Shown piece after piece: positions 1 through 51,215 of a stretch of 51,215 nucleotides of DNA. The notes beneath the pieces are model-generated. The model made no database searches. It worked only from the letters and a program-made list of their open reading frames with translations, and had not been told where the DNA came from. Source of the stretch: a virus (taxonomy: Duplodnaviria; Caudoviricetes); IMG/VR virus record IMGVR_UViG_3300035128_000044, positions 1-51,215 of that record; one strand, given 5' to 3'. Position 1 is the first letter of the stretch. Each line of letters begins with the position of its first letter. The position numbers were made by a program, and so were the translations under genes.

Positions 1-140
1 TGTCTAAAAAGGAAAAAACTTGTGACAAATGTAAAGTAGATGGCTATTGCTTGTACCAGGAATTTGACCTTGCAGAAGGCTGTAAAATAGTTATAGCCGA
101 TAAGGAAAAACAGGATAAAGAAGATGAGCCACTGGATTGA
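1..140 (+). CDS. Small Cys-rich hypothetical protein, start codon clipped at window edge
   Basis: Frame 3 reads (M)SKKEKTCDKCKVDGYCLYQEFDLAEGCK...EPLD*, overlapping the terminase start. Confidence 0.55.
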   Translation, partial: SKKEKTCDKCKVDGYCLYQEFDLAEGCKIVIADKEKQDKEDEPLD

Positions 141-2004
141 CAAATATCGAGATTTTAATAATCCATATTGGCCGCTTCCTTTGGATTATTCCGAGTTAAG
201 TTTGGACGGTCAGCGACAGGCCCGTTTAGGTGTTCTAACCAGAAGAAAAACTTTTTTGGATTTTGTTGTTGGTTGGTATTTCTTTCGCAATGTTTACCTA
301 AAAGGGGATAAAGAAACTTATTTCTACAAGGAAGGCCAATTGGAGTCTCCCGATTTTCACTACGATATGGAATGGGACATAGCCAAGTTTGCTAAGAATG
401 CCTACGCGGCTCCGAGAGGTAGTGCCAAATCAACGGTTATCACAGTTGAGAATACTTTGTATATGAGTCTCTGCGATGCACCAATTGATATAGGCTTATA
501 TTTTTCTACTGATAAGCAGAAGGACCCACGTTTTGACACCTTCATGTCCCAGTTGACTAATAATAAATTAATCATAGACGACTTTGGAATTCAAAAGCCC
601 AAACGAGGAACTGCTACTTGGAATCACTCCTATCTCCAATTACTAAATGGTTCTACTATCTCTGGTAGCAGTGTAATGGGAAAGGTTAGGGGTGGTCGTC
701 CAAGATTTCTTGTTCTCGATGATCCAGAGAATGACCCCGATAGTCCATCCGAGACAGCCAGACAGATTCTTATGGAGAAGTTTGAAACTATCCTCTTTAA
801 GAAACTTATCCCTATGCTTAATCCTGGCTCGATGATGTTTTGGATTGGAACATTAATTGATCGTAAATCTGCTTTGTATAGAGCCGTCCAAGGGGATGAC
901 CCCCGCTTCGATTATTGGAACAGAAAAGTTATTCGAGCTATTGCTTATGACCCTGATGACAAATCCAAATTTACCCTACTATGGCCGGAGAAATGGTCCA
1001 AAGATTACCTTGATGAGCAAAAAGGAGTTATAGGTGCTTCGGCTTTCGCGTCTGAATATTGCAATGAACCTATTTCAGAACAAGATAGAATCCTGAAAGT
1101 TGATGAACGTAAAAATGAATATACTGTTGAAGGAGATTTCGATTGGACTAATCCTCTTGCCAACACAAATAAAGTAAAATGGTGTGAAAGAGTTTTTGGA
1201 GATGAAAATGACCACAGAACCTATGAAGAAAAAGAAAAGCCGTTCAACGAGCTTGTTGGACCAATGTTTAAGTTCTTACTCTTTGACAAAGCACACGGGC
1301 TTACAAACAATCACGATTACTCGTGCATCGCTATCTGCGGGATCGATACTTTGGCGACTCTCTGGGTCCTGCACTTATGGCTCGGACGGGCCAAGGACGA
1401 TACTCTCATGCGGCTCATCTACGAATACGGGCTGGCTTGGCAGGTTCGGATTTTAGGAATTGAGTCGGTCTCTATACAAAAAACATTTGCGGAGGCTCTT
1501 ACTGAGTATATGCTGGAGCAGGGGGATATTAGAAATGACAAATGGAGAGGTCGCGTATTTCCTATTACATATCCAGCTAAGGAATCAAAGGCAGATAGGA
1601 TTGCTTCTTCTGAATGGAGATTTAACTCCGGTCGAATAAAGTATCCGGCACATCTTCAAGATAAATGGCCTTACAACCAATTATATGCTCAAACTGCTGA
1701 TTTTACTTTGGATTTAGCTTTGCTACAACATGACGATGCTATTGATACCATTTTAGGTATGCCCAAATATGTAATAAAGACTAAAGGTGGTAGATTCAAA
1801 AGGGAAAGAGGAAAAGATACTATTGAAGAAAAAATAAAACGTGGGGAGCAGTTTCATAATGGTCTTCCTATTCTTTCCGGGATTCCTCTAAATAAAATTA
1901 CTGATGAAATGACAAATATAATGGCTCACAAGGCCAGGGAACGTCAAAAGCGTCCAGATAACCGTAGGTTAGAAAGAAGAAATATACGAATCGTAAGACC
2001 ATAA
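124..2004 (+). CDS. terL: Terminase large subunit
   Basis: Walker A-like APRGSAKST, Walker B LVLDD, GGRP, LLWPEKW, SEYCNEP, nuclease DYSCI and HDDAID. Confidence 0.93.
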   Translation: MSHWIDKYRDFNNPYWPLPLDYSELSLDGQRQARLGVLTRRKTFLDFVVGWYFFRNVYLKGDKETYFYKEGQLESPDFHYDMEWDIAKFAKNAYAAPRGSAKSTVITVENTLYMSLCDAPIDIGLYFSTDKQKDPRFDTFMSQLTNNKLIIDDFGIQKPKRGTATWNHSYLQLLNGSTISGSSVMGKVRGGRPRFLVLDDPENDPDSPSETARQILMEKFETILFKKLIPMLNPGSMMFWIGTLIDRKSALYRAVQGDDPRFDYWNRKVIRAIAYDPDDKSKFTLLWPEKWSKDYLDEQKGVIGASAFASEYCNEPISEQDRILKVDERKNEYTVEGDFDWTNPLANTNKVKWCERVFGDENDHRTYEEKEKPFNELVGPMFKFLLFDKAHGLTNNHDYSCIAICGIDTLATLWVLHLWLGRAKDDTLMRLIYEYGLAWQVRILGIESVSIQKTFAEALTEYMLEQGDIRNDKWRGRVFPITYPAKESKADRIASSEWRFNSGRIKYPAHLQDKWPYNQLYAQTADFTLDLALLQHDDAIDTILGMPKYVIKTKGGRFKRERGKDTIEEKIKRGEQFHNGLPILSGIPLNKITDEMTNIMAHKARERQKRPDNRRLERRNIRIVRP

Positions 2005-2007
2005 TGG

Positions 2008-2036
2008 TTGAATTATTTTTAATTTTATGTTACAAT
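2008..2036 (+). promoter_or_regulatory. Sigma70-type promoter
   Basis: TTGAAT-N17-TACAAT with TG extension, upstream of a GAAAGG RBS. Confidence 0.6.
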
Positions 2037-2061
2037 TAGAGAATGAGAAAGGACTACCTTT

Positions 2062-2358
2062 ATGTTTGATTGGGTTATTTATGCGATAATTGTGGTTGCA
2101 ATTTGTGTTACAGGTATGGTTATGATGCTTGCTTCGTTAGTAAGAGAGACTTGTAACCGATTAACTAAAACCAATGAACAACTTATGATATTGATTTCTA
2201 CTCGTAGTGGTAATGAAGCTGGGGCCAGAGCTTTAGTAGCCTCCGCAAGGTTGCCTCGTGGTAATTTATCAGGGGTTGTAAAACAGGAAAGCAAAAAAGA
2301 GGTAGAAAAGGAAAAAGAAAAACTGGGTGTTAGCTTTACAAAAGGTTATGGATTATGA
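2062..2358 (+). CDS. Small membrane protein
   Basis: N-terminal hydrophobic helix, GAAAGG RBS. Confidence 0.7.
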   Translation: MFDWVIYAIIVVAICVTGMVMMLASLVRETCNRLTKTNEQLMILISTRSGNEAGARALVASARLPRGNLSGVVKQESKKEVEKEKEKLGVSFTKGYGL

Positions 2359-2897
2359 TTATTGATGGAATAAAACTTAAAGTTCATTCAGTTTACACTA
2401 ATTATGCCATTAGTAAATGTGGCAAGGTTTATGCTTTGCCAAGATTAACTCCACATGGTCATTATCGAAAAGGTCATTGGATGGCCCTAAATAGGATAAA
2501 TAAATATGGCCATTTAGATGTCCAATTATACATCCAAGGAAAAATAATTCATAAGTTGGTACATAGGCTCGTGTTGGAGACTTTTGTTGGCCCATGCCCA
2601 AAAGGAATGGAATGTCGTCACTTGGATGGAAATCCATCAAATAATAACTTAGATAATTTGAAGTGGGGAACCAAATCCGAAAATACCTATGATGCAGTAA
2701 GACATGGTACATTTTCCGGGTTGATTAAAGGAGATAAGAGGTCTAACGCTATCTTAACAGACAATAAGGTTAGAATCATAAAATATTTACGAAACATAGC
2801 TAAGTTTTCCTTGAAAGATGTTGCTTGGCAGTTCGATATTTCAATTCAACATGTACATAATATTTGTAAAGGTTATATTTGGAGCCACGTAACATGA
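2355..2897 (+). CDS. NUMOD4/HNH homing endonuclease
   Basis: YAISKCGKV, VHRLVLETFVGPCP, CRHLDGNPSNNNLDNLKWGTKSEN, C-terminal HTH-like tail. Confidence 0.9.
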   Translation: MIIDGIKLKVHSVYTNYAISKCGKVYALPRLTPHGHYRKGHWMALNRINKYGHLDVQLYIQGKIIHKLVHRLVLETFVGPCPKGMECRHLDGNPSNNNLDNLKWGTKSENTYDAVRHGTFSGLIKGDKRSNAILTDNKVRIIKYLRNIAKFSLKDVAWQFDISIQHVHNICKGYIWSHVT

Positions 2898-4909
2898 GTT
2901 ACACATATAAGTTGCCCAAGAATAAGGACGAAGCTTCTGAGGCTGTTGCTCATATTATATCCGAGGGACGTAGCAGGAGAAATCCAGAAAGTGTTAAATG
3001 GTTTATAGCACAGTATTATATGTCTGGGTTGCGTGAATTTACAAAAGTTGACTATACATCGGGAACAGTTACAATATCCTATCTTAATGAGCCCGGACTT
3101 CTTAAATTAAGATATGAGGACATAGTAGCCAAATATACAACCCAGCTTGGACGTTTACTTGCTATTGACATTTCTCCTAAAGTTTCCAAAAAAGGAGTTA
3201 GTTTAGACGGTGTTAGAAAATCCAGTATAGGGCAAGTAGTTCTTGATGAAGCTATTCCACAGGATAAAGTTGATAAACTTAAACTCGATATGGCTCCTCC
3301 TATTTTAATGTACGGAACTATAGGACTTGGGTTATGGGTTGAAGGTCCAGATAGTCACGGAATTGAAGTTATAATGCCTTGGGAACTTCTTCCTATTCCA
3401 GTTGATATAGCCGGACCAACCGATGTACGTGGGCTTATAAGAATGAGGTACGTTCCTTTGGAATGGTTAAAAGGTTTAGCTATTACTCCAAATGGTTCAA
3501 AATCCTATGTAGGTCTTAATGATATAGAGATTCCAAGCGGTGAAATGCCTATGGATATGGATTCATGGGGAGAGGGCATGATTACCCAGTCTGCTAACGG
3601 CGGTGGATTTTTCGTTAAAAATACTACCAAGGACGATGGTATGGCGAGTGGGTCTAAGAAAACTAAGAATCTTAAAAATGTTCCTGTAACTTTACTTGTA
3701 GAGGTTTGGACCGAAACGAGTGATGGTTATTTAGCAGAATACGCAATTTACGCTGGTATGACTAAATTCAAAGAACTCTATCGTTATGACCATACAAGTG
3801 CTAAATATCCTATGCCAACAAGAATAGTTCGAGGGACTACAGTTGGTAGTTTCTGGGGACGTTCTTTCGTTGACCAAATGATCCCCCTAAATAATGAACT
3901 TGAAATAGCTTTATCAAGTGTTTTCCAATCAGTAGCAGACTTCGATTTATATGGTTTACAAATGTGGCCTACTACTCTGGGAACTCCTCCACAGGCTCAT
4001 AGGGGGCAAGATGGTATCAAAAGAATAACTTTTGAACCCGATTATACCTGTCCAGATTTGAAACCATTTAATATTCAACCGGCCAAAATGACCGCTCCTC
4101 AATTGAAAGCATTAGAAATTGCTTCTGCTTTGATGGATAAGATTGCAAATCAACCCGCTGGATTAACAAGAGGGGAGGCTCCCGGACGTGTTGATAGTGG
4201 CCCCGCTATGGGTATGTTGATGGAAGCCTCAAGTATTCCCTTGTCTCCTGTTGCTAAAAATATAGCTATGGCTATGTCCGGTGAATATCGAGCTTTGTTA
4301 AGAATTTTGAAAGATAACTGGACTGACCAAAAAGTTGTAAGTATAACCAACCTCGATGACTCTCTCGCCGGTATCGTTTTGGATACAGATTCGGGAACTA
4401 TGCAACTATCACAAAATGCAATACCTTATCCCGATGAAGTTCTGGTAACAATCATGTCCGAAAGACCTGTCTCGATGGAACAACAAAAGGCAGAACTAAA
4501 GGAGGCATTTAAGGAAGGTAGAATAACACTTGATGAATTTAATTTCGAAGTTCGTAAAAGAGGTTTGGATATTCCTGTTGGGGATGAAATTGGTTGGCAG
4601 AACTACCGACGAGCTATGCTGGAAAATATAATTCTATTTGGAGATGGTAAAACGCCGGGAGAAGGTGTTATAGTTGGACCAGCCGATTTGCACCGAATAC
4701 ACTTAATGGTACTCCAAGCTTTCGTTGCAAGGCCAGAATTCTTTGTAGCCTCGCAGGAAGTACGTGATAAGTTCTATAAACATATAGATGAACACAAAGC
4801 TCAGATGGGTGATTTTCCCGATCAGCTTCCATATCCTGAGGAAACCGCGGAAGCTTCTCTTGGAATGATGGGCGGTGAAGGTGGAATGCCTCAATTGCCA
4901 ATGCAATAA
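2894..4909 (+). CDS. Portal protein
   Basis: About 670 aa between terminase and scaffold; MYGTIG, FWGRSFV, GRVDSGPAMGML portal-like segments; start likely MSYTYK. Confidence 0.8.
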   Translation: MSYTYKLPKNKDEASEAVAHIISEGRSRRNPESVKWFIAQYYMSGLREFTKVDYTSGTVTISYLNEPGLLKLRYEDIVAKYTTQLGRLLAIDISPKVSKKGVSLDGVRKSSIGQVVLDEAIPQDKVDKLKLDMAPPILMYGTIGLGLWVEGPDSHGIEVIMPWELLPIPVDIAGPTDVRGLIRMRYVPLEWLKGLAITPNGSKSYVGLNDIEIPSGEMPMDMDSWGEGMITQSANGGGFFVKNTTKDDGMASGSKKTKNLKNVPVTLLVEVWTETSDGYLAEYAIYAGMTKFKELYRYDHTSAKYPMPTRIVRGTTVGSFWGRSFVDQMIPLNNELEIALSSVFQSVADFDLYGLQMWPTTLGTPPQAHRGQDGIKRITFEPDYTCPDLKPFNIQPAKMTAPQLKALEIASALMDKIANQPAGLTRGEAPGRVDSGPAMGMLMEASSIPLSPVAKNIAMAMSGEYRALLRILKDNWTDQKVVSITNLDDSLAGIVLDTDSGTMQLSQNAIPYPDEVLVTIMSERPVSMEQQKAELKEAFKEGRITLDEFNFEVRKRGLDIPVGDEIGWQNYRRAMLENIILFGDGKTPGEGVIVGPADLHRIHLMVLQAFVARPEFFVASQEVRDKFYKHIDEHKAQMGDFPDQLPYPEETAEASLGMMGGEGGMPQLPMQ

Positions 4910-4951
4910 AACTAAAAAATCAATATAATAACCTGTTTGAAAGGAAAAGTA

Positions 4952-5989
4952 ATGTTCAAAAAAATGTGGAATAAATTCGGATTTTATAACCATAACGCAA
5001 GATTTTTTGCGGACGATGACGGTAGTGGTGTGGGTGACCCCGGTGTAGATGGTGGAAATGTAGGTGATGGACAAGGCGGCGGTGCTGGTGATACCGGTAA
5101 TAACAATAATAATGATAATAGCAATAATAACGACCAGAATCAGGGCAAGACCCCCTTCATGGAAATCACAGTTGATGGGGAAACACGACAATTAACTAAA
5201 GAAGAAGCTATCGCGTTATCCCAAAAAGCAGCCGGAGCAGAGAAAAAATTCCAAGAAGCCGCCGAAATGAGAAAACAAGCTCAGAATGGTTTACGAATCC
5301 AGGAATTATACACACGATTTTCCGACCCTAACCATGAGCCTACAGATGTTGAGATAAAAGAATTTGCTTCATTTATGAATATTTCAGCCGAGGAACTTAT
5401 GAGTAAGATAGATGGAAACTCAGTAGGTAACGCGAACGACAATAAAGGTAGTAACAACCACCAAGCAGGTAATACTAATTTTGACTTTGATGCAGAGTTT
5501 CAAAAGAGGTTTGGGAAAAACCCTGCGGAGGTTGCAGCAGGACTTGCTTACACCGAAAAGCAACATATCGAAAATTTTAAGCTAAATTTGCGAAAAGAAT
5601 CCGATAATATGGTTGACAAAGATGAGATTTTTGGTAAAATAATAATAGACGAGGATGAGAAGATTTCTCAGTCTCGTCAAGAAGTCATTAAAGAAGAAGT
5701 TTATGACGAGGTTCTCAGCAAAATTAAAGATGGCATAGATAAACAAACCGCTTTGACCGAGGCTATCCAAAAGGTACGCTCTCGTATCTCACGGTTTGGT
5801 ATATCCAGTAAGCCGGGACAATATCCTGTTACGTTAGGACTTGTTCCAGGACAGAGCTTGCCTACCGAGGTTACGTCTGAAAAGCCAATTGAAAGGGTTG
5901 ATGCTTCTGATGACAACGCAGAGACGAATTTTGTTAATAGATACCTGCAAAAGGGTATCAGTGCTCTGAGGTCAAAAGTTAAGAAATAA
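4952..5989 (+). CDS. Capsid scaffolding protein
   Basis: Located before the capsid gene; acidic/Gly/Asn-rich N-terminus, ITVDGETRQLTKEEAIALSQKAAGAEKKFQEAAE coiled segment; GAAAGG RBS before ATG 4952. Confidence 0.8.
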   Translation: MFKKMWNKFGFYNHNARFFADDDGSGVGDPGVDGGNVGDGQGGGAGDTGNNNNNDNSNNNDQNQGKTPFMEITVDGETRQLTKEEAIALSQKAAGAEKKFQEAAEMRKQAQNGLRIQELYTRFSDPNHEPTDVEIKEFASFMNISAEELMSKIDGNSVGNANDNKGSNNHQAGNTNFDFDAEFQKRFGKNPAEVAAGLAYTEKQHIENFKLNLRKESDNMVDKDEIFGKIIIDEDEKISQSRQEVIKEEVYDEVLSKIKDGIDKQTALTEAIQKVRSRISRFGISSKPGQYPVTLGLVPGQSLPTEVTSEKPIERVDASDDNAETNFVNRYLQKGISALRSKVKK

Positions 5990-6085
5990 ACCCATTTAAT
6001 TGTTTCCTTGTCGCTTTATACATTAGGAAGTTGAATTGTTCAATTTCCACAGAATTAAAAAAGTATATAGTGAAAGGTTACTGCA

Positions 6086-7657
6086 ATGACACAAGCGGTA
6101 GATTTACTTAGTGATATTGTCCGAGAGGAGCTTCCGCAGATGTTAATCGACATCGAGCCTACAGTTGCTCCTATGTTCTCCGAGATAAAGAGAACATCTA
6201 TGGGTGTAAAATCCCAAGAAGGTCTCGGTAAAGGCTATCAAGTTATTCATATCTATAATACTGGTTCCAGTGGTGCTTTGGAAAGTGGTGATCCACTTGG
6301 CCCTGGCATGACCTCTATTTCCGGCAACCAAGCTCAGCTTCTTGCTCTTGGTGATGCTGCTACAAATCAGGCTATTTTTCCAAAAGCTCAGGAAGTTCCT
6401 CACACAGGAGAGGTAAAAAGAACCCTTACTTTACATAAAGTAAATGGTAACTATAGTATTCCTGTAGCTTGGAAACAACTGGAAACTCTTAATGCGGCTC
6501 AGTTGGGTAAGGTCTTCCGTGATTTGAAGGCCGTTGCCAAACAAAAAGCCATTTATGAAGCCTCCAGCTTCTTTTCTCATTCTGTAACAAACAGTGCTGG
6601 TTACCCAAGTCAAGTTCTTGGTAGTATTTCTGCTATTGCAGAACATTCTTCTTGGACAGACTATATTGTAATAACACTGGATGAACAGTATGGAAGAATC
6701 GCCAACTTTATCAAAGGCCAAAAAGTTGATATTGTAGCCGATAGTTCTGGTACATTACAATCTGGTACGGCAACCGATGGAACAGATGTAAGAAATTATG
6801 CTACTTCGACCGCAAATTATATTATGCTTATCGTGGTTGATGTCGATTATCTTGGCAAGAAAATTACACTTCGTCCGGTTGATACTGGTACAGGGGGTTT
6901 GCCCGATTTTACGGCTGGTTACAGAACTGGTGGTGAAACACCCGGTGCGGCTGGTGATTGGATTTGTGCTGCAAATTCGACTATTTATACTTCTGGTGCT
7001 CGTCCTCAATATAGTTGGGGTTTGAACGATTGGGTAAAATCCTCTGGTCAAATTCTTGGTGGTGCTGATGGTGCTTCTGGTCTTGATTTGGACCTTTACA
7101 GTATGTTCAAAAGCCAAGTTGTTTCGGTTAATGCTTCATTAACAGACGACATAATTAATGCCTATATCGGTGGTTATCTGGATGCTTATCCAGGTGAAAC
7201 TCTCGATACAATTATAACGACTCAGGGTGTTCAACAGCAGTGGCTAAAACAATCCAGTCTTTATAATAATCGACAGAATTATGACCGCACAGGGAAATCC
7301 TTGAAATTCAAGGGTGGATGGACTTCCGTAGAATATGAATTCGGTGGAAGGAAATTCAACTGGGTTATAAGTCCAATGTGTTTGAGTAAAACACTTTACG
7401 GGCTTAAATTCAAAGGTAATAACCTGAAAAGATATGCTCCTCCGAAAATTGGTGGAACTTCGGAAATGATGGGTCCAGACCTTAACTTCCTTGCTCCACT
7501 TGCAGGACATAATGGAGTATTTATGGGTGTATCGGATAGTAATGGAAGACCTTTGGACTTGCTTCAAGCTCCATTCTGGTATTACGACCTCATCTGTCCA
7601 GAAGACCCGAGAGGTCTCAAATTCACCGGCCTAACTGAGGCCACAATGACGGTTTAA
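6086..7657 (+). CDS. Major capsid protein
   Basis: 523 aa after the scaffold; strong RBS; HK97-like layout (GLNDWV, IITTQGV, KGGWTSVEY); followed by a terminator-like stem. Confidence 0.82.
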   Translation: MTQAVDLLSDIVREELPQMLIDIEPTVAPMFSEIKRTSMGVKSQEGLGKGYQVIHIYNTGSSGALESGDPLGPGMTSISGNQAQLLALGDAATNQAIFPKAQEVPHTGEVKRTLTLHKVNGNYSIPVAWKQLETLNAAQLGKVFRDLKAVAKQKAIYEASSFFSHSVTNSAGYPSQVLGSISAIAEHSSWTDYIVITLDEQYGRIANFIKGQKVDIVADSSGTLQSGTATDGTDVRNYATSTANYIMLIVVDVDYLGKKITLRPVDTGTGGLPDFTAGYRTGGETPGAAGDWICAANSTIYTSGARPQYSWGLNDWVKSSGQILGGADGASGLDLDLYSMFKSQVVSVNASLTDDIINAYIGGYLDAYPGETLDTIITTQGVQQQWLKQSSLYNNRQNYDRTGKSLKFKGGWTSVEYEFGGRKFNWVISPMCLSKTLYGLKFKGNNLKRYAPPKIGGTSEMMGPDLNFLAPLAGHNGVFMGVSDSNGRPLDLLQAPFWYYDLICPEDPRGLKFTGLTEATMTV

Positions 7658-7749
7658 GTTCTTTGAAAATTGATTGTAACAGGGAGGCAACTGTTATTTT
7701 TCTTTTCCTCTCTCTGGTTGGTTTTAGGTTCAAACGCCTCCCTGTTTTT
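7658..7749 (+). terminator. Long-loop terminator-like hairpin preceded by a boxA-like sequence
   Basis: GTTCTTTGAAAA at 7658; AACAGGGAGGC (7678-7688) pairs with GCCTCCCTGTT (7736-7746), then a T-run. Confidence 0.6.
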
Positions 7750-7825
7750 ATAAATTTCTACTTTTGTAGATTAGATAGCCAATTAATATTTGGTAGAATA
7801 GTTTAGTTAAGAAAGGATATGTAAT

Positions 7826-9622
7826 ATGGCTGCAACAGTCCCATTAAGACTCTCCGAAATGGTTCGTAAATATGGTTGGAATATACTTGCGTATCTTGCC
7901 AATCTTGGAATTAAAAACCTTGCGGAGGCTCAAATTTTATTTGTAGATGCAAATGCTACGGAAGCCTTGGATGCTGATGATAGTGTTCATGGTCATTCAA
8001 TAAAAACACCCCTCGCTACAGTTGATTATGCTATCGGTCTTTGTACTGCCAATGAGCGTTCTATTATTTTAGTCGCTCCGGGTCACTATGAAGATTTCGA
8101 TGATACTACAACTGGATTCGATGCAGATGTCGCCGGAATATCCATTATAGGAATGGGGGAAGGAAGTCTCCGTCCAAGATTTGATTTTAATCATGCTAAT
8201 TCAAAATGTATTATAGGTGCAGACGATATTACTTTGAAAAATCTTGTTTTCAGACCAAGTGTAACAGTTGTAGGAATCGGTTTGGATTTGGAAACTGGAA
8301 TTACTGGGTGTATCCTTGAAGATTTAGAATTTGCTATGGGGGAAGCCGGGGATGGCACAGATGAATTTGTTAAAGCTATTCATTTGACATCTGGAAATAA
8401 TGATACTGTAATGAAGAATGTTAAGATTTTCTCTCATGCAGATTGTGATGGAGCTACTCATGGAATCCATGTTGATGCTGCATCCCACAGACTAACATTT
8501 AATAATGTTATTATAGATGGTGCGTACACTAATGGTATCGCTGAGGACGCTGCTGGATTAAATCATATTATGGTCGGTTGCTCCGTTGATGTTGGAACAA
8601 CTAACTATGGTTTTAATGCAAGTTCTACTTTTGCCAAAAGAACTGGTAATCTTGATGCAGGAGCTTCCGAAGATACAGCAGAAAATCTCATTGGCCGTAA
8701 TGATAGTAATAATGCAGCCGATACTTCTGACGTAGTTGATAACAAAGATGGTTCTGTTCTTGAACGTCTTGAAGATATTAAAAATAGAGTTCAGGACCCC
8801 TCCGGCAGAACTGCTTCTGAATCTTTTTATGTTGACGCTGCTATTTCTTCCAGTGGAGACGGTTCTTCTTGGGAAAATGCTTTCAAGACAATAACAGAGG
8901 CTATAGCTGTTGCCACCACTGTTGGCGACAAGATTTTTGTAGCTCCCGGAGATTATGACGAAGATGCAACAGTTGCAGTAGCAACTAACGGTCTTCATAT
9001 TATTGGTCCCGGCCCTGAAACGCAGAACAAAGCAATGATTTATGGCAATGGTGGAGCTTACGATTTAATGACGATTAATGCCCACGAGGTAGTGATTGAT
9101 GGTATAGCTTTTTCTGATGCTAATGATAATTATGATGGTATTGTAATTGGAGGCTCCTCCGCAAGTTACAAAGTCACCATTCGTAATTGTCGTTTTGATG
9201 GCTGGGATGGTGAATATGGTATCCAAGCTGGTGCTGTTAATGATTGTCCTGATTTACTAATTGAAAATAATCTCTTCCGTAGTTGGAACACTGCTGCAAT
9301 TCAAGTAAACTGTACAAGGTCCTGCATCAGAAATAATATCTTCCATGTTGTTACGGATAAGATCGGCATTGAGCACGTTCCTGCTGGTGGTAATAGACCT
9401 GACAATGTTTATATTGATAACCTATTCAGTGGGGTTGCTAATGCTTCCACAACGGGTATCAAATTTACGGGTGCTCCCAGTAACGGTACTTGTATTACAG
9501 CAAGGAATTTATTTGCTGGGACATGGGACACTGTTATAACTCAGGTCGCCGCTTATGTTGGTATTAATAACTACCAAGGCAATGCCGATGGTGGGGTTTT
9601 AATAGACACCTGCTCAGGCTAA
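7826..9622 (+). CDS. Virion protein with two tandem right-handed beta-helix (pectin lyase-like) domains
   Basis: Two copies of the F.VDA...G.S...(PLAT/AFKT)...AI......I.VAPG.Y cap motif followed by parallel beta-helix repeats. Confidence 0.75.
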   Translation: MAATVPLRLSEMVRKYGWNILAYLANLGIKNLAEAQILFVDANATEALDADDSVHGHSIKTPLATVDYAIGLCTANERSIILVAPGHYEDFDDTTTGFDADVAGISIIGMGEGSLRPRFDFNHANSKCIIGADDITLKNLVFRPSVTVVGIGLDLETGITGCILEDLEFAMGEAGDGTDEFVKAIHLTSGNNDTVMKNVKIFSHADCDGATHGIHVDAASHRLTFNNVIIDGAYTNGIAEDAAGLNHIMVGCSVDVGTTNYGFNASSTFAKRTGNLDAGASEDTAENLIGRNDSNNAADTSDVVDNKDGSVLERLEDIKNRVQDPSGRTASESFYVDAAISSSGDGSSWENAFKTITEAIAVATTVGDKIFVAPGDYDEDATVAVATNGLHIIGPGPETQNKAMIYGNGGAYDLMTINAHEVVIDGIAFSDANDNYDGIVIGGSSASYKVTIRNCRFDGWDGEYGIQAGAVNDCPDLLIENNLFRSWNTAAIQVNCTRSCIRNNIFHVVTDKIGIEHVPAGGNRPDNVYIDNLFSGVANASTTGIKFTGAPSNGTCITARNLFAGTWDTVITQVAAYVGINNYQGNADGGVLIDTCSG

Positions 9623-9641
9623 TTAAATATATACAAATAGA

Positions 9642-9685
9642 AATAGGGGATGTCCCCAACCTACGGGACATCTTCTATTCTTTTT
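9642..9685 (+). terminator. Intrinsic terminator
   Basis: AATAGGGGATGTCCC...GGGACATCTTCTATT followed by CTTTTT. Confidence 0.7.
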
Positions 9686-9699
9686 AAGGATATTAAAAG

Positions 9700-10716
9700 A
9701 TGAATTATAAAGACAAACCAATTGATGGCTCCCCAACCAACCATACCAATGCTGGCTCAGCAGCTTTTACTCATTTGGAAGATTCCCCAGGCCCTAATAT
9801 GAGTTATTATATTGACGGGTTTGTTCTTACAGGAGGAGCAACTGCGGATGGTTTTTCTCTTATAAGAAGGTCTTCAATCAAGTTTGATGCAACGGGTGAA
9901 AAAATAGAAGTGGCGGATAACGCGGCTTTAGAACCTGTAACAGGAGATTTTGCAATTGAGTTTGGGATAAAAGCTGAATCAACGGCTGTTAGTATAAGTA
10001 AAATTATCCACAAAGACGATGGATCGGATGACGGTTATATTGTTGAAATAGACTCCGCAGGTAAATTAAAAGTCACTGTTGGAGACGGCACTGATACTGC
10101 TACTGTCACTACTATAAATCCTATCAATGATAATACGTGGCATCATGTAATAGTGAATATTGATGCTGGTTCTGAAACTGGATTAAAGATATACGTTGAT
10201 GGCAAATTGGCCGTCTCAGCCGGAGCCGATTTATCCGATGTTGACAGTATAACAGGTGGTGCAACTGTACTAACTATTGGAACTGGGGTTAATAGTAAGG
10301 TTTTCTACCTGAGTACCGTTGGTCTTTATAAAGGTCAAATATTATCTGCTTCCGAGATTGAAACTCGTAGTGCTTGTGGTGCTGGAAGTAAATTCAAAGG
10401 AAATGAGACTGGAATATCAGCCGCATGGAATCTTGACGAAGGAACTGGGACTACCGTATATGATTTGGTTGGTTCTAATGATGGAACTATCACTAATGCA
10501 ACTTGGAATGATGGGGAAGGTCTTCCTGTTGATGAACATACTCTAAAGAAAACAATAAAATACAATACTGGTGTTTTAACAACCAGTGGTGTAATAGGAA
10601 ATACAGTTGCTAAATTTCCTCATCCGATAAAGGTAGGTAGAAATAACCCTATCAGAATTGATGAGACGGATGGAGCTTTTGGTCTCCAATTATTTTGGTT
10701 CATAGATAAAGGTTAA
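9700..10716 (+). CDS. LamG/concanavalin A-like domain virion protein
   Basis: [47 protein letters not shown]. Confidence 0.8.
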
Positions 10717-10721
10717 GAGCT

Positions 10722-10904
10722 ATGAGTATAAAACGAACATTGTATGAACTTGCTATGGGCAAGAGAGCTTACCTTAAAAAAGGTAAAAAGAAAAAAGTTA
10801 AAACCGTAAGAACTAAAGCCGTAGAAAGCAGTGCCAAAAAGAATTATGGGGTTGATTTAACCGCAGAACTCGCGGCACTGAGAAAGAGAGGACAGGGAAA
10901 ATGA
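10722..10904 (+). CDS. Small basic protein
   Basis: Lys/Arg-rich 60 aa ORF, translationally coupled to the next gene. Confidence 0.6.
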   Translation: MSIKRTLYELAMGKRAYLKKGKKKKVKTVRTKAVESSAKKNYGVDLTAELAALRKRGQGK

Positions 10905-11125
10905 CACGACCCAAAGCCAACCCAAACAAAGCGGAAAAGAATCCAACTGTACCGGAACCTAATAAGGAACTTCCTCAAGTACCTGTTATACAAGTAAATG
11001 AGGCTGGTAGGAGACTAATAAATAAGCTGTGTGACATAGCTCTCAAGGTTGAAGGGGTTAAAAATTTGCAGGGCGTTAATTTAACCCTATCGTGTACGAA
11101 ACTAATTCCTTCGGAGAAACCATAA
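10901..11125 (+). CDS. Hypothetical protein
   Basis: ATGA overlap with the upstream gene. Confidence 0.6.
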   Translation: MTRPKANPNKAEKNPTVPEPNKELPQVPVIQVNEAGRRLINKLCDIALKVEGVKNLQGVNLTLSCTKLIPSEKP

Positions 11126-11505
11126 TGTTAGGAATGACAAGCATTTATAAACGTTCTGAGCACACATTTATAGGTGGGGAACTTGGAGAGTATATTAAAA
11201 ATCTTGCGGAGGAATCGAAAAGACCCTTATTTTTACTTCGTTATAATAAATTGGGTGTCTTTTGTATTTGTGAATGGATGTCCCCCAACAAAGATGTTTT
11301 TGTTGATGTTATGAATTTAGATAAGTCCCTTGGGAACTTTACAAGAGCTATGGCTGAGGAATTAAGGCATAGGCTATTTGCTCCTGTGTCATGTGCTGAA
11401 ACAAGTAAAGCCATAGCCTCCGCAGAGAGTGATTACTACCATATGAGGCAGGATGAAAATTCAGAAGAATGGGACCGTCAAGCAAGAGTTTTAAGTGGAG
11501 AATAA
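11125..11505 (+). CDS. Hypothetical protein
   Basis: TAATG coupling, GGAG RBS. Confidence 0.65.
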   Translation: MLGMTSIYKRSEHTFIGGELGEYIKNLAEESKRPLFLLRYNKLGVFCICEWMSPNKDVFVDVMNLDKSLGNFTRAMAEELRHRLFAPVSCAETSKAIASAESDYYHMRQDENSEEWDRQARVLSGE

Positions 11506-11507
11506 TC

Positions 11508-12278
11508 ATGTTGCAATGTAAATCATGGCGAGTTGCCGGGATTATGATATTCATATTAGGTATATCAATAATCTGGATGTCTATTGGGTGTGGGAATAAA
11601 GGTTTAGAAGAGAGTATTCCATCTGTTATTAACAATGTTGTACACATAAAAAATGTGACAGGCCATTGTCAAGGCAGTGGAGTTCTAATAGCTCCAGACT
11701 TGATTCTAACAGCGAGACATGTTGTGGAGGACAGTGATGAATTTATCATTACAACTAATGACGGTAAAAAATATAATTCCAATAGTGCTATATCCAGTAA
11801 AAAATATGACTTAGGTTTCATAAAATTAAATATTATGGTAACTTGTACAACAAGAGTTGGTGACATTAATGATTGCAGATTGGGGCAAACAGTTTTTGCT
11901 ATAGGCAGCCCTTATGGGGAAGAAAATTTCAATAGCGTTACTGCTGGCATTGTTTCTTCTTTAGCGAGAAACTTAGAAGAATTTGGTTTATCTGAAAGTT
12001 ATGGTTGGAGTTGTACGTTTCAGACTGATACTGCGGGTCATCCTGGTAATTCTGGTTGTCCTGTATATTCTTTAGACGGAAAAGTGCGTGGTATTTTAGT
12101 TGGAGGACAATCTAATGCCATAATTTATTGTGTCCCAGCTTGCTTAATTGCTAACGATTGTCAAGTTATTCAATTAATGTTTCTTATGGATGAGTATAAA
12201 AAAGAGACAGAGATTATTGATGAAGTTTATTACTATCAATATAGCGGTTATGGGAAAAATAATGCAAAGGTTAAATAG
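11508..12278 (+). CDS. Trypsin-like (HtrA/S1) serine protease with signal/lipoprotein N-terminus
   Basis: Triad motifs LTARHVV, YDLGFIK, TDTAGHPGNSGCPV; AIGSPYG and SVTAGIVS HtrA-like segments; hydrophobic N-terminus ending in SIGC; no PDZ domain. Confidence 0.88.
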   Translation: MLQCKSWRVAGIMIFILGISIIWMSIGCGNKGLEESIPSVINNVVHIKNVTGHCQGSGVLIAPDLILTARHVVEDSDEFIITTNDGKKYNSNSAISSKKYDLGFIKLNIMVTCTTRVGDINDCRLGQTVFAIGSPYGEENFNSVTAGIVSSLARNLEEFGLSESYGWSCTFQTDTAGHPGNSGCPVYSLDGKVRGILVGGQSNAIIYCVPACLIANDCQVIQLMFLMDEYKKETEIIDEVYYYQYSGYGKNNAKVK

Positions 12279-12280
12279 TT

Positions 12281-12430
12281 ATGCCTTTAGGTCGTGACAT
12301 AGGAAAAAGTATAGCAGAATTAATTGCTGATAATAGGAAGAAAGGTAAGGCTCGTGGGGCTAACGGTAAGCCAAGAAAGAAAAGTCAGATTTTAGCTATT
12401 GCAATAAACGCTGCAAGAAAGAAGAAGTAA
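12281..12430 (+). CDS. Small basic phage protein (DUF6496-like)
   Basis: Not in the ORF track; MPLGRDIGKSIAELIADNRKKGKARGANGKPRKKSQILAIAINAARKKK. Confidence 0.65.
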   Translation: MPLGRDIGKSIAELIADNRKKGKARGANGKPRKKSQILAIAINAARKKK

Positions 12431-12432
12431 TA

Positions 12433-12615
12433 ATGGCTCTTTCAATAAATGACAAAAAATGGATTAACACTAAATTTAAGGAGTTATCCGAGTTAGTGAC
12501 TAAGAACAGAATAGATATTGCTGTTCTTAAAGTTAAGGCTGGTGTGTGGGGCATTATTGGGGGTGCAATTCCTGTTCTAATAACTATAGCTATGTATTTT
12601 ATATTTAAGGGATAA
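12433..12615 (+). CDS. Single-TM holin/hemolysin-like membrane protein
   Basis: Short coiled segment, then C-terminal TM AGVWGIIGGAIPVLITIAMYFIF. Confidence 0.5.
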   Translation: MALSINDKKWINTKFKELSELVTKNRIDIAVLKVKAGVWGIIGGAIPVLITIAMYFIFKG

Positions 12616-12616
12616 A

Positions 12617-14182
12617 ATGATTACTGTGCCCTCATATTTAGGCGATTACCAGGCCAATTCGATAGTATATTTATTCTTTAATTCCTTCGGAAGTACAGAT
12701 GAATCTATTACTTTAACTGGGCTTGCCACCACAGATATTGAAGTTTATAAAAATAGTTCCATGACCCAAAGAAGTTCAGATTCGGGCTACACTTTAATCG
12801 ACACAGATGGTATTGATATAGATGGAGCTACTGGTTGTCATGGTATAGCCATAGATTTAAGTGATAACTCGGATTCTGGCTTCTATGCTGCCGGAAATGA
12901 TTATATGGTTATGGTTAATTCCGTAACAGTAAATGGGCAAACTGTTCGCTTCTGTGCGGGAGTTTTCTCAATTCAAAATAGATATAATTTAGCAGGAGTA
13001 GGAGATTACGCAGTTACACTTACTATCAGAACTACAGCCGGTTCCCCTTTATCCGGGGTCTCCGTGTGGGTTAACACCTCTAACGCAAGAAGTGGTTCAG
13101 TTGCCGGAACAAAAGTTACCGACTCTAATGGACAGGTTACATTCTACCTCGAATACACAACTTACTATGTCTTCTGTCACCTCTCAGGCTATACCTTTGC
13201 CTCCACAAACTTTACTGCTGCATCTGGGTCCGTGTCGTTTACAAAGGACATCGCAACAGCCATAAGCTCTGGTTCTTCATCTTTCTATGATGATAGCTTC
13301 TTAACAAGAGCTATTGACGATGTACGTCTTAATGTTGATGAACCAAAAGTAAGTGCCAAATACAGTGATGCTGAAATAATTAAATTATTAGAAAAATCTT
13401 ATATGTTTGTTCTTAGTGAAAAGAATAGATGTGACCAAACTCCAGCGGTAGTTAAACAAACTATAACAATAGTGGATGGTGTGACACAATATGTTTTACC
13501 ACATGTTATGGGTTCCTTCGAGGGTTTATATGCTGCTGGTCAAAGTGGAACTAAAATATTTTATGACGGCAGAGCACGTCTTAACCCATATGGACGTGGA
13601 GTTTGGTTGGAAGGACATACTCTTAATATTCAATCTACTGAGATGTTTGGCATTAGCAGGACACTTATTGCTGAATGGATTCCTAACGGTGTAGCCCGGC
13701 TTCATAATGGATTGTGCACCCTAAATTCAGATGGAGATGAGGTGACATTAGGAGCTACACCTAACGCTGGGGCTTTAGATACCCATGTTCAGGCTTACGC
13801 TGGAGGCGTAATAAGAATTTTAGGTGTGGATGGAACTAATGTCACTGGAAATATTTTACAGGAAAGAAATATTATTTCATATAACTCAACAACAAGAGTG
13901 GCTACCGTAGATGTGGCTTTTAGTCCTATTCCAGCAACGGATGACGGTTATATTTATTATGAAATAGCCCCAGCAATTCATAAGGGAATGGATATGGTTG
14001 TCTCTCTTTATGCAGCTTATCGAATAATGTCCATAGAAGGAAATAAGAAAAGAGCAGATGGAATCCTCCAAGCATTTAGAAATGAACTTAGAAATGTTCG
14101 TTTAACTGCGTATTATAGTAACATGCCAGAAGCACCGAGAGAAAGATGTGACAACTTCGATAATAGAAGATATAGGAGATAA
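12617..14182 (+). CDS. Head-tail adaptor-like protein with N-terminal Ig-like/beta-sandwich appendages
   Basis: C-terminal half FLTRAIDDVRLNVDEP...YSDAEIIKLL...VVSLYAAYRI typical of podoviral adaptors; LSGVSVWV..TDSNGQVTF Ig-like repeat. Confidence 0.55.
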   Translation: MITVPSYLGDYQANSIVYLFFNSFGSTDESITLTGLATTDIEVYKNSSMTQRSSDSGYTLIDTDGIDIDGATGCHGIAIDLSDNSDSGFYAAGNDYMVMVNSVTVNGQTVRFCAGVFSIQNRYNLAGVGDYAVTLTIRTTAGSPLSGVSVWVNTSNARSGSVAGTKVTDSNGQVTFYLEYTTYYVFCHLSGYTFASTNFTAASGSVSFTKDIATAISSGSSSFYDDSFLTRAIDDVRLNVDEPKVSAKYSDAEIIKLLEKSYMFVLSEKNRCDQTPAVVKQTITIVDGVTQYVLPHVMGSFEGLYAAGQSGTKIFYDGRARLNPYGRGVWLEGHTLNIQSTEMFGISRTLIAEWIPNGVARLHNGLCTLNSDGDEVTLGATPNAGALDTHVQAYAGGVIRILGVDGTNVTGNILQERNIISYNSTTRVATVDVAFSPIPATDDGYIYYEIAPAIHKGMDMVVSLYAAYRIMSIEGNKKRADGILQAFRNELRNVRLTAYYSNMPEAPRERCDNFDNRRYRR

Positions 14183-14185
14183 CAA

Positions 14186-17100
14186 ATGACTCTTCTGTTC
14201 TCTGAAAGTGGTATGTCCGAAAACGCAGAAGTTTCCAATCCAGCCCTCCAAGGACTTTTTATTCCTGCAATAGATAACCCAGTAGGTTCAGATGGTTTTG
14301 GTATATCTATTCCCTGGGGAGGTGGGGATTCCGCGAGAAATTATTCAGAGTATGGTCCTTCGCAAAGCAACTCTGCGGAGGCTACACAGTTAAGAGACCT
14401 TGCAGACATATCTTTTGGTGGTAATATTTCTTTTGATACAGAGGGTTTAATTGGTCCCCAAGGAGTACAAGGACCTACTGGACCCCAAGGGCCGCAAGGA
14501 ATTCCGGGAGTGGCTTTTTTCCCAACTAATTTTATTACAGATTTTTCCGAAATTCAAAAAGATATTAATTCCGTGTGGGGTTCCGATGGTTCCGCGGATA
14601 CGATGTTATATGCCAGTGAAGTTATAAAAAAATGGAATATTACATGGTTACCTTTCGATATAGACTCTGGCGTTAGTGCTTGGAATGATGTATGTATGGA
14701 TTTGGATGGTTCCTTTATTTCAATAGCTTCCAATGGAAGTATTTTTTTATCGACTGATTCTGGAAGCAATTGGAGTGAAAAAATACCAGAGGTAGATAAT
14801 TTTAGTGCTATAAGCTGTAATACCCTGGGAAGTAAAATAGTTACTATAGGAGATAACAGTAAGTCGGAAGGAAATATATGGACATCAGATGATTATGGAG
14901 AGAACTGGAGTGAAGTTGCTGTCACAGGGGACGACCAACCAACTGGTTCTGATTTATGCTCAGGCACTACAGACCCAACAACATTATCTGATAGCGTATT
15001 TGAAACAAGAAGTATAGCTATAGATACGCCTATTACTTTGACAAGTGGCACTCAGTATGCTATTGTTGTTGGGGGTGTGGGCATAAATGGAACTGTCGGG
15101 GTGTATTGGTTAGCTAATGTGGGTAGTTACCCCAACGGTTCTGTTTATCATTCCCATGATGCGGGAGTAACATGGGACCAAAATGCTACGGGTTTATTAT
15201 ATGATAGCTGGTTTCAAACGTTTGAGGGTGCTGCTTATCGAGACCAATACACTCCTACTGGGTCTAATGGTTGGCAATGTTCTAATCTTAATTGGTTTGC
15301 ACAAACTTTTGTAGCATCCTCAACTTATGAGATTAGTAAAATAAACTTAAAATTAAAACGTAATTCCTCATTATCGGCGGGGACACTCACAGTAGGAATT
15401 CGGGCTGTTGCTCCATCAGGGACAATTAATGATGCTTTTCTTGGGGCAGGGGGTTCATTTGTTACGGTTGCGACCTCTTTTGGAGTAAGTCTTTCAACTG
15501 ATTTTGGAAGTAATTGGTCTTACTCATATCCCGATGGTGGAGCAACTAATTGGGAAAGAATAATTTGTAGTACTGATGGAACTTATATTTATACTTGGGA
15601 TGACAACGATAATATTTATCGAACTGCAAATGGAGGAACTTCTTGGGCTTCTACCACTCCTGCTGGAGGAGATACCTTTAGTCCTAACGATATAGCGATA
15701 AGTTCTACCGGACAATTTGTTATAATAGTTGGAAGTAATTCCACCGATACTTCTAAAAGTGCTTACTTGTCCTCTGATTACGGGGTTACTTGGACAGTGG
15801 TAAACCCAACTTCAAACGTTGTTGTGTGGGATGAGTGTACGATTGATAACTCCGGCAACACAATGACGGTTGTAGATTCTTCCTTAGGTTATTTTTATGC
15901 TTCTTTCGATGGAGGAACGACATGGAAGAGTCAAAATATTCCTGCCACATCCTCGGATAGAAGTTCAATAGCTATAAGTGGGGATGGCTCTCTTGGTGTT
16001 GTCTGTAATACCGATGATAACAACGAAGTATTTTATAATTCCGGCTATTACTCAGAGCTAACTATAACCGATACGCCAATAACCTCCGCAGGTCGCTCCT
16101 TAATGGATGATGATACTGCGGTGGATCAAGTTGTGACACTTGGGTTTACCGAAACTGCGGAGGATATTTCAGACCATATTTTTAGCGATGGCAGCGACCA
16201 CTTATTTATCAATCAAGATGTTACAATATCCTCCTCTCCTACTTTTGTGACGACCGATTTAACGGATATAACGGATAGTAATATTCCGTTTGTTGGGGCC
16301 GGTGGTTTTGAAGATAGTCCTATTACAACAGATGGAGTTGATATAACTGTTAGTGGTAATATAATAGCTGATACTATAGACTTAAATGATATTACAGATG
16401 GAAATGTTCCGTATATGTCCGGTTCTGGATTCGCGGATAGCCCTTTAACTACTGACGGAACCGATCTTGTTTCTACCGGAAATCTTACTATTAGTCATGG
16501 GGATTTTCATAGTGATTTAAGATTAATAGCAACATCCTGTGATTTAACTATTGGTTCTGGAACAGCATCTACAGTAGATGGTTGTGACTATACTGCTAAC
16601 CGAGAAAATAAGGGTGTTGCATTAAGAATGTTCCCAAATGGAACTTCACAATTATCTACCATACAATTATCTAATGACACGGATACCTCCAACTTTAGTG
16701 GCTTAGGAATTAGAGTAGATGAAGATACTGGGTACATAGAGCCTTTAGCCGCAGGTACTCCTGCTACGCCGTTAACAGTTTTAGATATAACAGTTGCCAC
16801 AACCTTCAGTAGTGCATTAACGGCTGATGATGTTGTTACTGTAAACGCAGATTCAAATACACAGGATATTTACCCACTTGCAGAGGATATGTATTCGTTA
16901 GGTAGAGTGGATAAATCATGGAACTCTTGTATTATAATGGACACCACTAACGGGAAACCGTACAGAATAGAAGTTATATCTGGAAGCCTGACGGCAACCA
17001 GTATTCTTGAGGCGGATTTATCTGCTTATTATAAGATGAATGACAATGCCGCTTCTACGGACGTTATTGATGAGACTGGAGTTAATAATGGAACAGCACA

Positions 17101-17680
17101 GCAGAACACAGAGGATATTGATACTACTGGTCTGATAAATGGAGCATTAACATTTAATGGTTCGTCTGATTATATAGACGGCGGAAATGACTCCTCTCTT
17201 GATTGGGGTAGTGGTGATGGAACTATAATGTGCATCTTTAAGCGTAATGGAAATCCCTCTGGCGATGAAGTATTAGTAATAAAAGGTGCAGTAGGTGGTG
17301 GACAGAAAACATATATGATACGATTAAATTCATCTGGTCAAGTTAATTTTTGGATGGATGATAATGTTGAGGCTAAACAAGTTACTACAACTGGGGGTTC
17401 GTACTGCGACAACGAATGGCATGTCATATTTGCTATTCGTGATGGGAACAATATGAGATTGATTGTCGATACGGAGGTAGTTACTCCAACTGATATAACT
17501 TCATTAGGTGATATAGATGATACTGAAAATTTGACATTGGGGGCATATAATTTATCAGGCTCGCAGGGCGATAGTGGTTTCTTTGGGGGAGCAATGGACT
17601 GTATAATGATATGGGCAAGAGCTTTAGATTCAAATGAGTATGGTTGGCTTTATAATTCTGGGAGTGGAAGAGAGATATAA
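14186..17680 (+). CDS. Tail fibre/spike: collagen-like repeat, Asp-box (BNR) beta-propeller, C-terminal LamG
   Basis: GPQGVQGPTGPQGPQGIPG; repeated S.D.G..W; AYYKMNDN...DNEWHVI...FFGGAMD. Confidence 0.75.
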   Translation: MTLLFSESGMSENAEVSNPALQGLFIPAIDNPVGSDGFGISIPWGGGDSARNYSEYGPSQSNSAEATQLRDLADISFGGNISFDTEGLIGPQGVQGPTGPQGPQGIPGVAFFPTNFITDFSEIQKDINSVWGSDGSADTMLYASEVIKKWNITWLPFDIDSGVSAWNDVCMDLDGSFISIASNGSIFLSTDSGSNWSEKIPEVDNFSAISCNTLGSKIVTIGDNSKSEGNIWTSDDYGENWSEVAVTGDDQPTGSDLCSGTTDPTTLSDSVFETRSIAIDTPITLTSGTQYAIVVGGVGINGTVGVYWLANVGSYPNGSVYHSHDAGVTWDQNATGLLYDSWFQTFEGAAYRDQYTPTGSNGWQCSNLNWFAQTFVASSTYEISKINLKLKRNSSLSAGTLTVGIRAVAPSGTINDAFLGAGGSFVTVATSFGVSLSTDFGSNWSYSYPDGGATNWERIICSTDGTYIYTWDDNDNIYRTANGGTSWASTTPAGGDTFSPNDIAISSTGQFVIIVGSNSTDTSKSAYLSSDYGVTWTVVNPTSNVVVWDECTIDNSGNTMTVVDSSLGYFYASFDGGTTWKSQNIPATSSDRSSIAISGDGSLGVVCNTDDNNEVFYNSGYYSELTITDTPITSAGRSLMDDDTAVDQVVTLGFTETAEDISDHIFSDGSDHLFINQDVTISSSPTFVTTDLTDITDSNIPFVGAGGFEDSPITTDGVDITVSGNIIADTIDLNDITDGNVPYMSGSGFADSPLTTDGTDLVSTGNLTISHGDFHSDLRLIATSCDLTIGSGTASTVDGCDYTANRENKGVALRMFPNGTSQLSTIQLSNDTDTSNFSGLGIRVDEDTGYIEPLAAGTPATPLTVLDITVATTFSSALTADDVVTVNADSNTQDIYPLAEDMYSLGRVDKSWNSCIIMDTTNGKPYRIEVISGSLTATSILEADLSAYYKMNDNAASTDVIDETGVNNGTAQQNTEDIDTTGLINGALTFNGSSDYIDGGNDSSLDWGSGDGTIMCIFKRNGNPSGDEVLVIKGAVGGGQKTYMIRLNSSGQVNFWMDDNVEAKQVTTTGGSYCDNEWHVIFAIRDGNNMRLIVDTEVVTPTDITSLGDIDDTENLTLGAYNLSGSQGDSGFFGGAMDCIMIWARALDSNEYGWLYNSGSGREI

Positions 17681-17706
17681 TATAGATTTAAGAAGGAATA
17701 TAAAAA

Positions 17707-20343
17707 ATGGAAGATAGACCTTATTACCAATTTAATATTAGTTCGGCAAGAATGGATACAAGCGTCCCACCTAACCAAGTTAAACCCGGCTCTTTTGGCA
17801 GGTTAGTTGGTGTTGATGGAAGATTTAATGGGGCTTTACGAAATTATTATGGTAATAAATTACTTGTGGATTTGGATGCTGTTTCCGGTCTTGGGGACAT
17901 AGGCTCATACAATGGACCAGATTTTGTAAGACAGGTTACATTTCAGAAAAGAACAACCTCGACAGTTTATAGAGGTTTTGTTATTAGATGGGATTCTCAA
18001 AATGATACAACAAACGAGCAAATTGACCTTATATATACAACTGATAACGGAAGCAATTGGAGTACTCTTGCTATTTGGGCTGCTGGCAATGATATAACCT
18101 CTTCATTAGAAATTGATTGTACAGTTGATAGGGGCTACTTATTGGTGGCGGTAGATACAAAAACAACTAAAACTGTTTATTGGAATGGCTCTGCTTTGGT
18201 CACAGTTGACTCCGGTCCAGGGAACTTCGATAGTGAATTAGCCGCACCTACTTTTAATACCTCCGCAGTGGATACCAGTTATCAATTACAGGGAGATGGA
18301 ACCTACCAGATAGCTTGGAGATTCTATTCCTCTACGAGAGGTATTTATAGTGCTCTTAGTGCTCCTTTAACTGTTCGTTTAGACCATATTAAAACTACGA
18401 AAGCTACTGGAACTGTAAGTTTCTCCTCATCGGGTGGGGACTCTGGTTTATTAATAGATGGAGACCTTATAACTATAAACGGAAGAACTTATGAAGCAGA
18501 CGATGACTCTTCCTACGCTGGTGATGTACAAGTAGATATTTCTGGTTTAACTACAATTTTTGAATGTTGTCAGGCTCTTGCTGATGCTATTAATTCTGAC
18601 TCCTCCGCAGTGGTAACAGCCTCCGCTCAATCGGCAAGTGTTCTCCTTGAGTCTAAGGTTAGAGGAACCGCTGGCAATGCCTACACTCTTACAAAAACTG
18701 AGAATGGGGCTAACCAAGATGATATAACCGTTTCAGGCTCTACTTTGACAGGTGGGGGAGTAGTAACCTCCGAGCCAGAGACACAGGTGAAAATAACGAT
18801 TGACTTGCCTGATAATGATGAAGTTGTGTCTGGGGAGGAATTTAGTGACTTCGATGCTCTGTTTGATACTATAGACATTTTCAGAACCATAAATCTTGGA
18901 GACGCTAACGTCACTCAAGGAGCTATTTTTTATCTTGAGCAATCAATTTCTAAAACAGGTAACTGGGCCACATCTGGAACTTGGGACGCTTTAACTGTAA
19001 ATGTTGGAACTGTTGTCGATTCAGCTTTACCATTTCTAACCTTCTACGACCCTGAGAAAGATATAGTGACTGCTCCACCACAAAGCGGAACGATAGGGAG
19101 GTATGAGGGGCAAACGTACATGGCTGAGGCTGCTTCTGAAAACGGAGGTTATAATACTTTATTCAGTAGTTCAGAACACGCCTCTCCTGAATATTTTAGT
19201 ACATATAATAAGAGAATAGGAAATCCAGAAGAAGGTAGGGCTTTACGCTTTTTACCTGCGGGGGAATCCCTATTTCAACTTAATGATAATGCAATTGTTT
19301 ATATTTTCAAATCGGGGAAACTAAAACCGATTCAATTTACAGGGCTGCACAAGAAAAGAGGACTTGCAGGAAAGGAAGCCGCACACTCAAGTGGAAATTC
19401 TATATTTATGATTTCAGGTGTTGGACTGTGTATGCTTAATGGATCGGATGGCAGCATGGGGGCAATTACTGCTGCCGATAGAATTATCTTTGATGATTGG
19501 AAAAGTGATATATCAAACATAAAAAGTGGTTACGACTCCTTGATGAATGCCTCCTTCTTTTTGAATGTTTCCAGGGAAGAGATGTTAGTTATATGGCACT
19601 CTACTAAAGTTTGCACAATGATTGAGGGTGCAAATTTTGTGGAAGTCACGGACGGTACGGATATAGTATCTGGTAAAAAGAATAGATGCTTTTTTATCAC
19701 TCAGACTGGAAGAATTGTTTACCCGGATGTTTTATCTTCTGGTTCCGGCACAATGTGGGACATAAGTAGCTCTTATACATTAGATGGTACAGCCACCGCG
19801 ACAAGTTCTTCTACACTTACTGATGAAAATGCAATGTTGAACTCGGATATGGTTGGGGCTAAACTATATATGACTTCCGGTGCAAACGCAGGAGAAGGCA
19901 GAACAATAGCCACAATTGATAATACTACCAAGGTGATAACCTTTACATCTAATTTCGATAACGATATTAGCACTGGGGATACCTATTCCATAAGTCCAGT
20001 TCCATTTAGTGTTAGATTTCCTCCCCCAGTAAGCGAAAATATCACAAGATTCAATCGATGGGTTATGGCCGGGGTATCTCTAAAAGCCAGGAAGCTGTCA
20101 GGTTTTGACAATAACGTGAATAATAAATGGAGAGTGGGGGCTTATAGGAATAGTAGTTCGAGCCTTCACACAAATGTAGCATACCCAAGTGTGGATACGA
20201 ATCCGTCGGAATCTGCGGAGGATTTGAATATTGATGGTGTGGATATTGAACTTTACGTGGAGCAAATCTCTGCTGGAACAATTTTTGAATTAACTGACGC
20301 TGAGGTAAATCTGACCTTGACCGATTCTCGAAAAATGTCTTGA
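17707..20343 (+). CDS. Tail nozzle/stabilisation protein (tail tubular B-like)
   Basis: 878 aa beta-rich protein between fibre and ejection proteins. Confidence 0.55.
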   Translation: MEDRPYYQFNISSARMDTSVPPNQVKPGSFGRLVGVDGRFNGALRNYYGNKLLVDLDAVSGLGDIGSYNGPDFVRQVTFQKRTTSTVYRGFVIRWDSQNDTTNEQIDLIYTTDNGSNWSTLAIWAAGNDITSSLEIDCTVDRGYLLVAVDTKTTKTVYWNGSALVTVDSGPGNFDSELAAPTFNTSAVDTSYQLQGDGTYQIAWRFYSSTRGIYSALSAPLTVRLDHIKTTKATGTVSFSSSGGDSGLLIDGDLITINGRTYEADDDSSYAGDVQVDISGLTTIFECCQALADAINSDSSAVVTASAQSASVLLESKVRGTAGNAYTLTKTENGANQDDITVSGSTLTGGGVVTSEPETQVKITIDLPDNDEVVSGEEFSDFDALFDTIDIFRTINLGDANVTQGAIFYLEQSISKTGNWATSGTWDALTVNVGTVVDSALPFLTFYDPEKDIVTAPPQSGTIGRYEGQTYMAEAASENGGYNTLFSSSEHASPEYFSTYNKRIGNPEEGRALRFLPAGESLFQLNDNAIVYIFKSGKLKPIQFTGLHKKRGLAGKEAAHSSGNSIFMISGVGLCMLNGSDGSMGAITAADRIIFDDWKSDISNIKSGYDSLMNASFFLNVSREEMLVIWHSTKVCTMIEGANFVEVTDGTDIVSGKKNRCFFITQTGRIVYPDVLSSGSGTMWDISSSYTLDGTATATSSSTLTDENAMLNSDMVGAKLYMTSGANAGEGRTIATIDNTTKVITFTSNFDNDISTGDTYSISPVPFSVRFPPPVSENITRFNRWVMAGVSLKARKLSGFDNNVNNKWRVGAYRNSSSSLHTNVAYPSVDTNPSESAEDLNIDGVDIELYVEQISAGTIFELTDAEVNLTLTDSRKMS

Positions 20344-20367
20344 CAGATTTCTAAAATGTGGTAGAAT
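20340..20367 (+). promoter_or_regulatory. Sigma70-type promoter
   Basis: TTGACA-N16-TAGAAT with TG extension, ahead of a GAAAGG RBS. Confidence 0.65.
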
Positions 20368-20391
20368 AAGTATTGAGAAAGGTTTTATTTT

Positions 20392-21462
20392 ATGGCTACT
20401 GATTTTTCGACATACTCAAAAAAGGTAGAGCAAGCTGCTGTTGACACAAGGAATATTGGGGATACCTCAATGGACCCCATTAAGAAAGCTGCTTCTTCGT
20501 TGCAAATGTCTTCTACGCCAACGACTAAATCTACCTCTGTTCCTCCGGGCATTAGAAGGCCAGTTTCAAGAACTCCGGCAGAACAACAGCAATCTTCTAA
20601 TATTTATTCCACGGTTGCGGATGCCGCGATTAAAAATTATGAACAACAAATACTTAGCACTCAGAAACAAGCCAACCGTTCTGCAAATGCTTTGGAAATG
20701 ACTGGAAAAGCTACAGAGGAATATATATCTAATCTTGATACTATTAATGAAAATTTTCAGAATAGAGTTTCCAGTACTCAGGAGGCATTTTCTGCTGCTG
20801 CTGAAAAAGCGGATGAATATGTCCAAGCTTCCAAAGGAAGGGTTAATGAGGTTCTCGCAAAGCTTGATGAGATAAATACACAGATAGCTAAAGACCGGGA
20901 TTTTGCTAAAGCACATGATATGCAAGCCGCTGTGCAAACATCCTTAGCTTCGATGAAAGCTGAGGAGAGAAACATTCTCGAAACTTACGGAACTGATAGC
21001 AAAGAATTTATGCAGTTCCAGCAGAGTAAAAGGGCTTCACTTACAACTATACAAAGTAATATTCAAGCTAATTATGCTAACCTTGCGGAGGACCACGCTA
21101 AAACATATTTGGGTATTGTTGAGAGTGCCTATACTAAATCGAATATGTATTTAGGTTATCAGGAACAACAGCATGTGGAAATGCTTAAATATCAAGCTGA
21201 GCAAGAGGCCGCTTATAATATGCAAGTTGCCCAATTCCAAACAAGTATTGAGCAATTAAAAATGGCTGGAAAGGAAAACTTAGCTAATTGGTTGATAGAA
21301 ACTCCTTCTTTTGCTATGGATTCTACTCCATTAGTTACTTTGATAGCGGACTTGGCTCAAACCCAGGAAGCTAATAGATTAGCAGAGAAACAAATGAATA
21401 GTTCTAACCAAGGAACAAGTTCAAGAACAGTAAATTCTTACTCTGGATTTAGGAGCTTATAA
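20392..21462 (+). CDS. Putative internal virion/ejection protein
   Basis: Gln/Ala-rich helical protein after the nozzle. Confidence 0.55.
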   Translation: MATDFSTYSKKVEQAAVDTRNIGDTSMDPIKKAASSLQMSSTPTTKSTSVPPGIRRPVSRTPAEQQQSSNIYSTVADAAIKNYEQQILSTQKQANRSANALEMTGKATEEYISNLDTINENFQNRVSSTQEAFSAAAEKADEYVQASKGRVNEVLAKLDEINTQIAKDRDFAKAHDMQAAVQTSLASMKAEERNILETYGTDSKEFMQFQQSKRASLTTIQSNIQANYANLAEDHAKTYLGIVESAYTKSNMYLGYQEQQHVEMLKYQAEQEAAYNMQVAQFQTSIEQLKMAGKENLANWLIETPSFAMDSTPLVTLIADLAQTQEANRLAEKQMNSSNQGTSSRTVNSYSGFRSL

Positions 21463-21466
21463 ATAT

Positions 21467-22708
21467 ATGGCAAGAGGACAAGATAAACCTACAGTGACCG
21501 GTGGTGGTGTTGATCCTTATGTTCAACAGTCTATGGCTCAAAATAAGCAGACAGCCAATAATAGATTACTGTCAGCTATGCAGGAAGCCTCCGCAAATAA
21601 AAGGGCGGCTACTGCCGAACAGGGTGCTAATCAACGCAATACTCAACAGGTACAAGCTGAGCAGGAGATGAACGCGGCTAATATGGCTATGCAAGATAGA
21701 AGAGCGGCAGAAGTCGAAAAGGGTCGAAGGGAAGATATGGAGTATAAGAGAACAATCGACCAGGCTCAAATGGCTCTTACAAAGGAATTGGAAGGCAATA
21801 GACTGGATTGGGAAAAGGCTAAAAATAGTCAGGATTTAGAAAGGGCCAAGGAGGCTGAGGATATTGAATTTGATTTAAGAAAATTAGATACCCTCTTTCA
21901 GGCACGACAAACTGCGAATAATAATAATATAATGACAACATTATTAAAAACAGGTCTTAAACGGGAGGAAGCCAAAGAAAAATTTATTACGGCACAACAG
22001 CAACAATCTATAGACGCGGAGCAAGCTACTGTTATCTACTCAAAAGTAAAAGAGGCTGCCTATAATGGAACTAAGGATATTTTAATCACTACGAAAAGGC
22101 CAGATGGAGTAATAGATAAATCCAAGGAAGGGGCAGAAAAATCTGTCATGGGAGCTTTGCAAAATCAAATATCACTTAACCGTTCAAAAGTAAATATTGA
22201 AGACTTACGTTCATCCCGTATTGGGGAATTGGAAACTAAAATAGTGAGTGGCCAGATAAATTTTACGGACCTGAGAAATGCAAGAGCTTCTATCGAAGGT
22301 GTCCAGCAGAACTTAGACGAAAAGATTGAGGAAGCATCGGGTATAAAGAAAGATTATCTCACTTGGCAACGTAATGAACTGTCAGAATTATTGGGCAACT
22401 TAAATGGTCTTGTTCATAGCAAAAGGAAGTTATTGACGGATGAGAATTTAACCATAGGTAGTCTGGCTTCGAGAGCCTTTGGCCCTATTGACGGTTTTAG
22501 TAGTAGTAGTCTCGCTAAAGGTATGAAAGATACCGGTATGGACTTCGAAGCGATGTGGGAAGAAATGTCTAAAAGTATTAATCCTCTTGCTCCTTTAGAA
22601 ATACCGGAAGGGGCATTCAAATCGAAAAGAGTGTTAGATTTTGCAAACTCTTTGAATAATATAATTAGTGGCACGCAAGCTGCAAACCTTGAGGAAGGAG
22701 TTCAGTAA
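21467..22708 (+). CDS. Putative internal virion/ejection protein
   Basis: Coiled-coil, Q/E/A-rich. Confidence 0.55.
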   Translation: MARGQDKPTVTGGGVDPYVQQSMAQNKQTANNRLLSAMQEASANKRAATAEQGANQRNTQQVQAEQEMNAANMAMQDRRAAEVEKGRREDMEYKRTIDQAQMALTKELEGNRLDWEKAKNSQDLERAKEAEDIEFDLRKLDTLFQARQTANNNNIMTTLLKTGLKREEAKEKFITAQQQQSIDAEQATVIYSKVKEAAYNGTKDILITTKRPDGVIDKSKEGAEKSVMGALQNQISLNRSKVNIEDLRSSRIGELETKIVSGQINFTDLRNARASIEGVQQNLDEKIEEASGIKKDYLTWQRNELSELLGNLNGLVHSKRKLLTDENLTIGSLASRAFGPIDGFSSSSLAKGMKDTGMDFEAMWEEMSKSINPLAPLEIPEGAFKSKRVLDFANSLNNIISGTQAANLEEGVQ

Positions 22709-23104
22709 ATGGACCCAGTAACCATTGCAACTATTTTAGGACTGTTATATGGTGGAGCCAGCCTCGGTTCCAATATTATTGCCAAGAGGGGGGAACAAAA
22801 ACTTGGCATGGAACAAATCAGGTCCCAAGAACGTATGGCTTCTAATGAAAGGAAAGCCACTGAGGAGGCCACCAAAAAATCTCGAACCTCCGCAGAGAAA
22901 TATCTAAAGACTTTAATGGAAGAGAAAACAAAAGAACGTATTTCAGACAAAGAATCTTTAATGCTAAATTCTTTTCTTCAAAGTCAAGACCGTCAAATGG
23001 CTTTAATAATGCAAGCTATCCAAGGGGCTTCTCAAAGTCCATATACTTCTGTTAGTCCCGGTTCTTCTGCTGGTATGACAGGATTAATGAGAACAGGAGC
23101 ATAA
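22709..23104 (+). CDS. Putative ejection/pilot protein
   Basis: MDPVTIATILGLLYGGASLG N-terminus typical of podoviral pilot proteins. Confidence 0.55.
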   Translation: MDPVTIATILGLLYGGASLGSNIIAKRGEQKLGMEQIRSQERMASNERKATEEATKKSRTSAEKYLKTLMEEKTKERISDKESLMLNSFLQSQDRQMALIMQAIQGASQSPYTSVSPGSSAGMTGLMRTGA

Positions 23105-23107
23105 TCT

Positions 23108-23503
23108 ATGGCAACAGAATATAATCCAATGTTAGATGCTTTATACGGTCAGGGGGCAGAAACAGCCGCAGTAACGACTCCTGTAGCTGGAAAAGCTGCA
23201 ACAGGCATTGCTTCCAAATTAAAAGGTTTGTCTGGGCTAAAGACCGCTAAATTTGGTGGGACACTTCTTGCTTGGTTGCTTGCACAGAATTTAGCAGAAG
23301 GGATAGGAGCAGCCGGGGATAGAAAAGTTCAGAGTGCGGCCATTAAATCGCAAGAATTAATTAATTCCCCAGAAAATATGCTTGCAAGAATGGCTTTACC
23401 ACAAGCTCAAGAAGAGGAAAATTTTGCTCGTCAAGCTCTTTACCAGCACATAGCTGGGGGGGTTCTTGGACCATCCTTAGCCAAAGGAGAACAGGCTATA
23501 TAA
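23108..23503 (+). CDS. Putative ejection protein
   Basis: Gly/Ala-rich, within the ejection cluster. Confidence 0.5.
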   Translation: MATEYNPMLDALYGQGAETAAVTTPVAGKAATGIASKLKGLSGLKTAKFGGTLLAWLLAQNLAEGIGAAGDRKVQSAAIKSQELINSPENMLARMALPQAQEEENFARQALYQHIAGGVLGPSLAKGEQAI

Positions 23504-23512
23504 GGAAATTAA

Positions 23513-26500
23513 ATGGCAAAAGAGTATGACCTAAACCAAGACACGCCTTTTGGAATTGCATCCGCTGATTTTCCAGTGACATTTTATGACCGTCCCGGTT
23601 TAATGTTTAGTAATCTTCTCCGTGGCGATGTGGATGGCCTGACGAGAGCAATGTTATCTCCCGATACAATGTCCCCCAACCAGTTAAAAAGTATTCAAAA
23701 TGTTCTGCTTAAAGGGAAAAAACCTAATCCAATACTAAAAACAATTCTTGATGTAGCCACAAATCCATTAGTGATTGCTGGTCTTGCTGTTGGCTTGTGG
23801 AAGTTTCCGGTCGGTTCAACTTCTTCGCTTCTAAACCTGCGGAGGGGGCTACTACCCAAGGCTACTGCAATGGGGGCCAGAGCTTCATATCTCCATGATG
23901 CTATGCTTAATTTGAGGCATATTCCAGGCATGTTTGAAAATGTACTTGGAGTGACAAAGGAAACGACAGAGTTCGCTTCAAAACACTGGAGTAAGCTTGA
24001 TGATATTCTTACTAAAGCCGGACCTCTATCGAAAGCTGAAGGTTTTGCTGTATCGGCTCGTCTTGATGGTCTTCATAAAGCGGATCATTTTTTAGTTAAA
24101 TATTTACGCGATGAGCCGGAATGGAAGGCTTTTATGGGTGGCAAGGATGTTCCTATAGCTGTTGGTGTTCAGAACAACATGAGTCCAAAACTTATTAGTG
24201 TTTCGGATAAATTAAGAACTTGGTTTAACGGTATTCGGGGGGAATTAATGAAAAGTCCCGATGTTAAATCAAGAATAAAGAATGCTGTGGAAGCTAAAGG
24301 TCTTAAATTTGGTGAGGATGTTGTAGATTATTTTCCTCATCAAGGAGCTTACAATAAATACTATAAAGCTTCTCTTAGGGGAACAACAGGTGTTAATTAC
24401 AGAAAGTGGTTACATAAGGAAGTTGCAGAAAAAATAGGAAGAGAAGAAGTTCAAAGAATGGGGGGAATGATTCCTAACTTAGATGAGTTAGCTGAACTGG
24501 AAAATACTGGTGTTGTTAAACCTGGATTTACCAATATGGTGAGAACGGTTCTTGGTAGGAAAACAAATGAACTATCAGAGTTAGTTAAGAAAAATTGGTA
24601 TGATATAAAGTCACTTGGTTTGGACGAAGCTCACGAAAGAATAGAATTTATTAGGCGTATGGAAAAAACCCCTTATGCTAAGCATCTTGGTAGTCCTAAG
24701 AGAATGCGGGACACCTTGGATTCAATGGTGGGTGCTCTGCAAGAATCGGCATTCAAAGGACCTGATGCAGTTAAGACCGAATTATTAGAGATTGGAAAAA
24801 CCTTAGCTGAGCCAGCAAACTATTCTCTCAATCCTTGGGAAGCTACAGGTCGTTACATCAATTCAACTTCCTCCGCATATGCTTGGCATGGTACGGGTCT
24901 TGGTAAGAAAATAATGGACACAATCAATAAGCCCGGAGTATTTAGGGAAGCTCCTCATCTTGAATCTTACTTACTTGATGATATTCTTCCACATATCCAA
25001 GGACTTAAATCTTTTCCAGAGATGACTCGTTCACTTAATTATTCAGTTAGAAAAGAGAAGATTTTTAATTGGTTAAATAATCATCCTATGATAGATGGGA
25101 TAGTTGGGTCAGATAGAAAGAAATGGTTACTTGACTATTTTGGAAAATCAAAAGCACTTTCTTCCTCGGAAGCTTTGGGAGGCACTATAGCACATCATTT
25201 TTACCTAACCGCTTTGGGTGCTAACTTATCTTCTGCGTCAAAGAATTCACTACAGACATTTGTCACTACTATTAATTCTGTTGGTGCAAAAGGTATGTGG
25301 TATGGACTAAAAGGAGTAGCCGGACAGGAAGGTTTATTAAGTAAAATGCAGAAGTACCTTGGTTATATGGCGAAGGGTGTTAAGCATGAAGAGGCTTTTA
25401 ATACTGCATTTCCTGAATTCGTAAAGGATGCAGGTAACGCCTCCAAGATTGTCGATGCAATGTTAGCTGGTGATGTGGCAAGAGAAGGTTACGCTCGAAT
25501 AGTTCAAAAGACCGGGGTTGAAAAAATAAAGAAAGTCTTAATGGCTCCGTTTGCATCCTCGGAGGCTGGCAACAGATTACTTGCTTATTACGCCGGAAGA
25601 AATTCACATATAGCTCAAAACGCTTCAAAACTTGTAGAAGCAACAGAAGCGGCCAAGACCGCTTTATTTACAGAAGCCGGGGAAGTTGGTCAAACCCTTA
25701 ATATGTTTGCCAATTTTACTGGAGGTCCTTTAGGTTTACCAAGAGCTTTAATTAATATGGCTCCACAATATCGACAATTTATGCACTTTCCTCTTAGATT
25801 TATGGGTTACCTTCATGGGTCACTTCGCCTTGGGGCCGATCCAAATAAATTAGATTGGGGAACTATAGGTAGAGCTATGGCAGGTTCAACCACTGCTTAT
25901 TTTGCAGCAAGAAATTTATTAGGTGCAGATATATCTGGAGGTTTATTAACAGGTGCACTTCCATTACCCCAATACGAAAAATCTCCTTTTTATCCTTGGC
26001 CTCTTGTACCTCCAGTAGCTCAGATAGCCGGGGCCTCAGTCAAATCTCTTATGACAGGCGACATGTCGGGAATGGGTGACGTTGCAGGATTACTACTACC
26101 TGGTGGAATTGCAGCGAGAAGAGCCTATAAAAGTTTATCCCCAAAATTTGCAGACTATAAAAACCCCACTGCGGAGGGCCGAGTTCCCTTATATAATAAA
26201 GACGGTTCCTTAATAGGAGCAATGACTCCTATGGAATTAACTCTTAGAGCAGTGGGATTAAGACCAATGAGTGCCTCCGCAGAGTCGGGAGCGGCTAAAT
26301 GGTTGGTCTCCCAGAGAGATAGAATAAGAAGCTATAGGCGTGATTACACAATGGCTTTGTTCCAGAACGATACCACCAAGGCAGAAAAGATAAATAGGGA
26401 ATTCCAGAAAGTATATCCAGAGTTGGGAAAGATTCAAATTAAAAAGTCCGATATTACAGCCCTTGAGAATCGAAGACAAATATCAAGACTCCAGAGAATA

Positions 26501-26632
26501 AGCAAAGGTATTTCATCTTCCTATAGACCCCTGTTTGAACAGGTGATTGGTGAAGCATCCCTCGGCAAGATGACCGAAGACATCCAGATGAATGGTTTAG
26601 GAGCCTTAGAAAATTATCAAAATATTTTTTAA
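23513..26632 (+). CDS. Large internal virion/ejection protein
   Basis: 1039 aa helical protein, DYFPH motif, last gene of the structural module. Confidence 0.6.
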   Translation: MAKEYDLNQDTPFGIASADFPVTFYDRPGLMFSNLLRGDVDGLTRAMLSPDTMSPNQLKSIQNVLLKGKKPNPILKTILDVATNPLVIAGLAVGLWKFPVGSTSSLLNLRRGLLPKATAMGARASYLHDAMLNLRHIPGMFENVLGVTKETTEFASKHWSKLDDILTKAGPLSKAEGFAVSARLDGLHKADHFLVKYLRDEPEWKAFMGGKDVPIAVGVQNNMSPKLISVSDKLRTWFNGIRGELMKSPDVKSRIKNAVEAKGLKFGEDVVDYFPHQGAYNKYYKASLRGTTGVNYRKWLHKEVAEKIGREEVQRMGGMIPNLDELAELENTGVVKPGFTNMVRTVLGRKTNELSELVKKNWYDIKSLGLDEAHERIEFIRRMEKTPYAKHLGSPKRMRDTLDSMVGALQESAFKGPDAVKTELLEIGKTLAEPANYSLNPWEATGRYINSTSSAYAWHGTGLGKKIMDTINKPGVFREAPHLESYLLDDILPHIQGLKSFPEMTRSLNYSVRKEKIFNWLNNHPMIDGIVGSDRKKWLLDYFGKSKALSSSEALGGTIAHHFYLTALGANLSSASKNSLQTFVTTINSVGAKGMWYGLKGVAGQEGLLSKMQKYLGYMAKGVKHEEAFNTAFPEFVKDAGNASKIVDAMLAGDVAREGYARIVQKTGVEKIKKVLMAPFASSEAGNRLLAYYAGRNSHIAQNASKLVEATEAAKTALFTEAGEVGQTLNMFANFTGGPLGLPRALINMAPQYRQFMHFPLRFMGYLHGSLRLGADPNKLDWGTIGRAMAGSTTAYFAARNLLGADISGGLLTGALPLPQYEKSPFYPWPLVPPVAQIAGASVKSLMTGDMSGMGDVAGLLLPGGIAARRAYKSLSPKFADYKNPTAEGRVPLYNKDGSLIGAMTPMELTLRAVGLRPMSASAESGAAKWLVSQRDRIRSYRRDYTMALFQNDTTKAEKINREFQKVYPELGKIQIKKSDITALENRRQISRLQRISKGISSSYRPLFEQVIGEASLGKMTEDIQMNGLGALENYQNIF

Positions 26633-26669
26633 TTTTTCTCTTGACTTTCCTTTTTGATTTTGATATTAT
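26631..26669 (+). promoter_or_regulatory. Sigma70-type promoter, repeat copy 1
   Basis: TTGACT-N17-TATTAT; shares AATTTTTCTCTTGACTTTCC with the copy at 26890. Confidence 0.7.
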
Positions 26670-26703
26670 AAAATAAAAACTTAAAATTATACTGGAAAGA
26701 AAA

Positions 26704-26889
26704 ATGAAAATTGTATCCAAAACAGTTCATTTGGGCAAAGATGCTTATGTTCGTATAAATGCAGATGGTTCTTTTTCTGCATTAGCTTTTGGCTCTTTTA
26801 GTCCAAATCAAGTTGGTCTTAGATATGGATGGGTTTCAATTAAAAGAGAAGATTTACCCACTGATGTGATAAAATTATTAGAGAACTAA
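26704..26889 (+). CDS. Small hypothetical protein between duplicated promoters
   Basis: 61 aa ORF with RBS. Confidence 0.65.
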   Translation: MKIVSKTVHLGKDAYVRINADGSFSALAFGSFSPNQVGLRYGWVSIKREDLPTDVIKLLEN

Positions 26890-26928
26890 AATTTTTCTCT
26901 TGACTTTCCATTTCATACTTTATATAAT
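26890..26928 (+). promoter_or_regulatory. Sigma70-type promoter, repeat copy 2, driving the ncRNA cluster
   Basis: TTGACT-N17-TATAAT. Confidence 0.8.
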
Positions 26929-26954
26929 ACAATTGTAATTGAAAAGTTAATATT

Positions 26955-27081
26955 GGTCGAGCAGCGTGTGGGAAACGATTGAGGGTATAGTCAAACTGGA
27001 AGCTCTATATCGCAGCACATTAACTTTTATAAGTTATAACTCTAAGCTACCCAGCAGCAGGTTCAAATCCTGCCTCGACCA
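26955..27081 (+). ncRNA. tRNA-like RNA (acceptor stem plus T-arm, expanded middle)
   Basis: GGTCGAG/CTCGACC+A 7-bp acceptor stem; GCAGG-TTCAAAT-CCTGC T-arm; no canonical 7-nt anticodon loop. Confidence 0.7.
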
Positions 27082-27180
27082 TTTGGGACGCGACACACCA
27101 AGCCGAAGCCATTATATGAGAAATGAGGCAAAAAGGCGTGACTTAGCCTTTCAGGGTAAAGGCATTATTTTGAAAAGTTA

Positions 27181-27414
27181 ATAATAAAACTGGATTTTCC
27201 AGTAATACGAAATCCTGTGAGCTACATGGTGGCTACAACAAAGTAAGCTTTCCTTACTTGTGCCAAAGTAGGAAGGAAGAACGATTGTAGAGTCGGTATA
27301 AGGGTAAAAGGTGTATATGGCAATAAGACCTTTGAGAGATAGTACCTCCATTAAAATCAACTAAATCCTGTTGAGTTACTGAGATGTCATTGCATGTGGA
27401 TGGGTAGTTATTAT
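27181..27414 (+). ncRNA. Candidate structured ncRNA
   Basis: No credible ORF; several hairpins and complementary ends; preceded by a second TTGAAAAGTTAATA. Confidence 0.45.
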
Positions 27415-27442
27415 AAAAATAAAATCTGAAAGGAAAAGAAAA

Positions 27443-27709
27443 ATGAAACGAACCAAAAAAGCAAGTACTACTAAAACTAAAGTTGAAAAACCTTCGGAAC
27501 AAATTAAGATTATCGTTCCACGGGAGGAAAGACTAATTGCTATTACTAAGCTATGCTCTGCGATAGAACTTACAGCAAGAGCTTTAAGCCAAGTTCCACA
27601 AGTAACAATATCCAATTGTTGCGTAACAAGTACTGAGAAAACTCCGGGTATTGAAATTGCAACTATGGATGCAGTCGCAAGAACTCATTACGTAGGAGGG
27701 GACGAATAA
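27443..27709 (+). CDS. Hypothetical protein
   Basis: GAAAGG RBS, 88 aa. Confidence 0.65.
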   Translation: MKRTKKASTTKTKVEKPSEQIKIIVPREERLIAITKLCSAIELTARALSQVPQVTISNCCVTSTEKTPGIEIATMDAVARTHYVGGDE

Positions 27710-27713
27710 TAAA

Positions 27714-28589
27714 ATGCCAGTTATAAAATATCAACATCAGAGATTAAATAGAAGTAGTTTGGTTATTATAGATTCAGCCAATGAAATTATTGAAGAATAC
27801 GAAGATGCAGGCTATGATTTAACCTTGCGACAATTGTATTATCAATTTGTGGCAAGAGATATTATTCCCAACAATGATAGGGAGTATAAGAGACTTGGGG
27901 GCATCATCAGCAATGCAAGATTAAATGGATTGATAGATTGGGACGCCATAATAGATAGGACTCGTTATCTAAGGAAAAATTCGCATTGGGAGTCTCCTCG
28001 TGAAATTATTGAGTCCTGTGCTGAGCAGTTCAAAATCGATCTTAGAGAAACACAAAAGGACTATGTCGAAGTCTGGATAGAGAAAGATGCGTTAATAGGT
28101 ATAGTGGATAGTGTTTGTGGACCTCTTGATGTTCCATGCTTTTCCTGTAGAGGTTATGTAAGTCAAAGTGCTATGTGGAGAGCGGCCAAAAGGTTGCTGG
28201 ATAAAGAAGTTTTCCACGATACACATATTTTACACTTAGGGGACCATGACCCAAGCGGTATTGATATGTCGCGTGATATAAAAGAACGTTTACATATGTT
28301 TGGCTCTAAGGTTGAGGTTCATCGAATAGCCTTAAATATGGACCAAGTAAAGGCTCAGAGTCCTCCACCAAATCCAGCTAAAATTACCGATAGCAGATGT
28401 GATTCCTACATTAAACGCTTCGGAACAAAGTCTTGGGAGTTGGATGCCTTGGAACCTTCTTTTTTGGATAATTTAATTACTGGAAGGATTAATTCTTTTA
28501 CGGACCAAGAAGAATTTGAGAATCAACAATTTATTCAAGACGAACACAGACAAACAATTATGCGTATAGCTAATAATATGGAGGAGTAA
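27714..28589 (+). CDS. Topoisomerase VI-A/Spo11-like (DUF2399-type) TOPRIM protein
   Basis: LTLRQLYYQFV winged helix with Tyr; VEVWIEKDAL, HLGDHDPSGIDM, WELDAL. Confidence 0.8.
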   Translation: MPVIKYQHQRLNRSSLVIIDSANEIIEEYEDAGYDLTLRQLYYQFVARDIIPNNDREYKRLGGIISNARLNGLIDWDAIIDRTRYLRKNSHWESPREIIESCAEQFKIDLRETQKDYVEVWIEKDALIGIVDSVCGPLDVPCFSCRGYVSQSAMWRAAKRLLDKEVFHDTHILHLGDHDPSGIDMSRDIKERLHMFGSKVEVHRIALNMDQVKAQSPPPNPAKITDSRCDSYIKRFGTKSWELDALEPSFLDNLITGRINSFTDQEEFENQQFIQDEHRQTIMRIANNMEE

Positions 28590-28781
28590 ATGACACCAGA
28601 ACTATACAATTTAGTTCAGGAAACAATATCAGGAGGCTGTATTCTTGACATTAATATTATAAATGACTCCGACTTTATTGATTACATGAATGCTATAGAC
28701 TCTATTGAAAAGATTACTTCTAAACAATTAGTAGCAAAATGTATTATTGACTTTCAAAGATTTGAGGACTTGAGAAATTAA
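28590..28781 (+). CDS. Hypothetical protein
   Basis: GGAGGAG RBS. Confidence 0.6.
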   Translation: MTPELYNLVQETISGGCILDINIINDSDFIDYMNAIDSIEKITSKQLVAKCIIDFQRFEDLRN

Positions 28782-28799
28782 ATATAAAGGGAAAGAAAA

Positions 28800-28988
28800 A
28801 TGAGTTTTAGAAAAACAAAAGCAGGAGTTACAATATGTCCATTTTTCACTTGGACATCCGAGAATATAGGCGAAATGTGCAAAAGTGAAAGTCACGAAGA
28901 CGATGTGAACCTAACCCATTGTACACATAAGGATAATCCAGACCACCTTGAAGGAAATTGTACAATAAAGAATTGCCCCTTATTATGA
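28800..28988 (+). CDS. Small Cys/His-rich protein
   Basis: CPFF...HCTH...EGNC...CPL. Confidence 0.6.
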   Translation: MSFRKTKAGVTICPFFTWTSENIGEMCKSESHEDDVNLTHCTHKDNPDHLEGNCTIKNCPLL

Positions 28989-31597
28989 TTGAGTTCAAAA
29001 GACATTCTGAGTGTGATAAATGTTTGTTGTGCCAATCGGCAAAGAATTCAGGACTTCCGACACGAGCACTTACACAGACCCTCGGCCCAACCAAAGAGAG
29101 AGCGGTCTTATTTGTAGGACAAAGCCCTGGACATAATGAAGATGTCCAGGCTTGCTCTTTCGTTGGATTTTCTGGGAAATTAGTAGAGGGTATGTGTAAA
29201 GCTTCAAAGTTAAGTATATATGCAGACATATATCTCGCCAATGCTTGTCGATGTAAACCTCCGCAGGGTGCTAATGAATCCCAATCTCAAATACGAGCTT
29301 GTCGTGAGTATTTAGTAGAGGATGTCGCTATATTGCAACAGTATTATAAGGAAGTAATTATCTTTGCTTTGGGAGCTAAAGCTTGTTATAGTACTCTTAA
29401 TATTAGTTCTTTGAATGAGACTCTTAAAAAACAAGGCAATTATAGTCCAGTATTGGGCAAGGTTCGGGTATTTGCTACATTTCATCCAGCAATGCTTGCT
29501 CCACATAGAAAACCAGGTTTAATTAGAGCCGTAGAAACTCACTTCTCTTTGCTAATCAGATATTTACAGGGTCGTTTTATTCCTAACAGTATTGAAGTAA
29601 CGCCGGAAGTATGTGGGGGTATACCCACTAAGACACCTGCGGAGGTTACGCTTGATATTGAAACATATGGTATTCTTTCGGGGCAGGAGCAGACTGTTTT
29701 TCATCCGATTAAATCAAAAGAAATAGATGGTATAGATTTTATTAATCAAGTCAAAACAGTCGGGTTTGGCTGGAGAGAGAATGGGAAAAAACTAAGAACT
29801 CCTTTATATTTATTCAAGTATAAAAGTCATAGGAATAGAATTCGGAGATGGTTAAGATTTATATCTCTAAACAATATTTTATGTGTTGGACAGAATATAA
29901 AGTTTGACCTTCTCTATTTAAGATATTGTGGCGATGCTGAGATACCTTATTGGATTGACCCCCGCAGGTTGAGGGTAGATGATACTCTTATTATGAGTTT
30001 TCTTCTATTTGAGCAACAACCTGAAAAAGGATTGAAGGAACTTTCAACCTTATTCGGTATTGCAGACTATTCCACTTCGGAAGTCACTGGAAAACATGGA
30101 AACGCTAAGTCTATACATGACCCGAAGTTACATTACTACCAATCACTTGATAATGCAGCAACATTAATTCTATATGAGGAGTTAAAACGTAGAATATTAG
30201 AAAAGTATGGACCGAATTCACCAAAGTTGTCACCTCTTAGTGCTTGGTGTCGTAACATGATTGTTTGGGACTGTGTTGACTTGGAAGCGAATGGTAGTGC
30301 ATTAAAGATACCGGAACTTCAAAAGTTTCACGACAAAGAAATTGATAATTGTAAGAAACTAAGGGAAGTATCGGAAAAATTTACTGGGATAAAACTTGCC
30401 GGAACTGGTTCGGATGCCCCGCTAAGACAACTTATGATGGATTGTGCAACAGAACTGCAAATAGGAGATAAAATTGAATGGACTAAAACAGGAAACATTT
30501 CGATTGGTATTGAAAATGTAAATCTTGTTAAGTCCGAAGTAAAGAAGCAAAAACTTTTCAAAAGTCGAAGCCTTAATATTAAAACTATTTCTCTCCTTCA
30601 TCAGTATAAAAAACGGTCAAAAATCACATCGACATATACGGGGCCATTATTAAATACTCCAAGGAAAGGTATTGTTACTCGGAATGGTGACATAGGCATT
30701 GTTTATCCTTCTTGGTATCCTGTTCCTTTATATGCCAGTAGAGGAGGAAGCAGTGATGATAAGTCTGGGGGGCAGATTCAAGGCAGATTTTCTTGTAAAG
30801 GCCCAGCCAGACAAACAGAGCCTAAAAGTATTAGGAAAGCTTCCCGGTCAAGATGGCCTAATGGAACATTGGTTGAATGTGACATGGCAGCAGACCATTT
30901 AAGGATGGCGGCTTTGCTGTCCGGCGATCCAATACTGCTCGAAGTTTATAACGATGAAACAAAAAGCCTGCATCACGAAACAGCGTTGACAATTTTTCCA
31001 GACGAACCTCGTGACGAATCGCCGGAAGCATTTAAGGAGCGGGAACCAGACAAATATAAACTTGGAAAGACTCTTAACTTTTTAATGATTTTTAGGGGTG
31101 GTCCAGAAGCATTCCAGAGAACAGCTTTGCAGGATTGTGGAATTGAGATTGGATTACATTTCTGTAGAAACGCTATAGATTCCTGGTTCAAAAAATATAA
31201 TGTGTACAAACAATGGCAGGATAGGATGATCCGGCTGGCCGCCGATAAGGGCTATCTTGAGATTCCTACTGGATGGTCTCGTACATTTGGTAGGGGCATG
31301 GCCAATATAGAGGGGCAAGTGGGGGAAGTATTAAACTTTCTCCACCAAGCCCCTTGTGCTCAGCTAACACAGTCGTGCCATTATAAAATAAAACATGAAT
31401 TTCTAAATAAAGATTACAAGAGTTTAATTGTATTAAATATTTATGATGCTCTCTTCAAAGATTCACCTGCGGAGGAAGAGGAAGCAACTACAAAAATTTT
31501 ATTTGATACAATGAATAATCCACCATTACTCCCAATATTCGAGCAATGGACAGAACATAAGGTAAAGTGGGCCGCAGAACTTAAGAGGTATAAATAA
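28985..31597 (+). CDS. polA: Family A DNA polymerase with N-terminal family-4 UDG-like domain and 3'-5' exonuclease
   Basis: UDG: CDKCLLC, FVGQSPG, ANACRCKPP, ACREYL, TFHPA; Exo: LDIET, GQNIKFDL, YQSLD; Pol: QGRFS, DMAADHLR, KTLNF, IYDA. Confidence 0.9.
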   Translation: MIEFKRHSECDKCLLCQSAKNSGLPTRALTQTLGPTKERAVLFVGQSPGHNEDVQACSFVGFSGKLVEGMCKASKLSIYADIYLANACRCKPPQGANESQSQIRACREYLVEDVAILQQYYKEVIIFALGAKACYSTLNISSLNETLKKQGNYSPVLGKVRVFATFHPAMLAPHRKPGLIRAVETHFSLLIRYLQGRFIPNSIEVTPEVCGGIPTKTPAEVTLDIETYGILSGQEQTVFHPIKSKEIDGIDFINQVKTVGFGWRENGKKLRTPLYLFKYKSHRNRIRRWLRFISLNNILCVGQNIKFDLLYLRYCGDAEIPYWIDPRRLRVDDTLIMSFLLFEQQPEKGLKELSTLFGIADYSTSEVTGKHGNAKSIHDPKLHYYQSLDNAATLILYEELKRRILEKYGPNSPKLSPLSAWCRNMIVWDCVDLEANGSALKIPELQKFHDKEIDNCKKLREVSEKFTGIKLAGTGSDAPLRQLMMDCATELQIGDKIEWTKTGNISIGIENVNLVKSEVKKQKLFKSRSLNIKTISLLHQYKKRSKITSTYTGPLLNTPRKGIVTRNGDIGIVYPSWYPVPLYASRGGSSDDKSGGQIQGRFSCKGPARQTEPKSIRKASRSRWPNGTLVECDMAADHLRMAALLSGDPILLEVYNDETKSLHHETALTIFPDEPRDESPEAFKEREPDKYKLGKTLNFLMIFRGGPEAFQRTALQDCGIEIGLHFCRNAIDSWFKKYNVYKQWQDRMIRLAADKGYLEIPTGWSRTFGRGMANIEGQVGEVLNFLHQAPCAQLTQSCHYKIKHEFLNKDYKSLIVLNIYDALFKDSPAEEEEATTKILFDTMNNPPLLPIFEQWTEHKVKWAAELKRYK

Positions 31598-31765
31598 ATG
31601 AGTATTCAAAAAACACATAAGCTAAATGGTGTTCACTCTCTTTGTGGAAAAAAAGTTTTATCCTGCATTACTACATCTAAAATAGAGGATGTAAATTGTA
31701 TAAGATGTTTAAGAAAATTTAATAAAGAGGAGCAAAGTAATGCCAATTCCAAGAAAAACCGATAA
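31598..31765 (+). CDS. Small zinc-finger-like protein
   Basis: Not in the track; H...SLCGKK...VNCIRCLRK. Confidence 0.55.
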   Translation: MSIQKTHKLNGVHSLCGKKVLSCITTSKIEDVNCIRCLRKFNKEEQSNANSKKNR

Positions 31766-32321
31766 GTACTATCGTTATAACATCCCAAATGTGGTAACGG
31801 TACAAATTGACACTCGTGAACAGATTCCTATGCTGTTCCCGGAGTTGATTAAAATAGGGGACCCAGAACTTACGTACAACAGCTTGCCGATTGGAGTCAA
31901 GGTCGAAAAAGCAAAGCTCGACTATGGTGACTATAGGCTAAAGGAGTACCCAGATATTTGTGTGTTTGAACGGAAAGCATCCCAACTGGAGCTTTACAAA
32001 AACATGAACGAAAGTCGGGATCGAATCCGTCAAGCTAAGGCGTTCAGAAAATTAGCTACTCAATGTAAATTCCCCTATCTGTTAATTGAATGTTCTCCAG
32101 CTGAATTACTGGCTAACGATGCTCGGGTAAAAAATCCAGAATTGTTGGTACATCGAATCAGTCTTGCTATTGCTAAATATAACCTTCGGGCTTTATTTAT
32201 CCCTTGGCGTAGTCGAGATGCAAATATTAGACGGAAAGTTGGTTGCTTAATGATTCACTTAATGCTTGGATGTGTTCTACAAGAATCGTTTGATGTTCCC
32301 CCCGTTTTATTAGAGGAGTAA
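31740..32321 (+). CDS. ERCC4/XPF-family nuclease, probable junction resolvase
   Basis: IDTREQ, LDYGDY, VFERK motifs. Confidence 0.85.
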   Translation: MPIPRKTDKYYRYNIPNVVTVQIDTREQIPMLFPELIKIGDPELTYNSLPIGVKVEKAKLDYGDYRLKEYPDICVFERKASQLELYKNMNESRDRIRQAKAFRKLATQCKFPYLLIECSPAELLANDARVKNPELLVHRISLAIAKYNLRALFIPWRSRDANIRRKVGCLMIHLMLGCVLQESFDVPPVLLEE

Positions 32322-32323
32322 TT

Positions 32324-32725
32324 ATGGATTATGACTTAAATAATTTTGAAGATGCTGTTGAGAAAGCAAAAAGCAAAGGTAAAATAGTAATAGAACCCTT
32401 GGAGAATGAATTACAAATAGATATAGATTCCAAAGAGCAATATATCTTATTTGCTACTCGAATGAAGGAATTAAACGAAAACTTCCATTGTATCTTTCAT
32501 TCCAAGGAGCTACCGTCCCAAGGGGGAGATTGGCGTAAGCATATTTACTTAAAATTAGCGGTAGACACTCCTATTCTCGAAAGAACAGCTCTTCAACTTT
32601 TTCTCGGGTCGGACCCGGTAAAGGAATATCTTTCCCTGTGCCTCGTTCAAATAGGGGACCCTCATCCAATCCTAATGTTTGAGAACCTGGACTTTACTGG
32701 ATGGGGAAAAAATTTATCAAAATAA
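32324..32725 (+). CDS. Hypothetical protein
   Basis: GAGGAG RBS; ELQIDID...LQLFLGSDPVKE. Confidence 0.7.
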   Translation: MDYDLNNFEDAVEKAKSKGKIVIEPLENELQIDIDSKEQYILFATRMKELNENFHCIFHSKELPSQGGDWRKHIYLKLAVDTPILERTALQLFLGSDPVKEYLSLCLVQIGDPHPILMFENLDFTGWGKNLSK

Positions 32726-32738
32726 ATAAAAAATAGTA

Positions 32739-32767
32739 TTGACAATGAATAGTATATATGCTATAAT
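32739..32767 (+). promoter_or_regulatory. Consensus sigma70 promoter
   Basis: TTGACA-N17-TATAAT with TG extension. Confidence 0.85.
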
Positions 32768-32953
32768 TAAGGTAATGGAAGAACAAGGATATGACGGAAC
32801 TAAAATCATATCTTTTGACAACTGCATAACGCATAAAAGGAGTTCGACAGTCAACCTTACTTCTTCCACTTTTTTTTAACCTCCGCAGATTGGGAGTCAT
32901 GCTGGCAGCCGCCTCTTGGCTCCCGTCGTTTTTTAACCAGAAAGGGAAATCAA

Positions 32954-33238
32954 ATGGGCTTTATGAGACGTGTACGAAAATCACTACAAGAGGGTCAAGG
33001 CCAAGACCCCGAACCCGTTTACCTCTTTTATCCTGACAAAGAAAAAGCAGGTGACATAGTTCATGCAATCCTTCAAAACGTTCCTTTCGATATAAACGTC
33101 AAAATTGTTACTGACGATAAATTGTGCAAACGCATTGGAGAAGGTATAACTAATGCAATCGCTACAAAACAACATAGTGTCATGGAAGGTTCAAAAGAAA
33201 AAGGATTAATAATCTTACCGGAGGATTTTAGAAAATGA
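32954..33238 (+). CDS. Hypothetical protein
   Basis: GAAAGGGA RBS. Confidence 0.65.
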   Translation: MGFMRRVRKSLQEGQGQDPEPVYLFYPDKEKAGDIVHAILQNVPFDINVKIVTDDKLCKRIGEGITNAIATKQHSVMEGSKEKGLIILPEDFRK

Positions 33239-33399
33239 TTAAAGAATCTTTTTACTGGACAATTGCTTTTTATAAGAAACTATTTAATCTTAGAAAAACC
33301 AAATCTGCTAAAGCTATTTTTACTCTTGTAGCAGTCTTCACTTTTCCCATTGATTTTGTATTGGACATAATAAGAAGAAGTAGAGGGTTTTGGAAATGA
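33235..33399 (+). CDS. Small membrane protein
   Basis: Not in the track; ATGA overlaps on both sides; AIFTLVAVFTFPIDFVL hydrophobic stretch. Confidence 0.55.
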   Translation: MIKESFYWTIAFYKKLFNLRKTKSAKAIFTLVAVFTFPIDFVLDIIRRSRGFWK

Positions 33400-33743
33400 T
33401 TCAACCAAATAAAAATATCAACAGGAGTACTTTTCAGAGACTTCAATCAGAAGCTTATGAGAGATTTCGAATAAACTTATTTAATGCTATTCAACAAAAG
33501 CTTAATGATTATGAAATGGGCTGGAAAGAATTAGCTCAGATGCTTAGCACTAATAGTGTGTATGAGGAATTCTTAAAAGTAGACAAGGACTCTGGTTTAC
33601 TAAGAATGATAACCGGGGATGAGCTTAAAGCTAAACTGGGGGACGACCCACTAACTTTGGAGGAACTTAACATGATAGCCAGTTGCTTCTCCTGTGATAT
33701 TCAAATTATATTTAAGCCCCGTTATCCTTACACGTGCACATAA
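33396..33743 (+). CDS. XRE/Cro-like HTH protein
   Basis: GWKELAQMLS...LTLEELNMIASCFSCDIQIIFKP pattern. Confidence 0.5.
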   Translation: MIQPNKNINRSTFQRLQSEAYERFRINLFNAIQQKLNDYEMGWKELAQMLSTNSVYEEFLKVDKDSGLLRMITGDELKAKLGDDPLTLEELNMIASCFSCDIQIIFKPRYPYTCT

Positions 33744-33752
33744 AATTTATTC

Positions 33753-33781
33753 TTGACATCGAATAAAGCTTATGTTATAAT
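33753..33781 (+). promoter_or_regulatory. Consensus sigma70 promoter
   Basis: TTGACA-N17-TATAAT with TG extension. Confidence 0.85.
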
Positions 33782-33803
33782 ATAACTATTGAAAGGAAAA
33801 GAA

Positions 33804-35072
33804 ATGAAAATAGTAAAACTAACCGCAGAGAATTATAAAAGATTATCAGCCGTAGAAATCACCCCCGAAGGAAATTTAGTTCTGATAACTGGCAAGAATG
33901 AAGTTGGTAAAAGCAGTGTTCTTGATGCGATAACTGCCGCTCTATGCGGTGGACGCAATTTGCCGAAGGAGCCTATAAAACAAGGGGAGCATCGAGCTTC
34001 TATTGTTGTAGATATGGGCGACTATACCGTGACACGTAAATTCTTCGGCGAAAGAACTACCCTTAAGGTAGAACAAAAAGGGGAACTTACTTCAAAAATT
34101 TCAAGACCTCAAGAATTTCTTGACTCGATTGTCGGAAATATTTCATTTGATCCATTAGCTTTTTCCAAAATGCAGGAATCCGAGCAACGGAAATTAATTA
34201 TGGGTTTTGTCGGACTGGACCTAAGGGACCTCGACAAAAAGATTGAGGAAATAAAAGCCAGACGTTCTGAAATCCGCAAAGAGAAGGATATTGCTGAAAC
34301 CTTTGCAATGACGATAGAATACACGCCGGACATGCCCAATGAGGAGATTAAACTTGATGATTTATTTGCTGAAAAAAAATCTATCGAGGAATTCAATACA
34401 AAAGCAAATGAATCAAATTCACATCGAACATTATTAATTCAAAATTATAATAATATAGCTAATAATGCGAAGGAAACCGCCGCAGAGATTCAGCGATTAA
34501 CTGAAAAGCTTAAGAACCAACAAATACAGTGTACAGAAATTAAAGAGGAACTCGACCGTACCCCTGTTACTTCTCTGAAAAATATAAATGAGATAGAATC
34601 AAAAATAGTTAGCATCGGAGCCACTAACGAAAAAATAAAAAATAATCGTGACAAGAAAAACTACCAAAAACAAGTTGATACCCTTGCGGAGGAATATTCC
34701 AGCTTAGGTCAAAGCATTAAAGACATTGAGTTTGAAAAAGCTAAAAGGATGACCGACGCCAAAATGCCTATCGCTGGTTTAACCATTGCCGAAGATGGCC
34801 TCAGATTCAACAACATTCCTCTAAGCCAAGTAAATGATGCAAACAAAATAAAGATAAGCGTTGCAATTGGTATGGCAATGAACCCAAAGCTTAAAGTTCT
34901 TCGTGTTAATGGCAATGACCTTGATACAGCCAACTTGAAAGCTCTTGGGGAAATGGTCGCGGACAAGGACTACCAAATATGGGTGGAAAAAATAGATGAA
35001 TCCGGCAAGCTTGGTTTCGTTATCGAAGACGGGACCTTAACAGCTGATAAAACTGCGGAGGAACAAAAATGA
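33804..35072 (+). CDS. SMC/RecN-like ATPase with coiled coil
   Basis: MKIVKLTAENYKRL, ITGKNEVGKSSVLDAI, long coiled coil, degenerate ABC signature. Confidence 0.82.
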   Translation: MKIVKLTAENYKRLSAVEITPEGNLVLITGKNEVGKSSVLDAITAALCGGRNLPKEPIKQGEHRASIVVDMGDYTVTRKFFGERTTLKVEQKGELTSKISRPQEFLDSIVGNISFDPLAFSKMQESEQRKLIMGFVGLDLRDLDKKIEEIKARRSEIRKEKDIAETFAMTIEYTPDMPNEEIKLDDLFAEKKSIEEFNTKANESNSHRTLLIQNYNNIANNAKETAAEIQRLTEKLKNQQIQCTEIKEELDRTPVTSLKNINEIESKIVSIGATNEKIKNNRDKKNYQKQVDTLAEEYSSLGQSIKDIEFEKAKRMTDAKMPIAGLTIAEDGLRFNNIPLSQVNDANKIKISVAIGMAMNPKLKVLRVNGNDLDTANLKALGEMVADKDYQIWVEKIDESGKLGFVIEDGTLTADKTAEEQK

Positions 35073-36094
35073 ATTTCGATAATCTAAATCTACTACCTAT
35101 GGCATGTCGCCAATCCACAATATCCTGTGCTTTACATTGTCCCCGCAAATGGTTCTGTCAATATAGACTTGGCATCACTCTTCGAGGTGGGGAACGAAAA
35201 GACTCTGCAAATCTTGGAACAGTATATCATAAATTCCAACAGCTTGGCCCCGGAAAAGAAAACGAAGTAAAAAAATGGGTTATGGATTGGCAGAAGGAAC
35301 TAATGGCTCAAGTCGATAAAGGAGAGGATTTAGATGGAAACATTCTTCATACCGCAACCCTGCTTACAGATTTATACAACAAAGCCTTAGTTATGGCCAA
35401 AATATTTTGGAAGAGATTTCCACAACCTTCTTATTTCAAAGTTTTAGGTTCCGAGATTCATCATAAAACTTATGTCGCTGGGTTGATGCTGGAAGGAACT
35501 ATTGATAAGCTTTTACTAAATACACAAGATAATCGTATTTGGATACGGGACCATAAATCTACCGGGGATACGATCGAAAAAGTATTTGCCGGAATTTCTT
35601 GGTCACTTCAAGGACGAATTTATAGGATAATCACTATGGATTATCTCAGAAAAGTTCTCGGAATGGAGGCCGTGGCAAGCGGATTTATTCTCGATGGAAT
35701 AATGTTCCCCGGCATAAAACTTTGCAAAACCGATATTAAAAATGCTAAAAGTTGGAATGTGTCCGAAGAAGAAGCATACCTCCGCAGGGTTGAAGAGTGG
35801 TATGACGATCAAATGGAAGCTGCTATTCGTTCCCGAAGTATGATGTTTAATGAGCCACTCTATCCCGATGAATTGCGAACTGATTTGGGTATGATGAAAC
35901 ATTTGGAAAGCTTAGGAAATCACCCAAAAGCTTACCGAAGAGACGAGTCCCGAAATTCTTGTTTTGTTTACAAGAAAACTTGTATATATCACGATTTATG
36001 TGAAACAAGTCCTGAGCAATGGGACGGTTTGTTTGGTACCAAGTATAGGATTGAAAAACCTGCGGAGGAAACTGAAAATGAAGAGAAGAATTAA
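35069..36094 (+). CDS. PD-(D/E)XK Cas4/RecB-like exonuclease
   Basis: CPRKW, GTVYH, EGTIDKL, IRDHKST, C-terminal C...CIYHDLC. Confidence 0.85.
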   Translation: MNFDNLNLLPMACRQSTISCALHCPRKWFCQYRLGITLRGGERKDSANLGTVYHKFQQLGPGKENEVKKWVMDWQKELMAQVDKGEDLDGNILHTATLLTDLYNKALVMAKIFWKRFPQPSYFKVLGSEIHHKTYVAGLMLEGTIDKLLLNTQDNRIWIRDHKSTGDTIEKVFAGISWSLQGRIYRIITMDYLRKVLGMEAVASGFILDGIMFPGIKLCKTDIKNAKSWNVSEEEAYLRRVEEWYDDQMEAAIRSRSMMFNEPLYPDELRTDLGMMKHLESLGNHPKAYRRDESRNSCFVYKKTCIYHDLCETSPEQWDGLFGTKYRIEKPAEETENEEKN

Positions 36095-36350
36095 AAAATT
36101 AATATGTTGGTTAATAGGGCACAAATGGACTTACGGGCCAAAGTGTTTGGGTAAGGTTGAAATACCTGGAGAAATGGTAAGCGATAAATGGTCCCAACCT
36201 ATATGTTGGTGTAAACGTTGTAGATTAACTGCTCCAAATCAGTGGGAAATCTACCAAAAATATTTTAAGGGGAAACCCGAAGGTTCTTTTACGAAAGGAA
36301 CACAGAATGAAAAGTTTTCTGGAAAAAGTAAGAAAAGTATTAAGCCATAA
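36078..36350 (+). CDS. Small Cys/His protein (DUF1660-like)
   Basis: LICWLIGHKW...CKRC. Confidence 0.55.
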   Translation: MKRRIKKLICWLIGHKWTYGPKCLGKVEIPGEMVSDKWSQPICWCKRCRLTAPNQWEIYQKYFKGKPEGSFTKGTQNEKFSGKSKKSIKP

Positions 36351-36732
36351 TCAATTCTTGGCTGTAGCAATTGTAATTGTACTGTGTCTCAGCGTTTATC
36401 TGGTTGGTTGCGATAGCAAAACTACCAATCCCTTCAATAAGGAAGGAGCTAAAGTTACAAGGGTCGAGCTAAACAATGAAATTGATAAGTTCGCCGCCGA
36501 TATTGAATTGGCCTACGCAGATTTAGATAAGCAAGACATATTTAAGCAGAAGCTATTCGAGATAGGTTTAGTGGCTGCTCAGGGTGGAACAGTTGATCCA
36601 GTAGGAGCCGGGGTTACTTTACTTGGTATTCTTGGTATAGGTGCTGTGGCTGATAATAGAAAAAAGGACTCAATTATTAAAACATTAAAGAAATCACAAC
36701 AATCTAATACAGGTGAGAAAACAACAGCCTAA
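36307..36732 (+). CDS. Lipoprotein-like membrane protein with C-terminal hydrophobic segment
   Basis: Hydrophobic stretch ending in LVGC lipobox; C-terminal GAGVTLLGILGIGAVA. Confidence 0.65.
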   Translation: MKSFLEKVRKVLSHNQFLAVAIVIVLCLSVYLVGCDSKTTNPFNKEGAKVTRVELNNEIDKFAADIELAYADLDKQDIFKQKLFEIGLVAAQGGTVDPVGAGVTLLGILGIGAVADNRKKDSIIKTLKKSQQSNTGEKTTA

Positions 36733-36747
36733 AATTGGAGCATTCAA

Positions 36748-37659
36748 ATGGTTGAAACAAATAACGTAAATCCAGTCGTAGATACGGCTCCTAATAAATG
36801 CCCAATAGTACCCTCTGATTGGATGGCTCTCGGTGCTGAAACCGGATACAAGCCAAAAAAAGCAGAGGAATTAAATCTCTATGTCGTAGGTCCAAGTGGG
36901 GAAGGTAAAACTACCTATATATCGAGTATCCATAATAATATGATTCTTGACTTCGATGAACGTGCGGAGGCCATTCCTGGGACTCGTTCTATTAGAATTC
37001 CAATCAAGAGCTATAGTCAATTAACAGATATAAGAGGAAAAATGTTAGATGACTATAAAGCTGGTAATAGGAGGTTTGTAAGAACTTCTATTGATACCTC
37101 TGATGAATGTATAGCCATGATTAAGCACCAACTGGAGAAAGAAAAGTCAGTCGAAGATATAACAGATTATCGCTCGGAGGGTTACGGATACAACTTAATT
37201 CTGCAAAGATTCTGGTCTATTATTTTAGATATTCAAATGGCCGGAATGTCTTGGGCTATTGCCGGGCATATAAAATATAAGAATGAGGTCGATCCTGCGA
37301 CTAAAAAAACTGTAACTCGTTTGAGGGATGCAGTTTATCCATGTGTCTCTAAAAAGATTCTTACCAAGTCGGACTTCAAACTCACCATTTACTGTCAACC
37401 GGAAACAGTAAAAACCACTCTTCCTCCTAAAATAGTTATGAATGGGGGGCAGAAAATAGAAGTTCCACAATCCAAAGAGGAGGTAGTAACTTCATATTTT
37501 CTTAACTCTTTAACTATAGATAAATACGGGACCAATAAAGCCAGTGGAGTCCCCACTATGCCAAGAAAAATACAGCTTCCGCTTATAGGAGGTTGGGACG
37601 TTTTCAAAGCCTATTATGAGAAAGCCGTAAATGAAGCCCGACAACGTTGGGGTTCGTAA
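36748..37659 (+). CDS. Sak4-like (AAA_24) recombination ATPase
   Basis: VVGPSGEGKTT, ILDFD, SIDT, IAGH; lies between exonuclease and SSB. Confidence 0.8.
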   Translation: MVETNNVNPVVDTAPNKCPIVPSDWMALGAETGYKPKKAEELNLYVVGPSGEGKTTYISSIHNNMILDFDERAEAIPGTRSIRIPIKSYSQLTDIRGKMLDDYKAGNRRFVRTSIDTSDECIAMIKHQLEKEKSVEDITDYRSEGYGYNLILQRFWSIILDIQMAGMSWAIAGHIKYKNEVDPATKKTVTRLRDAVYPCVSKKILTKSDFKLTIYCQPETVKTTLPPKIVMNGGQKIEVPQSKEEVVTSYFLNSLTIDKYGTNKASGVPTMPRKIQLPLIGGWDVFKAYYEKAVNEARQRWGS

Positions 37660-37703
37660 TATTAAATAAAGTACTTTATTATTTTTTTGTGAAAGGGTAA
37701 ACA

Positions 37704-38333
37704 ATGCCAGAAGACATGAATTTTGAGAGCTTGCTCGCAGATTTCAATCAAGCCTACCAGGATGCTGAGGAATTCTCAGACTGGATGCCACCGGATGACG
37801 AGTACGTTGTCGTGGTGACAAAATCGAACAAAGATGTCACGGAAAAGGATGACAAAAAAATGGGTTGGTGGAAACTAACCGCCAAGATTCTTGCTCCAGA
37901 AAATCCAGATTTGAATGGACAGGAATTTTGCCTTGGCTTCTACAATACCAATGCTTTAGGGATCCTTAAAGGACAGGTAAAAGCTTTGAATAGTGGCGTG
38001 GCCGTTAATTCGCTTGCGGAAGCTAATGCTATTTTTACAGCCGCAGTTGGAAAAGCTCTCCGCGTCAAAGTGGCTACCACGACATCCCGAAAGAACGGAC
38101 AGGAATACACAAATTGTTATATTCAGGAAGTCCTACCGGGTATTCAGATTGCCGATGAAAGCCAAGCGGCTTTGCCTCCTCAAGACGAATGTGGAGGAAG
38201 AACAGTCCCTCCTCAAGAGGAAGTACAGGTTCCACAACCGATAAATATCGAACAGCCTGCGCAGGCTCCGGTTATTATCGAACAACCAAATATGTCCGTT
38301 GGTGGATCGGGTCCTATTCCAAACACTCATTAA
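37704..38333 (+). CDS. ssb: Single-stranded DNA-binding protein (DUF669-like)
   Basis: MPPDDEYVVVV, VGKALRVKV, NGQEYTN, Pro/Gln-rich tail. Confidence 0.65.
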   Translation: MPEDMNFESLLADFNQAYQDAEEFSDWMPPDDEYVVVVTKSNKDVTEKDDKKMGWWKLTAKILAPENPDLNGQEFCLGFYNTNALGILKGQVKALNSGVAVNSLAEANAIFTAAVGKALRVKVATTTSRKNGQEYTNCYIQEVLPGIQIADESQAALPPQDECGGRTVPPQEEVQVPQPINIEQPAQAPVIIEQPNMSVGGSGPIPNTH

Positions 38334-38357
38334 AATAAGATTGTAAAAGACTAAAGT

Positions 38358-38690
38358 GTGGAAAAATTAGCCTCAAGGTATGTCGAAAATAACCTTGAAC
38401 CAGCCTTGAGGCTTTTCTATTACGAGGAAAAAATGTGTGACCCAGACTATATTGAAGAACCAGAACAAAGAAAATGTCATCATTGTGAAACTTGTGAAGA
38501 GGATGGAGACATGATTAGGGAAGCCCACTGTGAGGGTGGTTTTGGACTACTTCACTGTGAAAGTTGCTCAGAGGAATGTGATATTTGCGGGGAACTCTAT
38601 TGTAAGGGACTCTTAGAGGATTTCGATGGGGGAGAAACATATGGAGATATTGTTATTTGTAAAAATTGTAAAGAGGACCTTGAGATATGA
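38358..38690 (+). CDS. Cys-rich acidic protein
   Basis: Multiple CxxC pairs; start uncertain. Confidence 0.55.
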   Translation: MEKLASRYVENNLEPALRLFYYEEKMCDPDYIEEPEQRKCHHCETCEEDGDMIREAHCEGGFGLLHCESCSEECDICGELYCKGLLEDFDGGETYGDIVICKNCKEDLEI

Positions 38691-39124
38691 GTGAAACTAT
38701 TAATATACCTGTTACCTTTAGTCCCCATTTTGTCAATAAACAGCCCAGAGGTTACTATCTTCTGGTTCAAAGATTATTTCGCAAGGGTTCTCCACATCTG
38801 GTTAAAAAGCAATTTATCGGTTATACCCAAAGTGGTTTAGTTATGACCGTTGGCTATAAAAGTAATATTATTAATCTATTCGGAATGACGATTTTCAAAC
38901 CGACATTAAATCAGGAAAGAGTTACATGGTTATCCGAGTGTTCAATTTTTCCAATGAGAATGGGTTTCAAAGCTTATATCCCAGTCTCAATTTTACAACC
39001 CTCCGCAGGGTCTGGGAAGATAGAAACAACCGCTACTTTCAGAGTAGATGAGGATTCCAGCACGTACTATATTAAAATAGGTAGAATCACAGCGGAGGTT
39101 CTACTGGGAAAGGTATCACTATGA
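38687..39124 (+). CDS. Hypothetical protein
   Basis: ATGA coupling on both sides. Confidence 0.65.
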   Translation: MSETINIPVTFSPHFVNKQPRGYYLLVQRLFRKGSPHLVKKQFIGYTQSGLVMTVGYKSNIINLFGMTIFKPTLNQERVTWLSECSIFPMRMGFKAYIPVSILQPSAGSGKIETTATFRVDEDSSTYYIKIGRITAEVLLGKVSL

Positions 39125-39642
39125 ATAAGAAGTGTATAAAGGAAGATTGTTTATATTTTGCTAATTATACAGATAAAATGTATCCTTGCTGTGAGTGTAT
39201 TGACATGACAGCTTTAGGAACTGTGTATACACACTTTAATCCTAAATCCAGAGTGCCAACGTTAGTTGGTAAAGAAACTAATTCCAAAGATGCTATCGAC
39301 GTGAATAAAATGGGTCAAAAAGAGTTTGATGAATTTATGGAATTTATTATCGAGAAGCATGTTAAGAACGTCATGTGCAATAAATCTGCTGAGTATGCTC
39401 AAGGTGGGGATAAATTACATAACTTTAGACGGGCGGCTCGAATGCACGACACTACGCCAATCGAGGCTTTGCGGGGAATGAAGTTGAAGCATGACTGTTC
39501 CATTGAGGATATGCTTGACGGTTTACGAGAAGGAAAAACATATAGCCAAGAATTATGGCAGGAAAAACTCCATGACCAAATCAATTATATTTTTTTAATG
39601 TGGGCCTTACTATATAAGGATAATGGGTGGGAACTAAAATGA
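39121..39642 (+). CDS. DUF1599/MazG-like all-alpha nucleotide-associated domain protein
   Basis: KSAEYAQGGDKLHNF...KH...EKLHDQINY. Confidence 0.6.
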   Translation: MNKKCIKEDCLYFANYTDKMYPCCECIDMTALGTVYTHFNPKSRVPTLVGKETNSKDAIDVNKMGQKEFDEFMEFIIEKHVKNVMCNKSAEYAQGGDKLHNFRRAARMHDTTPIEALRGMKLKHDCSIEDMLDGLREGKTYSQELWQEKLHDQINYIFLMWALLYKDNGWELK

Positions 39643-39947
39643 AAGTAAGTTCCGACTTATTCAATGGCTTGTTTGAATTTCTTGCTGCTCCGTTTATCTG
39701 GTTAAGCATACGAAATTTACTAAAAACTAAAAAGATTAATGGGGTCTCTTGGGTACATGTTGCCTTTTTCACACTATGGGGATATTGGAATTTATTCTAT
39801 TATCCTCATCTTGAGCAATGGTATTCCTTAGCCGGAGGAATTGCAGTGGTGATAACAAACTCAATTTGGGTTTGGTTTCTTATTAAATATAGTCGAAAGG
39901 GAAAAAATGGGCACAGCCATAGTGACATATACCGGCAAGATATTTGA
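39639..39947 (+). CDS. 3-TM PQ-loop/SemiSWEET-like membrane protein
   Basis: SIRNLLKTKKINGVSW, then two further TM helices. Confidence 0.55.
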   Translation: MKVSSDLFNGLFEFLAAPFIWLSIRNLLKTKKINGVSWVHVAFFTLWGYWNLFYYPHLEQWYSLAGGIAVVITNSIWVWFLIKYSRKGKNGHSHSDIYRQDI

Positions 39948-40533
39948 TTACTCGAATATACAGCCTTCTATGATTTGTATTGAGGATATTGCTCATAGCT
40001 TGGCTTTAACTAATCGTTATAATGGTATGACAAGATACCCTTATTCAGTTGCAGAACATTGTGTTAGAATGGCTTTATGTGATGACTTGCCGGGACATCC
40101 TTTAGCCAAGTTGTTACATGATGCAGCCGAGGCTTATATAGGTGATATTGTTAAGCCCTTCAAAGCTGGTTTGCGTTATTTGGAACATGGATTCGAGGAG
40201 AATGAACGTTATTACTATAAGATAGAGACGTTAGAGCACGAGATTCAAAATGCGATTCTAAAAGCTTTCAATATCAAAGTAAAGATGGGTCAACGAAACG
40301 AGGATTTGGATTGGATGTGGTTAAATTCATCCGAAGTAAAACATTCGGATATGGCTATACTTGCGGAGGAATGTAATGTACTAATGCCAGATAATGAGAT
40401 AAGTAAAAAGGAATTTGAAAAATGGCTCGCAGGTGTAACTCCATCAAAAACTGGATTAACACATTGGAATATATATCCTTGGTTGAAAGCGAGAACGTTA
40501 TATTATAACACTTTTAAGGAACTCACGAAATGA
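39907..40533 (+). CDS. HD-domain phosphohydrolase (YfbR/YfdR-like)
   Basis: IEDIAHSLA..NRYNG, YSVAEHC, LLHDAAEAYIGDI. Confidence 0.88.
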   Translation: MGTAIVTYTGKIFDYSNIQPSMICIEDIAHSLALTNRYNGMTRYPYSVAEHCVRMALCDDLPGHPLAKLLHDAAEAYIGDIVKPFKAGLRYLEHGFEENERYYYKIETLEHEIQNAILKAFNIKVKMGQRNEDLDWMWLNSSEVKHSDMAILAEECNVLMPDNEISKKEFEKWLAGVTPSKTGLTHWNIYPWLKARTLYYNTFKELTK

Positions 40534-41435
40534 GCCTAAGTAAAGAAAGTATGCGAATTATATGTAATGGATTAAAAGCAAGAACAAGGCACGACTCCAT
40601 AGCTAAGTTGGCAGGATGTGACAAGGGTACTGTGTCTCGTATTAGCCGAAGTTCTTCAAGAATTATCTTTCTGAATGATACTCATTGTGGTAATAATACG
40701 GGGCTTACTCCACCAGCTTACCAATACAAATATATTGATAATCCAAAATCTGAGGATCAAAGAATCAGGAACAAATGGCATCGAGTTCAAAAGGAATGCT
40801 GGAGTTGGTATATAAAAACATTAAAATCACTTCAACCTTTTGATAAGTGCTTTATCTTGGGGGATATGATTGATGGGGATGGAGCACGTTGTGGGGGGAC
40901 TGAACATGTTGTATCGGATCGTACTGTTCAAGTTTCAATGGCTTATGAATGTGTTAAACAGGTCAAGACTAAATACTTCAATATGGTCTTTGGAACACCC
41001 TATCATACTGGAAATCAGGAAGACTTCGAGATTATTCTTGCGGAGAAATTAAACTGCAAGATTGGTGGCCATGAGTGGGAAAGTGTTAATGGTTGCACCT
41101 TCGACCTTAAACACAAGCAGGGAAATACAATGAACCCCGCAACATCCCTTTATAATGAGATTAGGGACCACAGGGAATGGGCAGCAGTAAATGAACAGCC
41201 AAAAGCTGATGTTATCGTAAGAGCACACACCCATAGATTTTGTATATATGAAGTGGAGGATACTATTGCAATCTCCCTTCCCGCGTTACAGGCCTATGGC
41301 ACTAAATTTGGAGCCAGGCAGTGTTCCAGAAAAGTACAATTTGGCTTGGTCGCAGTTGATGTTTGGCCGGATGGCTCGATTACTCCGCATGTTAGGATAG
41401 CCCAATTATCTTGTCATAAAACCAAAACCAATTAG
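40530..41435 (+). CDS. Calcineurin-like metallophosphoesterase with N-terminal HTH
   Basis: NDTHCG, LGDMIDG, GTPYH, RAHTH; IAKLAGCDKGTVSRI HTH. Confidence 0.8.
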   Translation: MSLSKESMRIICNGLKARTRHDSIAKLAGCDKGTVSRISRSSSRIIFLNDTHCGNNTGLTPPAYQYKYIDNPKSEDQRIRNKWHRVQKECWSWYIKTLKSLQPFDKCFILGDMIDGDGARCGGTEHVVSDRTVQVSMAYECVKQVKTKYFNMVFGTPYHTGNQEDFEIILAEKLNCKIGGHEWESVNGCTFDLKHKQGNTMNPATSLYNEIRDHREWAAVNEQPKADVIVRAHTHRFCIYEVEDTIAISLPALQAYGTKFGARQCSRKVQFGLVAVDVWPDGSITPHVRIAQLSCHKTKTN

Positions 41436-41446
41436 GAGAGTCAAAA

Positions 41447-41656
41447 ATGGCACGTAAATTTCAAGTTGGTGAAATTGTTAGACTAAACGACAAACAGGAT
41501 TTCCCTCTCCCACCTTCGTGGAAGTCTGGGGATAAGGGAAAAATATATGCTTACTTCGGGGGTCTCTATGGCTTGGAACACCATCCAAAGAAGCGGGATA
41601 CCTCTGTGGTGCACCTACGAGCCAGAGAAATCGATAAGGTCACGACCCCAAAATAG
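41447..41656 (+). CDS. Small SH3-like hypothetical protein
   Basis: KFQVGEIVRL...GDKGKI. Confidence 0.6.
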   Translation: MARKFQVGEIVRLNDKQDFPLPPSWKSGDKGKIYAYFGGLYGLEHHPKKRDTSVVHLRAREIDKVTTPK

Positions 41657-41727
41657 TTATATTAAGTGTAACGATTGTATAGATTATAAGCTATATAAGG
41701 ACTTTTTCATTTTTTTTCTCCTCGAAA

Positions 41728-41778
41728 CCCCCGTAAGTGGTGCAGGTTGGCGACAAACCCACTTGCGGGGGGAATTTT
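41728..41778 (+). terminator. Terminator-like hairpin
   Basis: CCCCCGTAAGTGG...CCACTTGCGGGGG, followed by a weak T-run. Confidence 0.55.
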
Positions 41779-41812
41779 AAGGAAAAAATATACTTTTTAG
41801 AACGCTTTTTTC

Positions 41813-41841
41813 TTGCAATAATGGCTTATAATTGGTAGAAT
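41813..41841 (+). promoter_or_regulatory. Sigma70-type promoter
   Basis: TTGCAA-N17-TAGAAT with TG extension. Confidence 0.65.
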
Positions 41842-41888
41842 AATGAAAGTTGATTGATAATTTTAGTAATTATTTTTGGAGGTTGGAA

Positions 41889-42239
41889 ATGAAAGCTCGT
41901 AAAGGTTTAATGGTCAATGTTAAGAGTGGGGGGTGGGGCAGAGTATTAGAAGGGTGTGGCTCCACACATAAACCGGTACACTTAGAAGTCGGAAATACAG
42001 AATATCGAGTGTTGGCTACCAAATGTGCACTTCCCCTTGATAATCATAATTTTGCTAATACATTAATACAAAATATAGAAACTAAGATATGTATTGCAAT
42101 TAACGAGGATGATTTGATACCAGCTATATCCGAAATAACTTTGGACTTCCATGTCAACGGGATTCGTATAACAGATGATTTAAGTATAGAAAGTAAAAAA
42201 GCTATACTGCATAAAATGCTTGATACTCTGGGAGCGTAA
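41889..42239 (+). CDS. Hypothetical protein
   Basis: GGAGG RBS before ATG 41889. Confidence 0.65.
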   Translation: MKARKGLMVNVKSGGWGRVLEGCGSTHKPVHLEVGNTEYRVLATKCALPLDNHNFANTLIQNIETKICIAINEDDLIPAISEITLDFHVNGIRITDDLSIESKKAILHKMLDTLGA

Positions 42240-42240
42240 A

Positions 42241-42486
42241 ATGAGTGTCCCATTAAAACAGAAGTGTTTGAAAAACTTTCTCATTCGATGCTGCTATTGG
42301 TACTATGTGAAAGTTCAGCCGATTATAATCGACTATGAATTTGATATGGAGTTTAAGAGGCTGCAAAAGATGGAAGAAGAAAGCGGCCAGGTTGAGAAAG
42401 ACTCTCCGACACAAATGATTTGGGGTGATACAGAAAGCCAGTACCCAGAATGGGTTAAAGAGTATATGGAGGACAAAAATGAATAA
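42241..42486 (+). CDS. Stand-alone NAD-dependent DNA ligase domain Ia-like protein
   Basis: YWYYVKVQPIIIDYEFDMEFKRLQKME...DSPTQ matches the LigA N-terminal YY...P.ISD.EYD.L..EL..LE...DSPTQ pattern. Confidence 0.75.
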   Translation: MSVPLKQKCLKNFLIRCCYWYYVKVQPIIIDYEFDMEFKRLQKMEEESGQVEKDSPTQMIWGDTESQYPEWVKEYMEDKNE

Positions 42487-42655
42487 TAGAAAAACACTTA
42501 GAAAAATTCTGCTGGTTATTCTTTTTCCGGCTTGGCTCCTTTTACTAATCGCGGCTATACTTTCCGATTTAATGGTTTTAGCTATGCACGACGAATGGGA
42601 CGGCCAAGCGGAGAAGTTAATTAGAGATTTGAAAGAAGCCCTATTCCGCTCATAA
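42479..42655 (+). CDS. Small membrane protein
   Basis: Hydrophobic ILLVILFPAWLLLLIAAIL. Confidence 0.55.
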   Translation: MNNRKTLRKILLVILFPAWLLLLIAAILSDLMVLAMHDEWDGQAEKLIRDLKEALFRS

Positions 42656-42679
42656 TTTTGTTCAGTATGTTCCGTTAAA

Positions 42680-42746
42680 ATTATAGGACTTGTGGTTATC
42701 GGACTGAGACATTCGTTTCTGGTTATCGGACATTATATTATTGGAC
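42680..42746 (+). repeat. Four direct copies of RTTATNGGAC
   Basis: Copies start at 42680, 42695, 42722 and 42737. Confidence 0.75.
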
Positions 42747-42829
42747 TTTATGAAAACGGAAAAATTCCGATATTGTTTTAGACAAATAGCCGGGTAAAAA
42801 ATTCCCCGAAAAAAAAATTTATTTTTCTC

Positions 42830-42857
42830 TTGCATTTTCATTTTTACAAGTTATAAT
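42830..42857 (+). promoter_or_regulatory. Sigma70-type promoter of the early-type region
   Basis: TTGCAT-N16-TATAAT, A/T-rich UP element, ATTTTTCTCTTG shared with 26631 and 26890. Confidence 0.65.
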
Positions 42858-42929
42858 ATGAGTATATTCAATATTGTTTTACAGGTATACAGGTGAAACT
42901 TGTAAATGTTTTTTTAGGAGGTTTATAAA

Positions 42930-43139
42930 ATGGCTGAACAACAAATAGATAATTTAATTAATTACTCGCATTGTAAGAAATTCGCTTTACAATATGCAAA
43001 CGACCATAGAACTGGCTGGAAACCAAAACAAGTAAGCAAACAGTTTTTAGATGATTTGAATATTAAGGTTAGGATGTTAATCACGGGTGCAATTCAAAAA
43101 CATCCCACAAAAGGAAAAACAATTAAGGAACTACAATAA
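42930..43139 (+). CDS. Putative histone-fold protein
   Basis: LINYSHCKKFA...QVSKQFLDDLNIKVRMLITGAI......KTIK resembles the alpha1-L1-alpha2-L2 pattern of bacterial/phage histones. Confidence 0.6.
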   Translation: MAEQQIDNLINYSHCKKFALQYANDHRTGWKPKQVSKQFLDDLNIKVRMLITGAIQKHPTKGKTIKELQ

Positions 43140-43322
43140 ATGATACATGAAGACACGACAACGGACTTAGGACATGATTTATATTTTTGTACCACTTGCG
43201 GTAAATATCATTCGCATAATTCTATTAAATTAGAACACCGCAAAATAGGTAAGGGACTTCAATTAGTCCCAGTTTGTCCAAATCCGGCTTGCAATAGCCA
43301 AAACATAACTAAATTCAAATAA
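43140..43322 (+). CDS. Zinc-ribbon protein
   Basis: CTTC...CPNPAC. Confidence 0.6.
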   Translation: MIHEDTTTDLGHDLYFCTTCGKYHSHNSIKLEHRKIGKGLQLVPVCPNPACNSQNITKFK

Positions 43323-43334
43323 CAGGGGGACATT

Positions 43335-43949
43335 ATGGAAACGATTGAATACAAAAATTACAGAATAGATATTGAGCAAGAAGATTATCCGCAAAATCCG
43401 CGAACAGAATGGGACAACTTAGGGGAAATGGTTTGTTTTCATAGCCGCTATATTTTAGAGGATAAAAACGAATTCAATTCAGCCGATGAATTTTATGAGT
43501 TTGAAAAAGAAAATAAAAGTTTGGTACTTCCTTTATTTTTATATGACCATTCCGGCTTGACTATAAATACAACGGGTTTTTCTTGTCCTTGGGATTCTGG
43601 GCAAGTTGGTATTATATATGTAACGTTTGAAAAAATTCGCAAAGAATATAATGTTAAAAGAGTATCAAAAAAACTTCTTGCAAGAGTAACGCAACTTCTA
43701 ATAAATGAAGTAAAAACCTACGACGATTATTTAACGGGCAATGTATATGGCTATAGTATAGACGGTGAAGATTATGTTGCGGGTTTTTATGGTTATAACC
43801 ATGAAACAAGCGGCTTGCTGGATAATGCCAAAAATGATATTGATTATATTATTGAGAAAAAAAGTAAGGAAAAAATAAAGGTGTTAAAAGAATTAATATT
43901 AAACAAAGTGCCTTTACAGTATAGAGCAAGCAAACTTGCTATAGAATAA
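43335..43949 (+). CDS. Conserved phage/MGE hypothetical protein
   Basis: NPRTEWDNLG, LYDHSGL, CPWDSGQVG, YLTGNVYGY motifs. Confidence 0.7.
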   Translation: METIEYKNYRIDIEQEDYPQNPRTEWDNLGEMVCFHSRYILEDKNEFNSADEFYEFEKENKSLVLPLFLYDHSGLTINTTGFSCPWDSGQVGIIYVTFEKIRKEYNVKRVSKKLLARVTQLLINEVKTYDDYLTGNVYGYSIDGEDYVAGFYGYNHETSGLLDNAKNDIDYIIEKKSKEKIKVLKELILNKVPLQYRASKLAIE

Positions 43950-43969
43950 AACCCCCCTTTTCATCTTAA

Positions 43970-44008
43970 AGCACGTCCCATAATAACACCTCCTATTTGG
44001 GACGTGCT
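43970..44008 (+). other. Hairpin with CACCTCCT (anti-SD-like) loop
   Basis: AGCACGTCCCA/TGGGACGTGCT 11-bp stem. Confidence 0.6.
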
Positions 44009-44047
44009 ATCCTCTTAAAAAATTTTCAATCCTCCGCAGTTTTTTAC

Positions 44048-44076
44048 TTGTTTTCTGGTTACAAATAGACTATACT
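44048..44076 (+). promoter_or_regulatory. Sigma70-type promoter
   Basis: TTGTTT-N17-TATACT. Confidence 0.5.
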
Positions 44077-44094
44077 TTAATCAGGGGAGACGAT

Positions 44095-44232
44095 ATGAAA
44101 GAGCAAGAATATATTTGTAGTTGTGGCCAAGTAACGAAAGAGACGGAATTAAAAGGGGTTAAGGACGACAAAGGCTATTTCAGGTTGTCTTGTCCGAAAT
44201 GTCATAGTGGAAATATTAGGTTGAAACAATAA
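44095..44232 (+). CDS. Zinc-ribbon microprotein
   Basis: Not in the track; YICSCG...SCPKCHS; GGGGAG RBS. Confidence 0.6.
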   Translation: MKEQEYICSCGQVTKETELKGVKDDKGYFRLSCPKCHSGNIRLKQ

Positions 44233-44574
44233 GGGGAAAAACATGGGAATTATTTGGGTTTTAGCTTTTTGGGGTATTTTCTATTTTTTTGAACAGTGGG
44301 GGAAAAAATGAAATATTTACTTACAAAAATCGATAGTGATTTTTATAATGTGTTAATACTGGCAATACTTGCTTATTTGAGCTTGTGCTAATATGAATAT
44401 ACCGGAAAATTGTAAAAAGTGTGTTGCTCAAAAAGTGTGTGACCATTTGGCCGGTTGTGCTTTTAAGGTGCGTAAAGGTAGAAGGAAAAGCAAGGTCGAA
44501 CGGATTAACGGCCAACACGAAACAGAACAGGAAAAGAGAAACAAGAAATTTGATTTTTAATTGGAGGTTTTAAT

Positions 44575-45186
44575 ATGTATATTCAAATAACTACACGTTG
44601 CAATATGTCCTGTGAACACTGTTGTAATAATTGTACTTCCGAAGGGGAGGATATATCATTGAGTACTTTTAGAAAAGCTTTAACCTTCGATGAATATATT
44701 ACTATTGGCGGGGGTGAACCCACTTTACATAAGCACTTTTGGCAAATATTGGGGGAAAGTATCGCGGCGGCTGAATATGTCTGGCTTGCTACTAATGGTA
44801 GTCAAACACAAATTGCAATTGCTCTTGCGGCTATGGCAAGTAAAGGGGTGATAGGATGTGCACTTTCCCAAGATTATTATCACGATGAGATTGATGAAAG
44901 AGTAATTGAAGCTTTTACAAAAAAGAATAATTCAGGTAATGAAGATCATCGAGAAATTAGAGACGTTTCAGGGAATGAGATAAATGCGGGACGTTGTGAC
45001 TTTGGCGTCGAAGAACGTTGTTGTTGTGAAGACTTAATAGTAAAACCAAACGGGGACATTTTCGCTTGTGGTTGTGAAGACTCCCTGAAAATTGGGGATG
45101 TAAGAAAAGGTTACAACTTGCCCGATGAATGGGAAATCGGGGAATGTTGGAAAAAACAAGAAGTGAAACTTGCGGGGGTTAAATAA
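44575..45186 (+). CDS. Radical SAM protein with Cys-rich (SPASM/twitch-like) C-terminus
   Basis: CNMSCEHC (CxxxCxxC), GGGEPTLH, ATNGS, CCC...VKPNGDIFACGC. Confidence 0.88.
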   Translation: MYIQITTRCNMSCEHCCNNCTSEGEDISLSTFRKALTFDEYITIGGGEPTLHKHFWQILGESIAAAEYVWLATNGSQTQIAIALAAMASKGVIGCALSQDYYHDEIDERVIEAFTKKNNSGNEDHREIRDVSGNEINAGRCDFGVEERCCCEDLIVKPNGDIFACGCEDSLKIGDVRKGYNLPDEWEIGECWKKQEVKLAGVK

Positions 45187-45440
45187 TGGAAAAAATAAAA
45201 TCTACTCATTACGTTAGTGCGTTATTAAATTCAGACGGAAACTTAATTAATCCTTATCTGGTAAAAGATTCAGAAATTAAGTGTTGGAATTTGTGGGGTA
45301 GTTTAGTCTATTCGATTAAAAAAGATACTAAAGGATTGATTCCGATTCCTAAAAATTGCAGCGTTTACAGACAAAACGAAGGGGACGGAACATACTCTTA
45401 TATTATGGAAGAGGATAAAGCAGGAGAAGGCGTCATATGA
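45186..45440 (+). CDS. Hypothetical protein
   Basis: TAATG coupling. Confidence 0.6.
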   Translation: MEKIKSTHYVSALLNSDGNLINPYLVKDSEIKCWNLWGSLVYSIKKDTKGLIPIPKNCSVYRQNEGDGTYSYIMEEDKAGEGVI

Positions 45441-45850
45441 AAGAGCGAGAAATAAAAGCCTTGATATTTATCGAAAACTTTTTAGGTCTGGTCGATGACA
45501 TGAAACAGTGATACGTCAAACCAGAAGAAAAGAAGTTGTTTGAAACTATAGTAGAAGAACTGAAAGAATATGAACAAAGAAGCAAACAACATAATAGATA
45601 TGGAAGATGATACAGAATTTAAGGCCGGGCTTACGGGCAAGCCAGATATGTTTTCGGATGAACTACGTTATTTATGGGATAAAACTATTTTACAATAAAA
45701 CCTTTTTTGTTGTTTCTCTTCAATGGTTGGATTAACTTTAATGTTGTCCAGCTTTTTTTATTTGTCAATTCCTGGGGTGCTAAACATCCTAAAAAATATT
45801 TTGACGGCTTAGGTGGCGCCCTATGAATTCGATTTTTTGGAATGGGTATA

Positions 45851-45880
45851 AAAAAAAAGCCGCCCTTTTATAGACGGCTT
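45851..45880 (-). terminator. Intrinsic terminator, minus strand
   Basis: AAGCCGTCT-loop-GGGCGGCTT followed by a T-run; near copy at 47326. Confidence 0.7.
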
Positions 45881-45901
45881 GGTAAGTGGGGTTTAGTGTG
45901 T

Positions 45902-46072
45902 TTATTTTATGTTAGCAAATATATTATAAATTGTTGCCATTAAAATATGTTTTGGATTCTCAACTAAAAAACATATCACCCTTGCAATTTCGTCCTCGTT
46001 TAGTTCTTTTTCTAATTTCTTAATAGATTTACATATCTTATCAATATTGAAATGTTTTGCTTTTGTTTTCAT
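45902..46072 (-). CDS. Small hypothetical protein
   Basis: Not in the track; MKTKAKHFNIDKICK..., AAGGGG RBS, own promoter-like sequence upstream. Confidence 0.6.
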   Translation of the reverse strand: MKTKAKHFNIDKICKSIKKLEKELNEDEIARVICFLVENPKHILMATIYNIFANIK

Positions 46073-46188
46073 GTTTTTCCCCTTAAAAAGTTTTTGTGTT
46101 TAGTTTTCAAATAGCACTATTAAAAGTATAAATCATAAATGAGTAAAAAGTAAATTATTTAGAATAGATTAATACACTTTTTAATAAT

Positions 46189-46353
46189 TTAATTGCCGCC
46201 GTTTAAATAATGAACTCTTTCAGCTGCTTCTTTTTTGGAGTTGTAGTCGGATTCTGAAACCCAAATTCCTTTGGGTGTATAAAATCCTACCGTCCAAACA
46301 TCTTTGCTTGGATTTTCATCGGTTTGAAAATATGTTTGCAAATATACGTACAT
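46189..46353 (-). CDS. Small conserved phage protein
   Basis: Not in the track; MYVY...VWTVGFYTPKGIWVSESDYNSKKEAAERVHYLNGGN. Confidence 0.7.
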   Translation of the reverse strand: MYVYLQTYFQTDENPSKDVWTVGFYTPKGIWVSESDYNSKKEAAERVHYLNGGN

Positions 46354-46486
46354 GTTTTTTTCCCTTCATAAAATAATTATAAGTTGTGTTTAGAGATTCT
46401 TTATAAAGTATAACCTATTAATAAGGAAAAAGCAAAATAAATTTGTCAAAGATAGAGAATATTTTTTTTGTGGCGGTAGCGTGTGC

Positions 46487-46885
46487 GTCCAATAACACGA
46501 TTGTGGGTCTGATAATAAATCATTCTACAAGGTAGAAAAAACGGGAGTGTGTTCGGTGCTCATAATTTTTACAATAAGAACCGATAATCTCGCGGAATTA
46601 CCGCAGGAATGTCACGTCCCATAACCTGAATGAAACATAACAATTATTCTCGGACGTGCCCCCATTGATTACAGGCTGCATTCCGCATCATTATCGGACG
46701 TGTTAATCTGTTCTATGCTTTATTCATAATGAAACCAACACATTATAGGACTTTATAGTCCGATAACCATTCGACATTCCAATAACAACTCGATTTCCTA
46801 CGTGGGATTCAAGTCGATTTCGTGCGGAGTCCAATAATATCCTGGATTCTCGACCCCGTCTGACCCCCTGAAGTCGTCCGATAAT
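46487..46885. repeat. Cluster of seven RTTATNGGAC copies in both orientations
   Basis: Copies start at 46487, 46616, 46690, 46742, 46758, 46829 and 46876. Confidence 0.7.
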
Positions 46886-47050
46886 GGTAGGCAAAGACCC
46901 TTCATATTTAGGACAACCCTTAAAATTCTCCATTCTACTTAGTAGAATATCCCCGATTCTACTTCGTATTCGTTCTAACGTTTAGAATTTTTCCTTCATA
47001 TTCTAAATTGTAGAAAAAGTGCACCCCCGTTATTCGCTCAAAAATGAGAG

Positions 47051-47325
47051 GTGTACCCAGATGTGTCCTATGTAAAAATGTCACATAGGGTAAACTAATT
47101 TCTTATATAACAAGAGTTTACATTCGTGTACCCTATGTGCCTATGTATTTTCCTATTTGCTTTTTCACAACAAGAAAATTATATATAGGAAAGAAAAAAG
47201 AGAAAATAGCTGGGCACATAGGACACCAAATTTTTTAATCTCTGTAACATCTTTATTTATAATAACTTACAAGCGTTTTTCTGTACCCTATGTAATTTTT
47301 TACATAGGACACGCATAGGATACAC
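47051..47325. other. Putative replication origin with mirror-symmetric CCTATGT/ACATAGG iterons
   Basis: Seven exact plus one variant heptamer in inverted arms around an A/T-rich centre, downstream of the helicase. Confidence 0.7.
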
Positions 47326-47355
47326 AAAAAAAAAGCCGCCTCGCGGGAGACGGCT
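47326..47355 (-). terminator. Intrinsic terminator of the helicase operon
   Basis: AGCCGTCT-CCCGCG-AGGCGGCT followed by a T-run on the minus strand. Confidence 0.75.
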
Positions 47356-47387
47356 ATATGGAGGGTATGAAGAGTGAAATGACTTAA

Positions 47388-47648
47388 TTAAATCTTTTCT
47401 TGAACGCCTTCAAATACATATACTCTTTTACCTATTTTACCTTTTCTGACTTTACTCATTTTCGGGAAAACACTACGAACTGCTTTACCAAAAACTCTAA
47501 TATTACAAGGACCATATCCTCGTGATATTATCCATTTTCTATAAACTTCATACAAAATTTTAACTTCTATCCAAACAGAATCGTCAGGTATAAATTCATA
47601 ATTTTCTCTTAAAAATATCTTACTCATTTTTATGCCAAAATTATTCAT
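47388..47648 (-). CDS. Stand-alone winged-helix protein paralogous to the helicase C-terminus
   Basis: FLRENY...LYEVYRKW...GY.P...RVFGKAV..VFP...YVFEG aligns with the helicase tail. Confidence 0.75.
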   Translation of the reverse strand: MNNFGIKMSKIFLRENYEFIPDDSVWIEVKILYEVYRKWIISRGYGPCNIRVFGKAVRSVFPKMSKVRKGKIGKRVYVFEGVQEKI

Positions 47649-47649
47649 A

Positions 47650-49032
47650 TTATTTCTCCTTCAATTTAGGTTTTGTTAAATACCCCTGGACTTCCGCTCC
47701 GACCTGGAACTTCAATCCCTCATATACATAATGCCTATACTCTCTTCCTCCGATCCTTCGTTTAGCAGTTTGTGGAAAGGCTCTAAGCACCTCCTTGCCA
47801 AATGTCCTATCGCTCATCGGCTGGTAGCCCTTTTCCCTGCACCAGATTCGATAAATCTTGTAAACAGTCTCGGTTCTAACACCCAATGGATATGTCGAAT
47901 CATAATAATAATTCTCTCTCAAATACATACCAGCCGGATTCGATTCCTCCTTAAACCTTCTCCAAACAGCCTCACTCGCTTCCGGCTTACAGAATCCTCC
48001 ATTAGCTTTTAGCTTCATCATACCCATAATAGCCCAATTCAGAATACCAGGCATCTCAGCTTCCAACTTCGCATCCAAATCTGGGTCAACCTCCGCAGTG
48101 TTTCGAACGAACGGCACAACTTTTAACCTTCTCCAGGTTCCCATACTCTTATCCGTGAAATTTGGAAAATCATTACAAAGAACCATAAGCTTCGCAGTTG
48201 CCTCGGCTGTAAATGCGTCTCCCCATTTTCTTTCAAAATCCAAACCATCGGCTCCGGTCCAGGTTTTAATAACAGCTTCGATCTGTGGTGTGAGTTCCTG
48301 CTCCGCGTCTCCGGCCACATTCAGCTTTTTCCCAAAGGTCATATAAAGTGAGAAATTATTACCAAACCTGCGGAGGGGTAAATCACTACAATTATTTCGA
48401 CCGAGCATATTTTTCATCGCTCTGGCAAACGTGCTCTTTCCGGCTGCCGCTTCCCCAATACATAAAAGGAAGCATTGGTATTCTTGGGTAGGCATTAATA
48501 GGTATCCAGCCCACATTTGAAGAAGTTCCTGTAATTCTTTATCCCCACTGGTAATTTCCTCCATAAATTGCAACCAACGAGTACATTTTGCATTTTCATC
48601 GAAATCATAGGGAAGCTTATTAATCGTGAAGAAATCTGGGGTCTTGGCCGATTTGGTAATCGTCCCATCCGGCATAAACGTTAAAATCCAATTATTTAAT
48701 ACAATTGCTTCAACCGTTTTATTCGGTTCTTTATCGGTAAGCCAAGTATTCAAAAGTCTACCGTACGGAATGTTGGCCTGGGCTTTAAGATTTAATCGAA
48801 TATTCTCAATTAGTTTTGTGCTTGCTTCGACATGGTTTTTCGCCGCGAACTTCACAAGAAAAGCTGTGAGATCATTTTTATTTACTTTTTGATAAACACT
48901 TCCATTCCATAGGTAGAAGTCGTCCCGCCAAAAAATTAGAACTTGTTTTTTCTCCCCATTGAATTGTTTATGGCCTATAGCCTGAAAGAACCCATATGCA
49001 ATTCCGGCTGGAGTTGGTTTATCCTTGTCCAT
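47650..49032 (-). CDS. SF3 (D5/P4-alpha-like) helicase lacking an N-terminal primase domain
   Basis: LPYDFDENAKCTRWLQF, GEAAAGKST, IKTWTGAD, CNDFP, WRRLKVVPF, C-terminal winged helix. Confidence 0.88.
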   Translation of the reverse strand: MDKDKPTPAGIAYGFFQAIGHKQFNGEKKQVLIFWRDDFYLWNGSVYQKVNKNDLTAFLVKFAAKNHVEASTKLIENIRLNLKAQANIPYGRLLNTWLTDKEPNKTVEAIVLNNWILTFMPDGTITKSAKTPDFFTINKLPYDFDENAKCTRWLQFMEEITSGDKELQELLQMWAGYLLMPTQEYQCFLLCIGEAAAGKSTFARAMKNMLGRNNCSDLPLRRFGNNFSLYMTFGKKLNVAGDAEQELTPQIEAVIKTWTGADGLDFERKWGDAFTAEATAKLMVLCNDFPNFTDKSMGTWRRLKVVPFVRNTAEVDPDLDAKLEAEMPGILNWAIMGMMKLKANGGFCKPEASEAVWRRFKEESNPAGMYLRENYYYDSTYPLGVRTETVYKIYRIWCREKGYQPMSDRTFGKEVLRAFPQTAKRRIGGREYRHYVYEGLKFQVGAEVQGYLTKPKLKEK

Positions 49033-49033
49033 A

Positions 49034-49546
49034 TTATTTCTTTCTATATAAATGTTCCTTCAAGGACCATATTCTCATTGCTGCTAACTCCCCTAATTTC
49101 ACTCTCTGTTTGTCGGTTATTTTGGGAGCTTTATTGTTAAATTTTGGATATTTTACTCGTTTTACCAAGCAATTTCCCCAGTCACTTTGGTATATTGAAA
49201 GAAGTCCAGCACGTTCCGGGATAAGTTCTAAAGCATCTTTTTCCAAATAATCGGGCACAGCAAACCATAATCCTTTTATTCGAGGACTATCATGATGATG
49301 CTCTTTCTTCCAATCCGCTTTCAAATCCTGTTTAGATACCTTAATTTCGACCTCATATATACAACCGGCTTTCGTAACTATAAGCATATCTAATTCATAT
49401 TGGAATCCGAGACCATATGAGACATTGGGAACTATTATATTTTGACGATAATTGAATTCTTGGGCTACTGCTATCTCTATATCTCCAGCATGTAGCTTTC
49501 TTTTTGTTATTTTACATTCTCCGAAGGTTCTCTGGTTGTTCTTCAT
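49034..49546 (-). CDS. MmcB-like PD-(D/E)XK nuclease-fold protein
   Basis: ELDMLIV...YEVEIKVSKQDLKADWKK, WFAVP, AGLL. Confidence 0.7.
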   Translation of the reverse strand: MKNNQRTFGECKITKRKLHAGDIEIAVAQEFNYRQNIIVPNVSYGLGFQYELDMLIVTKAGCIYEVEIKVSKQDLKADWKKEHHHDSPRIKGLWFAVPDYLEKDALELIPERAGLLSIYQSDWGNCLVKRVKYPKFNNKAPKITDKQRVKLGELAAMRIWSLKEHLYRKK

Positions 49547-49552
49547 TTCTAT

Positions 49553-49651
49553 ATTATAGCACAGTCTAAAATTAATTTCAATACAATTTGCAGGTAAAAA
49601 TAAAAAAGTACCAACATTTTGCTTGTATACCCTATACAATTTTGGTATAAT
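49553..49651. promoter_or_regulatory. Divergent sigma70 promoter pair
   Basis: Minus strand TTGAAA-N17-TATAAT (49581-49553); plus strand TTGTAT-N17-TATAAT (49623-49651). Confidence 0.7.
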
Positions 49652-49657
49652 ACAAAC

Positions 49658-50005
49658 ATGGACATAGAACTTGGACCATATGATGAATTATTAATTGTTG
49701 TTTCAGCTTACGACGAAGGTCTGCGAGCAATTAATGTAATAGCCAGAAGTTTGAATAGAAGATCGTGGTTTTATTTCACTTTTACTAAGCCTGTTCTTAC
49801 TGACTTTGGTGACTTGCTTATATATAATTCAGTTACAAATAATGTGTATAGTTACAGAAATTCTCATCTTAAGTACCACTTACAAAAAACTGATTTATCA
49901 GAAAACATATTAAAAGAATTATATAGTAATAATTATTATAAACTGGATGAGGAATACGAGAAGTATCTTCCCGATGGTTACTTACAAGGGGGTCAAAATG
50001 GGTAA
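49658..50005 (+). CDS. Hypothetical protein, probably leaderless
   Basis: ATG 7 nt after the -10 box. Confidence 0.6.
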   Translation: MDIELGPYDELLIVVSAYDEGLRAINVIARSLNRRSWFYFTFTKPVLTDFGDLLIYNSVTNNVYSYRNSHLKYHLQKTDLSENILKELYSNNYYKLDEEYEKYLPDGYLQGGQNG

Positions 50006-50204
50006 GGGTAGTAGAAGAAGAAAAAGTTTTGTCTCTGCTGAACAATATCGAAGGAACTGGTTACGGATATTCGGAAAAAAATGTACAAGCTGTAATGGCA
50101 CAGGTGTTTTTTCCGCGGGGGGTGAATTGGGGGATAAAATTTGTACTGTTAGTCCTTGCCAAACATGCGATGGAGTTGGGTTTATAGAAAAAGGAAAGAA
50201 ATGA
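49998..50204 (+). CDS. DnaJ-type CxxCxGxG zinc-finger microprotein
   Basis: CTSCNGTG and CQTCDGVG. Confidence 0.65.
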   Translation: MGKGSRRRKSFVSAEQYRRNWLRIFGKKCTSCNGTGVFSAGGELGDKICTVSPCQTCDGVGFIEKGKK

Positions 50205-50632
50205 TTGATTTAGTCCCAGATGAACTTGACTTTGGATTCGGAAGTCTTTACGAGATTTCTTACTTGGAAAAAATATTTGGAATATCGAGACGTACTGCTT
50301 TTAAGTTTTTGAAAGCTTTACATATAGAGGCTTTTTACGTGGGAAAGAAAGTTTATTACAGTCACGTGAGTTTCAAACGCATTTTATTTGTTTTAAGTAA
50401 ACCCGGTAGTCCCGGATTCATTTTTCCTGGAAGCACTAAAAAGAATGATAGTCGTATCGATAAAGATAGTAATTACTTGACCGAAGTGACAAATGAAATA
50501 TTGGAAAAGGCGGCAGACCCGGCAATACTTGCCGAGATGGATGCTTCTACAGGAAAGAATCCCAATTTAATGAAACAGTTTATAGCTCGGCCAGTCGGAA
50601 GACCACGAAAAGATGAAAACAAAAGTAGTTAA
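50201..50632 (+). CDS. Putative DNA-binding protein (HTH-like plus AT-hook GRPRK)
   Basis: LEKIFGISRRTAFKFL, PVGRPRK. Confidence 0.55.
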   Translation: MIDLVPDELDFGFGSLYEISYLEKIFGISRRTAFKFLKALHIEAFYVGKKVYYSHVSFKRILFVLSKPGSPGFIFPGSTKKNDSRIDKDSNYLTEVTNEILEKAADPAILAEMDASTGKNPNLMKQFIARPVGRPRKDENKSS

Positions 50633-50903
50633 TCTAAAATATTCAGAATATGATGTGTTTATTGGAAGACCCTCAAAGTGGGGGAATCCCTTTTATGTGG
50701 GTGGTCTTCAAGACCGGAGTAAAGCTTGCGAAAAGTTTAAGATATGGCTTGCCGGAAAGATAAAAGCTCCTCATGGTCAAGTTCCTCCAACTAAAGAAGA
50801 AATAATTAAAGAATTGAAAGGTAAAAGACTTGGATGTTATTGTGCCCCTTTGGAATGTCACGGGGATGCCTATGTAGAAATTTGTGAGGGGGGGTTTGGG
50901 TGA
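50613..50903 (+). CDS. DUF4326 family protein
   Basis: DVFIGRPSKWGNPF, ELKGKRLGCYCAPLECHGD. Confidence 0.88.
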   Translation: MKTKVVNLKYSEYDVFIGRPSKWGNPFYVGGLQDRSKACEKFKIWLAGKIKAPHGQVPPTKEEIIKELKGKRLGCYCAPLECHGDAYVEICEGGFG

Positions 50904-51215
50904 GTAACAAAATAGAAAAATTATCTCCTGAAGATGTTGCGACTACTTTGGTGTCTTTTAATGACCCCAATCTCGTGCTAAGTTTGTTCCGACAACTTGG
51001 TTGGGGACTATCCTTCGAGATAAAAGAAACTCTATCAATTGCCCAACAAAATATTAATTTAGGAGCAAAACTATCTGCAATAAAACATTTAAGAACTTTA
51101 CTTCGGGAAGCAGCCGAAGCAGCGGGTTACTATGGAAAAGTCACCCAAACTATTAGTGGTGGGGACGGCACATCTAAAACTTTCTCTGCTAAACAAATTG
51201 CTAACGCACTAAAAC
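50900..51215 (+). CDS. Possible terminase small subunit, 3' truncated
   Basis: Open frame from GTG 50900 to the window end (…KLSAIKHLRTLLREAA…); on a circular map it would lie upstream of terL. Confidence 0.4.
   Translation, partial: MSNKIEKLSPEDVATTLVSFNDPNLVLSLFRQLGWGLSFEIKETLSIAQQNINLGAKLSAIKHLRTLLREAAEAAGYYGKVTQTISGGDGTSKTFSAKQIANALK

Follow-up and report, generated by a model that had tools for sequence, protein, structure and literature searches.

A short asymmetric DNA word dispersed on both strands of related tailed phages, a possible site of a strand-specific DNA enzyme

RESULTS

Excess and location of the word

The window analyzed here (the whole 51-kb phage record; 51,215 nucleotides) and its uncultivated relatives (among them G001 to G005, G007, and G008) contain the site CTGCGGAGG about once per 1 to 1.5 kb on both strands. 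Given this dispersal over both strands of the window and its relatives, some protein very probably reads the site. We tentatively propose that it may serve a DNA enzyme that is strand specific and accompanies these phages, in which case a nickase site or an entry site would be most likely.

The octamer TGCGGAGG is the most overrepresented octamer in the window, with 34 exact copies (18 on the plus and 16 on the minus strand), and all coordinates and strands given in the first-pass annotation matched exactly. That annotation had estimated fewer than one expected copy and had proposed a comparison with codon-preserving shuffles and a Markov model, and the results bear it out. In 100 dinucleotide-preserving shuffles the mean was 0.65 copies (largest, 3), so none reached 34; an order-3 Markov model gave an expectation of 1.45, and 200 synonymous-codon shuffles, which left proteins and codon usage unchanged, gave a mean of 2.14 and a maximum of 6. 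Pooled over seven genomes, CTGCGGAGG was observed 236 times versus 4.2 expected. None of the one-letter neighbors of the word was depleted, and several were mildly enriched. The copies, with the peptides read across them, are as follows.

1488..1495, plus: sense, F-A-E-A, terminase large subunit gene (124-2004)
2240..2247, minus: antisense to ORF 2062-2358, A-S-A-R
5524..5531, plus: sense, P-A-E-V, ORF 4937-5989
7921..7928, plus: sense, L-A-E-A, ORF 7826-9622
9156..9163, minus: antisense, S-S-A-S, ORF 7826-9622
11205..11212, plus: sense, L-A-E-E, ORF 11092-11505
11417..11424, minus: antisense, A-S-A-E, ORF 11092-11505
14374..14381, plus: sense, S-A-E-A, ORF 14186-17680
16083..16090, minus: antisense, T-S-A-G; left half of the closest tail-to-tail pair in the window (73 bp)
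16156..16163, plus: sense, T-A-E-D; right half of the 73-bp pair
18260..18267, minus: antisense, T-S-A-V, ORF 17707-20343; position kept in G002
18602..18609, minus: antisense, S-S-A-V; position kept in G002
20214..20221, plus: sense, S-A-E-D; position kept in G002
21084..21091, plus: sense, L-A-E-D, ORF 20392-21462; kept in G002
21588..21595, minus: antisense, A-S-A-N, ORF 21467-22708
22887..22894, minus: antisense, T-S-A-E, ORF 22709-23104
23838..23845, plus: sense, rare frame L-R-R-G, ORF 23513-26632; kept in G003
24870..24877, minus: antisense, S-S-A-Y
26170..26177, plus: sense, T-A-E-G
26274..26281, minus: antisense, A-S-A-E
29258..29265, minus: antisense, P-P-Q-G, UDG-PolA gene; kept in G001
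29638..29645, plus: sense, P-A-E-V, UDG-PolA gene; kept in G001
31468..31475, plus: sense, P-A-E-E, UDG-PolA gene
32880..32887, minus: between plus-strand genes, within a doubtful minus-strand ORF of 68 aa
34685..34692, plus: sense, L-A-E-E, AAA_23 (SbcC-like) gene
35054..35061, plus: sense, T-A-E-E; GGAGG 7 nt ahead of the ATG at 35069
35779..35786, minus: antisense, Y-L-R-R, PD-(D/E)XK nuclease gene; kept in G002 and G001
36061..36068, plus: sense, P-A-E-E, PD-(D/E)XK nuclease gene; kept in G001
36963..36970, plus: sense, R-A-E-A, AAA_24 gene
39000..39007, minus: antisense, P-S-A-G, ORF 38687-39124
40362..40369, plus: sense, L-A-E-E, HD-type dNMP phosphatase gene
44031..44038, minus: intergenic, in a motif-poor accessory region
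48090..48097, minus: sense, T-A-E-V, minus-strand D5/DUF5906 helicase gene
48369..48376, plus: antisense, P-L-R-R, D5/DUF5906 helicase gene

Site form and selection on DNA

The octamer is the core of an asymmetric site of 9 to 11 bp. It is preceded by a pyrimidine in 32 of the 34 copies (C in 23, T in 9, A in 1, and G in 1), which confirms an earlier observation, and the extended site, with C at position -1 and G avoided at -2 and -3, has the consensus CTGCGGAGG. Five frames are represented among the copies, as is intergenic DNA. The frames named previously (Ala-Glu, x-Ser-Ala, Pro-Pro-Gln, and Leu-Arg-Arg) are all present, but their use is strongly biased: among the 19 sense copies, 17 have the form xxT GCG GAG Gxx, and among the 14 antisense copies, 11 have the form xCC TCC GCA. 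Two copies had been described as intergenic and next to promoters, which holds in part for each. Copy 44031 is clearly intergenic but has no strong promoter-like site nearby, whereas copy 32880 has a perfect sigma-70-type promoter (TTGACA-17-TATAAT, 32739-32767) 113 bp upstream but lies within the doubtful ORF listed above.

Although GCG is the rarest Ala codon of the window (113 of 1084), GCGGAG is its commonest Ala-Glu dicodon (21 of 88). The word is present in about half of the peptide contexts that could accommodate it without an amino acid change (17 of 32 x-A-E-[GAVDE] and 11 of 21 [APST]-S-A contexts), and Ala-Glu dipeptides themselves are in excess (88 versus 66 expected). Selection acts on the DNA of the motif and not on the protein, as follows from this occupancy of silent contexts, the Ala-Glu excess, the turnover of sites at a maintained density, and the paucity of the motif in clade-specific accessory DNA. 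The corresponding first-pass claim thus survived the codon-preserving controls and is reinforced by conservation within a diverged clade.

Conservation, turnover, and drift among relatives

The clade consists of uncultivated tailed phages of 50 to 57 kb. Relatives with a terminase identity of at least 50%, whose GC content ranges from 0.385 to 0.60, carry the same word at approximately 0.4 to 1.6 copies per kb, the only exception being one 4-kb fragment. The word is the top-ranked octamer in G002 (GC content, 0.42; 46 copies), G001 (0.47; 35 copies), and G003 (0.55; 47 copies); G005, G007, and G008 contain 33, 39, and 42 copies, respectively, and clade fragments with a GC content of 0.59 to 0.60 are also dense in it. 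Site positions change between relatives while density stays: sites of the window were kept at the aligned place in 6 of 27 cases in G002, 2 of 20 in G003, and 5 of 10 in G001. Core genes contain 0.84 copies per kb versus 0.40 in clade-unique genes, the latter value being 0.14 in the window and 0.08 in G004.

Two deep branches have variant motifs, namely, CTGCGGAGGC in G005 (27 of 30) and CTGCGGGGC in G004 (29 copies, with the main form absent), and the motif evidently drifts along the phage tree. Of all these genomes, G004 has also diverged furthest (TerL, 47%).

Strand use, spacing, and close pairs

Both strands are used about equally, with plus-to-minus ratios of 18:16 in the window and from 15:16 to 25:21 in seven relatives. 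In all 8 genomes the strand order alternates above chance (z of 1.07 to 2.81), and the gaps on each strand, of about 2.5 to 3 kb, are more even than random (coefficient of variation, 0.40 to 0.96). Close pairs are polarized: 23 pairs at most 100 bp apart are tail to tail versus 4 in the opposite order, and 76 versus 30 at distances of up to 400 bp. One-way movement or extension from each site would be expected to leave such polarity.

Phage genes that may read or use the site

Genes of the window that bear on a possible reader are the following.

28958..31597, plus: UDG-like and family A DNA polymerase (UDG-PolA); clade core gene
31740..32321, plus: ERCC4-type nuclease-like protein, 193 aa, a candidate nuclease; clade core gene, 53 to 73% identity
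33390..33743, plus: g37, small XRE-like HTH protein, a candidate reader; present in every clade genome, G004 among them
35069..36094, plus: PD-(D/E)XK nuclease; clade core gene
36748..37659, plus: AAA_24 ATPase; clade core gene, of a Pfam family that we take to include Sak4-type recombinases
38687..39124, plus: g44, 145-aa all-beta protein; confident structure model with no clear fold match
50156..50632, plus: g70, protein of 158 aa whose core is winged-HTH-like; lies upstream of the terminase gene

An SSB-like gene is also core to the clade, and the core recombination and polymerase genes carry motif sites. The match to ERCC4-type nucleases is weak (PHROG E value of 7e-8; Pfam below its cutoff). 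Two further candidate readers are leads only, suggested by structure models: g44 shows a weak likeness to MraZ/B3 DNA-binding barrels (best Z of 4.2), and g70 was modeled with middling confidence, its fold matches all having E values of 0.16 or worse. None of the conserved clade proteins examined could be tied to the motif.

We infer that the reader may be phage encoded, that it may nick, and that its gene may be among these candidates. In this reading, selection keeps the site about once per 1 to 1.5 kb, evenly, on both strands and throughout the clade; the reader would be a protein that processes DNA strand specifically and is either encoded by these phages or invariably carried by them; and 3' ends at the sites, or machines loaded there, would feed DNA polymerase A as well as the nuclease, AAA_24, and SSB recombination genes. 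The UDG-PolA protein would presumably extend the nick. A precedent that counts for a nickase is the asymmetric 9-mer nick motif TACTRTGMC, which according to the available text of two reports (PMC3517423, PMC11780129) is conserved and overrepresented among 61 related phages of Pseudomonas that share little nucleotide similarity, with 88% of copies in coding sequence. What counts against it is that nicking in tf, Rembedalsseter, and phiKMV-like phages is confined to one strand, while the window uses both.

Host genomes and unrelated contigs

The word was enriched in 0 of the 712 bacterial genomes counted (201 Bacteroidota, 251 Pseudomonadota, 151 Bacillota, 101 Desulfobacterota, and 8 others), the best having 96 copies versus 6 control copies in 3.2 Mb, which counts in favor of a phage-borne reader. 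No genome among those counted came near one copy per kb, nor did any among the matches listed in a pair scan of genome contigs. The word does occur, with the same flanks, in two groups of siphovirus-type contigs (short contigs L142, L134, and L334, with 6, 5, and 6 copies) that have no detectable protein in common with the clade; their close relatives lack it. These contigs count against the nickase reading, and a host-encoded reader would be the simpler explanation for them, unless phages exchange the reader gene.

DISCUSSION

The first-pass annotation had suggested a Chi-like or uptake-like signal and had proposed looking for enrichment in candidate hosts. No such enrichment appeared in the 712 genomes, where no Chi-like density was reached. 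A host Chi-like signal is the main rival to a phage-borne strand-specific enzyme, and we regard it as possible though doubtful. The word would be read by a host RecBCD/AddAB-type helicase-nuclease, and accumulation of both orientations would stop degradation and start recombination-dependent replication from either end. The available portion of PMC12315714 documents Chi-rich phages, among them LLS with 23 Chi sites (one per 1.86 kb), as well as the use of the same Chi by phages of hosts across Enterobacterales, a two-letter Chi variant in Pseudomonas phages, and motif-poor, recently acquired Rec modules. The present word has a comparable density, is rich in G, and is 8 to 9 letters long; a deep branch has a variant, recently acquired DNA is motif poor, and the word stands in contigs without a protein match to the clade and is absent from their close relatives. 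However, the Chi-rich phages in the same portion of that paper are strongly orientation biased (20:3 and 32:0), with sites clustered at one end and no Rec module, whereas here the ratio is 18:16, the sites are evenly spread, and the nuclease, AAA_24, and SSB-like genes are core and site bearing. By our reasoning, Chi does not predict the tail-to-tail rule either, because each direction of travel depends on the sites of its own strand, and one word common to all hosts implied by GC contents of 0.385 to 0.60 would be a stretch.

It is unlikely that the word is bound by a noncleaving phage protein (a packaging or condensing factor, such as g70) or is a self-mark against a phage or host nuclease. 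Two small HTH-type proteins, g37 and g70, are conserved in the clade, the g70 orthologue is most diverged in the variant-motif genome G004 (29% versus 45 to 57% for the others), and even coverage of two strands fits a mark to be met from any point. This divergence is not specific, since G004 as a whole has diverged furthest (TerL, 47%); the fold evidence is weak, BLAST found no g70 homologue in G005, and a passive binding site leaves the polarity of close pairs without a reason.

A site for a primase or for helicase loading, from which lagging-strand fragments would begin on either strand, would account for the even per-strand spacing and the service of both strands, and the D5-type helicase of the window has a winged-helix RFX domain. 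Priming, which had been proposed earlier, is nevertheless disfavored and seems improbable, because the helicase/primase gene is not clade conserved: among the 7 relatives compared, only G002 has the D5/RFX and TOPRIM-like genes, and G007 and G008 have an AAA_25 gene in place of the D5-like one and keep the same word. Accordingly, the readers suggested at first pass (HTH, winged-helix, and TOPRIM proteins) are partly clade variable.

We give very little probability to passive carriage of an uptake sequence that belongs to a naturally competent host. In density, balanced use of the strands, preferred reading frames within genes, and turnover of positions, the word resembles the uptake sequences of Haemophilus and Neisseria, but the genomes counted and the matches listed include none near one copy per kb, and the same word spans phages with GC contents of 0.385 to 0.60. 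Nor is any drive known by which uptake sequences would build up in a phage of lytic type. Least probable is that codon use, peptide repeats, or context-specific repair bias produced the word without any reader, because, despite the strong frame bias to Ala-Glu and Ser-Ala, synonymous-codon shuffles gave 2.14 copies versus 34, the rarest Ala codon is used, five frames and intergenic DNA are occupied, and one-letter neighbors are not depleted as repair bias would cause. The analysis has narrowed the list of possible functions. Beyond the first-pass annotation, it describes an extended site, biased use of frames, even spacing on each strand, the tail-to-tail rule, and variant motifs.

Comparison with known systems

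The stoperators of Cluster A mycobacteriophages are also asymmetric short words scattered through a phage genome in 20 to 30 copies; they are oriented with transcription and bound by the phage repressor. In contrast, and as the first-pass annotation had it, the copies found here are dispersed and unpolarized by transcription (19 sense and 14 antisense). The uptake sequences of Pasteurellaceae (USS) and Neisseriaceae (DUS) resemble the word in frequency (about one per kb), use of both orientations, preferred frames, and turnover. They are a property of the host chromosome driven by uptake bias, whereas the word was found in phage genomes and in no such host among those searched.

The nick motifs of tf/LUZ24-like, phiKMV-like, and T5 phages are, like the present site, asymmetric words of about 9 bp that are enriched family-wide and lie mostly inside genes. 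In the available text of PMC3517423 and PMC11780129, nicks were physically demonstrated in tf and Rembedalsseter (14 and 13 per genome, on one strand and concentrated on one side), and those of phiKMV-like phages lie in the noncoding strand. The 34 to 47 putative sites per genome in the present phages differ in occupying both strands evenly and in following the tail-to-tail rule. The Chi-rich lambdoid phages LLS, MD8, and their relatives share with them a G-rich octamer kept by selection about once per 1.5 to 2 kb, common to related phages, variant in another host group, and scarce in newly acquired modules. As far as the available part of that report goes (PMC12315714), these phages carry a known host Chi that is strongly orientation biased and clustered at one end, with no Rec module, whereas the word described here is symmetric between strands and accompanied by a core Rec module.

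Gene content of the window

Judged by its genes, the window is a tailed phage: it encodes a large terminase (named through the sources of its homologues), a P22-like portal slightly under the Pfam cut-off, and tail proteins. It also encodes an AAA_23 ATPase, an AAA_24 ATPase, an SSB-like protein, an HD-type dNMP phosphatase and, on the minus strand, a D5/DUF5906 helicase with an RFX domain. Further features are as follows.

27714-28589, plus strand, topoisomerase-like protein of 291 aa (PHROG 'DNA topoisomerase', E 6e-108)
28958-31597, plus strand, fusion of a uracil-DNA-glycosylase-superfamily (UDG-like) domain and a family A DNA polymerase
31740-32321, plus strand, ERCC4-type nuclease-like protein
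32739-32767, plus strand, perfect sigma-70 consensus promoter (TTGACA, 17-nt spacer with TG, TATAAT)
33390-33743, plus strand, g37
35069-36094, plus strand, PD-(D/E)XK nuclease
38687-39124, plus strand, g44
41500-47400, accessory block whose small ORFs lack homologues in seven relatives
44575-45186, radical SAM protein inside the accessory block
50156-50632, plus strand, g70

The polymerase fusion was kept in all relatives (44-59% identity). Among the relatives compared, the topoisomerase-like protein was found in G002 only (67% identity); its neighbours in the protein Atlas are Top6A/Spo11 TOPRIM clusters (score 0.89), which is a lead only. The promoter precedes the replication/recombination gene block; together with ribosome-binding sites of the AAGG/GGAG type, it makes a host with Shine-Dalgarno sites and sigma-70-type promoters probable. 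The window contained no tRNA gene and no Rfam family. GenBank phages provided no nucleotide match to the window and no match to its portal, and only distant matches to its polymerase. There were 173 terminase relatives (E up to 1e-20), and all 120 of those listed came from metagenomic or unnamed sources. Intein, LAGLIDADG and Hint Pfam families were present in three terminase homologues of 916-1025 aa (P0117-P0119), so that some terminase genes of the clade appear to be split by inteins.

Abundance and coding context of the octamer

The window (51,215 bases) spans an entire virus record and contains no N. In it, 34 copies of the octamer TGCGGAGG were counted, 18 on the plus and 16 on the minus strand, and every coordinate of the first-pass annotation was reproduced exactly. 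In 100 dinucleotide-preserving shuffles the mean was 0.65 copies and the largest count 3; under an order-3 Markov model, which ranks TGCGGAGG first among all octamers of the window, 1.45 copies are expected. Greedy calling gave 72 ORFs that cover 95% of the sequence, and synonymous codons were then shuffled genome-wide in 200 rounds, with proteins and codon usage unchanged. A count comparable to such controls had been named as grounds for abandoning the excess; it stands, because the shuffles yielded a mean of 2.14 copies and a maximum of 6. The observation is genuine, and stronger than first noted.

The word extends in the 5' direction. At the 34 sites of the window, position -1 was C in 23 and T in 9, G was absent from position -2 (0/34), and position -3 was A or C in 33. 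Over 242 sites in six relatives, C accounted for 88% at -1 and G for 4-5% at -2 and -3, and the 3' flank carried no information.

The claim that the word is written into coding sequence held for 33 of the 34 copies, which lie in called ORFs; the first-pass annotation had also placed copies in intergenic DNA (32880 and 44031), of which only the one at 44031 is clearly intergenic by these calls. All the reading frames it named were found, Leu-Arg-Arg and Pro-Pro-Gln being rare: sense copies read xxT GCG GAG Gxx (Ala-Glu) in 17 of 19 cases, and antisense copies xCC TCC GCA (Ser-Ala) in 11 of 14. Owing to this frame bias, the word sits at the lowest cost to the protein. GCG is the least-used Ala codon of the window (113/1084), GCG-GAG is the most frequent Ala-Glu dicodon (21/88) and TCC-GCA the most frequent Ser-Ala dicodon (13/76). 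Among the contexts able to host the word silently, 17 of 32 x-Ala-Glu-[GAVDE] and 11 of 21 [APST]-Ser-Ala contexts were occupied. Moreover, Ala-Glu dipeptides exceeded expectation in all six genomes tested (88 versus 66 in the window, 104 versus 82 in G008, another relative), which suggests that the protein sequence itself has also been bent by the word. The GGAGG of two sense copies (35054-35071 and 36061-36080) occupies a Shine-Dalgarno position 7-10 nt before an ATG; the ATG at 35069, downstream of the copy at 35054, starts the PD-(D/E)XK gene.

Conservation and turnover in relatives

A portal search of IMG/VR retrieved seven loci with 49-96% identity, and the word was present in all seven. 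TGCGGAGG was the top octamer in each of the relatives G001, G002 and G003, which span a wide range of GC content (window, 0.385).

Copies of TGCGGAGG in three relatives (forward + reverse)
G001: 30.9 kb; GC 0.47; 20+15 copies; reversed-word control 0+2; synonymous shuffles 4.9 versus 35 observed
G002: 55.5 kb; GC 0.42; 25+21 copies; reversed-word control 0+3; synonymous shuffles 5.0 versus 46 observed
G003: 42.7 kb; GC 0.55; 25+22 copies; reversed-word control 4+2; synonymous shuffles 6.4 versus 47 observed

Further clade fragments that carry the word reach a GC content of 0.59-0.60. A terminase-profile scan yielded 62 loci. The word was found at 0.3-1.6 copies per kb in 43 of the 44 with a terminase identity of at least 50%, the sole exception being a 4-kb fragment (L033), and 15 loci with an identity of at most 27% had 0 or 1 copy each. 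For the 9-mer extension CTGCGGAGG, seven genomes pooled contained 236 copies versus 4.2 expected.

Alignment of orthologues showed that few sites stay in place: the share of window sites found at the same aligned position was 6/27 in G002, 2/20 in G003 and 5/10 in G001, and the reverse comparison gave identical numbers of kept sites. Where the residues were kept, the exact word was usually kept; where the word was absent, the residues often differed. Selection thus maintains the density of sites and not their positions. In six near-complete genomes, this density was 0.84 copies per kb in genes common to at least four of the five other genomes, 0.55 in genes common to fewer than four and 0.40 in genes without homologue (0.14 in the window, 0.08 in G004, a more distant relative). 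Similarly, the accessory-rich last 10.8 kb of the window had 0.28 copies per kb versus 0.77 elsewhere, and the accessory block at 41500-47400 a single copy in about 6 kb.

Variant and neighboring words

G004, a complete record with a terminase identity of 47%, contained no copy of TGCGGAGG; it carried 29 copies of CTGCGGGGC and one of CTGCGGAGC, on both strands. In G005 (50% identity), 27 of 30 copies had the form CTGCGGAGGC; removing the A from this form gives that of G004. The only neighbors clearly in excess in the main group were TTGCGGAGG (33 versus 4.6), CTGCGGGGG (26 versus 4.6) and CTGTGGAGG (15 versus 3.7). No neighbor was depleted in this group, which makes a Vsr-like repair bias unlikely as the source of the word.

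Other words were strongly over-represented in other phage loci, namely, AAGTGTGCA (6 versus <0.1), CTGGGGGAAC (6 versus 0.1) and TACCGGTA (6 versus 0.2) in loci L292/L293, L299 and L289-L291, and GTGTCCTA (8 versus 0.2) in G002 (locus L059); dispersed words may be common among phage genomes. G009 (L159+L160), a 29.7-kb phage contig with a GC content of 0.60 and nearly without protein match to the clade, contained GCCGGAGC 17 times (14 on the same strand) versus 2.5 expected. With just 13 copies of TGCGGAGG versus 3.3 expected, it was not retained as a third lineage carrying the word.

Arrangement of the sites

The strand order of the sites alternated above chance in all eight whole genomes (runs z 1.07 to 2.81; 25 runs versus 17.9 expected in the window), and the coefficient of variation of the gaps per strand was 0.40-0.96, random scatter giving 1. 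Close pairs were polar, with a strong preference for the tail-to-tail order, in which a minus-strand copy lies to the left of a plus-strand copy (CCTCCGCAG..CTGCGGAGG).

Orientation of neighboring copies
Eight genomes, pairs within 100 bp: tail-to-tail 14; opposite order 0; ++ 3; -- 2
Protein-homology loci, pairs within 100 bp: tail-to-tail 23; opposite order 4; ++ 1; -- 5
Protein-homology loci, pairs within 400 bp: tail-to-tail 76; opposite order 30; ++ 15; -- 12

The second set was limited to distinct pairs, taken from loci that protein homology alone had retrieved. In it, the excess of tail-to-tail over opposite order gave binomial p values of 3e-4 (within 100 bp) and 9e-6 (within 400 bp); these are optimistic, because a homologous pair in two relatives was left out only when its letters were identical. 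The close tail-to-tail pairs were mostly intragenic and had unrelated spacers.

Candidate readers encoded by the phages

The core non-structural genes encode the polymerase, the ERCC4-like, PD-(D/E)XK, AAA_24 and SSB-like proteins, g37, g44, the HD phosphatase and g70; among those examined, no evidence linked any candidate to the word. g37 is an XRE-like HTH protein whose conservation is recognizable even in G004. The predicted model of g70 has a beta-HTH-wing core at middling confidence (pLDDT 66.9), and the sole fold matches, winged-helix and Xis-type DNA binders, were weak (E 0.16 or worse). That of g44 is all-beta and confident (pLDDT 86.8); its best VIA matches were MraZ (Z 4.2) and plant B3 DNA-binding domains (2.8-3.5), under the tool's meaningful level. 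For both proteins, sequence searches of the PDB gave no match below E 0.04 and Foldseek none at E 0.001 or better; an NCBIfam search of the candidate readers gave no match.

The D5-type helicase and the topoisomerase-like protein were confined to the window and G002. At the place of the helicase, the relatives G007 and G008 encode AAA_25 helicase-like proteins and N6/N4 DNA methylases (L081:1456-2550, L084:16224-17324, L083:12933-14300 and L084:13692-15272), a non-orthologous replacement inside one clade. Because the helicase gene is replaced in this way, a word bound by a primase is argued against.

Search for a host reader

The word could also be read by a host protein, as a Chi-like signal. 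However, CTGCGGAGG did not come near the density of the phages or of E. coli Chi in any of 201 Bacteroidota, 251 Pseudomonadota, 151 Bacillota and 101 Desulfobacterota genomes, nor did the 8- or 9-mer in eight further genomes; these counts cover phylum samples and single genomes, with many phyla outside the sample. The best case was Leyella stercorea (G017; loci L186 and L233), with 96 copies of CTGCGGAGG versus 6 of the reversed control in 3.2 Mb; a Synechococcales MAG had 39 copies versus 1. Both were rejected as enriched hosts, their density being far under that of the phages. Many of the L. stercorea copies form close pairs, several of them tail-to-tail about 40-50 bp apart, and possibly belong to a small repeat element without relation to the phages. 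In genome contigs, a scan for tail-to-tail pairs revealed, among the matches listed, no locus with more than 5 copies per 8 kb and no clade phage.

In favor of a host reader, the word also occurs in contigs without protein match to the clade. The dense loci of the IMG/VR pair scan were clade members plus L142 (6 copies) and L134 (5 copies), versus 0.26-0.27 expected; neither had a tblastn match to any clade protein. A second IMG/VR scan added L334 (6 copies in 8 kb, GC 0.39), which encodes a tape-measure/J-like tail module. L142 encodes a siphovirus-type head-to-tape-measure module, and its capsid relatives at 70% and 68% identity lacked a dense word (2 copies in 20 kb and 0 in 7.6 kb). Searches for longer contigs of the L142 and L334 lineages found none, so that the fragments compared do not reach their replication genes. 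Because of these contigs, a host Chi-like signal retains a modest probability, somewhat below that of the reading favored below.

Interpretation and comparison with known systems

Taken together, these data demonstrate that a large uncultivated phage clade has long been selected for the density, on both strands, of an asymmetric site some 10 bp in length. We tentatively favor a site for a phage-borne strand-specific enzyme, with nicking or entry as its most likely action, because one word spans a wide GC range and drifts along the phage tree, the core recombination/polymerase module carries sites, close pairs are polar and an enriched host was not found among the genomes counted. Passive binding, priming, uptake and artefact share the remaining weight.

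In a more specific and improbable scheme, replication would be independent of primase and would start from the sites as distributed origins. At every site, a nickase encoded by the clade would cut the G-rich strand, and DNA polymerase A would extend outward with strand displacement; SSB, AAA_24, ERCC4-like and PD-(D/E)XK proteins would then anneal and trim the strands displaced from opposite-strand sites. Amplification would be limited to word-carrying DNA, so that the word would be self-mark and origin at once. Such a scheme would account for why both strands are needed, why spacing is even, why polymerase and recombination genes form a core module, why the helicase is replaceable and why close pairs are tail-to-tail (no run-off at a facing nick).

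Across a widespread clade, a short word has altered which codons are used and apparently even the proteins themselves, which points to an unrecognized DNA transaction on which these phages depend. If phage-encoded, the reader would be a candidate for a new sequence-specific nickase or binding protein; its specificity of 9-10 bp would be evolvable, since three natural variants exist. It would also touch on the reason for self-nicking in some phages, described in a 2025 paper (PMC11780129) as a question of 50 years' standing. If it is host-encoded, the word would be a ready-made host marker and the predicted Chi of an unknown bacterial group. Under either reading, it is a cheap sequence tag for spotting these phages in metagenomes.

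Among the matches listed in a literature search for TGCGGAGG and CTGCGGAGG on either strand, no title treated the word as a signal; we did not find it described in print, and low-ranked papers or supplements might hold a description. The closest systems in the literature consulted, which included a preprint on Chi motifs (10.1101/2020.08.13.249359), are phage nick motifs and Chi-rich phages. As reported in PMC3517423 and PMC11780129, a phage 9-mer nick motif occurs on one strand only, 13-14 times per genome, shows conservation and enrichment across 61 related phages with 88% of copies coding, and is given as of unknown function; nicking has been shown for the phage Rembedalsseter, and the T5 nick consensus is R/GCGCRGG. 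According to PMC12315714, lambdoid phages without a Rec module pile up host Chi at one per 1.86 kb (one per 4.6 kb in E. coli), with an orientation of 20:3, or 32:0 for the Pseudomonas variant Chi, and with sites clustered at the open end. Both systems resemble TGCGGAGG in that a word has accumulated and is kept clade-wide. Unlike in either, TGCGGAGG is symmetric on both strands, evenly spaced and subject to a pair rule, and unlike the Chi-rich lambdoid phages, this clade keeps a core recombination module whose own genes carry sites.

What the first reader, a model, noticed from the sequence alone, without database searches (positions are those of the whole stretch)
26955..27081. 127-nt tRNA mimic with perfect acceptor stem and T-arm but a ~60-nt insert in place of the anticodon loop
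Seen: GGTCGAG pairs with CTCGACC followed by discriminator A. The T-arm is GCAGG-TTCAAAT-CCTGC. A short D-like hairpin reads CGT-GTGGGAA-ACG. GGGTA (26983) can pair with TACCC (27048), followed by a 4-nt variable loop, enclosing about 60 nt that includes a TAACTT-TTAT-AAGTTA hairpin. It sits 27 nt after a near-consensus promoter. It is too short for tmRNA or a group I intron tRNA and lacks G3:U70. Inference: a tRNA-like ncRNA, e.g. a decoy for anticodon nucleases or synthetases, an RNase P/Z processing tag, or a tRNA carrying an unusual intron.
Basis: partly seen in the sequence, partly recalled or inferred. Interest (0 to 1): 0.72.

Follow-up and report, generated by a model that had tools for sequence, protein, structure and literature searches.

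The report
Interrupted tRNA-like gene on a phage cassette
A wetland phage carries one tRNA-shaped gene whose upper half is intact but whose anticodon arm is replaced by about 60 extra bases, on a small repeat-flanked cassette that a sibling phage lacks, so it is a real but optional oddity of unproven function.

Summary
Window 26955-27081 has a 7/7 Watson-Crick acceptor stem, a canonical T-arm, a D-like hairpin with GG and discriminator A. That combination occurs once in the window and in 0 of 200 simulated sequences. It is not a canonical tRNA, tmRNA or any Rfam family. ARAGORN with introns calls tRNA-Ile(UAU) with a 47-nt intron, but only marginally: 126 of 300 interior shuffles are also called, and 33 of 300 pass a threshold the native sequence fails. 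No bulge-helix-bulge motif is present.

New finding: the gene, its 3' trailer and a terminator-like hairpin form a 217-bp cassette (26953-27169) flanked by an exact 14-nt direct repeat. A contig from a second wetland metagenome joins 26938 to 27170 exactly at that repeat, giving an empty site. The insert also holds an inverted copy of the repeat's 10-nt core.

Best reading: an accessory, interrupted tRNA-derived gene, probably of tRNA-Ile(UAU) ancestry. It would give a tRNA-shaped RNA that cannot decode as encoded. Splicing, a decoy role or a dead gene cannot be told apart without RNA data. No homologue was found.

The parts
26890..26928 (+). Promoter P2. A conserved 20-nt block AATTTTTCTCTTGACTTTCC holds the -35 TTGACT (26900-05); a 17-nt spacer leads to the -10 TATAAT (26923-28). 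It lies outside the cassette and is retained in the sibling's empty site.
   Evidence: the same 20-mer with TTGACT-17-TATAAT, followed by an AAGGAG ribosome-binding site, stands in 2 unrelated viral contigs
26939..26952 (+). Direct repeat 1 (TTGAAAAGTTAATA), the left cassette boundary. It lies in the predicted 5' leader.
   Evidence: family D5, 100% identity, spacing 231; joint with 14 letters fitting both sides
26955..27081 (+). tRNA-like gene, 127 nt including discriminator A
26955..26961 (+). Acceptor stem 5' strand, GGTCGAG
   Evidence: 7/7 Watson-Crick with 27074-80
26965..26977 (+). D-like arm: 3-bp stem CGT/ACG with 7-nt loop GTGGGAA (GG present)
   Evidence: shuffling it abolishes ARAGORN calls: 4 of 300 against 126 of 300
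26983..26987 (+). GGGTA, candidate 5' strand of an anticodon-stem equivalent. It pairs with TACCC 27048-52. ARAGORN instead uses AGGG 26982-85 with CTCT 27040-43.
   Evidence: not resolved
26988..27047 (+). The roughly 60-nt insert in place of the anticodon loop (ARAGORN's 47-nt 'intron' is 26987-27033). Its first 14 nt resemble the sequence that follows repeat 2 (12/14).
   Evidence: (D6)
27019..27028 (+). ATTAACTTTT, the exact reverse complement of the 10-nt core of both direct repeats. It could pair with the 5' leader.
   Evidence: (I15), 40: the exact 10-mer occurs 3 times in 51 kb, all at this locus
27021..27036 (+). Hairpin TAACTT-TTAT-AAGTTA inside the insert
27046..27055 (+). Possible mini variable arm GCT-ACCC-AGC. 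This is an alternative to TACCC acting as a stem strand.
27057..27073 (+). T-arm GCAGG-TTCAAAT-CCTGC
   Evidence: (Rfam tRNA positions 47-63, 13.6 bits)
27074..27081 (+). Acceptor 3' strand CTCGACC plus discriminator A. No CCA is encoded; TTT follows.
27082..27145 (+). 3' trailer within the cassette
27146..27169 (+). Terminator-like hairpin GCCTTT-CAGGGT-AAAGGC followed by ATTATTTT
   Evidence: weak RyhB-terminator-like Rfam match, E 0.79
27170..27183 (+). Direct repeat 2 (TTGAAAAGTTAATA), the right cassette boundary
26631..26686 (+). Promoter P1, a paralogue of P2 (75% over 56 nt; first 20 nt identical). It drives a 61-aa ORF (26704-26889).
   Evidence: (D1)

Best explanation
This is a tRNA-derived gene on a small accessory cassette of a bacteriophage. 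The upper half of a tRNA is intact: acceptor stem, D-like arm with GG, canonical T-arm and discriminator A. The anticodon arm is interrupted or replaced by about 47-60 nt, part of which looks derived from the phage's own promoter-leader sequence.

Shown: the anatomy; the 217-bp cassette bounded by exact 14-nt direct repeats; an allele without the cassette in a sibling phage population; and the absence of any canonical tRNA, tmRNA or Rfam match.

Inferred: host sigma-70 RNA polymerase starts at P2, about 20 nt upstream, and mostly stops at the hairpin and T-run at 27146-27169. RNase P cuts at G26955 because the acceptor/T-arm minihelix is intact. The 3' end is trimmed and CCA is added. A stable tRNA-shaped RNA of about 130 nt results, and as encoded it cannot read a codon.

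Its ancestry is probably a phage-type tRNA-Ile(UAU), the tRNA this AUA-rich phage would profit from most. The cassette is gained or lost by recombination between the short repeats. I take the present product to be a non-decoding pseudo-tRNA or tRNA mimic that the phage can do without.
For: Anatomy and significance. The D-arm contributes: 4 of 300 against 126 of 300 calls.

Not canonical: default ARAGORN gives 0 genes. Rfam gathering thresholds give 0 hits. At E<=10 only the T-arm matches, at 13.6 bits against a cut-off of 29.

Cassette: 14-nt exact repeats 231 nt apart. An X2 contig (306 nt, depth 13.7) joins 26938 to 27170 with 14 letters fitting both sides, and carries 49 nt of the promoter and 237 nt downstream at about 98% identity. 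X2 depth over 26963-27113 is 0.13.

Insert related to the backbone: the exact 10-mer of the repeat occurs 3 times in the window, always here, and once inverted inside the insert. The first 14 nt of the insert match the sequence after repeat 2 at 12/14.

Transcription unit: an 11/12 promoter and a terminator-like site. The same promoter block precedes an SD-led gene in two unrelated viral contigs.

Ile(UAU) ancestry: the 24-nt T-arm plus acceptor string has 2 exact matches among GTDB species genomes, and both are tRNA-Ile(TAT). The best phage tRNA hit is a tRNA-Ile(TAT). ARAGORN -i names anticodon tat, which arises in only 3 of 300 shuffles. AUA makes up 331 of 887 Ile codons, about 25 per 1000 codons.

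No other tRNA is found in the window.
Against: No homologue of the element, its insert or its trailer was found, so there is no covariation and no sign of selection. No transcript data exist.

An intact upper half is equally expected for a freshly broken gene. The Ile(UAU) pointers are post hoc and partly depend on a common T-arm: cyanophage tRNA-Arg genes match 23/24 as well.

ARAGORN's anticodon stem is weak (4 pairs, one G-U, plus a G-A mismatch). The call vanishes at 103% of the default threshold, where 33 of 300 shuffles still pass.

C8 and G14 replace the usual U8 and A14, and there are 1-3 extra nucleotides at the position-26 junction. A strong promoter and a dedicated terminator are more than a dead gene needs. 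The direction of the indel (gain or loss) is unknown. X1 is probably the window's own sample, so the element rests on one population.
Confidence: 0.5

Rival explanations
1. It is a working tRNA-Ile(UAU) with an intervening sequence. The 47 nt between positions 32 and 33 are removed after transcription by an unknown bacterial or phage route, giving an 82-nt tRNA with a 12-nt variable arm that reads the phage's abundant AUA codons.
For: ARAGORN -i model: loop T|TTATAA and mini variable arm GCT-ACCC-AGC. Five Lactobacillus Herelleviridae phages carry 91-93-nt tRNA-Ile(TAT) genes with long variable arms, loop TTTATAC and a mismatched 27:43 pair. AUA is 37% of Ile codons. It is the only tRNA-like gene in the phage. 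The Lak megaphage preprint (10.1101/356790, passages read) reports phage tRNAs with 'enigmatic introns', with alleles both with and without them.
Against: The call is marginal: it is lost at the 103% threshold while 33 of 300 shuffled interiors pass, and 126 of 300 shuffles get some intron-tRNA call. There is no bulge-helix-bulge motif; the best candidates lack an inner helix or would destroy the D-stem. At 47-60 nt the insert is far below group I size, and no intron or ribozyme family matches. Promoter, terminator and SD signals point to a bacterial host, which has no known endonuclease route. Parts of the insert resemble the local phage leader, which is odd for an intron imported with the gene.
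Confidence: 0.2
2. It is a selected, non-decoding tRNA mimic. The RNA keeps the tRNA elbow and acceptor end so that it can bind or be processed by tRNA-handling proteins: RNase P, CCA enzyme, a synthetase, or a tRNA-directed defence nuclease or toxin. It would act as a decoy or sponge, or as a processing signal that cuts the downstream replication-module mRNA free. The 10-nt leader-insert pairing would switch between folds.
For: The upper half is perfect while the lower half is not tRNA-like. It has its own strong promoter and terminator. There is 10/10 complementarity between leader and insert, unique in the genome. T4 rnaC, a 139-nt stable RNA with a T-arm, an acceptor-like stem and a long insert, shows that phages keep such RNAs.
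Against: A sibling at about 98% local identity lacks it. There are no homologues, hence no evidence of selection. No defence or anti-defence genes were recognised next to it. The leader-insert match may be a recombination scar rather than a functional helix.
Confidence: 0.2
3. The locus encodes a 71-aa protein (GTG 26966 to TAA 27181), and the tRNA likeness is incidental.
For: The frame is open across the whole cassette and ends inside repeat 2. phmmer against 1.84 billion representatives gave 2 hits: E 3.8e-5 to a 1265-aa integrase with six INT_rpt (PF14882) units, and E 7e-4.
Against: The score is summed over 6 near-identical repeat units, each of about 25-28 bits in BLASTP with gaps. Pfam finds nothing in the ORF at E<=1. 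No relative was found in viral contigs. The start is GTG, with no purine-rich ribosome-binding site upstream. A 12/12 Watson-Crick tRNA frame with a canonical T-loop is not expected in a coding sequence.
Confidence: 0.03
4. The virus infects an archaeon (DPANN-like), and the element is an ordinary archaeal intron-bearing tRNA spliced by the BHB endonuclease.
For: Both exact matches to the 24-nt 3' end among GTDB species genomes are archaeal tRNA-Ile(TAT) genes. The source is a wetland. The TTTATATA stretch at 26918-25 could serve as a TATA box.
Against: No acceptable BHB motif was found. Both promoter copies keep TTGACT-17-TAtaAT while their spacers diverge. The same promoter block precedes an AAGGAG-led gene in other phage contigs. 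The terminator has a hairpin and a T-run. Searching the whole window against the two archaeal genomes matched only the tRNA 3' end, with no spacer-like hit. The gene content is typical of bacterial phages.
Confidence: 0.04

Closest known systems
Canonical bacterial or phage tRNA (Rfam RF00005), especially the long-variable-arm tRNA-Ile(UAU) of Lactobacillus Herelleviridae phages (3-521, ENFP1, Semele, Lpa804, LpeD)
   Same: 7-bp acceptor, discriminator A, D-loop GG, and a T-arm identical to that of phage 3-521. A single accessory tRNA matching a codon the phage uses heavily.
   Different: There is no 5-bp stem with a 7-nt anticodon loop; about 60 nt stand in its place. Default ARAGORN fails and the Rfam score is 13.6 against 29 bits. 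The 5' half finds no tRNA in phage records.
Phage T4 rnaC (species 1 RNA, 139 nt; annotated as a small stable RNA)
   Same: It is phage-encoded, of similar size, and ends in a canonical T-arm abutting an acceptor-like 3' strand that pairs with the 5' end, with long extra hairpins in between. ARAGORN -i also forces an intron-tRNA call onto it. That its function is unknown is recalled, not read.
   Different: No sequence homology beyond the T-arm: 10 of 200 shuffles align as well. The T4 acceptor is imperfect and lacks a GG D-arm. T4 rnaC sits in a tRNA cluster, not on a repeat-flanked cassette.
Lak megaphage tRNAs with 'enigmatic introns' (bioRxiv 10.1101/356790; passages read, supplement not seen)
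   Same: Over-long phage tRNA genes in a bacterial host, with extra sequence in the tRNA body and alleles with and without the extra sequence.
   Different: In Lak phages the indel is the intron itself; here the whole gene comes and goes. Lak introns recur, identical, across genomes; this insert is a singleton. Table S6, which holds intron sizes and positions, could not be seen.
tmRNA tRNA-like domain
   Same: Acceptor stem plus T-arm plus a reduced D region, with the anticodon arm replaced by other RNA.
   Different: U3:A70 rather than G3:U70. At 127 nt there is no room for a tag frame with pseudoknots. There are no ARAGORN tmRNA or Rfam tmRNA hits.
PeSL regulatory cassettes of T4-type phages (PMC2839356, abstract read)
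   Same: Repeated promoter and stem-loop motifs flank small dispensable modules, and recombination between the repeats gives insertion/deletion differences between sibling phages.
   Different: A different phage type and different motif sequences. Here the repeat is a 14-nt leader piece. Mini-circles were not tested.

Membership tests
Canonical tRNA (RF00005) | 7-bp acceptor stem with a discriminator base | tested here: met
   7/7 Watson-Crick pairs, then A
Canonical tRNA (RF00005) | T-arm: 5-bp stem, 7-nt loop TTCRANN, G53:C61 | tested here: met
   GCAGG-TTCAAAT-CCTGC; Rfam positions 47-63
Canonical tRNA (RF00005) | D-arm with G18 G19, U8 and A14 | tested here: inconclusive
   3-bp stem, with GG and A21 present, but C8 and G14 in place of U8 and A14
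Canonical tRNA (RF00005) | Anticodon arm: 5-bp stem with a 7-nt loop, U33 and R37 | tested here: not met
   47-60 nt lie between the candidate stem strands. Default ARAGORN finds 0 genes. The model score is 13.6 bits against a gathering score of 29.
tmRNA | G3:U70 alanine identity pair | tested here: not met
   T3:A70
tmRNA | Tag reading frame and pseudoknots; match to a tmRNA model | tested here: not met
   ARAGORN tmRNA search gave 0; no Rfam tmRNA family at E<=10
Archaeal-type intron tRNA | Bulge-helix-bulge motif (3-nt bulges around a 4-bp helix) at the exon-intron junctions | tested here: not met
   Exhaustive scan of all junction pairs. The best candidates have 0-1 inner pairs, rely on G-U-rich helices, or disrupt the D-stem.
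Group I intron in a tRNA anticodon loop | Self-splicing core of roughly 200 nt or more; match to the Rfam group I model | tested here: not met
   The insert is 47-60 nt, and no intron or ribozyme family matches at E<=10. The size threshold is recalled knowledge.
Intron-bearing tRNA-Ile(UAU), ARAGORN model | After removing the insert, an anticodon arm that scores above what random interiors give | tested here: not met
   The call is lost at the 103% threshold, while 33 of 300 interior shuffles pass; 126 of 300 pass at 100%
Intron-bearing tRNA-Ile(UAU), ARAGORN model | Spliced, CCA-tailed, Ile-charged RNA in vivo | not testable with these tools
   No RNA run is listed for this DNA
T4 rnaC-like phage stable RNA | Sequence or structure homology to rnaC | tested here: not met
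   Global alignment is no better than 10 of 200 shuffles; only the architecture is shared
Repeat-mediated phage cassette (PeSL-like modular shuffling) | Module bounded by direct repeats, with a sibling genome showing a single repeat copy and no module | tested here: met
   14-nt repeats. The X2 contig joins 26938 to 27170 with 14 ambiguous letters.
Repeat-mediated phage cassette (PeSL-like modular shuffling) | The same cassette at other sites or in other genomes; circular excision products | tested here: inconclusive
   No second copy in the window and none in viral contigs by exact 20-25-mers. Circles cannot be tested with contigs.

The most novel reading that the evidence does not exclude
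The cassette is a self-contained, recombinationally mobile module that makes a non-decoding tRNA mimic. RNase P and the CCA enzyme mature it. Its enlarged anticodon domain alternates between a local hairpin and a 10-bp helix with its own 5' leader. The mature RNA would then serve the phage in one of two ways: as a decoy or sponge for a tRNA-directed host defence enzyme, or as a processing switch for the replication-module transcript that starts at the same promoter. That would make it a phage tRNA-mimic accessory gene of a type not yet described, related in principle to the long-unexplained T4 species 1 RNA.
Probability: 0.15. Interest if true: 0.75.

Novelty: new variant of a known kind. Interest (0 to 1): 0.45.

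Why it matters
Phages carry tRNA genes and a few tRNA-shaped stable RNAs whose purpose has stayed unclear for decades. Recent work ties phage tRNAs to escape from tRNA-cleaving defences. This locus offers a cleanly delimited natural pair: the same phage backbone with and without a 217-bp cassette whose only content is a tRNA-shaped gene with an intact enzyme-facing half and a destroyed decoding half.

If the RNA is stable and has an effect, it would be a compact model for tRNA mimicry in phage-host conflict, or for a non-canonical way of removing tRNA inserts in bacteria. If it is a dead gene, it documents how short leader repeats shuffle small modules in an uncultured phage lineage. It also warns that intron-mode tRNA finders call such relics at chance level.

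Tried and rejected
Detection by standard tools
- Default ARAGORN found 0 genes. Rfam at gathering thresholds gave 0 hits. At E<=10 over 2 kb and over 251 nt, only chance-level hits appeared besides the T-arm.

Search for homologues
- blastn of 1 kb against 50,697 phage records gave no match. An exact 25-mer of the T-arm plus acceptor had 0 hits in viral contigs.
- Relatives were fetched through the neighbouring 291-aa protein: 8 viral loci and 20 metagenome loci, all at or below 56% identity. None carries the element by regex, blastn or ARAGORN with and without introns. One spurious 473-nt 'intron' call arose in L003.
- Three whole relative records had no tRNA over the cut-off. L012 and L016 were not held and so were not searched.
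- The 71-aa frame used as a degenerate probe found no relative.
- The gapped pattern of repeat core plus its complement gave 39 loci. All were chance inverted repeats without a tRNA frame.
- A 20-mer of the insert and a 21-mer of the trailer each had 0 hits.
- The 5' 38 nt against phages gave 5 records, none a tRNA.

Structure
- The BHB scan was negative. Constrained folds could not choose among three closing helices; they lie within 7 kcal/mol.
- Folds of the whole predicted transcript and of the downstream untranslated region are not unusual: z = -1.41 and -1.10.

Expression
- No RNA holder is listed among the sequencing runs, so nothing can be said about transcription.

Neighbouring genes and host
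- The neighbouring 291-aa protein as a recombinase: no PDB sequence hit and no Pfam hit. A single-sequence AlphaFold model was useless, pLDDT 34. Its conserved EKD and GDHDPSG motifs look Toprim-like from recalled knowledge, not tyrosine-recombinase-like.
- No integrase, reverse transcriptase or transposase was found among the 64 ORFs scanned.
- Archaeal host link: only the tRNA 3' end matches the two archaeal genomes.
- L083 and L084 share the promoter 20-mer but nothing else with the window.

Not available
- Earlier scan findings were not open.

Full report
Context. The window is a complete IMG/VR virus record of 51,215 bp, linear, with an estimated completeness of 94% and 38.5% G+C. Its genes are those of a tailed bacteriophage:
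- large terminase, an HNH endonuclease, a P22-like portal, tail and fibre proteins and a weak holin hit;
- then a replication module with a UDG-PolA fusion, an SbcC-like ATPase, a PD-(D/E)XK nuclease, a Sak4-like protein and a D5-type primase-helicase.

No integrase, reverse transcriptase or transposase was recognised among the 64 ORFs scanned. The phage is far from any isolate. Its polymerase reaches at most about 25% identity over part of its length, and the portal finds nothing. The finding lies in a 550-nt non-coding gap (26890-27442) between the structural/lysis block and the replication block.

Observation. The frame is far beyond chance. An all-Watson-Crick 7-bp acceptor directly abutting a 5-bp T-stem with a TTCRANN loop occurs once in the window on both strands, and in none of 200 first-order Markov simulations. 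The 128-nt RNA folds at -38.8 kcal/mol (z = -3.19, 0 of 200 shuffles as stable) and keeps both arms. The D-like hairpin is part of the signal. When the whole interior is shuffled, ARAGORN -i makes 4 calls in 300. When the first 24 nt are kept, it makes 126 in 300.

What it is not. Default ARAGORN finds no tRNA or tmRNA in the window. Rfam 15 gives no hit at gathering thresholds. At E<=10 only the T-arm matches the tRNA model, at 13.6 bits against a cut-off of 29. Position 3:70 is U:A, so the alanine/tmRNA identity pair is absent. An exhaustive scan for bulge-helix-bulge motifs over all junction pairs found nothing convincing. The insert is far too short for a group I intron, and no ribozyme family matches.

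The intron reading. The model has 82 nt of exon, a 47-nt insert between positions 32 and 33, an anticodon stem AGGG/CTCT with a G-U pair and a G-A mismatch, and a 12-nt variable region that can form GCT-ACCC-AGC. This call carries little weight:
- With acceptor, D and T arms fixed and the remaining interior shuffled, 126 of 300 sequences also receive an intron-tRNA call.
- The native call disappears at 103% of the default threshold, where 33 of 300 shuffles still pass.
- Five genuine long tRNA-Ile genes still pass at 115%.

Three things keep the reading alive:
- The named anticodon, tat, arises in only 3 of 300 shuffles.
- The 24-nt T-arm-plus-acceptor string has just two exact matches among GTDB species genomes, both tRNA-Ile(TAT). 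The best phage tRNA hit is a tRNA-Ile(TAT) of Lactobacillus phage 3-521. That gene belongs to a small family of 91-93-nt, long-variable-arm tRNA-Ile(TAT) genes in five Herelleviridae phages, with loop TTTATAC and a mismatched 27:43 pair.
- The phage uses AUA for 331 of 887 isoleucine codons, about 25 per 1000 codons, and has no other tRNA gene.

I therefore take tRNA-Ile(UAU) as the likeliest ancestry. These pointers are post hoc, however, and cyanophage tRNA-Arg genes match the same T-arm region nearly as well.

The cassette. The repeat finder shows an exact 14-nt direct repeat, TTGAAAAGTTAATA, at 26939-52 and 27170-83. Between the copies lie the tRNA-like gene, a 64-nt trailer and a terminator-like hairpin with a T-run (27146-69).

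Only two public runs hold this DNA, both wetland metagenomes. X1 is probably the source sample and is not independent. X2 holds 12% of the sampled words. Laid on the window, one X2 contig (306 nt, depth 13.7) reads 26890-26938, then jumps to 27170-27406, skipping 231 nt, with 14 letters that fit either side. This is exactly one copy of the repeat and no cassette. X2 depth over 26963-27113 is 0.13. The indexed word length is 31, which is longer than the 14-nt repeat, so collapse of the repeat in assembly is unlikely to explain the joint. This is inference.

The cassette is therefore an insertion/deletion polymorphism between sibling phage populations, and it is dispensable. The direction of the event is unknown. 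The same contig's 11 loose letters upstream of 26890 equal window 26620-30. This suggests that the sibling also lacks the preceding unit (promoter P1 plus a 61-aa ORF, 26631-26889), which is itself bounded by a 20-nt exact promoter repeat. [quoted passage not shown]

Links between insert and backbone. The 10-nt core of the repeat, AAAAGTTAAT, occurs exactly three times in 51 kb: in both repeats, and inverted at 27019-28 inside the insert. The insert's first 14 nt (ATAGTCAAACTGGA) match the 14 nt beginning in repeat 2 (ATAATAAAACTGGA) at 12/14. The P1 leader has the same ...ACTGGAA motif.

Two readings follow. Either the insert was built from local leader DNA by rearrangement, which favours an interrupted gene, or the leader-insert complementarity is a functional RNA helix. 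That helix would cross the acceptor stem, so the two folds would be alternatives. I cannot tell the two readings apart.

Expression signals and host. P2 is an 11/12 sigma-70 match that ends 27 nt before the gene. P1 and P2 keep TTGACT-17-TAtaAT while their spacers diverge. The same 20-nt block, followed by TATAAT and an AAGGAG-led gene, stands in two otherwise unrelated viral contigs. Together with the hairpin terminator, this points to a bacterial host. The archaeal alternative gets no support: the whole window searched against the two archaeal genomes matches only the tRNA 3' end.

The protein rival. A 71-codon frame (GTG 26966 to TAA 27181) spans the cassette. It has no purine-rich ribosome-binding site upstream, no Pfam hit at E<=1 and no relative in viral contigs. 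In 1.84 billion representatives it has two weak hits. The better one (E 3.8e-5) sums six near-identical INT_rpt units of an integrase. I treat this as repeat-inflated chance.

Closest known. In architecture the nearest thing is T4 rnaC (species 1 RNA, 139 nt), annotated as a small stable RNA. Its fold shows a canonical T-arm abutting an acceptor-like stem, with long hairpins in between, and ARAGORN -i also forces an intron-tRNA call on it. There is no homology: 10 of 200 shuffles align as well. Lak megaphage tRNAs with 'enigmatic introns' (10.1101/356790, passages read) are the nearest precedent for inserts in phage tRNA genes of bacterial hosts.

Verdict. The element is a real, tRNA-derived, tRNA-shaped gene on a repeat-flanked accessory cassette. 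As encoded it cannot decode. My probabilities are:
- 0.5 that it is an interrupted tRNA gene whose end-processed transcript is a non-decoding pseudo-tRNA;
- 0.2 that the insert is removed to give a working tRNA-Ile(UAU);
- 0.2 that it is a selected mimic or decoy;
- the remainder for a protein, an archaeal intron tRNA or something else.

No homologue was found by any route tried, so there is no covariation test. No RNA run is available. Both gaps are named under next steps.

Noticed in passing
window 26631-26889: A second repeat-bounded unit lies just upstream: promoter P1, whose first 20 nt are identical to P2, plus a 61-aa ORF with a very weak Cro-like Pfam hit (E 0.074). The X2 contig's 11 loose letters before 26890 equal window 26620-30, which suggests the sibling phage lacks this unit too.
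   Followed up: partly
window 27170-27406: The non-coding stretch downstream of the cassette is about 98% identical in the X2 contig (4 substitutions and 1 indel in 237 nt). X2 pieces over the flanking genes are about 86-92% identical, though they may come from more than one relative. This points either to a recently exchanged segment or to a constrained leader or RNA. The fold z-score is only -1.1.
   Followed up: partly
window 27714-28589: A 291-aa protein of PHROG 6247 ('DNA topoisomerase') has no Pfam or PDB sequence match. Fifteen aligned relatives keep invariant E, K and D in an EKDA block and an invariant GDHDPxG block, which looks Toprim-like (recalled). A single-sequence AlphaFold model failed (pLDDT 34).
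   Followed up: partly
L073-L077 (Lactobacillus Herelleviridae phages 3-521, ENFP1, Semele, Lpa804, LpeD): These phages carry a family of 91-93-nt tRNA-Ile(TAT) genes with a covarying long variable arm, which is class-II-like and unusual for isoleucine. The gene is not annotated in the Lpa804 and LpeD records.
   Followed up: partly
L083 3587-3625; L084 1876-1915 (minus strand): The exact 20-nt promoter block AATTTTTCTCTTGACTTTCC, with a TATAAT 17 nt after TTGACT, recurs in two viral contigs that share no other similarity with the window.
   Followed up: partly
window 42487-43334, 43950-44574, 45441-47387: There are three further large stretches without ORFs of 80 aa or more; the last is 1.9 kb. 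It lies between the rightward genes and the leftward primase block and may be an origin or regulatory region.
   Followed up: no
window 2355-2894: An HNH endonuclease gene sits between the large terminase and the portal. It may be a packaging-associated or a homing HNH.
   Followed up: no
window 26938-26965, 28770-28803 and 27711 onward (X2 contig, depth 6.66): Another X2 contig joins a 28-nt match (repeat 1 plus the first 11 nt of the tRNA-like gene) to 28770-28803, and then goes back to 27711. The sides are short (28 and 34 nt) at 80% likeness, so this may be a mosaic relative or noise.
   Followed up: no
window 27905-27991 (minus strand): A sub-threshold Rfam hit to yeast snoRNA snR75 (27.9 bits against 40, E 0.0028) lies inside the 291-aa gene. 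It is taken as chance.
   Followed up: no

Follow-up and report, generated by a model that had tools for sequence, protein, structure and literature searches.

A phage UDG-PolA fusion polymerase from a clade in which an Asp-His pair replaces the steric-gate glutamate region

[quoted passage not shown] The predicted protein has 879 amino acids from a TTG start; the database version of the frame starts at ATG 28985 and has 870. The family-4 UDG domain occupies 29090..29509 (residues 45-184), the exonuclease 29630..30187, and the polymerase 30572..31519 (residues 539-854), the last being recognized by Pfam PF00476 (65.1 bits; cut-off 34.3), by PDB alignments, and by Foldseek. The phage belongs to an uncultured lineage with genomes of ~52 kb. 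PolAs of cultured phages are at most 26% identical to the fusion protein, in partial alignments the terminase reaches no more than 27% identity to cultured phages (24% for the leading match), and a scan of genome contigs returned one genuine relative, on a 17.7-kb contig of a Clostridiales MAG. A 523-amino acid protein encoded at 6086-7657 has no family match in PHROG or Pfam and no sequence match. PHROG and Pfam scans of the record's 43 ORFs revealed no second polymerase, a six-frame search that detected its positive controls found no PolB or Prim-Pol, and ten annotated sister genomes yielded no alternative polymerase; at 94% completeness, some gene could be missing from the record. The fusion protein is the putative replicative DNA polymerase of the phage, combining UDG, proofreading 3'-5' exonuclease, and PolA in one chain.

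The first-pass annotation had described the polymerase as intact, and the analysis bears this out. The frame is open and of the length usual for the UDG-PolA family, and the AlphaFold2 model (mean pLDDT 92.2) has a Klenow-type exonuclease and polymerase fold that Foldseek matches to Pol I structures with TM scores of 0.74-0.81 (8jrb, E 2.6e-24, TM 0.78; 3ht3, TM 0.81; 1kfs, TM 0.74), those for the Aquifex and Bst enzymes being 0.78-0.81. All three exonuclease motifs are intact: ExoI DIET (29654-29665), with D233 kept in 118/120 and E235 in 119/120 aligned sequences, and ExoII NIKFD (29894-29908) and ExoIII YQSLD (30137-30151), with D317 and D398 each kept in 120/120. Overall, the exonuclease motifs are conserved in at least 114 of the 120.

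The UDG domain is identified by Pfam PF03167 (65.4 bits; cut-off 24.3) and PDB 4zbx (9e-15); its NCBIfam TIGR00758 score of 78.6 lies under the cut-off of 125.3. Its motif A reads GQSPG (29117-29131) rather than GE[A/G]PG, with Gln (Q55) in place of the catalytic Glu, and the motif B histidine, His176 (29483-29485), is kept, as in 108/120 sequences. Across the clade defined below, the catalytic position is Gln in 80/88 members and Glu in none. With the catalytic Glu lost, the domain probably does not act as a glycosylase but serves to bind DNA or to sense uracil. UDG inactivation was considered as a marker of the clade and rejected, since the Glu is also lost in a group of relatives with a Glu gate and Tyr at position 754 (Glu in 3/22) and in G008.

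Two known groups of fusions invite comparison. The N4-like UDG-PolA (cluster 17 of Czernecki et al. 2023) is, like the enzyme studied here, a proposed phage replicase, and a role in processivity has been suggested for an inactive UDG domain (PMC10201439). N4-type phages appear neither among the 30 listed tblastn matches nor among the organism names shown for 145 matching phage records. The SPO1- and SP15-like UDG-PolAs described by Missoury et al. (2026) share the order UDG, exonuclease, PolA, and their UDG domain inspects the template before the polymerase reaches it (PMC13697223). In contrast to the present enzyme with its Q55, they keep both catalytic residues of the UDG, Glu and His (phiLo DNAP: E53 and H178), and excise dU; the SP15-like enzymes are also enlarged by sizeable inserts and by a C-terminal domain (YerA41 DNAP, 1306 amino acids), whereas the enzyme studied here has no inserts (PMC13697223). 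The phages that carry them are described as having hypermodified thymidine and a Pol X and ligase repair set (PMC13697223); thymidine-modification genes were not found in the window.

The active-site register was set by pairwise phmmer (HMMER) alignments to the Taq, Aquifex, and phage G20c Pol I enzymes, which provide three independent PDB alignments, and the motif coordinates were rechecked by retranslation. All motifs lie on the plus strand. The QGR motif (30779-30787, within 30779..30811) is equivalent to the TGR motif, QGRFS aligning with Aquifex TGRMS and R610 with R668 of Klenow; Arg618 follows at 30809-30811. Motif A, DMAADHLR (30881..30904), aligns with Taq DYSQIELR, G20c DYASMELV, and Aquifex DFSQIELR, which places the catalytic D642 at Taq D610 and H647 at Taq E615 and at the gate Glu of the G20c and Aquifex enzymes; D646 and H647 (30893-30898) replace I709-E710, and a helix of the model begins at residue 646, matching PolA helix L. 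Motif B, the O helix (31055..31093), reads YKLGKTLNFLMIF and aligns with Taq RRAAKTINFGVLY, giving Y700 (R754), K704 (K758), F708 (F762), and F712 (Y766). Motif 6, NFLHQAPC (31334..31357), contributes N793 (N845), H796 (at the M848 position), Q797 (Q849), P799, and C800; N793 and Q797 are conserved, as expected of family A. In motif C, YDA (31442..31450), IYDA aligns with Taq VHDE, and Y829 (H881), the catalytic D830 (D882; Taq D785), and A831 (E883) follow one another.

The five substitutions proposed earlier (E710H, R754Y, Y766F, H881Y, and E883A) are all confirmed by these alignments to solved PolAs, as is the retention of D705 (D642), D882 (D830), K758, F762, and R668. The alignments add I709D (D646), Q708A (A645), D732S (S670), M848H (H796), and the Gln of the QGR motif (Q608). 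In an alignment of 120 sequences, D642 is kept in 118, D830 in 115 (the remainder being gaps), K704 in 114, F708 in 115, R610 in 119, and Q797 in 115, and both catalytic Asp residues are invariant across 146 representatives. The noncanonical states at R754, E710, E883, and Y766 could be taken to mean that the polymerase center is dead and that the protein acts as an exonuclease or a DNA-binding scaffold. We regard this as highly improbable, because both catalytic Asp residues, K758, F762, R668, N845, Q849, and H734 are under purifying selection, neither the record nor the sister genomes offer another polymerase, and many relatives with a Glu gate dispense with E883 and R754.

The distribution of the substitutions among relatives separates those that characterize the whole family from those confined to one clade. 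The best 150 of 10,740 PolA matches were inspected, and 237 full-length relatives were compared. Y766F, H881Y, and E883A are widespread states throughout the UDG-PolA family: among the 146 representatives, the Y766 position (B4) is Phe in 61, the H881 position is Tyr in 89, and the E883 position is Ala in 69, Ser in 46, and Glu in 17. The lack of E883 in the enzyme studied here is shared family-wide. The TGR Thr is likewise replaced by Gln throughout the family, and Q708A is specific to the present sequence and 3/88 clade members. R754Y, for which the column was located by its offset from the invariant Lys, recurs in several lineages, including 22/148 relatives with a Glu gate, and is always accompanied by replacement of D732 by Ser or Asn; D732 is Asp in 121/125 sequences in which R754 is present and in 0/110 with Tyr there. 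In the present enzyme the coupled change is S670, in the segment S670-L-H672 (30965..30973), where H734 is kept. R754Y with D732S is a separate, recurrent exchange in this family, in which two charged partners give way to two neutral ones. In motif B, K704 and F708 are kept, and both of its variants, Tyr for R754 and Phe for Y766, also occur in relatives with a Glu gate.

In contrast, the gate change belongs to a single clade. Asp-His is present in 88/88 full-length members of this clade and in 0/148 Glu-bearing relatives; outside the clade the gate Glu is kept in 148/149, the sole exception being a Ser-His lineage. The Asp-His pattern exceeds what chance would produce. The His codon varies synonymously (CAT in 9 and CAC in 8 of 17 distinct loci), the clade is monophyletic (FastTree support 100; IQ-TREE SH-aLRT 99), and the Asp-His solution is retained across divergence to ~45% identity. 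The steric-gate Glu is regarded as invariant in family A polymerases, where it normally excludes RNA building blocks from DNA. Czernecki et al. (2023) describe the key motif residues as strictly conserved in all 19 of their clusters, in contrast to the His at the gate position (A2, E710) of the clade studied here (PMC10201439). Its defining columns are Q606, R618, D646, H647, S670, H796, P799, and C800, and specific to it are the combination of I709D with E710H, the motif-6 changes of Val to His, Thr to Pro, and Ala to Cys, and the new Arg618, which is found in 88/88 members and in 0.7% of other relatives. The weight of the earlier description of a rewired active site therefore shifts toward I709D/E710H together with motif 6, which are clade-specific, and away from Y766F, H881Y, and E883A, which are family-wide, and the recurrent R754Y.

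A histidine gate has also been gained separately in the Ser-His lineage (G006/L019 and L026). Tree reconstruction requires two changes to account for the gate His, and the AU test rejects a single origin (p 0.012). The Ser-His lineage has Phe at B4, whereas its four nearest Glu-bearing relatives have Tyr; it lacks H796, and its motif-6 position 800 has become Asp, which would again place a carboxylate next to the His. In this one family of phage polymerases the gate has therefore been replaced twice, with compensating changes on both occasions.

Judging from covariation and the published description of another PolA, residues 646, 647, 796, 800, 610, and 618 would lie close together in space. 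In Pol theta, the gate Glu is hydrogen-bonded to three partners, Tyr of motif B, Gln of motif 6, and Arg of TGR (PMC6158600); the positions altered in the clade coincide with these elements or adjoin them. A tentative proposal, to which we give a low probability, is that D646, H647, H796, and C800 bind a metal such as zinc, which would stiffen the floor of the nucleotide pocket and hold the gate as a platform in place of a hydrogen-bonded Glu. All four are classical metal ligands that arose in the same clade, and H796 and C800 have an i, i+4 spacing on the predicted motif-6 helix (residues 781-817 of the AlphaFold2 model). A basal subclade (P0089, P0091, and P0092), however, combines Asp-His and C800 with Ile at 796, and the Ser-His lineage has Asp instead of Cys at 800 and no H796, so a four-ligand site is unnecessary for a His gate.

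The likeliest explanation, which we favor by a modest degree, is that the enzyme is an active replicase in which the gate network has been rebuilt as an Asp-His pair and the choice of dNTPs by their sugar is retained. Rather than a lone mutation of Glu, the gate residue and its surroundings were replaced jointly: His at the gate position, a new Asp one residue before it, Phe for the B4 Tyr that is the hydrogen-bonding partner of the Glu, His, Pro, and Cys on the motif-6 helix beside the conserved Gln, and the new Arg618 downstream of the TGR-type motif. The Asp-His pair may split the two jobs of Glu710. The imidazole would form the platform beneath C2' of the incoming sugar, and the neighboring carboxylate would preserve the charge and stay hydrogen-bonded to the Arg of TGR and the Gln of motif 6. 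With the two-metal chemistry apparently intact, the enzyme would remain DNA-templated, proofreading, and, by inference, specific for dNTPs.

Alternatively, the same changes may have been selected for altered sugar selectivity. I709 and E710 are the positions mutated in Taq variants that use NTPs or 2'-modified NTPs, namely I614K, SFR3, AA40, and SFM19 (I614E/E615G), and SFM19 likewise shifts the acid to the preceding position (PMC9738464, PMC6158600). Taq E615 accepts mainly conservative substitutions, and hydrophilic changes of I614 increase rNTP use, which indicates that Asp-His could alter specificity instead of preserving it (PMC6158600). A gate made of His, joined by another His next to the Gln of motif 6, would then admit ribo-, 2'-modified, or arabino nucleotides, for example for self-priming, RNA-DNA hybrid synthesis, or a sugar-modified genome. 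Such a change is possible but, in our estimate, rather unlikely. Phe at B4 in 88/88 clade members is consistent with it. The engineered Taq gates, however, are Gly and make room for a 2' substituent (PMC9738464, PMC6158600), whereas the natural clade has the bulkier His, which could block a 2'-OH as Glu does, and F762 is retained. Unlike in engineered Taq, the surrounding network (B4, motif 6, and Arg618) has co-evolved with the gate. Because His is not small and an adjacent carboxylate is kept, the pair can be read equally well as a compensated or an opened gate. Moreover, PHROG, Pfam, and NCBIfam scans found no enzyme for the synthesis of sugar-modified nucleotides.

Self-priming would be in keeping with the finding that no primase domain was detected in the record, where searches for Prim-Pol and Toprim_4 found none and detected their controls. 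However, a PHROG scan of cluster representatives and singletons of at least 150 amino acids (101 proteins at E <= 1e-5) recognized no primase domain in the Ile-Glu sister phages either, and helicase type is exchanged within the Asp-His clade, being D5/P4-type SF3 in the window and G005 and DnaB-like in G001-G004 and G008. The priming argument is thus not specific to the clade, and a missing primase was rejected as the cause of Asp-His.

The genomic feature that does follow the clade is a gene for an HD-domain phosphohydrolase (39907..40533, plus strand), which resembles YfbR/Atu1052-type enzymes and matches phrog_318 (9e-44; annotated "dNMP phosphatase") and PDB 2gz4 (7.5e-10). In profile searches of the named records, it was present in 8/8 near-complete Asp-His genomes (G000-G005, G007, and G012) and 2/4 fragments and in 0/14 near-complete Glu or Ser-His genomes, and it is kept while adjacent replication genes are swapped. 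The co-occurrence may reflect a functional link between the phosphohydrolase and the Asp-His polymerase. The dNMP phosphatase annotation of phrog_318 connects it with the scavenging of host DNA by phage T5. A metallophosphoesterase encoded beside the HD gene was considered as a nucleotide hydrolase and rejected, since it resembles the SbcD/Mre11-type partner of an SbcC-like ATPase.

The pairing recalls the DpoZ/DatZ phages with Z genomes, which likewise combine a PolA with Phe at B4 and an HD-domain phosphohydrolase gene. By the same logic, the polymerase could be adapted to a noncanonical base while the HD enzyme clears the competing canonical nucleotide, and SPO1- and SP15-type UDG-PolA fusions do come from modified-thymidine phages (PMC10201439, PMC13697223). 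We consider this adaptation unlikely. As the clade is monophyletic, the co-occurrence with the HD gene counts as one evolutionary event, and the HD gene is the sole gene common to all Asp-His phages and missing from the others. The altered residues lie around the sugar rather than the base. Phe at B4 has been described as unique to two DpoZ clusters (PMC10201439), but it is common in the whole UDG-PolA family; the enzyme scores 30.7 bits against the NCBIfam DpoZ model NF038381 (cut-off 350), and the HD protein matches no DatZ entry at E <= 1. A Pfam scan of the record revealed no adenylosuccinate-synthetase-like ORF (PurZ), and PHROG, Pfam, and NCBIfam scans of the window detected no thymidylate-synthase homolog, PurZ, dCTP deaminase, DpdA, Que, or other 7-deazaguanine genes. 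A radical SAM gene (44575-45186) is found in the window only, among 11 genomes. A bolder combination, which strikes us as doubtful, is that the Asp-His gate and the motif-6 His read the 2' position by hydrogen bonding, that the genome is copied with ribo- or 2'-modified nucleotides or started de novo, and that the HD phosphohydrolase trims competing deoxynucleotides. If true, this would make the enzyme the first PolA in nature whose sugar specificity has been reprogrammed.

Whether rebuilt to retain dNTP selection, as favored here, or altered, the gate of this clade is a natural test case for how PolAs choose their sugar. To our knowledge, the effects of altering the gate are known almost entirely from mutants made in the laboratory, in which activity or fidelity is lost. 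More generally, the family comparison shows that a large and apparently functional family of replicases can dispense with or exchange R754 with D732, Y766, H881, and E883. The Ile-Glu sisters, the Ser-His lineage, the basal Asp-His subclade, and the crown Asp-His-His-Cys enzymes together form a natural series for the design of sugar selection, and the clade may provide a framework from which to build polymerases for modified sugars.

The polymerase gene occupies 28958–31597 (+) of a 51,215-base phage record whose completeness is put at 94%; translation from TTG gives 879 residues, and the version in the database, beginning at ATG 28985, has 870. The product is a UDG/3'-5' exonuclease/PolA fusion. 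Pfam recognizes a uracil-DNA glycosylase (UDG) superfamily domain at residues 45–184 (65.4 bits, cut-off 24.3) and a family A DNA polymerase (PolA) domain at residues 539–854 (65.1 bits, cut-off 34.3), the proofreading exonuclease motifs DIET, NIKFD, and YQSLD are all present between them, and residues 46–855 match PHROG 17 'DNA polymerase' at 1.3e-53. Because a six-frame search of the window, in which positive controls were detected, returned no PolB, Prim-Pol, or Toprim_4 domain, the fusion is the sole recognizable DNA polymerase of the window. The accompanying genes include those for terminase, portal, and tail proteins, an ERCC4-like nuclease, an SbcC-like ATPase, a PD-(D/E)XK exonuclease, a Sak4-type annealing protein, an SSB-like protein, and a D5/P4-type SF3 helicase.

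The register was set by pairwise phmmer alignments against solved structures of phage G20c Pol I (7r0k), Aquifex Pol I (8jrb), and Taq polymerase; the three independent references agree on a single register, and none with canonical residues emerged. In Klenow numbering, motif A (DMAADHLR; DYSQIELR in Taq) keeps D705 and carries I709D and E710H, the latter at the steric gate; motif B (YKLGKTLNFLMIF; RRAAKTINFGVLY in Taq) carries R754Y and Y766F and keeps K758 and F762; and motif C (IYDA; VHDE in Taq) carries H881Y and E883A and keeps D882. R668 is likewise kept, with QGRFS pairing with Aquifex TGRMS. The first-pass annotation had called E710H, R754Y, Y766F, H881Y, E883A, and the kept residues within 30770–31460; that interval encloses all of the called motifs and every residue call is correct, which confirms the observation. 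Changes beyond that list are I709D, Q708A, D732S, a His at the M848 position adjoining Q849, and Thr to Gln in the TGR motif. Q708A is rare, occurring only in the window sequence and 3 of 88 members of the clade described below. QGR (window 30779–30787) replaces the PolA TGR throughout the UDG–PolA family, with Gln608 nearly invariant in both family alignments (A1, A2); the 2023 PolA reclassification names one cluster only with a residue other than Thr (Ala) at this position (PMC10201439).

The distribution of the substitutions separates ordinary from unusual changes. A word-index search returned 247 relatives, the best 120 being 40–63% identical and nearly all 830–900 residues long; searching 1.84 billion cluster representatives exhaustively gave 10,740 hits, 400 below 1e-30, and the best 150 of these 10,740 were almost all UDG–exonuclease–PolA fusions of similar length. 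Among 146 aligned representatives, the Y766 column holds Tyr in 84 and Phe in 61, the H881 column Tyr in 89 and His in 48, and the E883 column Ala in 69, Ser in 46, Glu in 17, and Asp in 8. Given these counts, three of the five changes that had been read as a rewired active site are ordinary states of the family. Position 754, counted back from the invariant Lys, is Arg in 118, Tyr in 21, and Lys in 1 (not found in 6). The gate is Glu in 143 and His in 3, and Asp at I709 is confined to the same three sequences. The proposal of an intact but functionally altered polymerase that may accept ribonucleotides or modified nucleotides is supported in part. The Asp-His gate (I709D with E710H) is present in 88 of 237 full-length sequences aligned jointly, beside 148 with Glu and 1 with Ser-His.

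In the 237-sequence alignment, residue 670 (the D732 position) is Asp in 121 of the 125 sequences with Arg754 and never Asp in those with Tyr754 (Asn 13, Ser 7, and other 2 among 22 Glu-gate sequences; Ser 79 and Asn 9 in the Asp-His clade). The Arg754/Asp732 and Tyr754/(Ser or Asn)732 pairs are mutually exclusive, and the state toggles between close relatives such as P0105 (Arg) and P0111 (Tyr). This covariation and these differing pairs mark R754Y, with the D732 change, as a recurrent exchange in which a neutral pair takes the place of a charged one. In Glu-gate sequences the Tyr754 state also goes with E883 retention (14 of 22), and it is further associated with replacement of the catalytic Glu of the UDG domain. 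The latter residue, in UDG motif A, is Glu in 94 of 125 Glu-gate/Arg754 relatives, 3 of 22 Glu-gate/Tyr754 relatives, and 0 of 88 Asp-His members, 80 of which have Gln, as does the window protein. The UDG motif B His is retained. The corresponding E53 is described as catalytic in the phiLo enzyme (PMC13697223), and the UDG domain here is probably not an efficient glycosylase; processivity or strand handling has been proposed for inactive UDG domains (PMC10201439, PMC13697223).

All Asp-His sequences group as a single clade (local support 100 in FastTree with 92 rows; SH-aLRT 99 in IQ-TREE with 48 rows). In its basal subclade (P0089, P0091, P0092), Asp-His, Tyr754, Ser670, Arg618, Pro799, and Cys800 are in place already, with Ile at 796 and, in two of three members, His at the H881 position; His796 was added in the crown group. 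The Ser-His sequence P0094 (contig G006) is nested in a different, well-supported Ile-Glu group, and a second contig, L026, has identical motifs. The tree requires two changes for the His gate; enforcing a single His clade cost 62.5 log-likelihood units (p-AU 0.012), the group having been named after the first tree was seen. The Ser-His enzyme retains R754, D732, and the UDG Glu. At motif B position 4 (B4, the Y766 position) it has Phe where its four nearest relatives have Tyr, and its motif 6 position 800 is Asp, a column in which the Glu-gate enzymes carry Ala (122), Ser (22), Thr (3), or Gly (1). Each His acquisition was accompanied by a Tyr-to-Phe change at B4 and a new ionizable residue at 800, and a carboxylate would adjoin the gate His in both lineages (D646 in Asp-His, D800 in Ser-His). 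Converting a Glu to a His codon takes two nucleotide changes, and the use of both CAT (9) and CAC (8) among 17 distinct Asp-His loci represented by DNA shows that the gate His has long been maintained under purifying selection. Altered residues in all three motifs might suggest a dead polymerase center, which is scarcely credible beside the retained catalytic Asp residues.

Columns in which the Asp-His clade reaches at least 85% conservation, with the residue present in at most 5% of other sequences, are Y144, S447, V518, Q606, R618, S629, D646, H647 (the gate), S670, Y750, H796, P799, C800, W864, W871, and Y878. An AlphaFold2 model built from a 120-sequence alignment (mean pLDDT 92.2, pTM 0.87) contains a strand at 637–643, a helix from 646, the O helix at 697–711, and the motif 6 helix at 781–817; its Foldseek neighbors are Aquifex Pol I (E 2.6e-24, TM 0.78), Bst large fragment (TM up to 0.81), apicoplast Pol, and the Klenow fragment (TM 0.74). 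In Pol theta, the C2' of the incoming sugar is described as packing against the gate Glu, whose carboxylate hydrogen-bonds with the Tyr of motif B, the Gln of motif 6, and the Arg of TGR, and whose orientation is reported as alike in all PolA structures (PMC6158600). The clade-defining changes map to the gate residue and the motifs bearing these contacts: motif A position 2 and its neighbor, B4 itself, the residues on either side of the motif 6 Gln, and the neighborhood of the TGR-type motif. Binding of a structural metal by the newly acquired Asp, His, His, and Cys is a doubtful reading given the basal subclade, where Asp-His and Cys800 occur with Ile796. Altered sugar selectivity itself is unlikely, if less so. 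Hydrophilic substitutions of Taq I614, and E615G, confer NTP incorporation (PMC6158600), and the variants SFM19 (I614E/E615G) and AA40 take 2'-modified nucleotides (PMC9738464, a review); mainly conservative changes are reported as tolerated at E615 (PMC6158600).

The window and ten related complete or near-complete contigs were compared by ORF calling and clustering. Common to all 11 phages are the structural module, the polymerase, the ERCC4-like nuclease, the PD-(D/E)XK exonuclease, Sak4, the SSB-like gene, and a single gene of unknown function. The distribution of one further gene follows the polymerase type: that for an HD-domain phosphohydrolase at 39907–40533 (+) (phrog_318 'deoxyribonucleoside 5' monophosphate phosphatase', 9e-44; PDB 2gz4, 7.5e-10), found in all 7 Asp-His genomes examined in full and in none of the 4 others. 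A profile of the seven proteins located it in three further Asp-His records, one 93% complete, and had no match in two Asp-His fragments (79% and 48% complete) or in ten further Glu-gate genomes, each at least 92% complete; the totals are 8 of 8 for near-complete Asp-His genomes and 0 of 14 for the rest. Since the clade is monophyletic, this co-occurrence is a single event, and it is a lead rather than proof of coupling. A polymerase adapted to a modified base pool and acting with the hydrolase would fit this pattern, an improbable reading beside the scanned window genes, which include none for non-canonical base synthesis. A small ORF at 39627–39947 (cluster 28), upstream of the HD gene, accompanies it in five of seven genomes.

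Absence of a primase was rejected as an explanation of the Asp-His change, because the replicative helicase type is swapped within the clade and the sister genomes also have no recognizable primase domain in a PHROG scan of cluster representatives and larger singletons. The interval 47388–49032 (−) spans the SF3 helicase (460 residues, without a primase domain) and, after it, a separate 86-residue ORF in which the helicase's RFX/Pox_D5 C-terminal DNA-binding domain recurs; this helicase is common to the window and contig G005 only, other clade members having a DnaB-like helicase. A 291-residue protein encoded directly upstream of the polymerase (27714–28589 (+)) matches phrog_6247 'DNA topoisomerase' at 5.9e-108, with no Pfam family above threshold, and recurs among the ten sister genomes in G005 only. 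Just downstream, the ERCC4-like nuclease (31740–32321 (+)) is the best-conserved nonstructural gene of the 11 phages (48–68% identity) and likely part of a core replication or recombination module. An 88-residue ORF (42220–42486 (+)) resembles only part of the NAD-dependent DNA ligase LigA, its N-terminal Ia (NMN-binding) domain (NCBIfam NF005932, 1.2e-7; Pfam Nlig-Ia, 0.028), and has homologs in G002 and G005; such a stand-alone domain could modulate the host ligase. A 203-residue radical SAM protein (44575–45186 (+)), restricted to the window among the 11 genomes, matches many maturases weakly and the viperin family at 3e-8, far below cut-off.

Three forms of UDG–PolA fusion have been described: N4-like, in which the UDG is inactive, and SPO1-like and SP15-like, whose UDG is active and whose phages contain modified thymidine (PMC10201439, PMC13697223). 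The family studied here appears to be a large fourth set, from metagenomes only. The fusion is at most 26% identical to cultured phage polymerases among the matches listed, and neither the terminase nor the 523-residue protein encoded at 6086–7657 pointed to cultured relatives. The 2023 reclassification describes crucial motif residues as strictly conserved across all 19 PolA clusters and Phe at B4 as unique to two DpoZ clusters (PMC10201439). A full-text literature search for gate Glu-to-His substitutions found no paper, and literature queries about histidine steric gates in family A polymerases brought up no naturally occurring His-gate PolA. On balance, we somewhat favor a compensated rebuilding of the gate, in which the imidazole of the gate His would form a platform beneath the sugar, the adjoining carboxylate would keep the polar contacts, and the fusion would remain an active, proofreading replicase using dNTPs.
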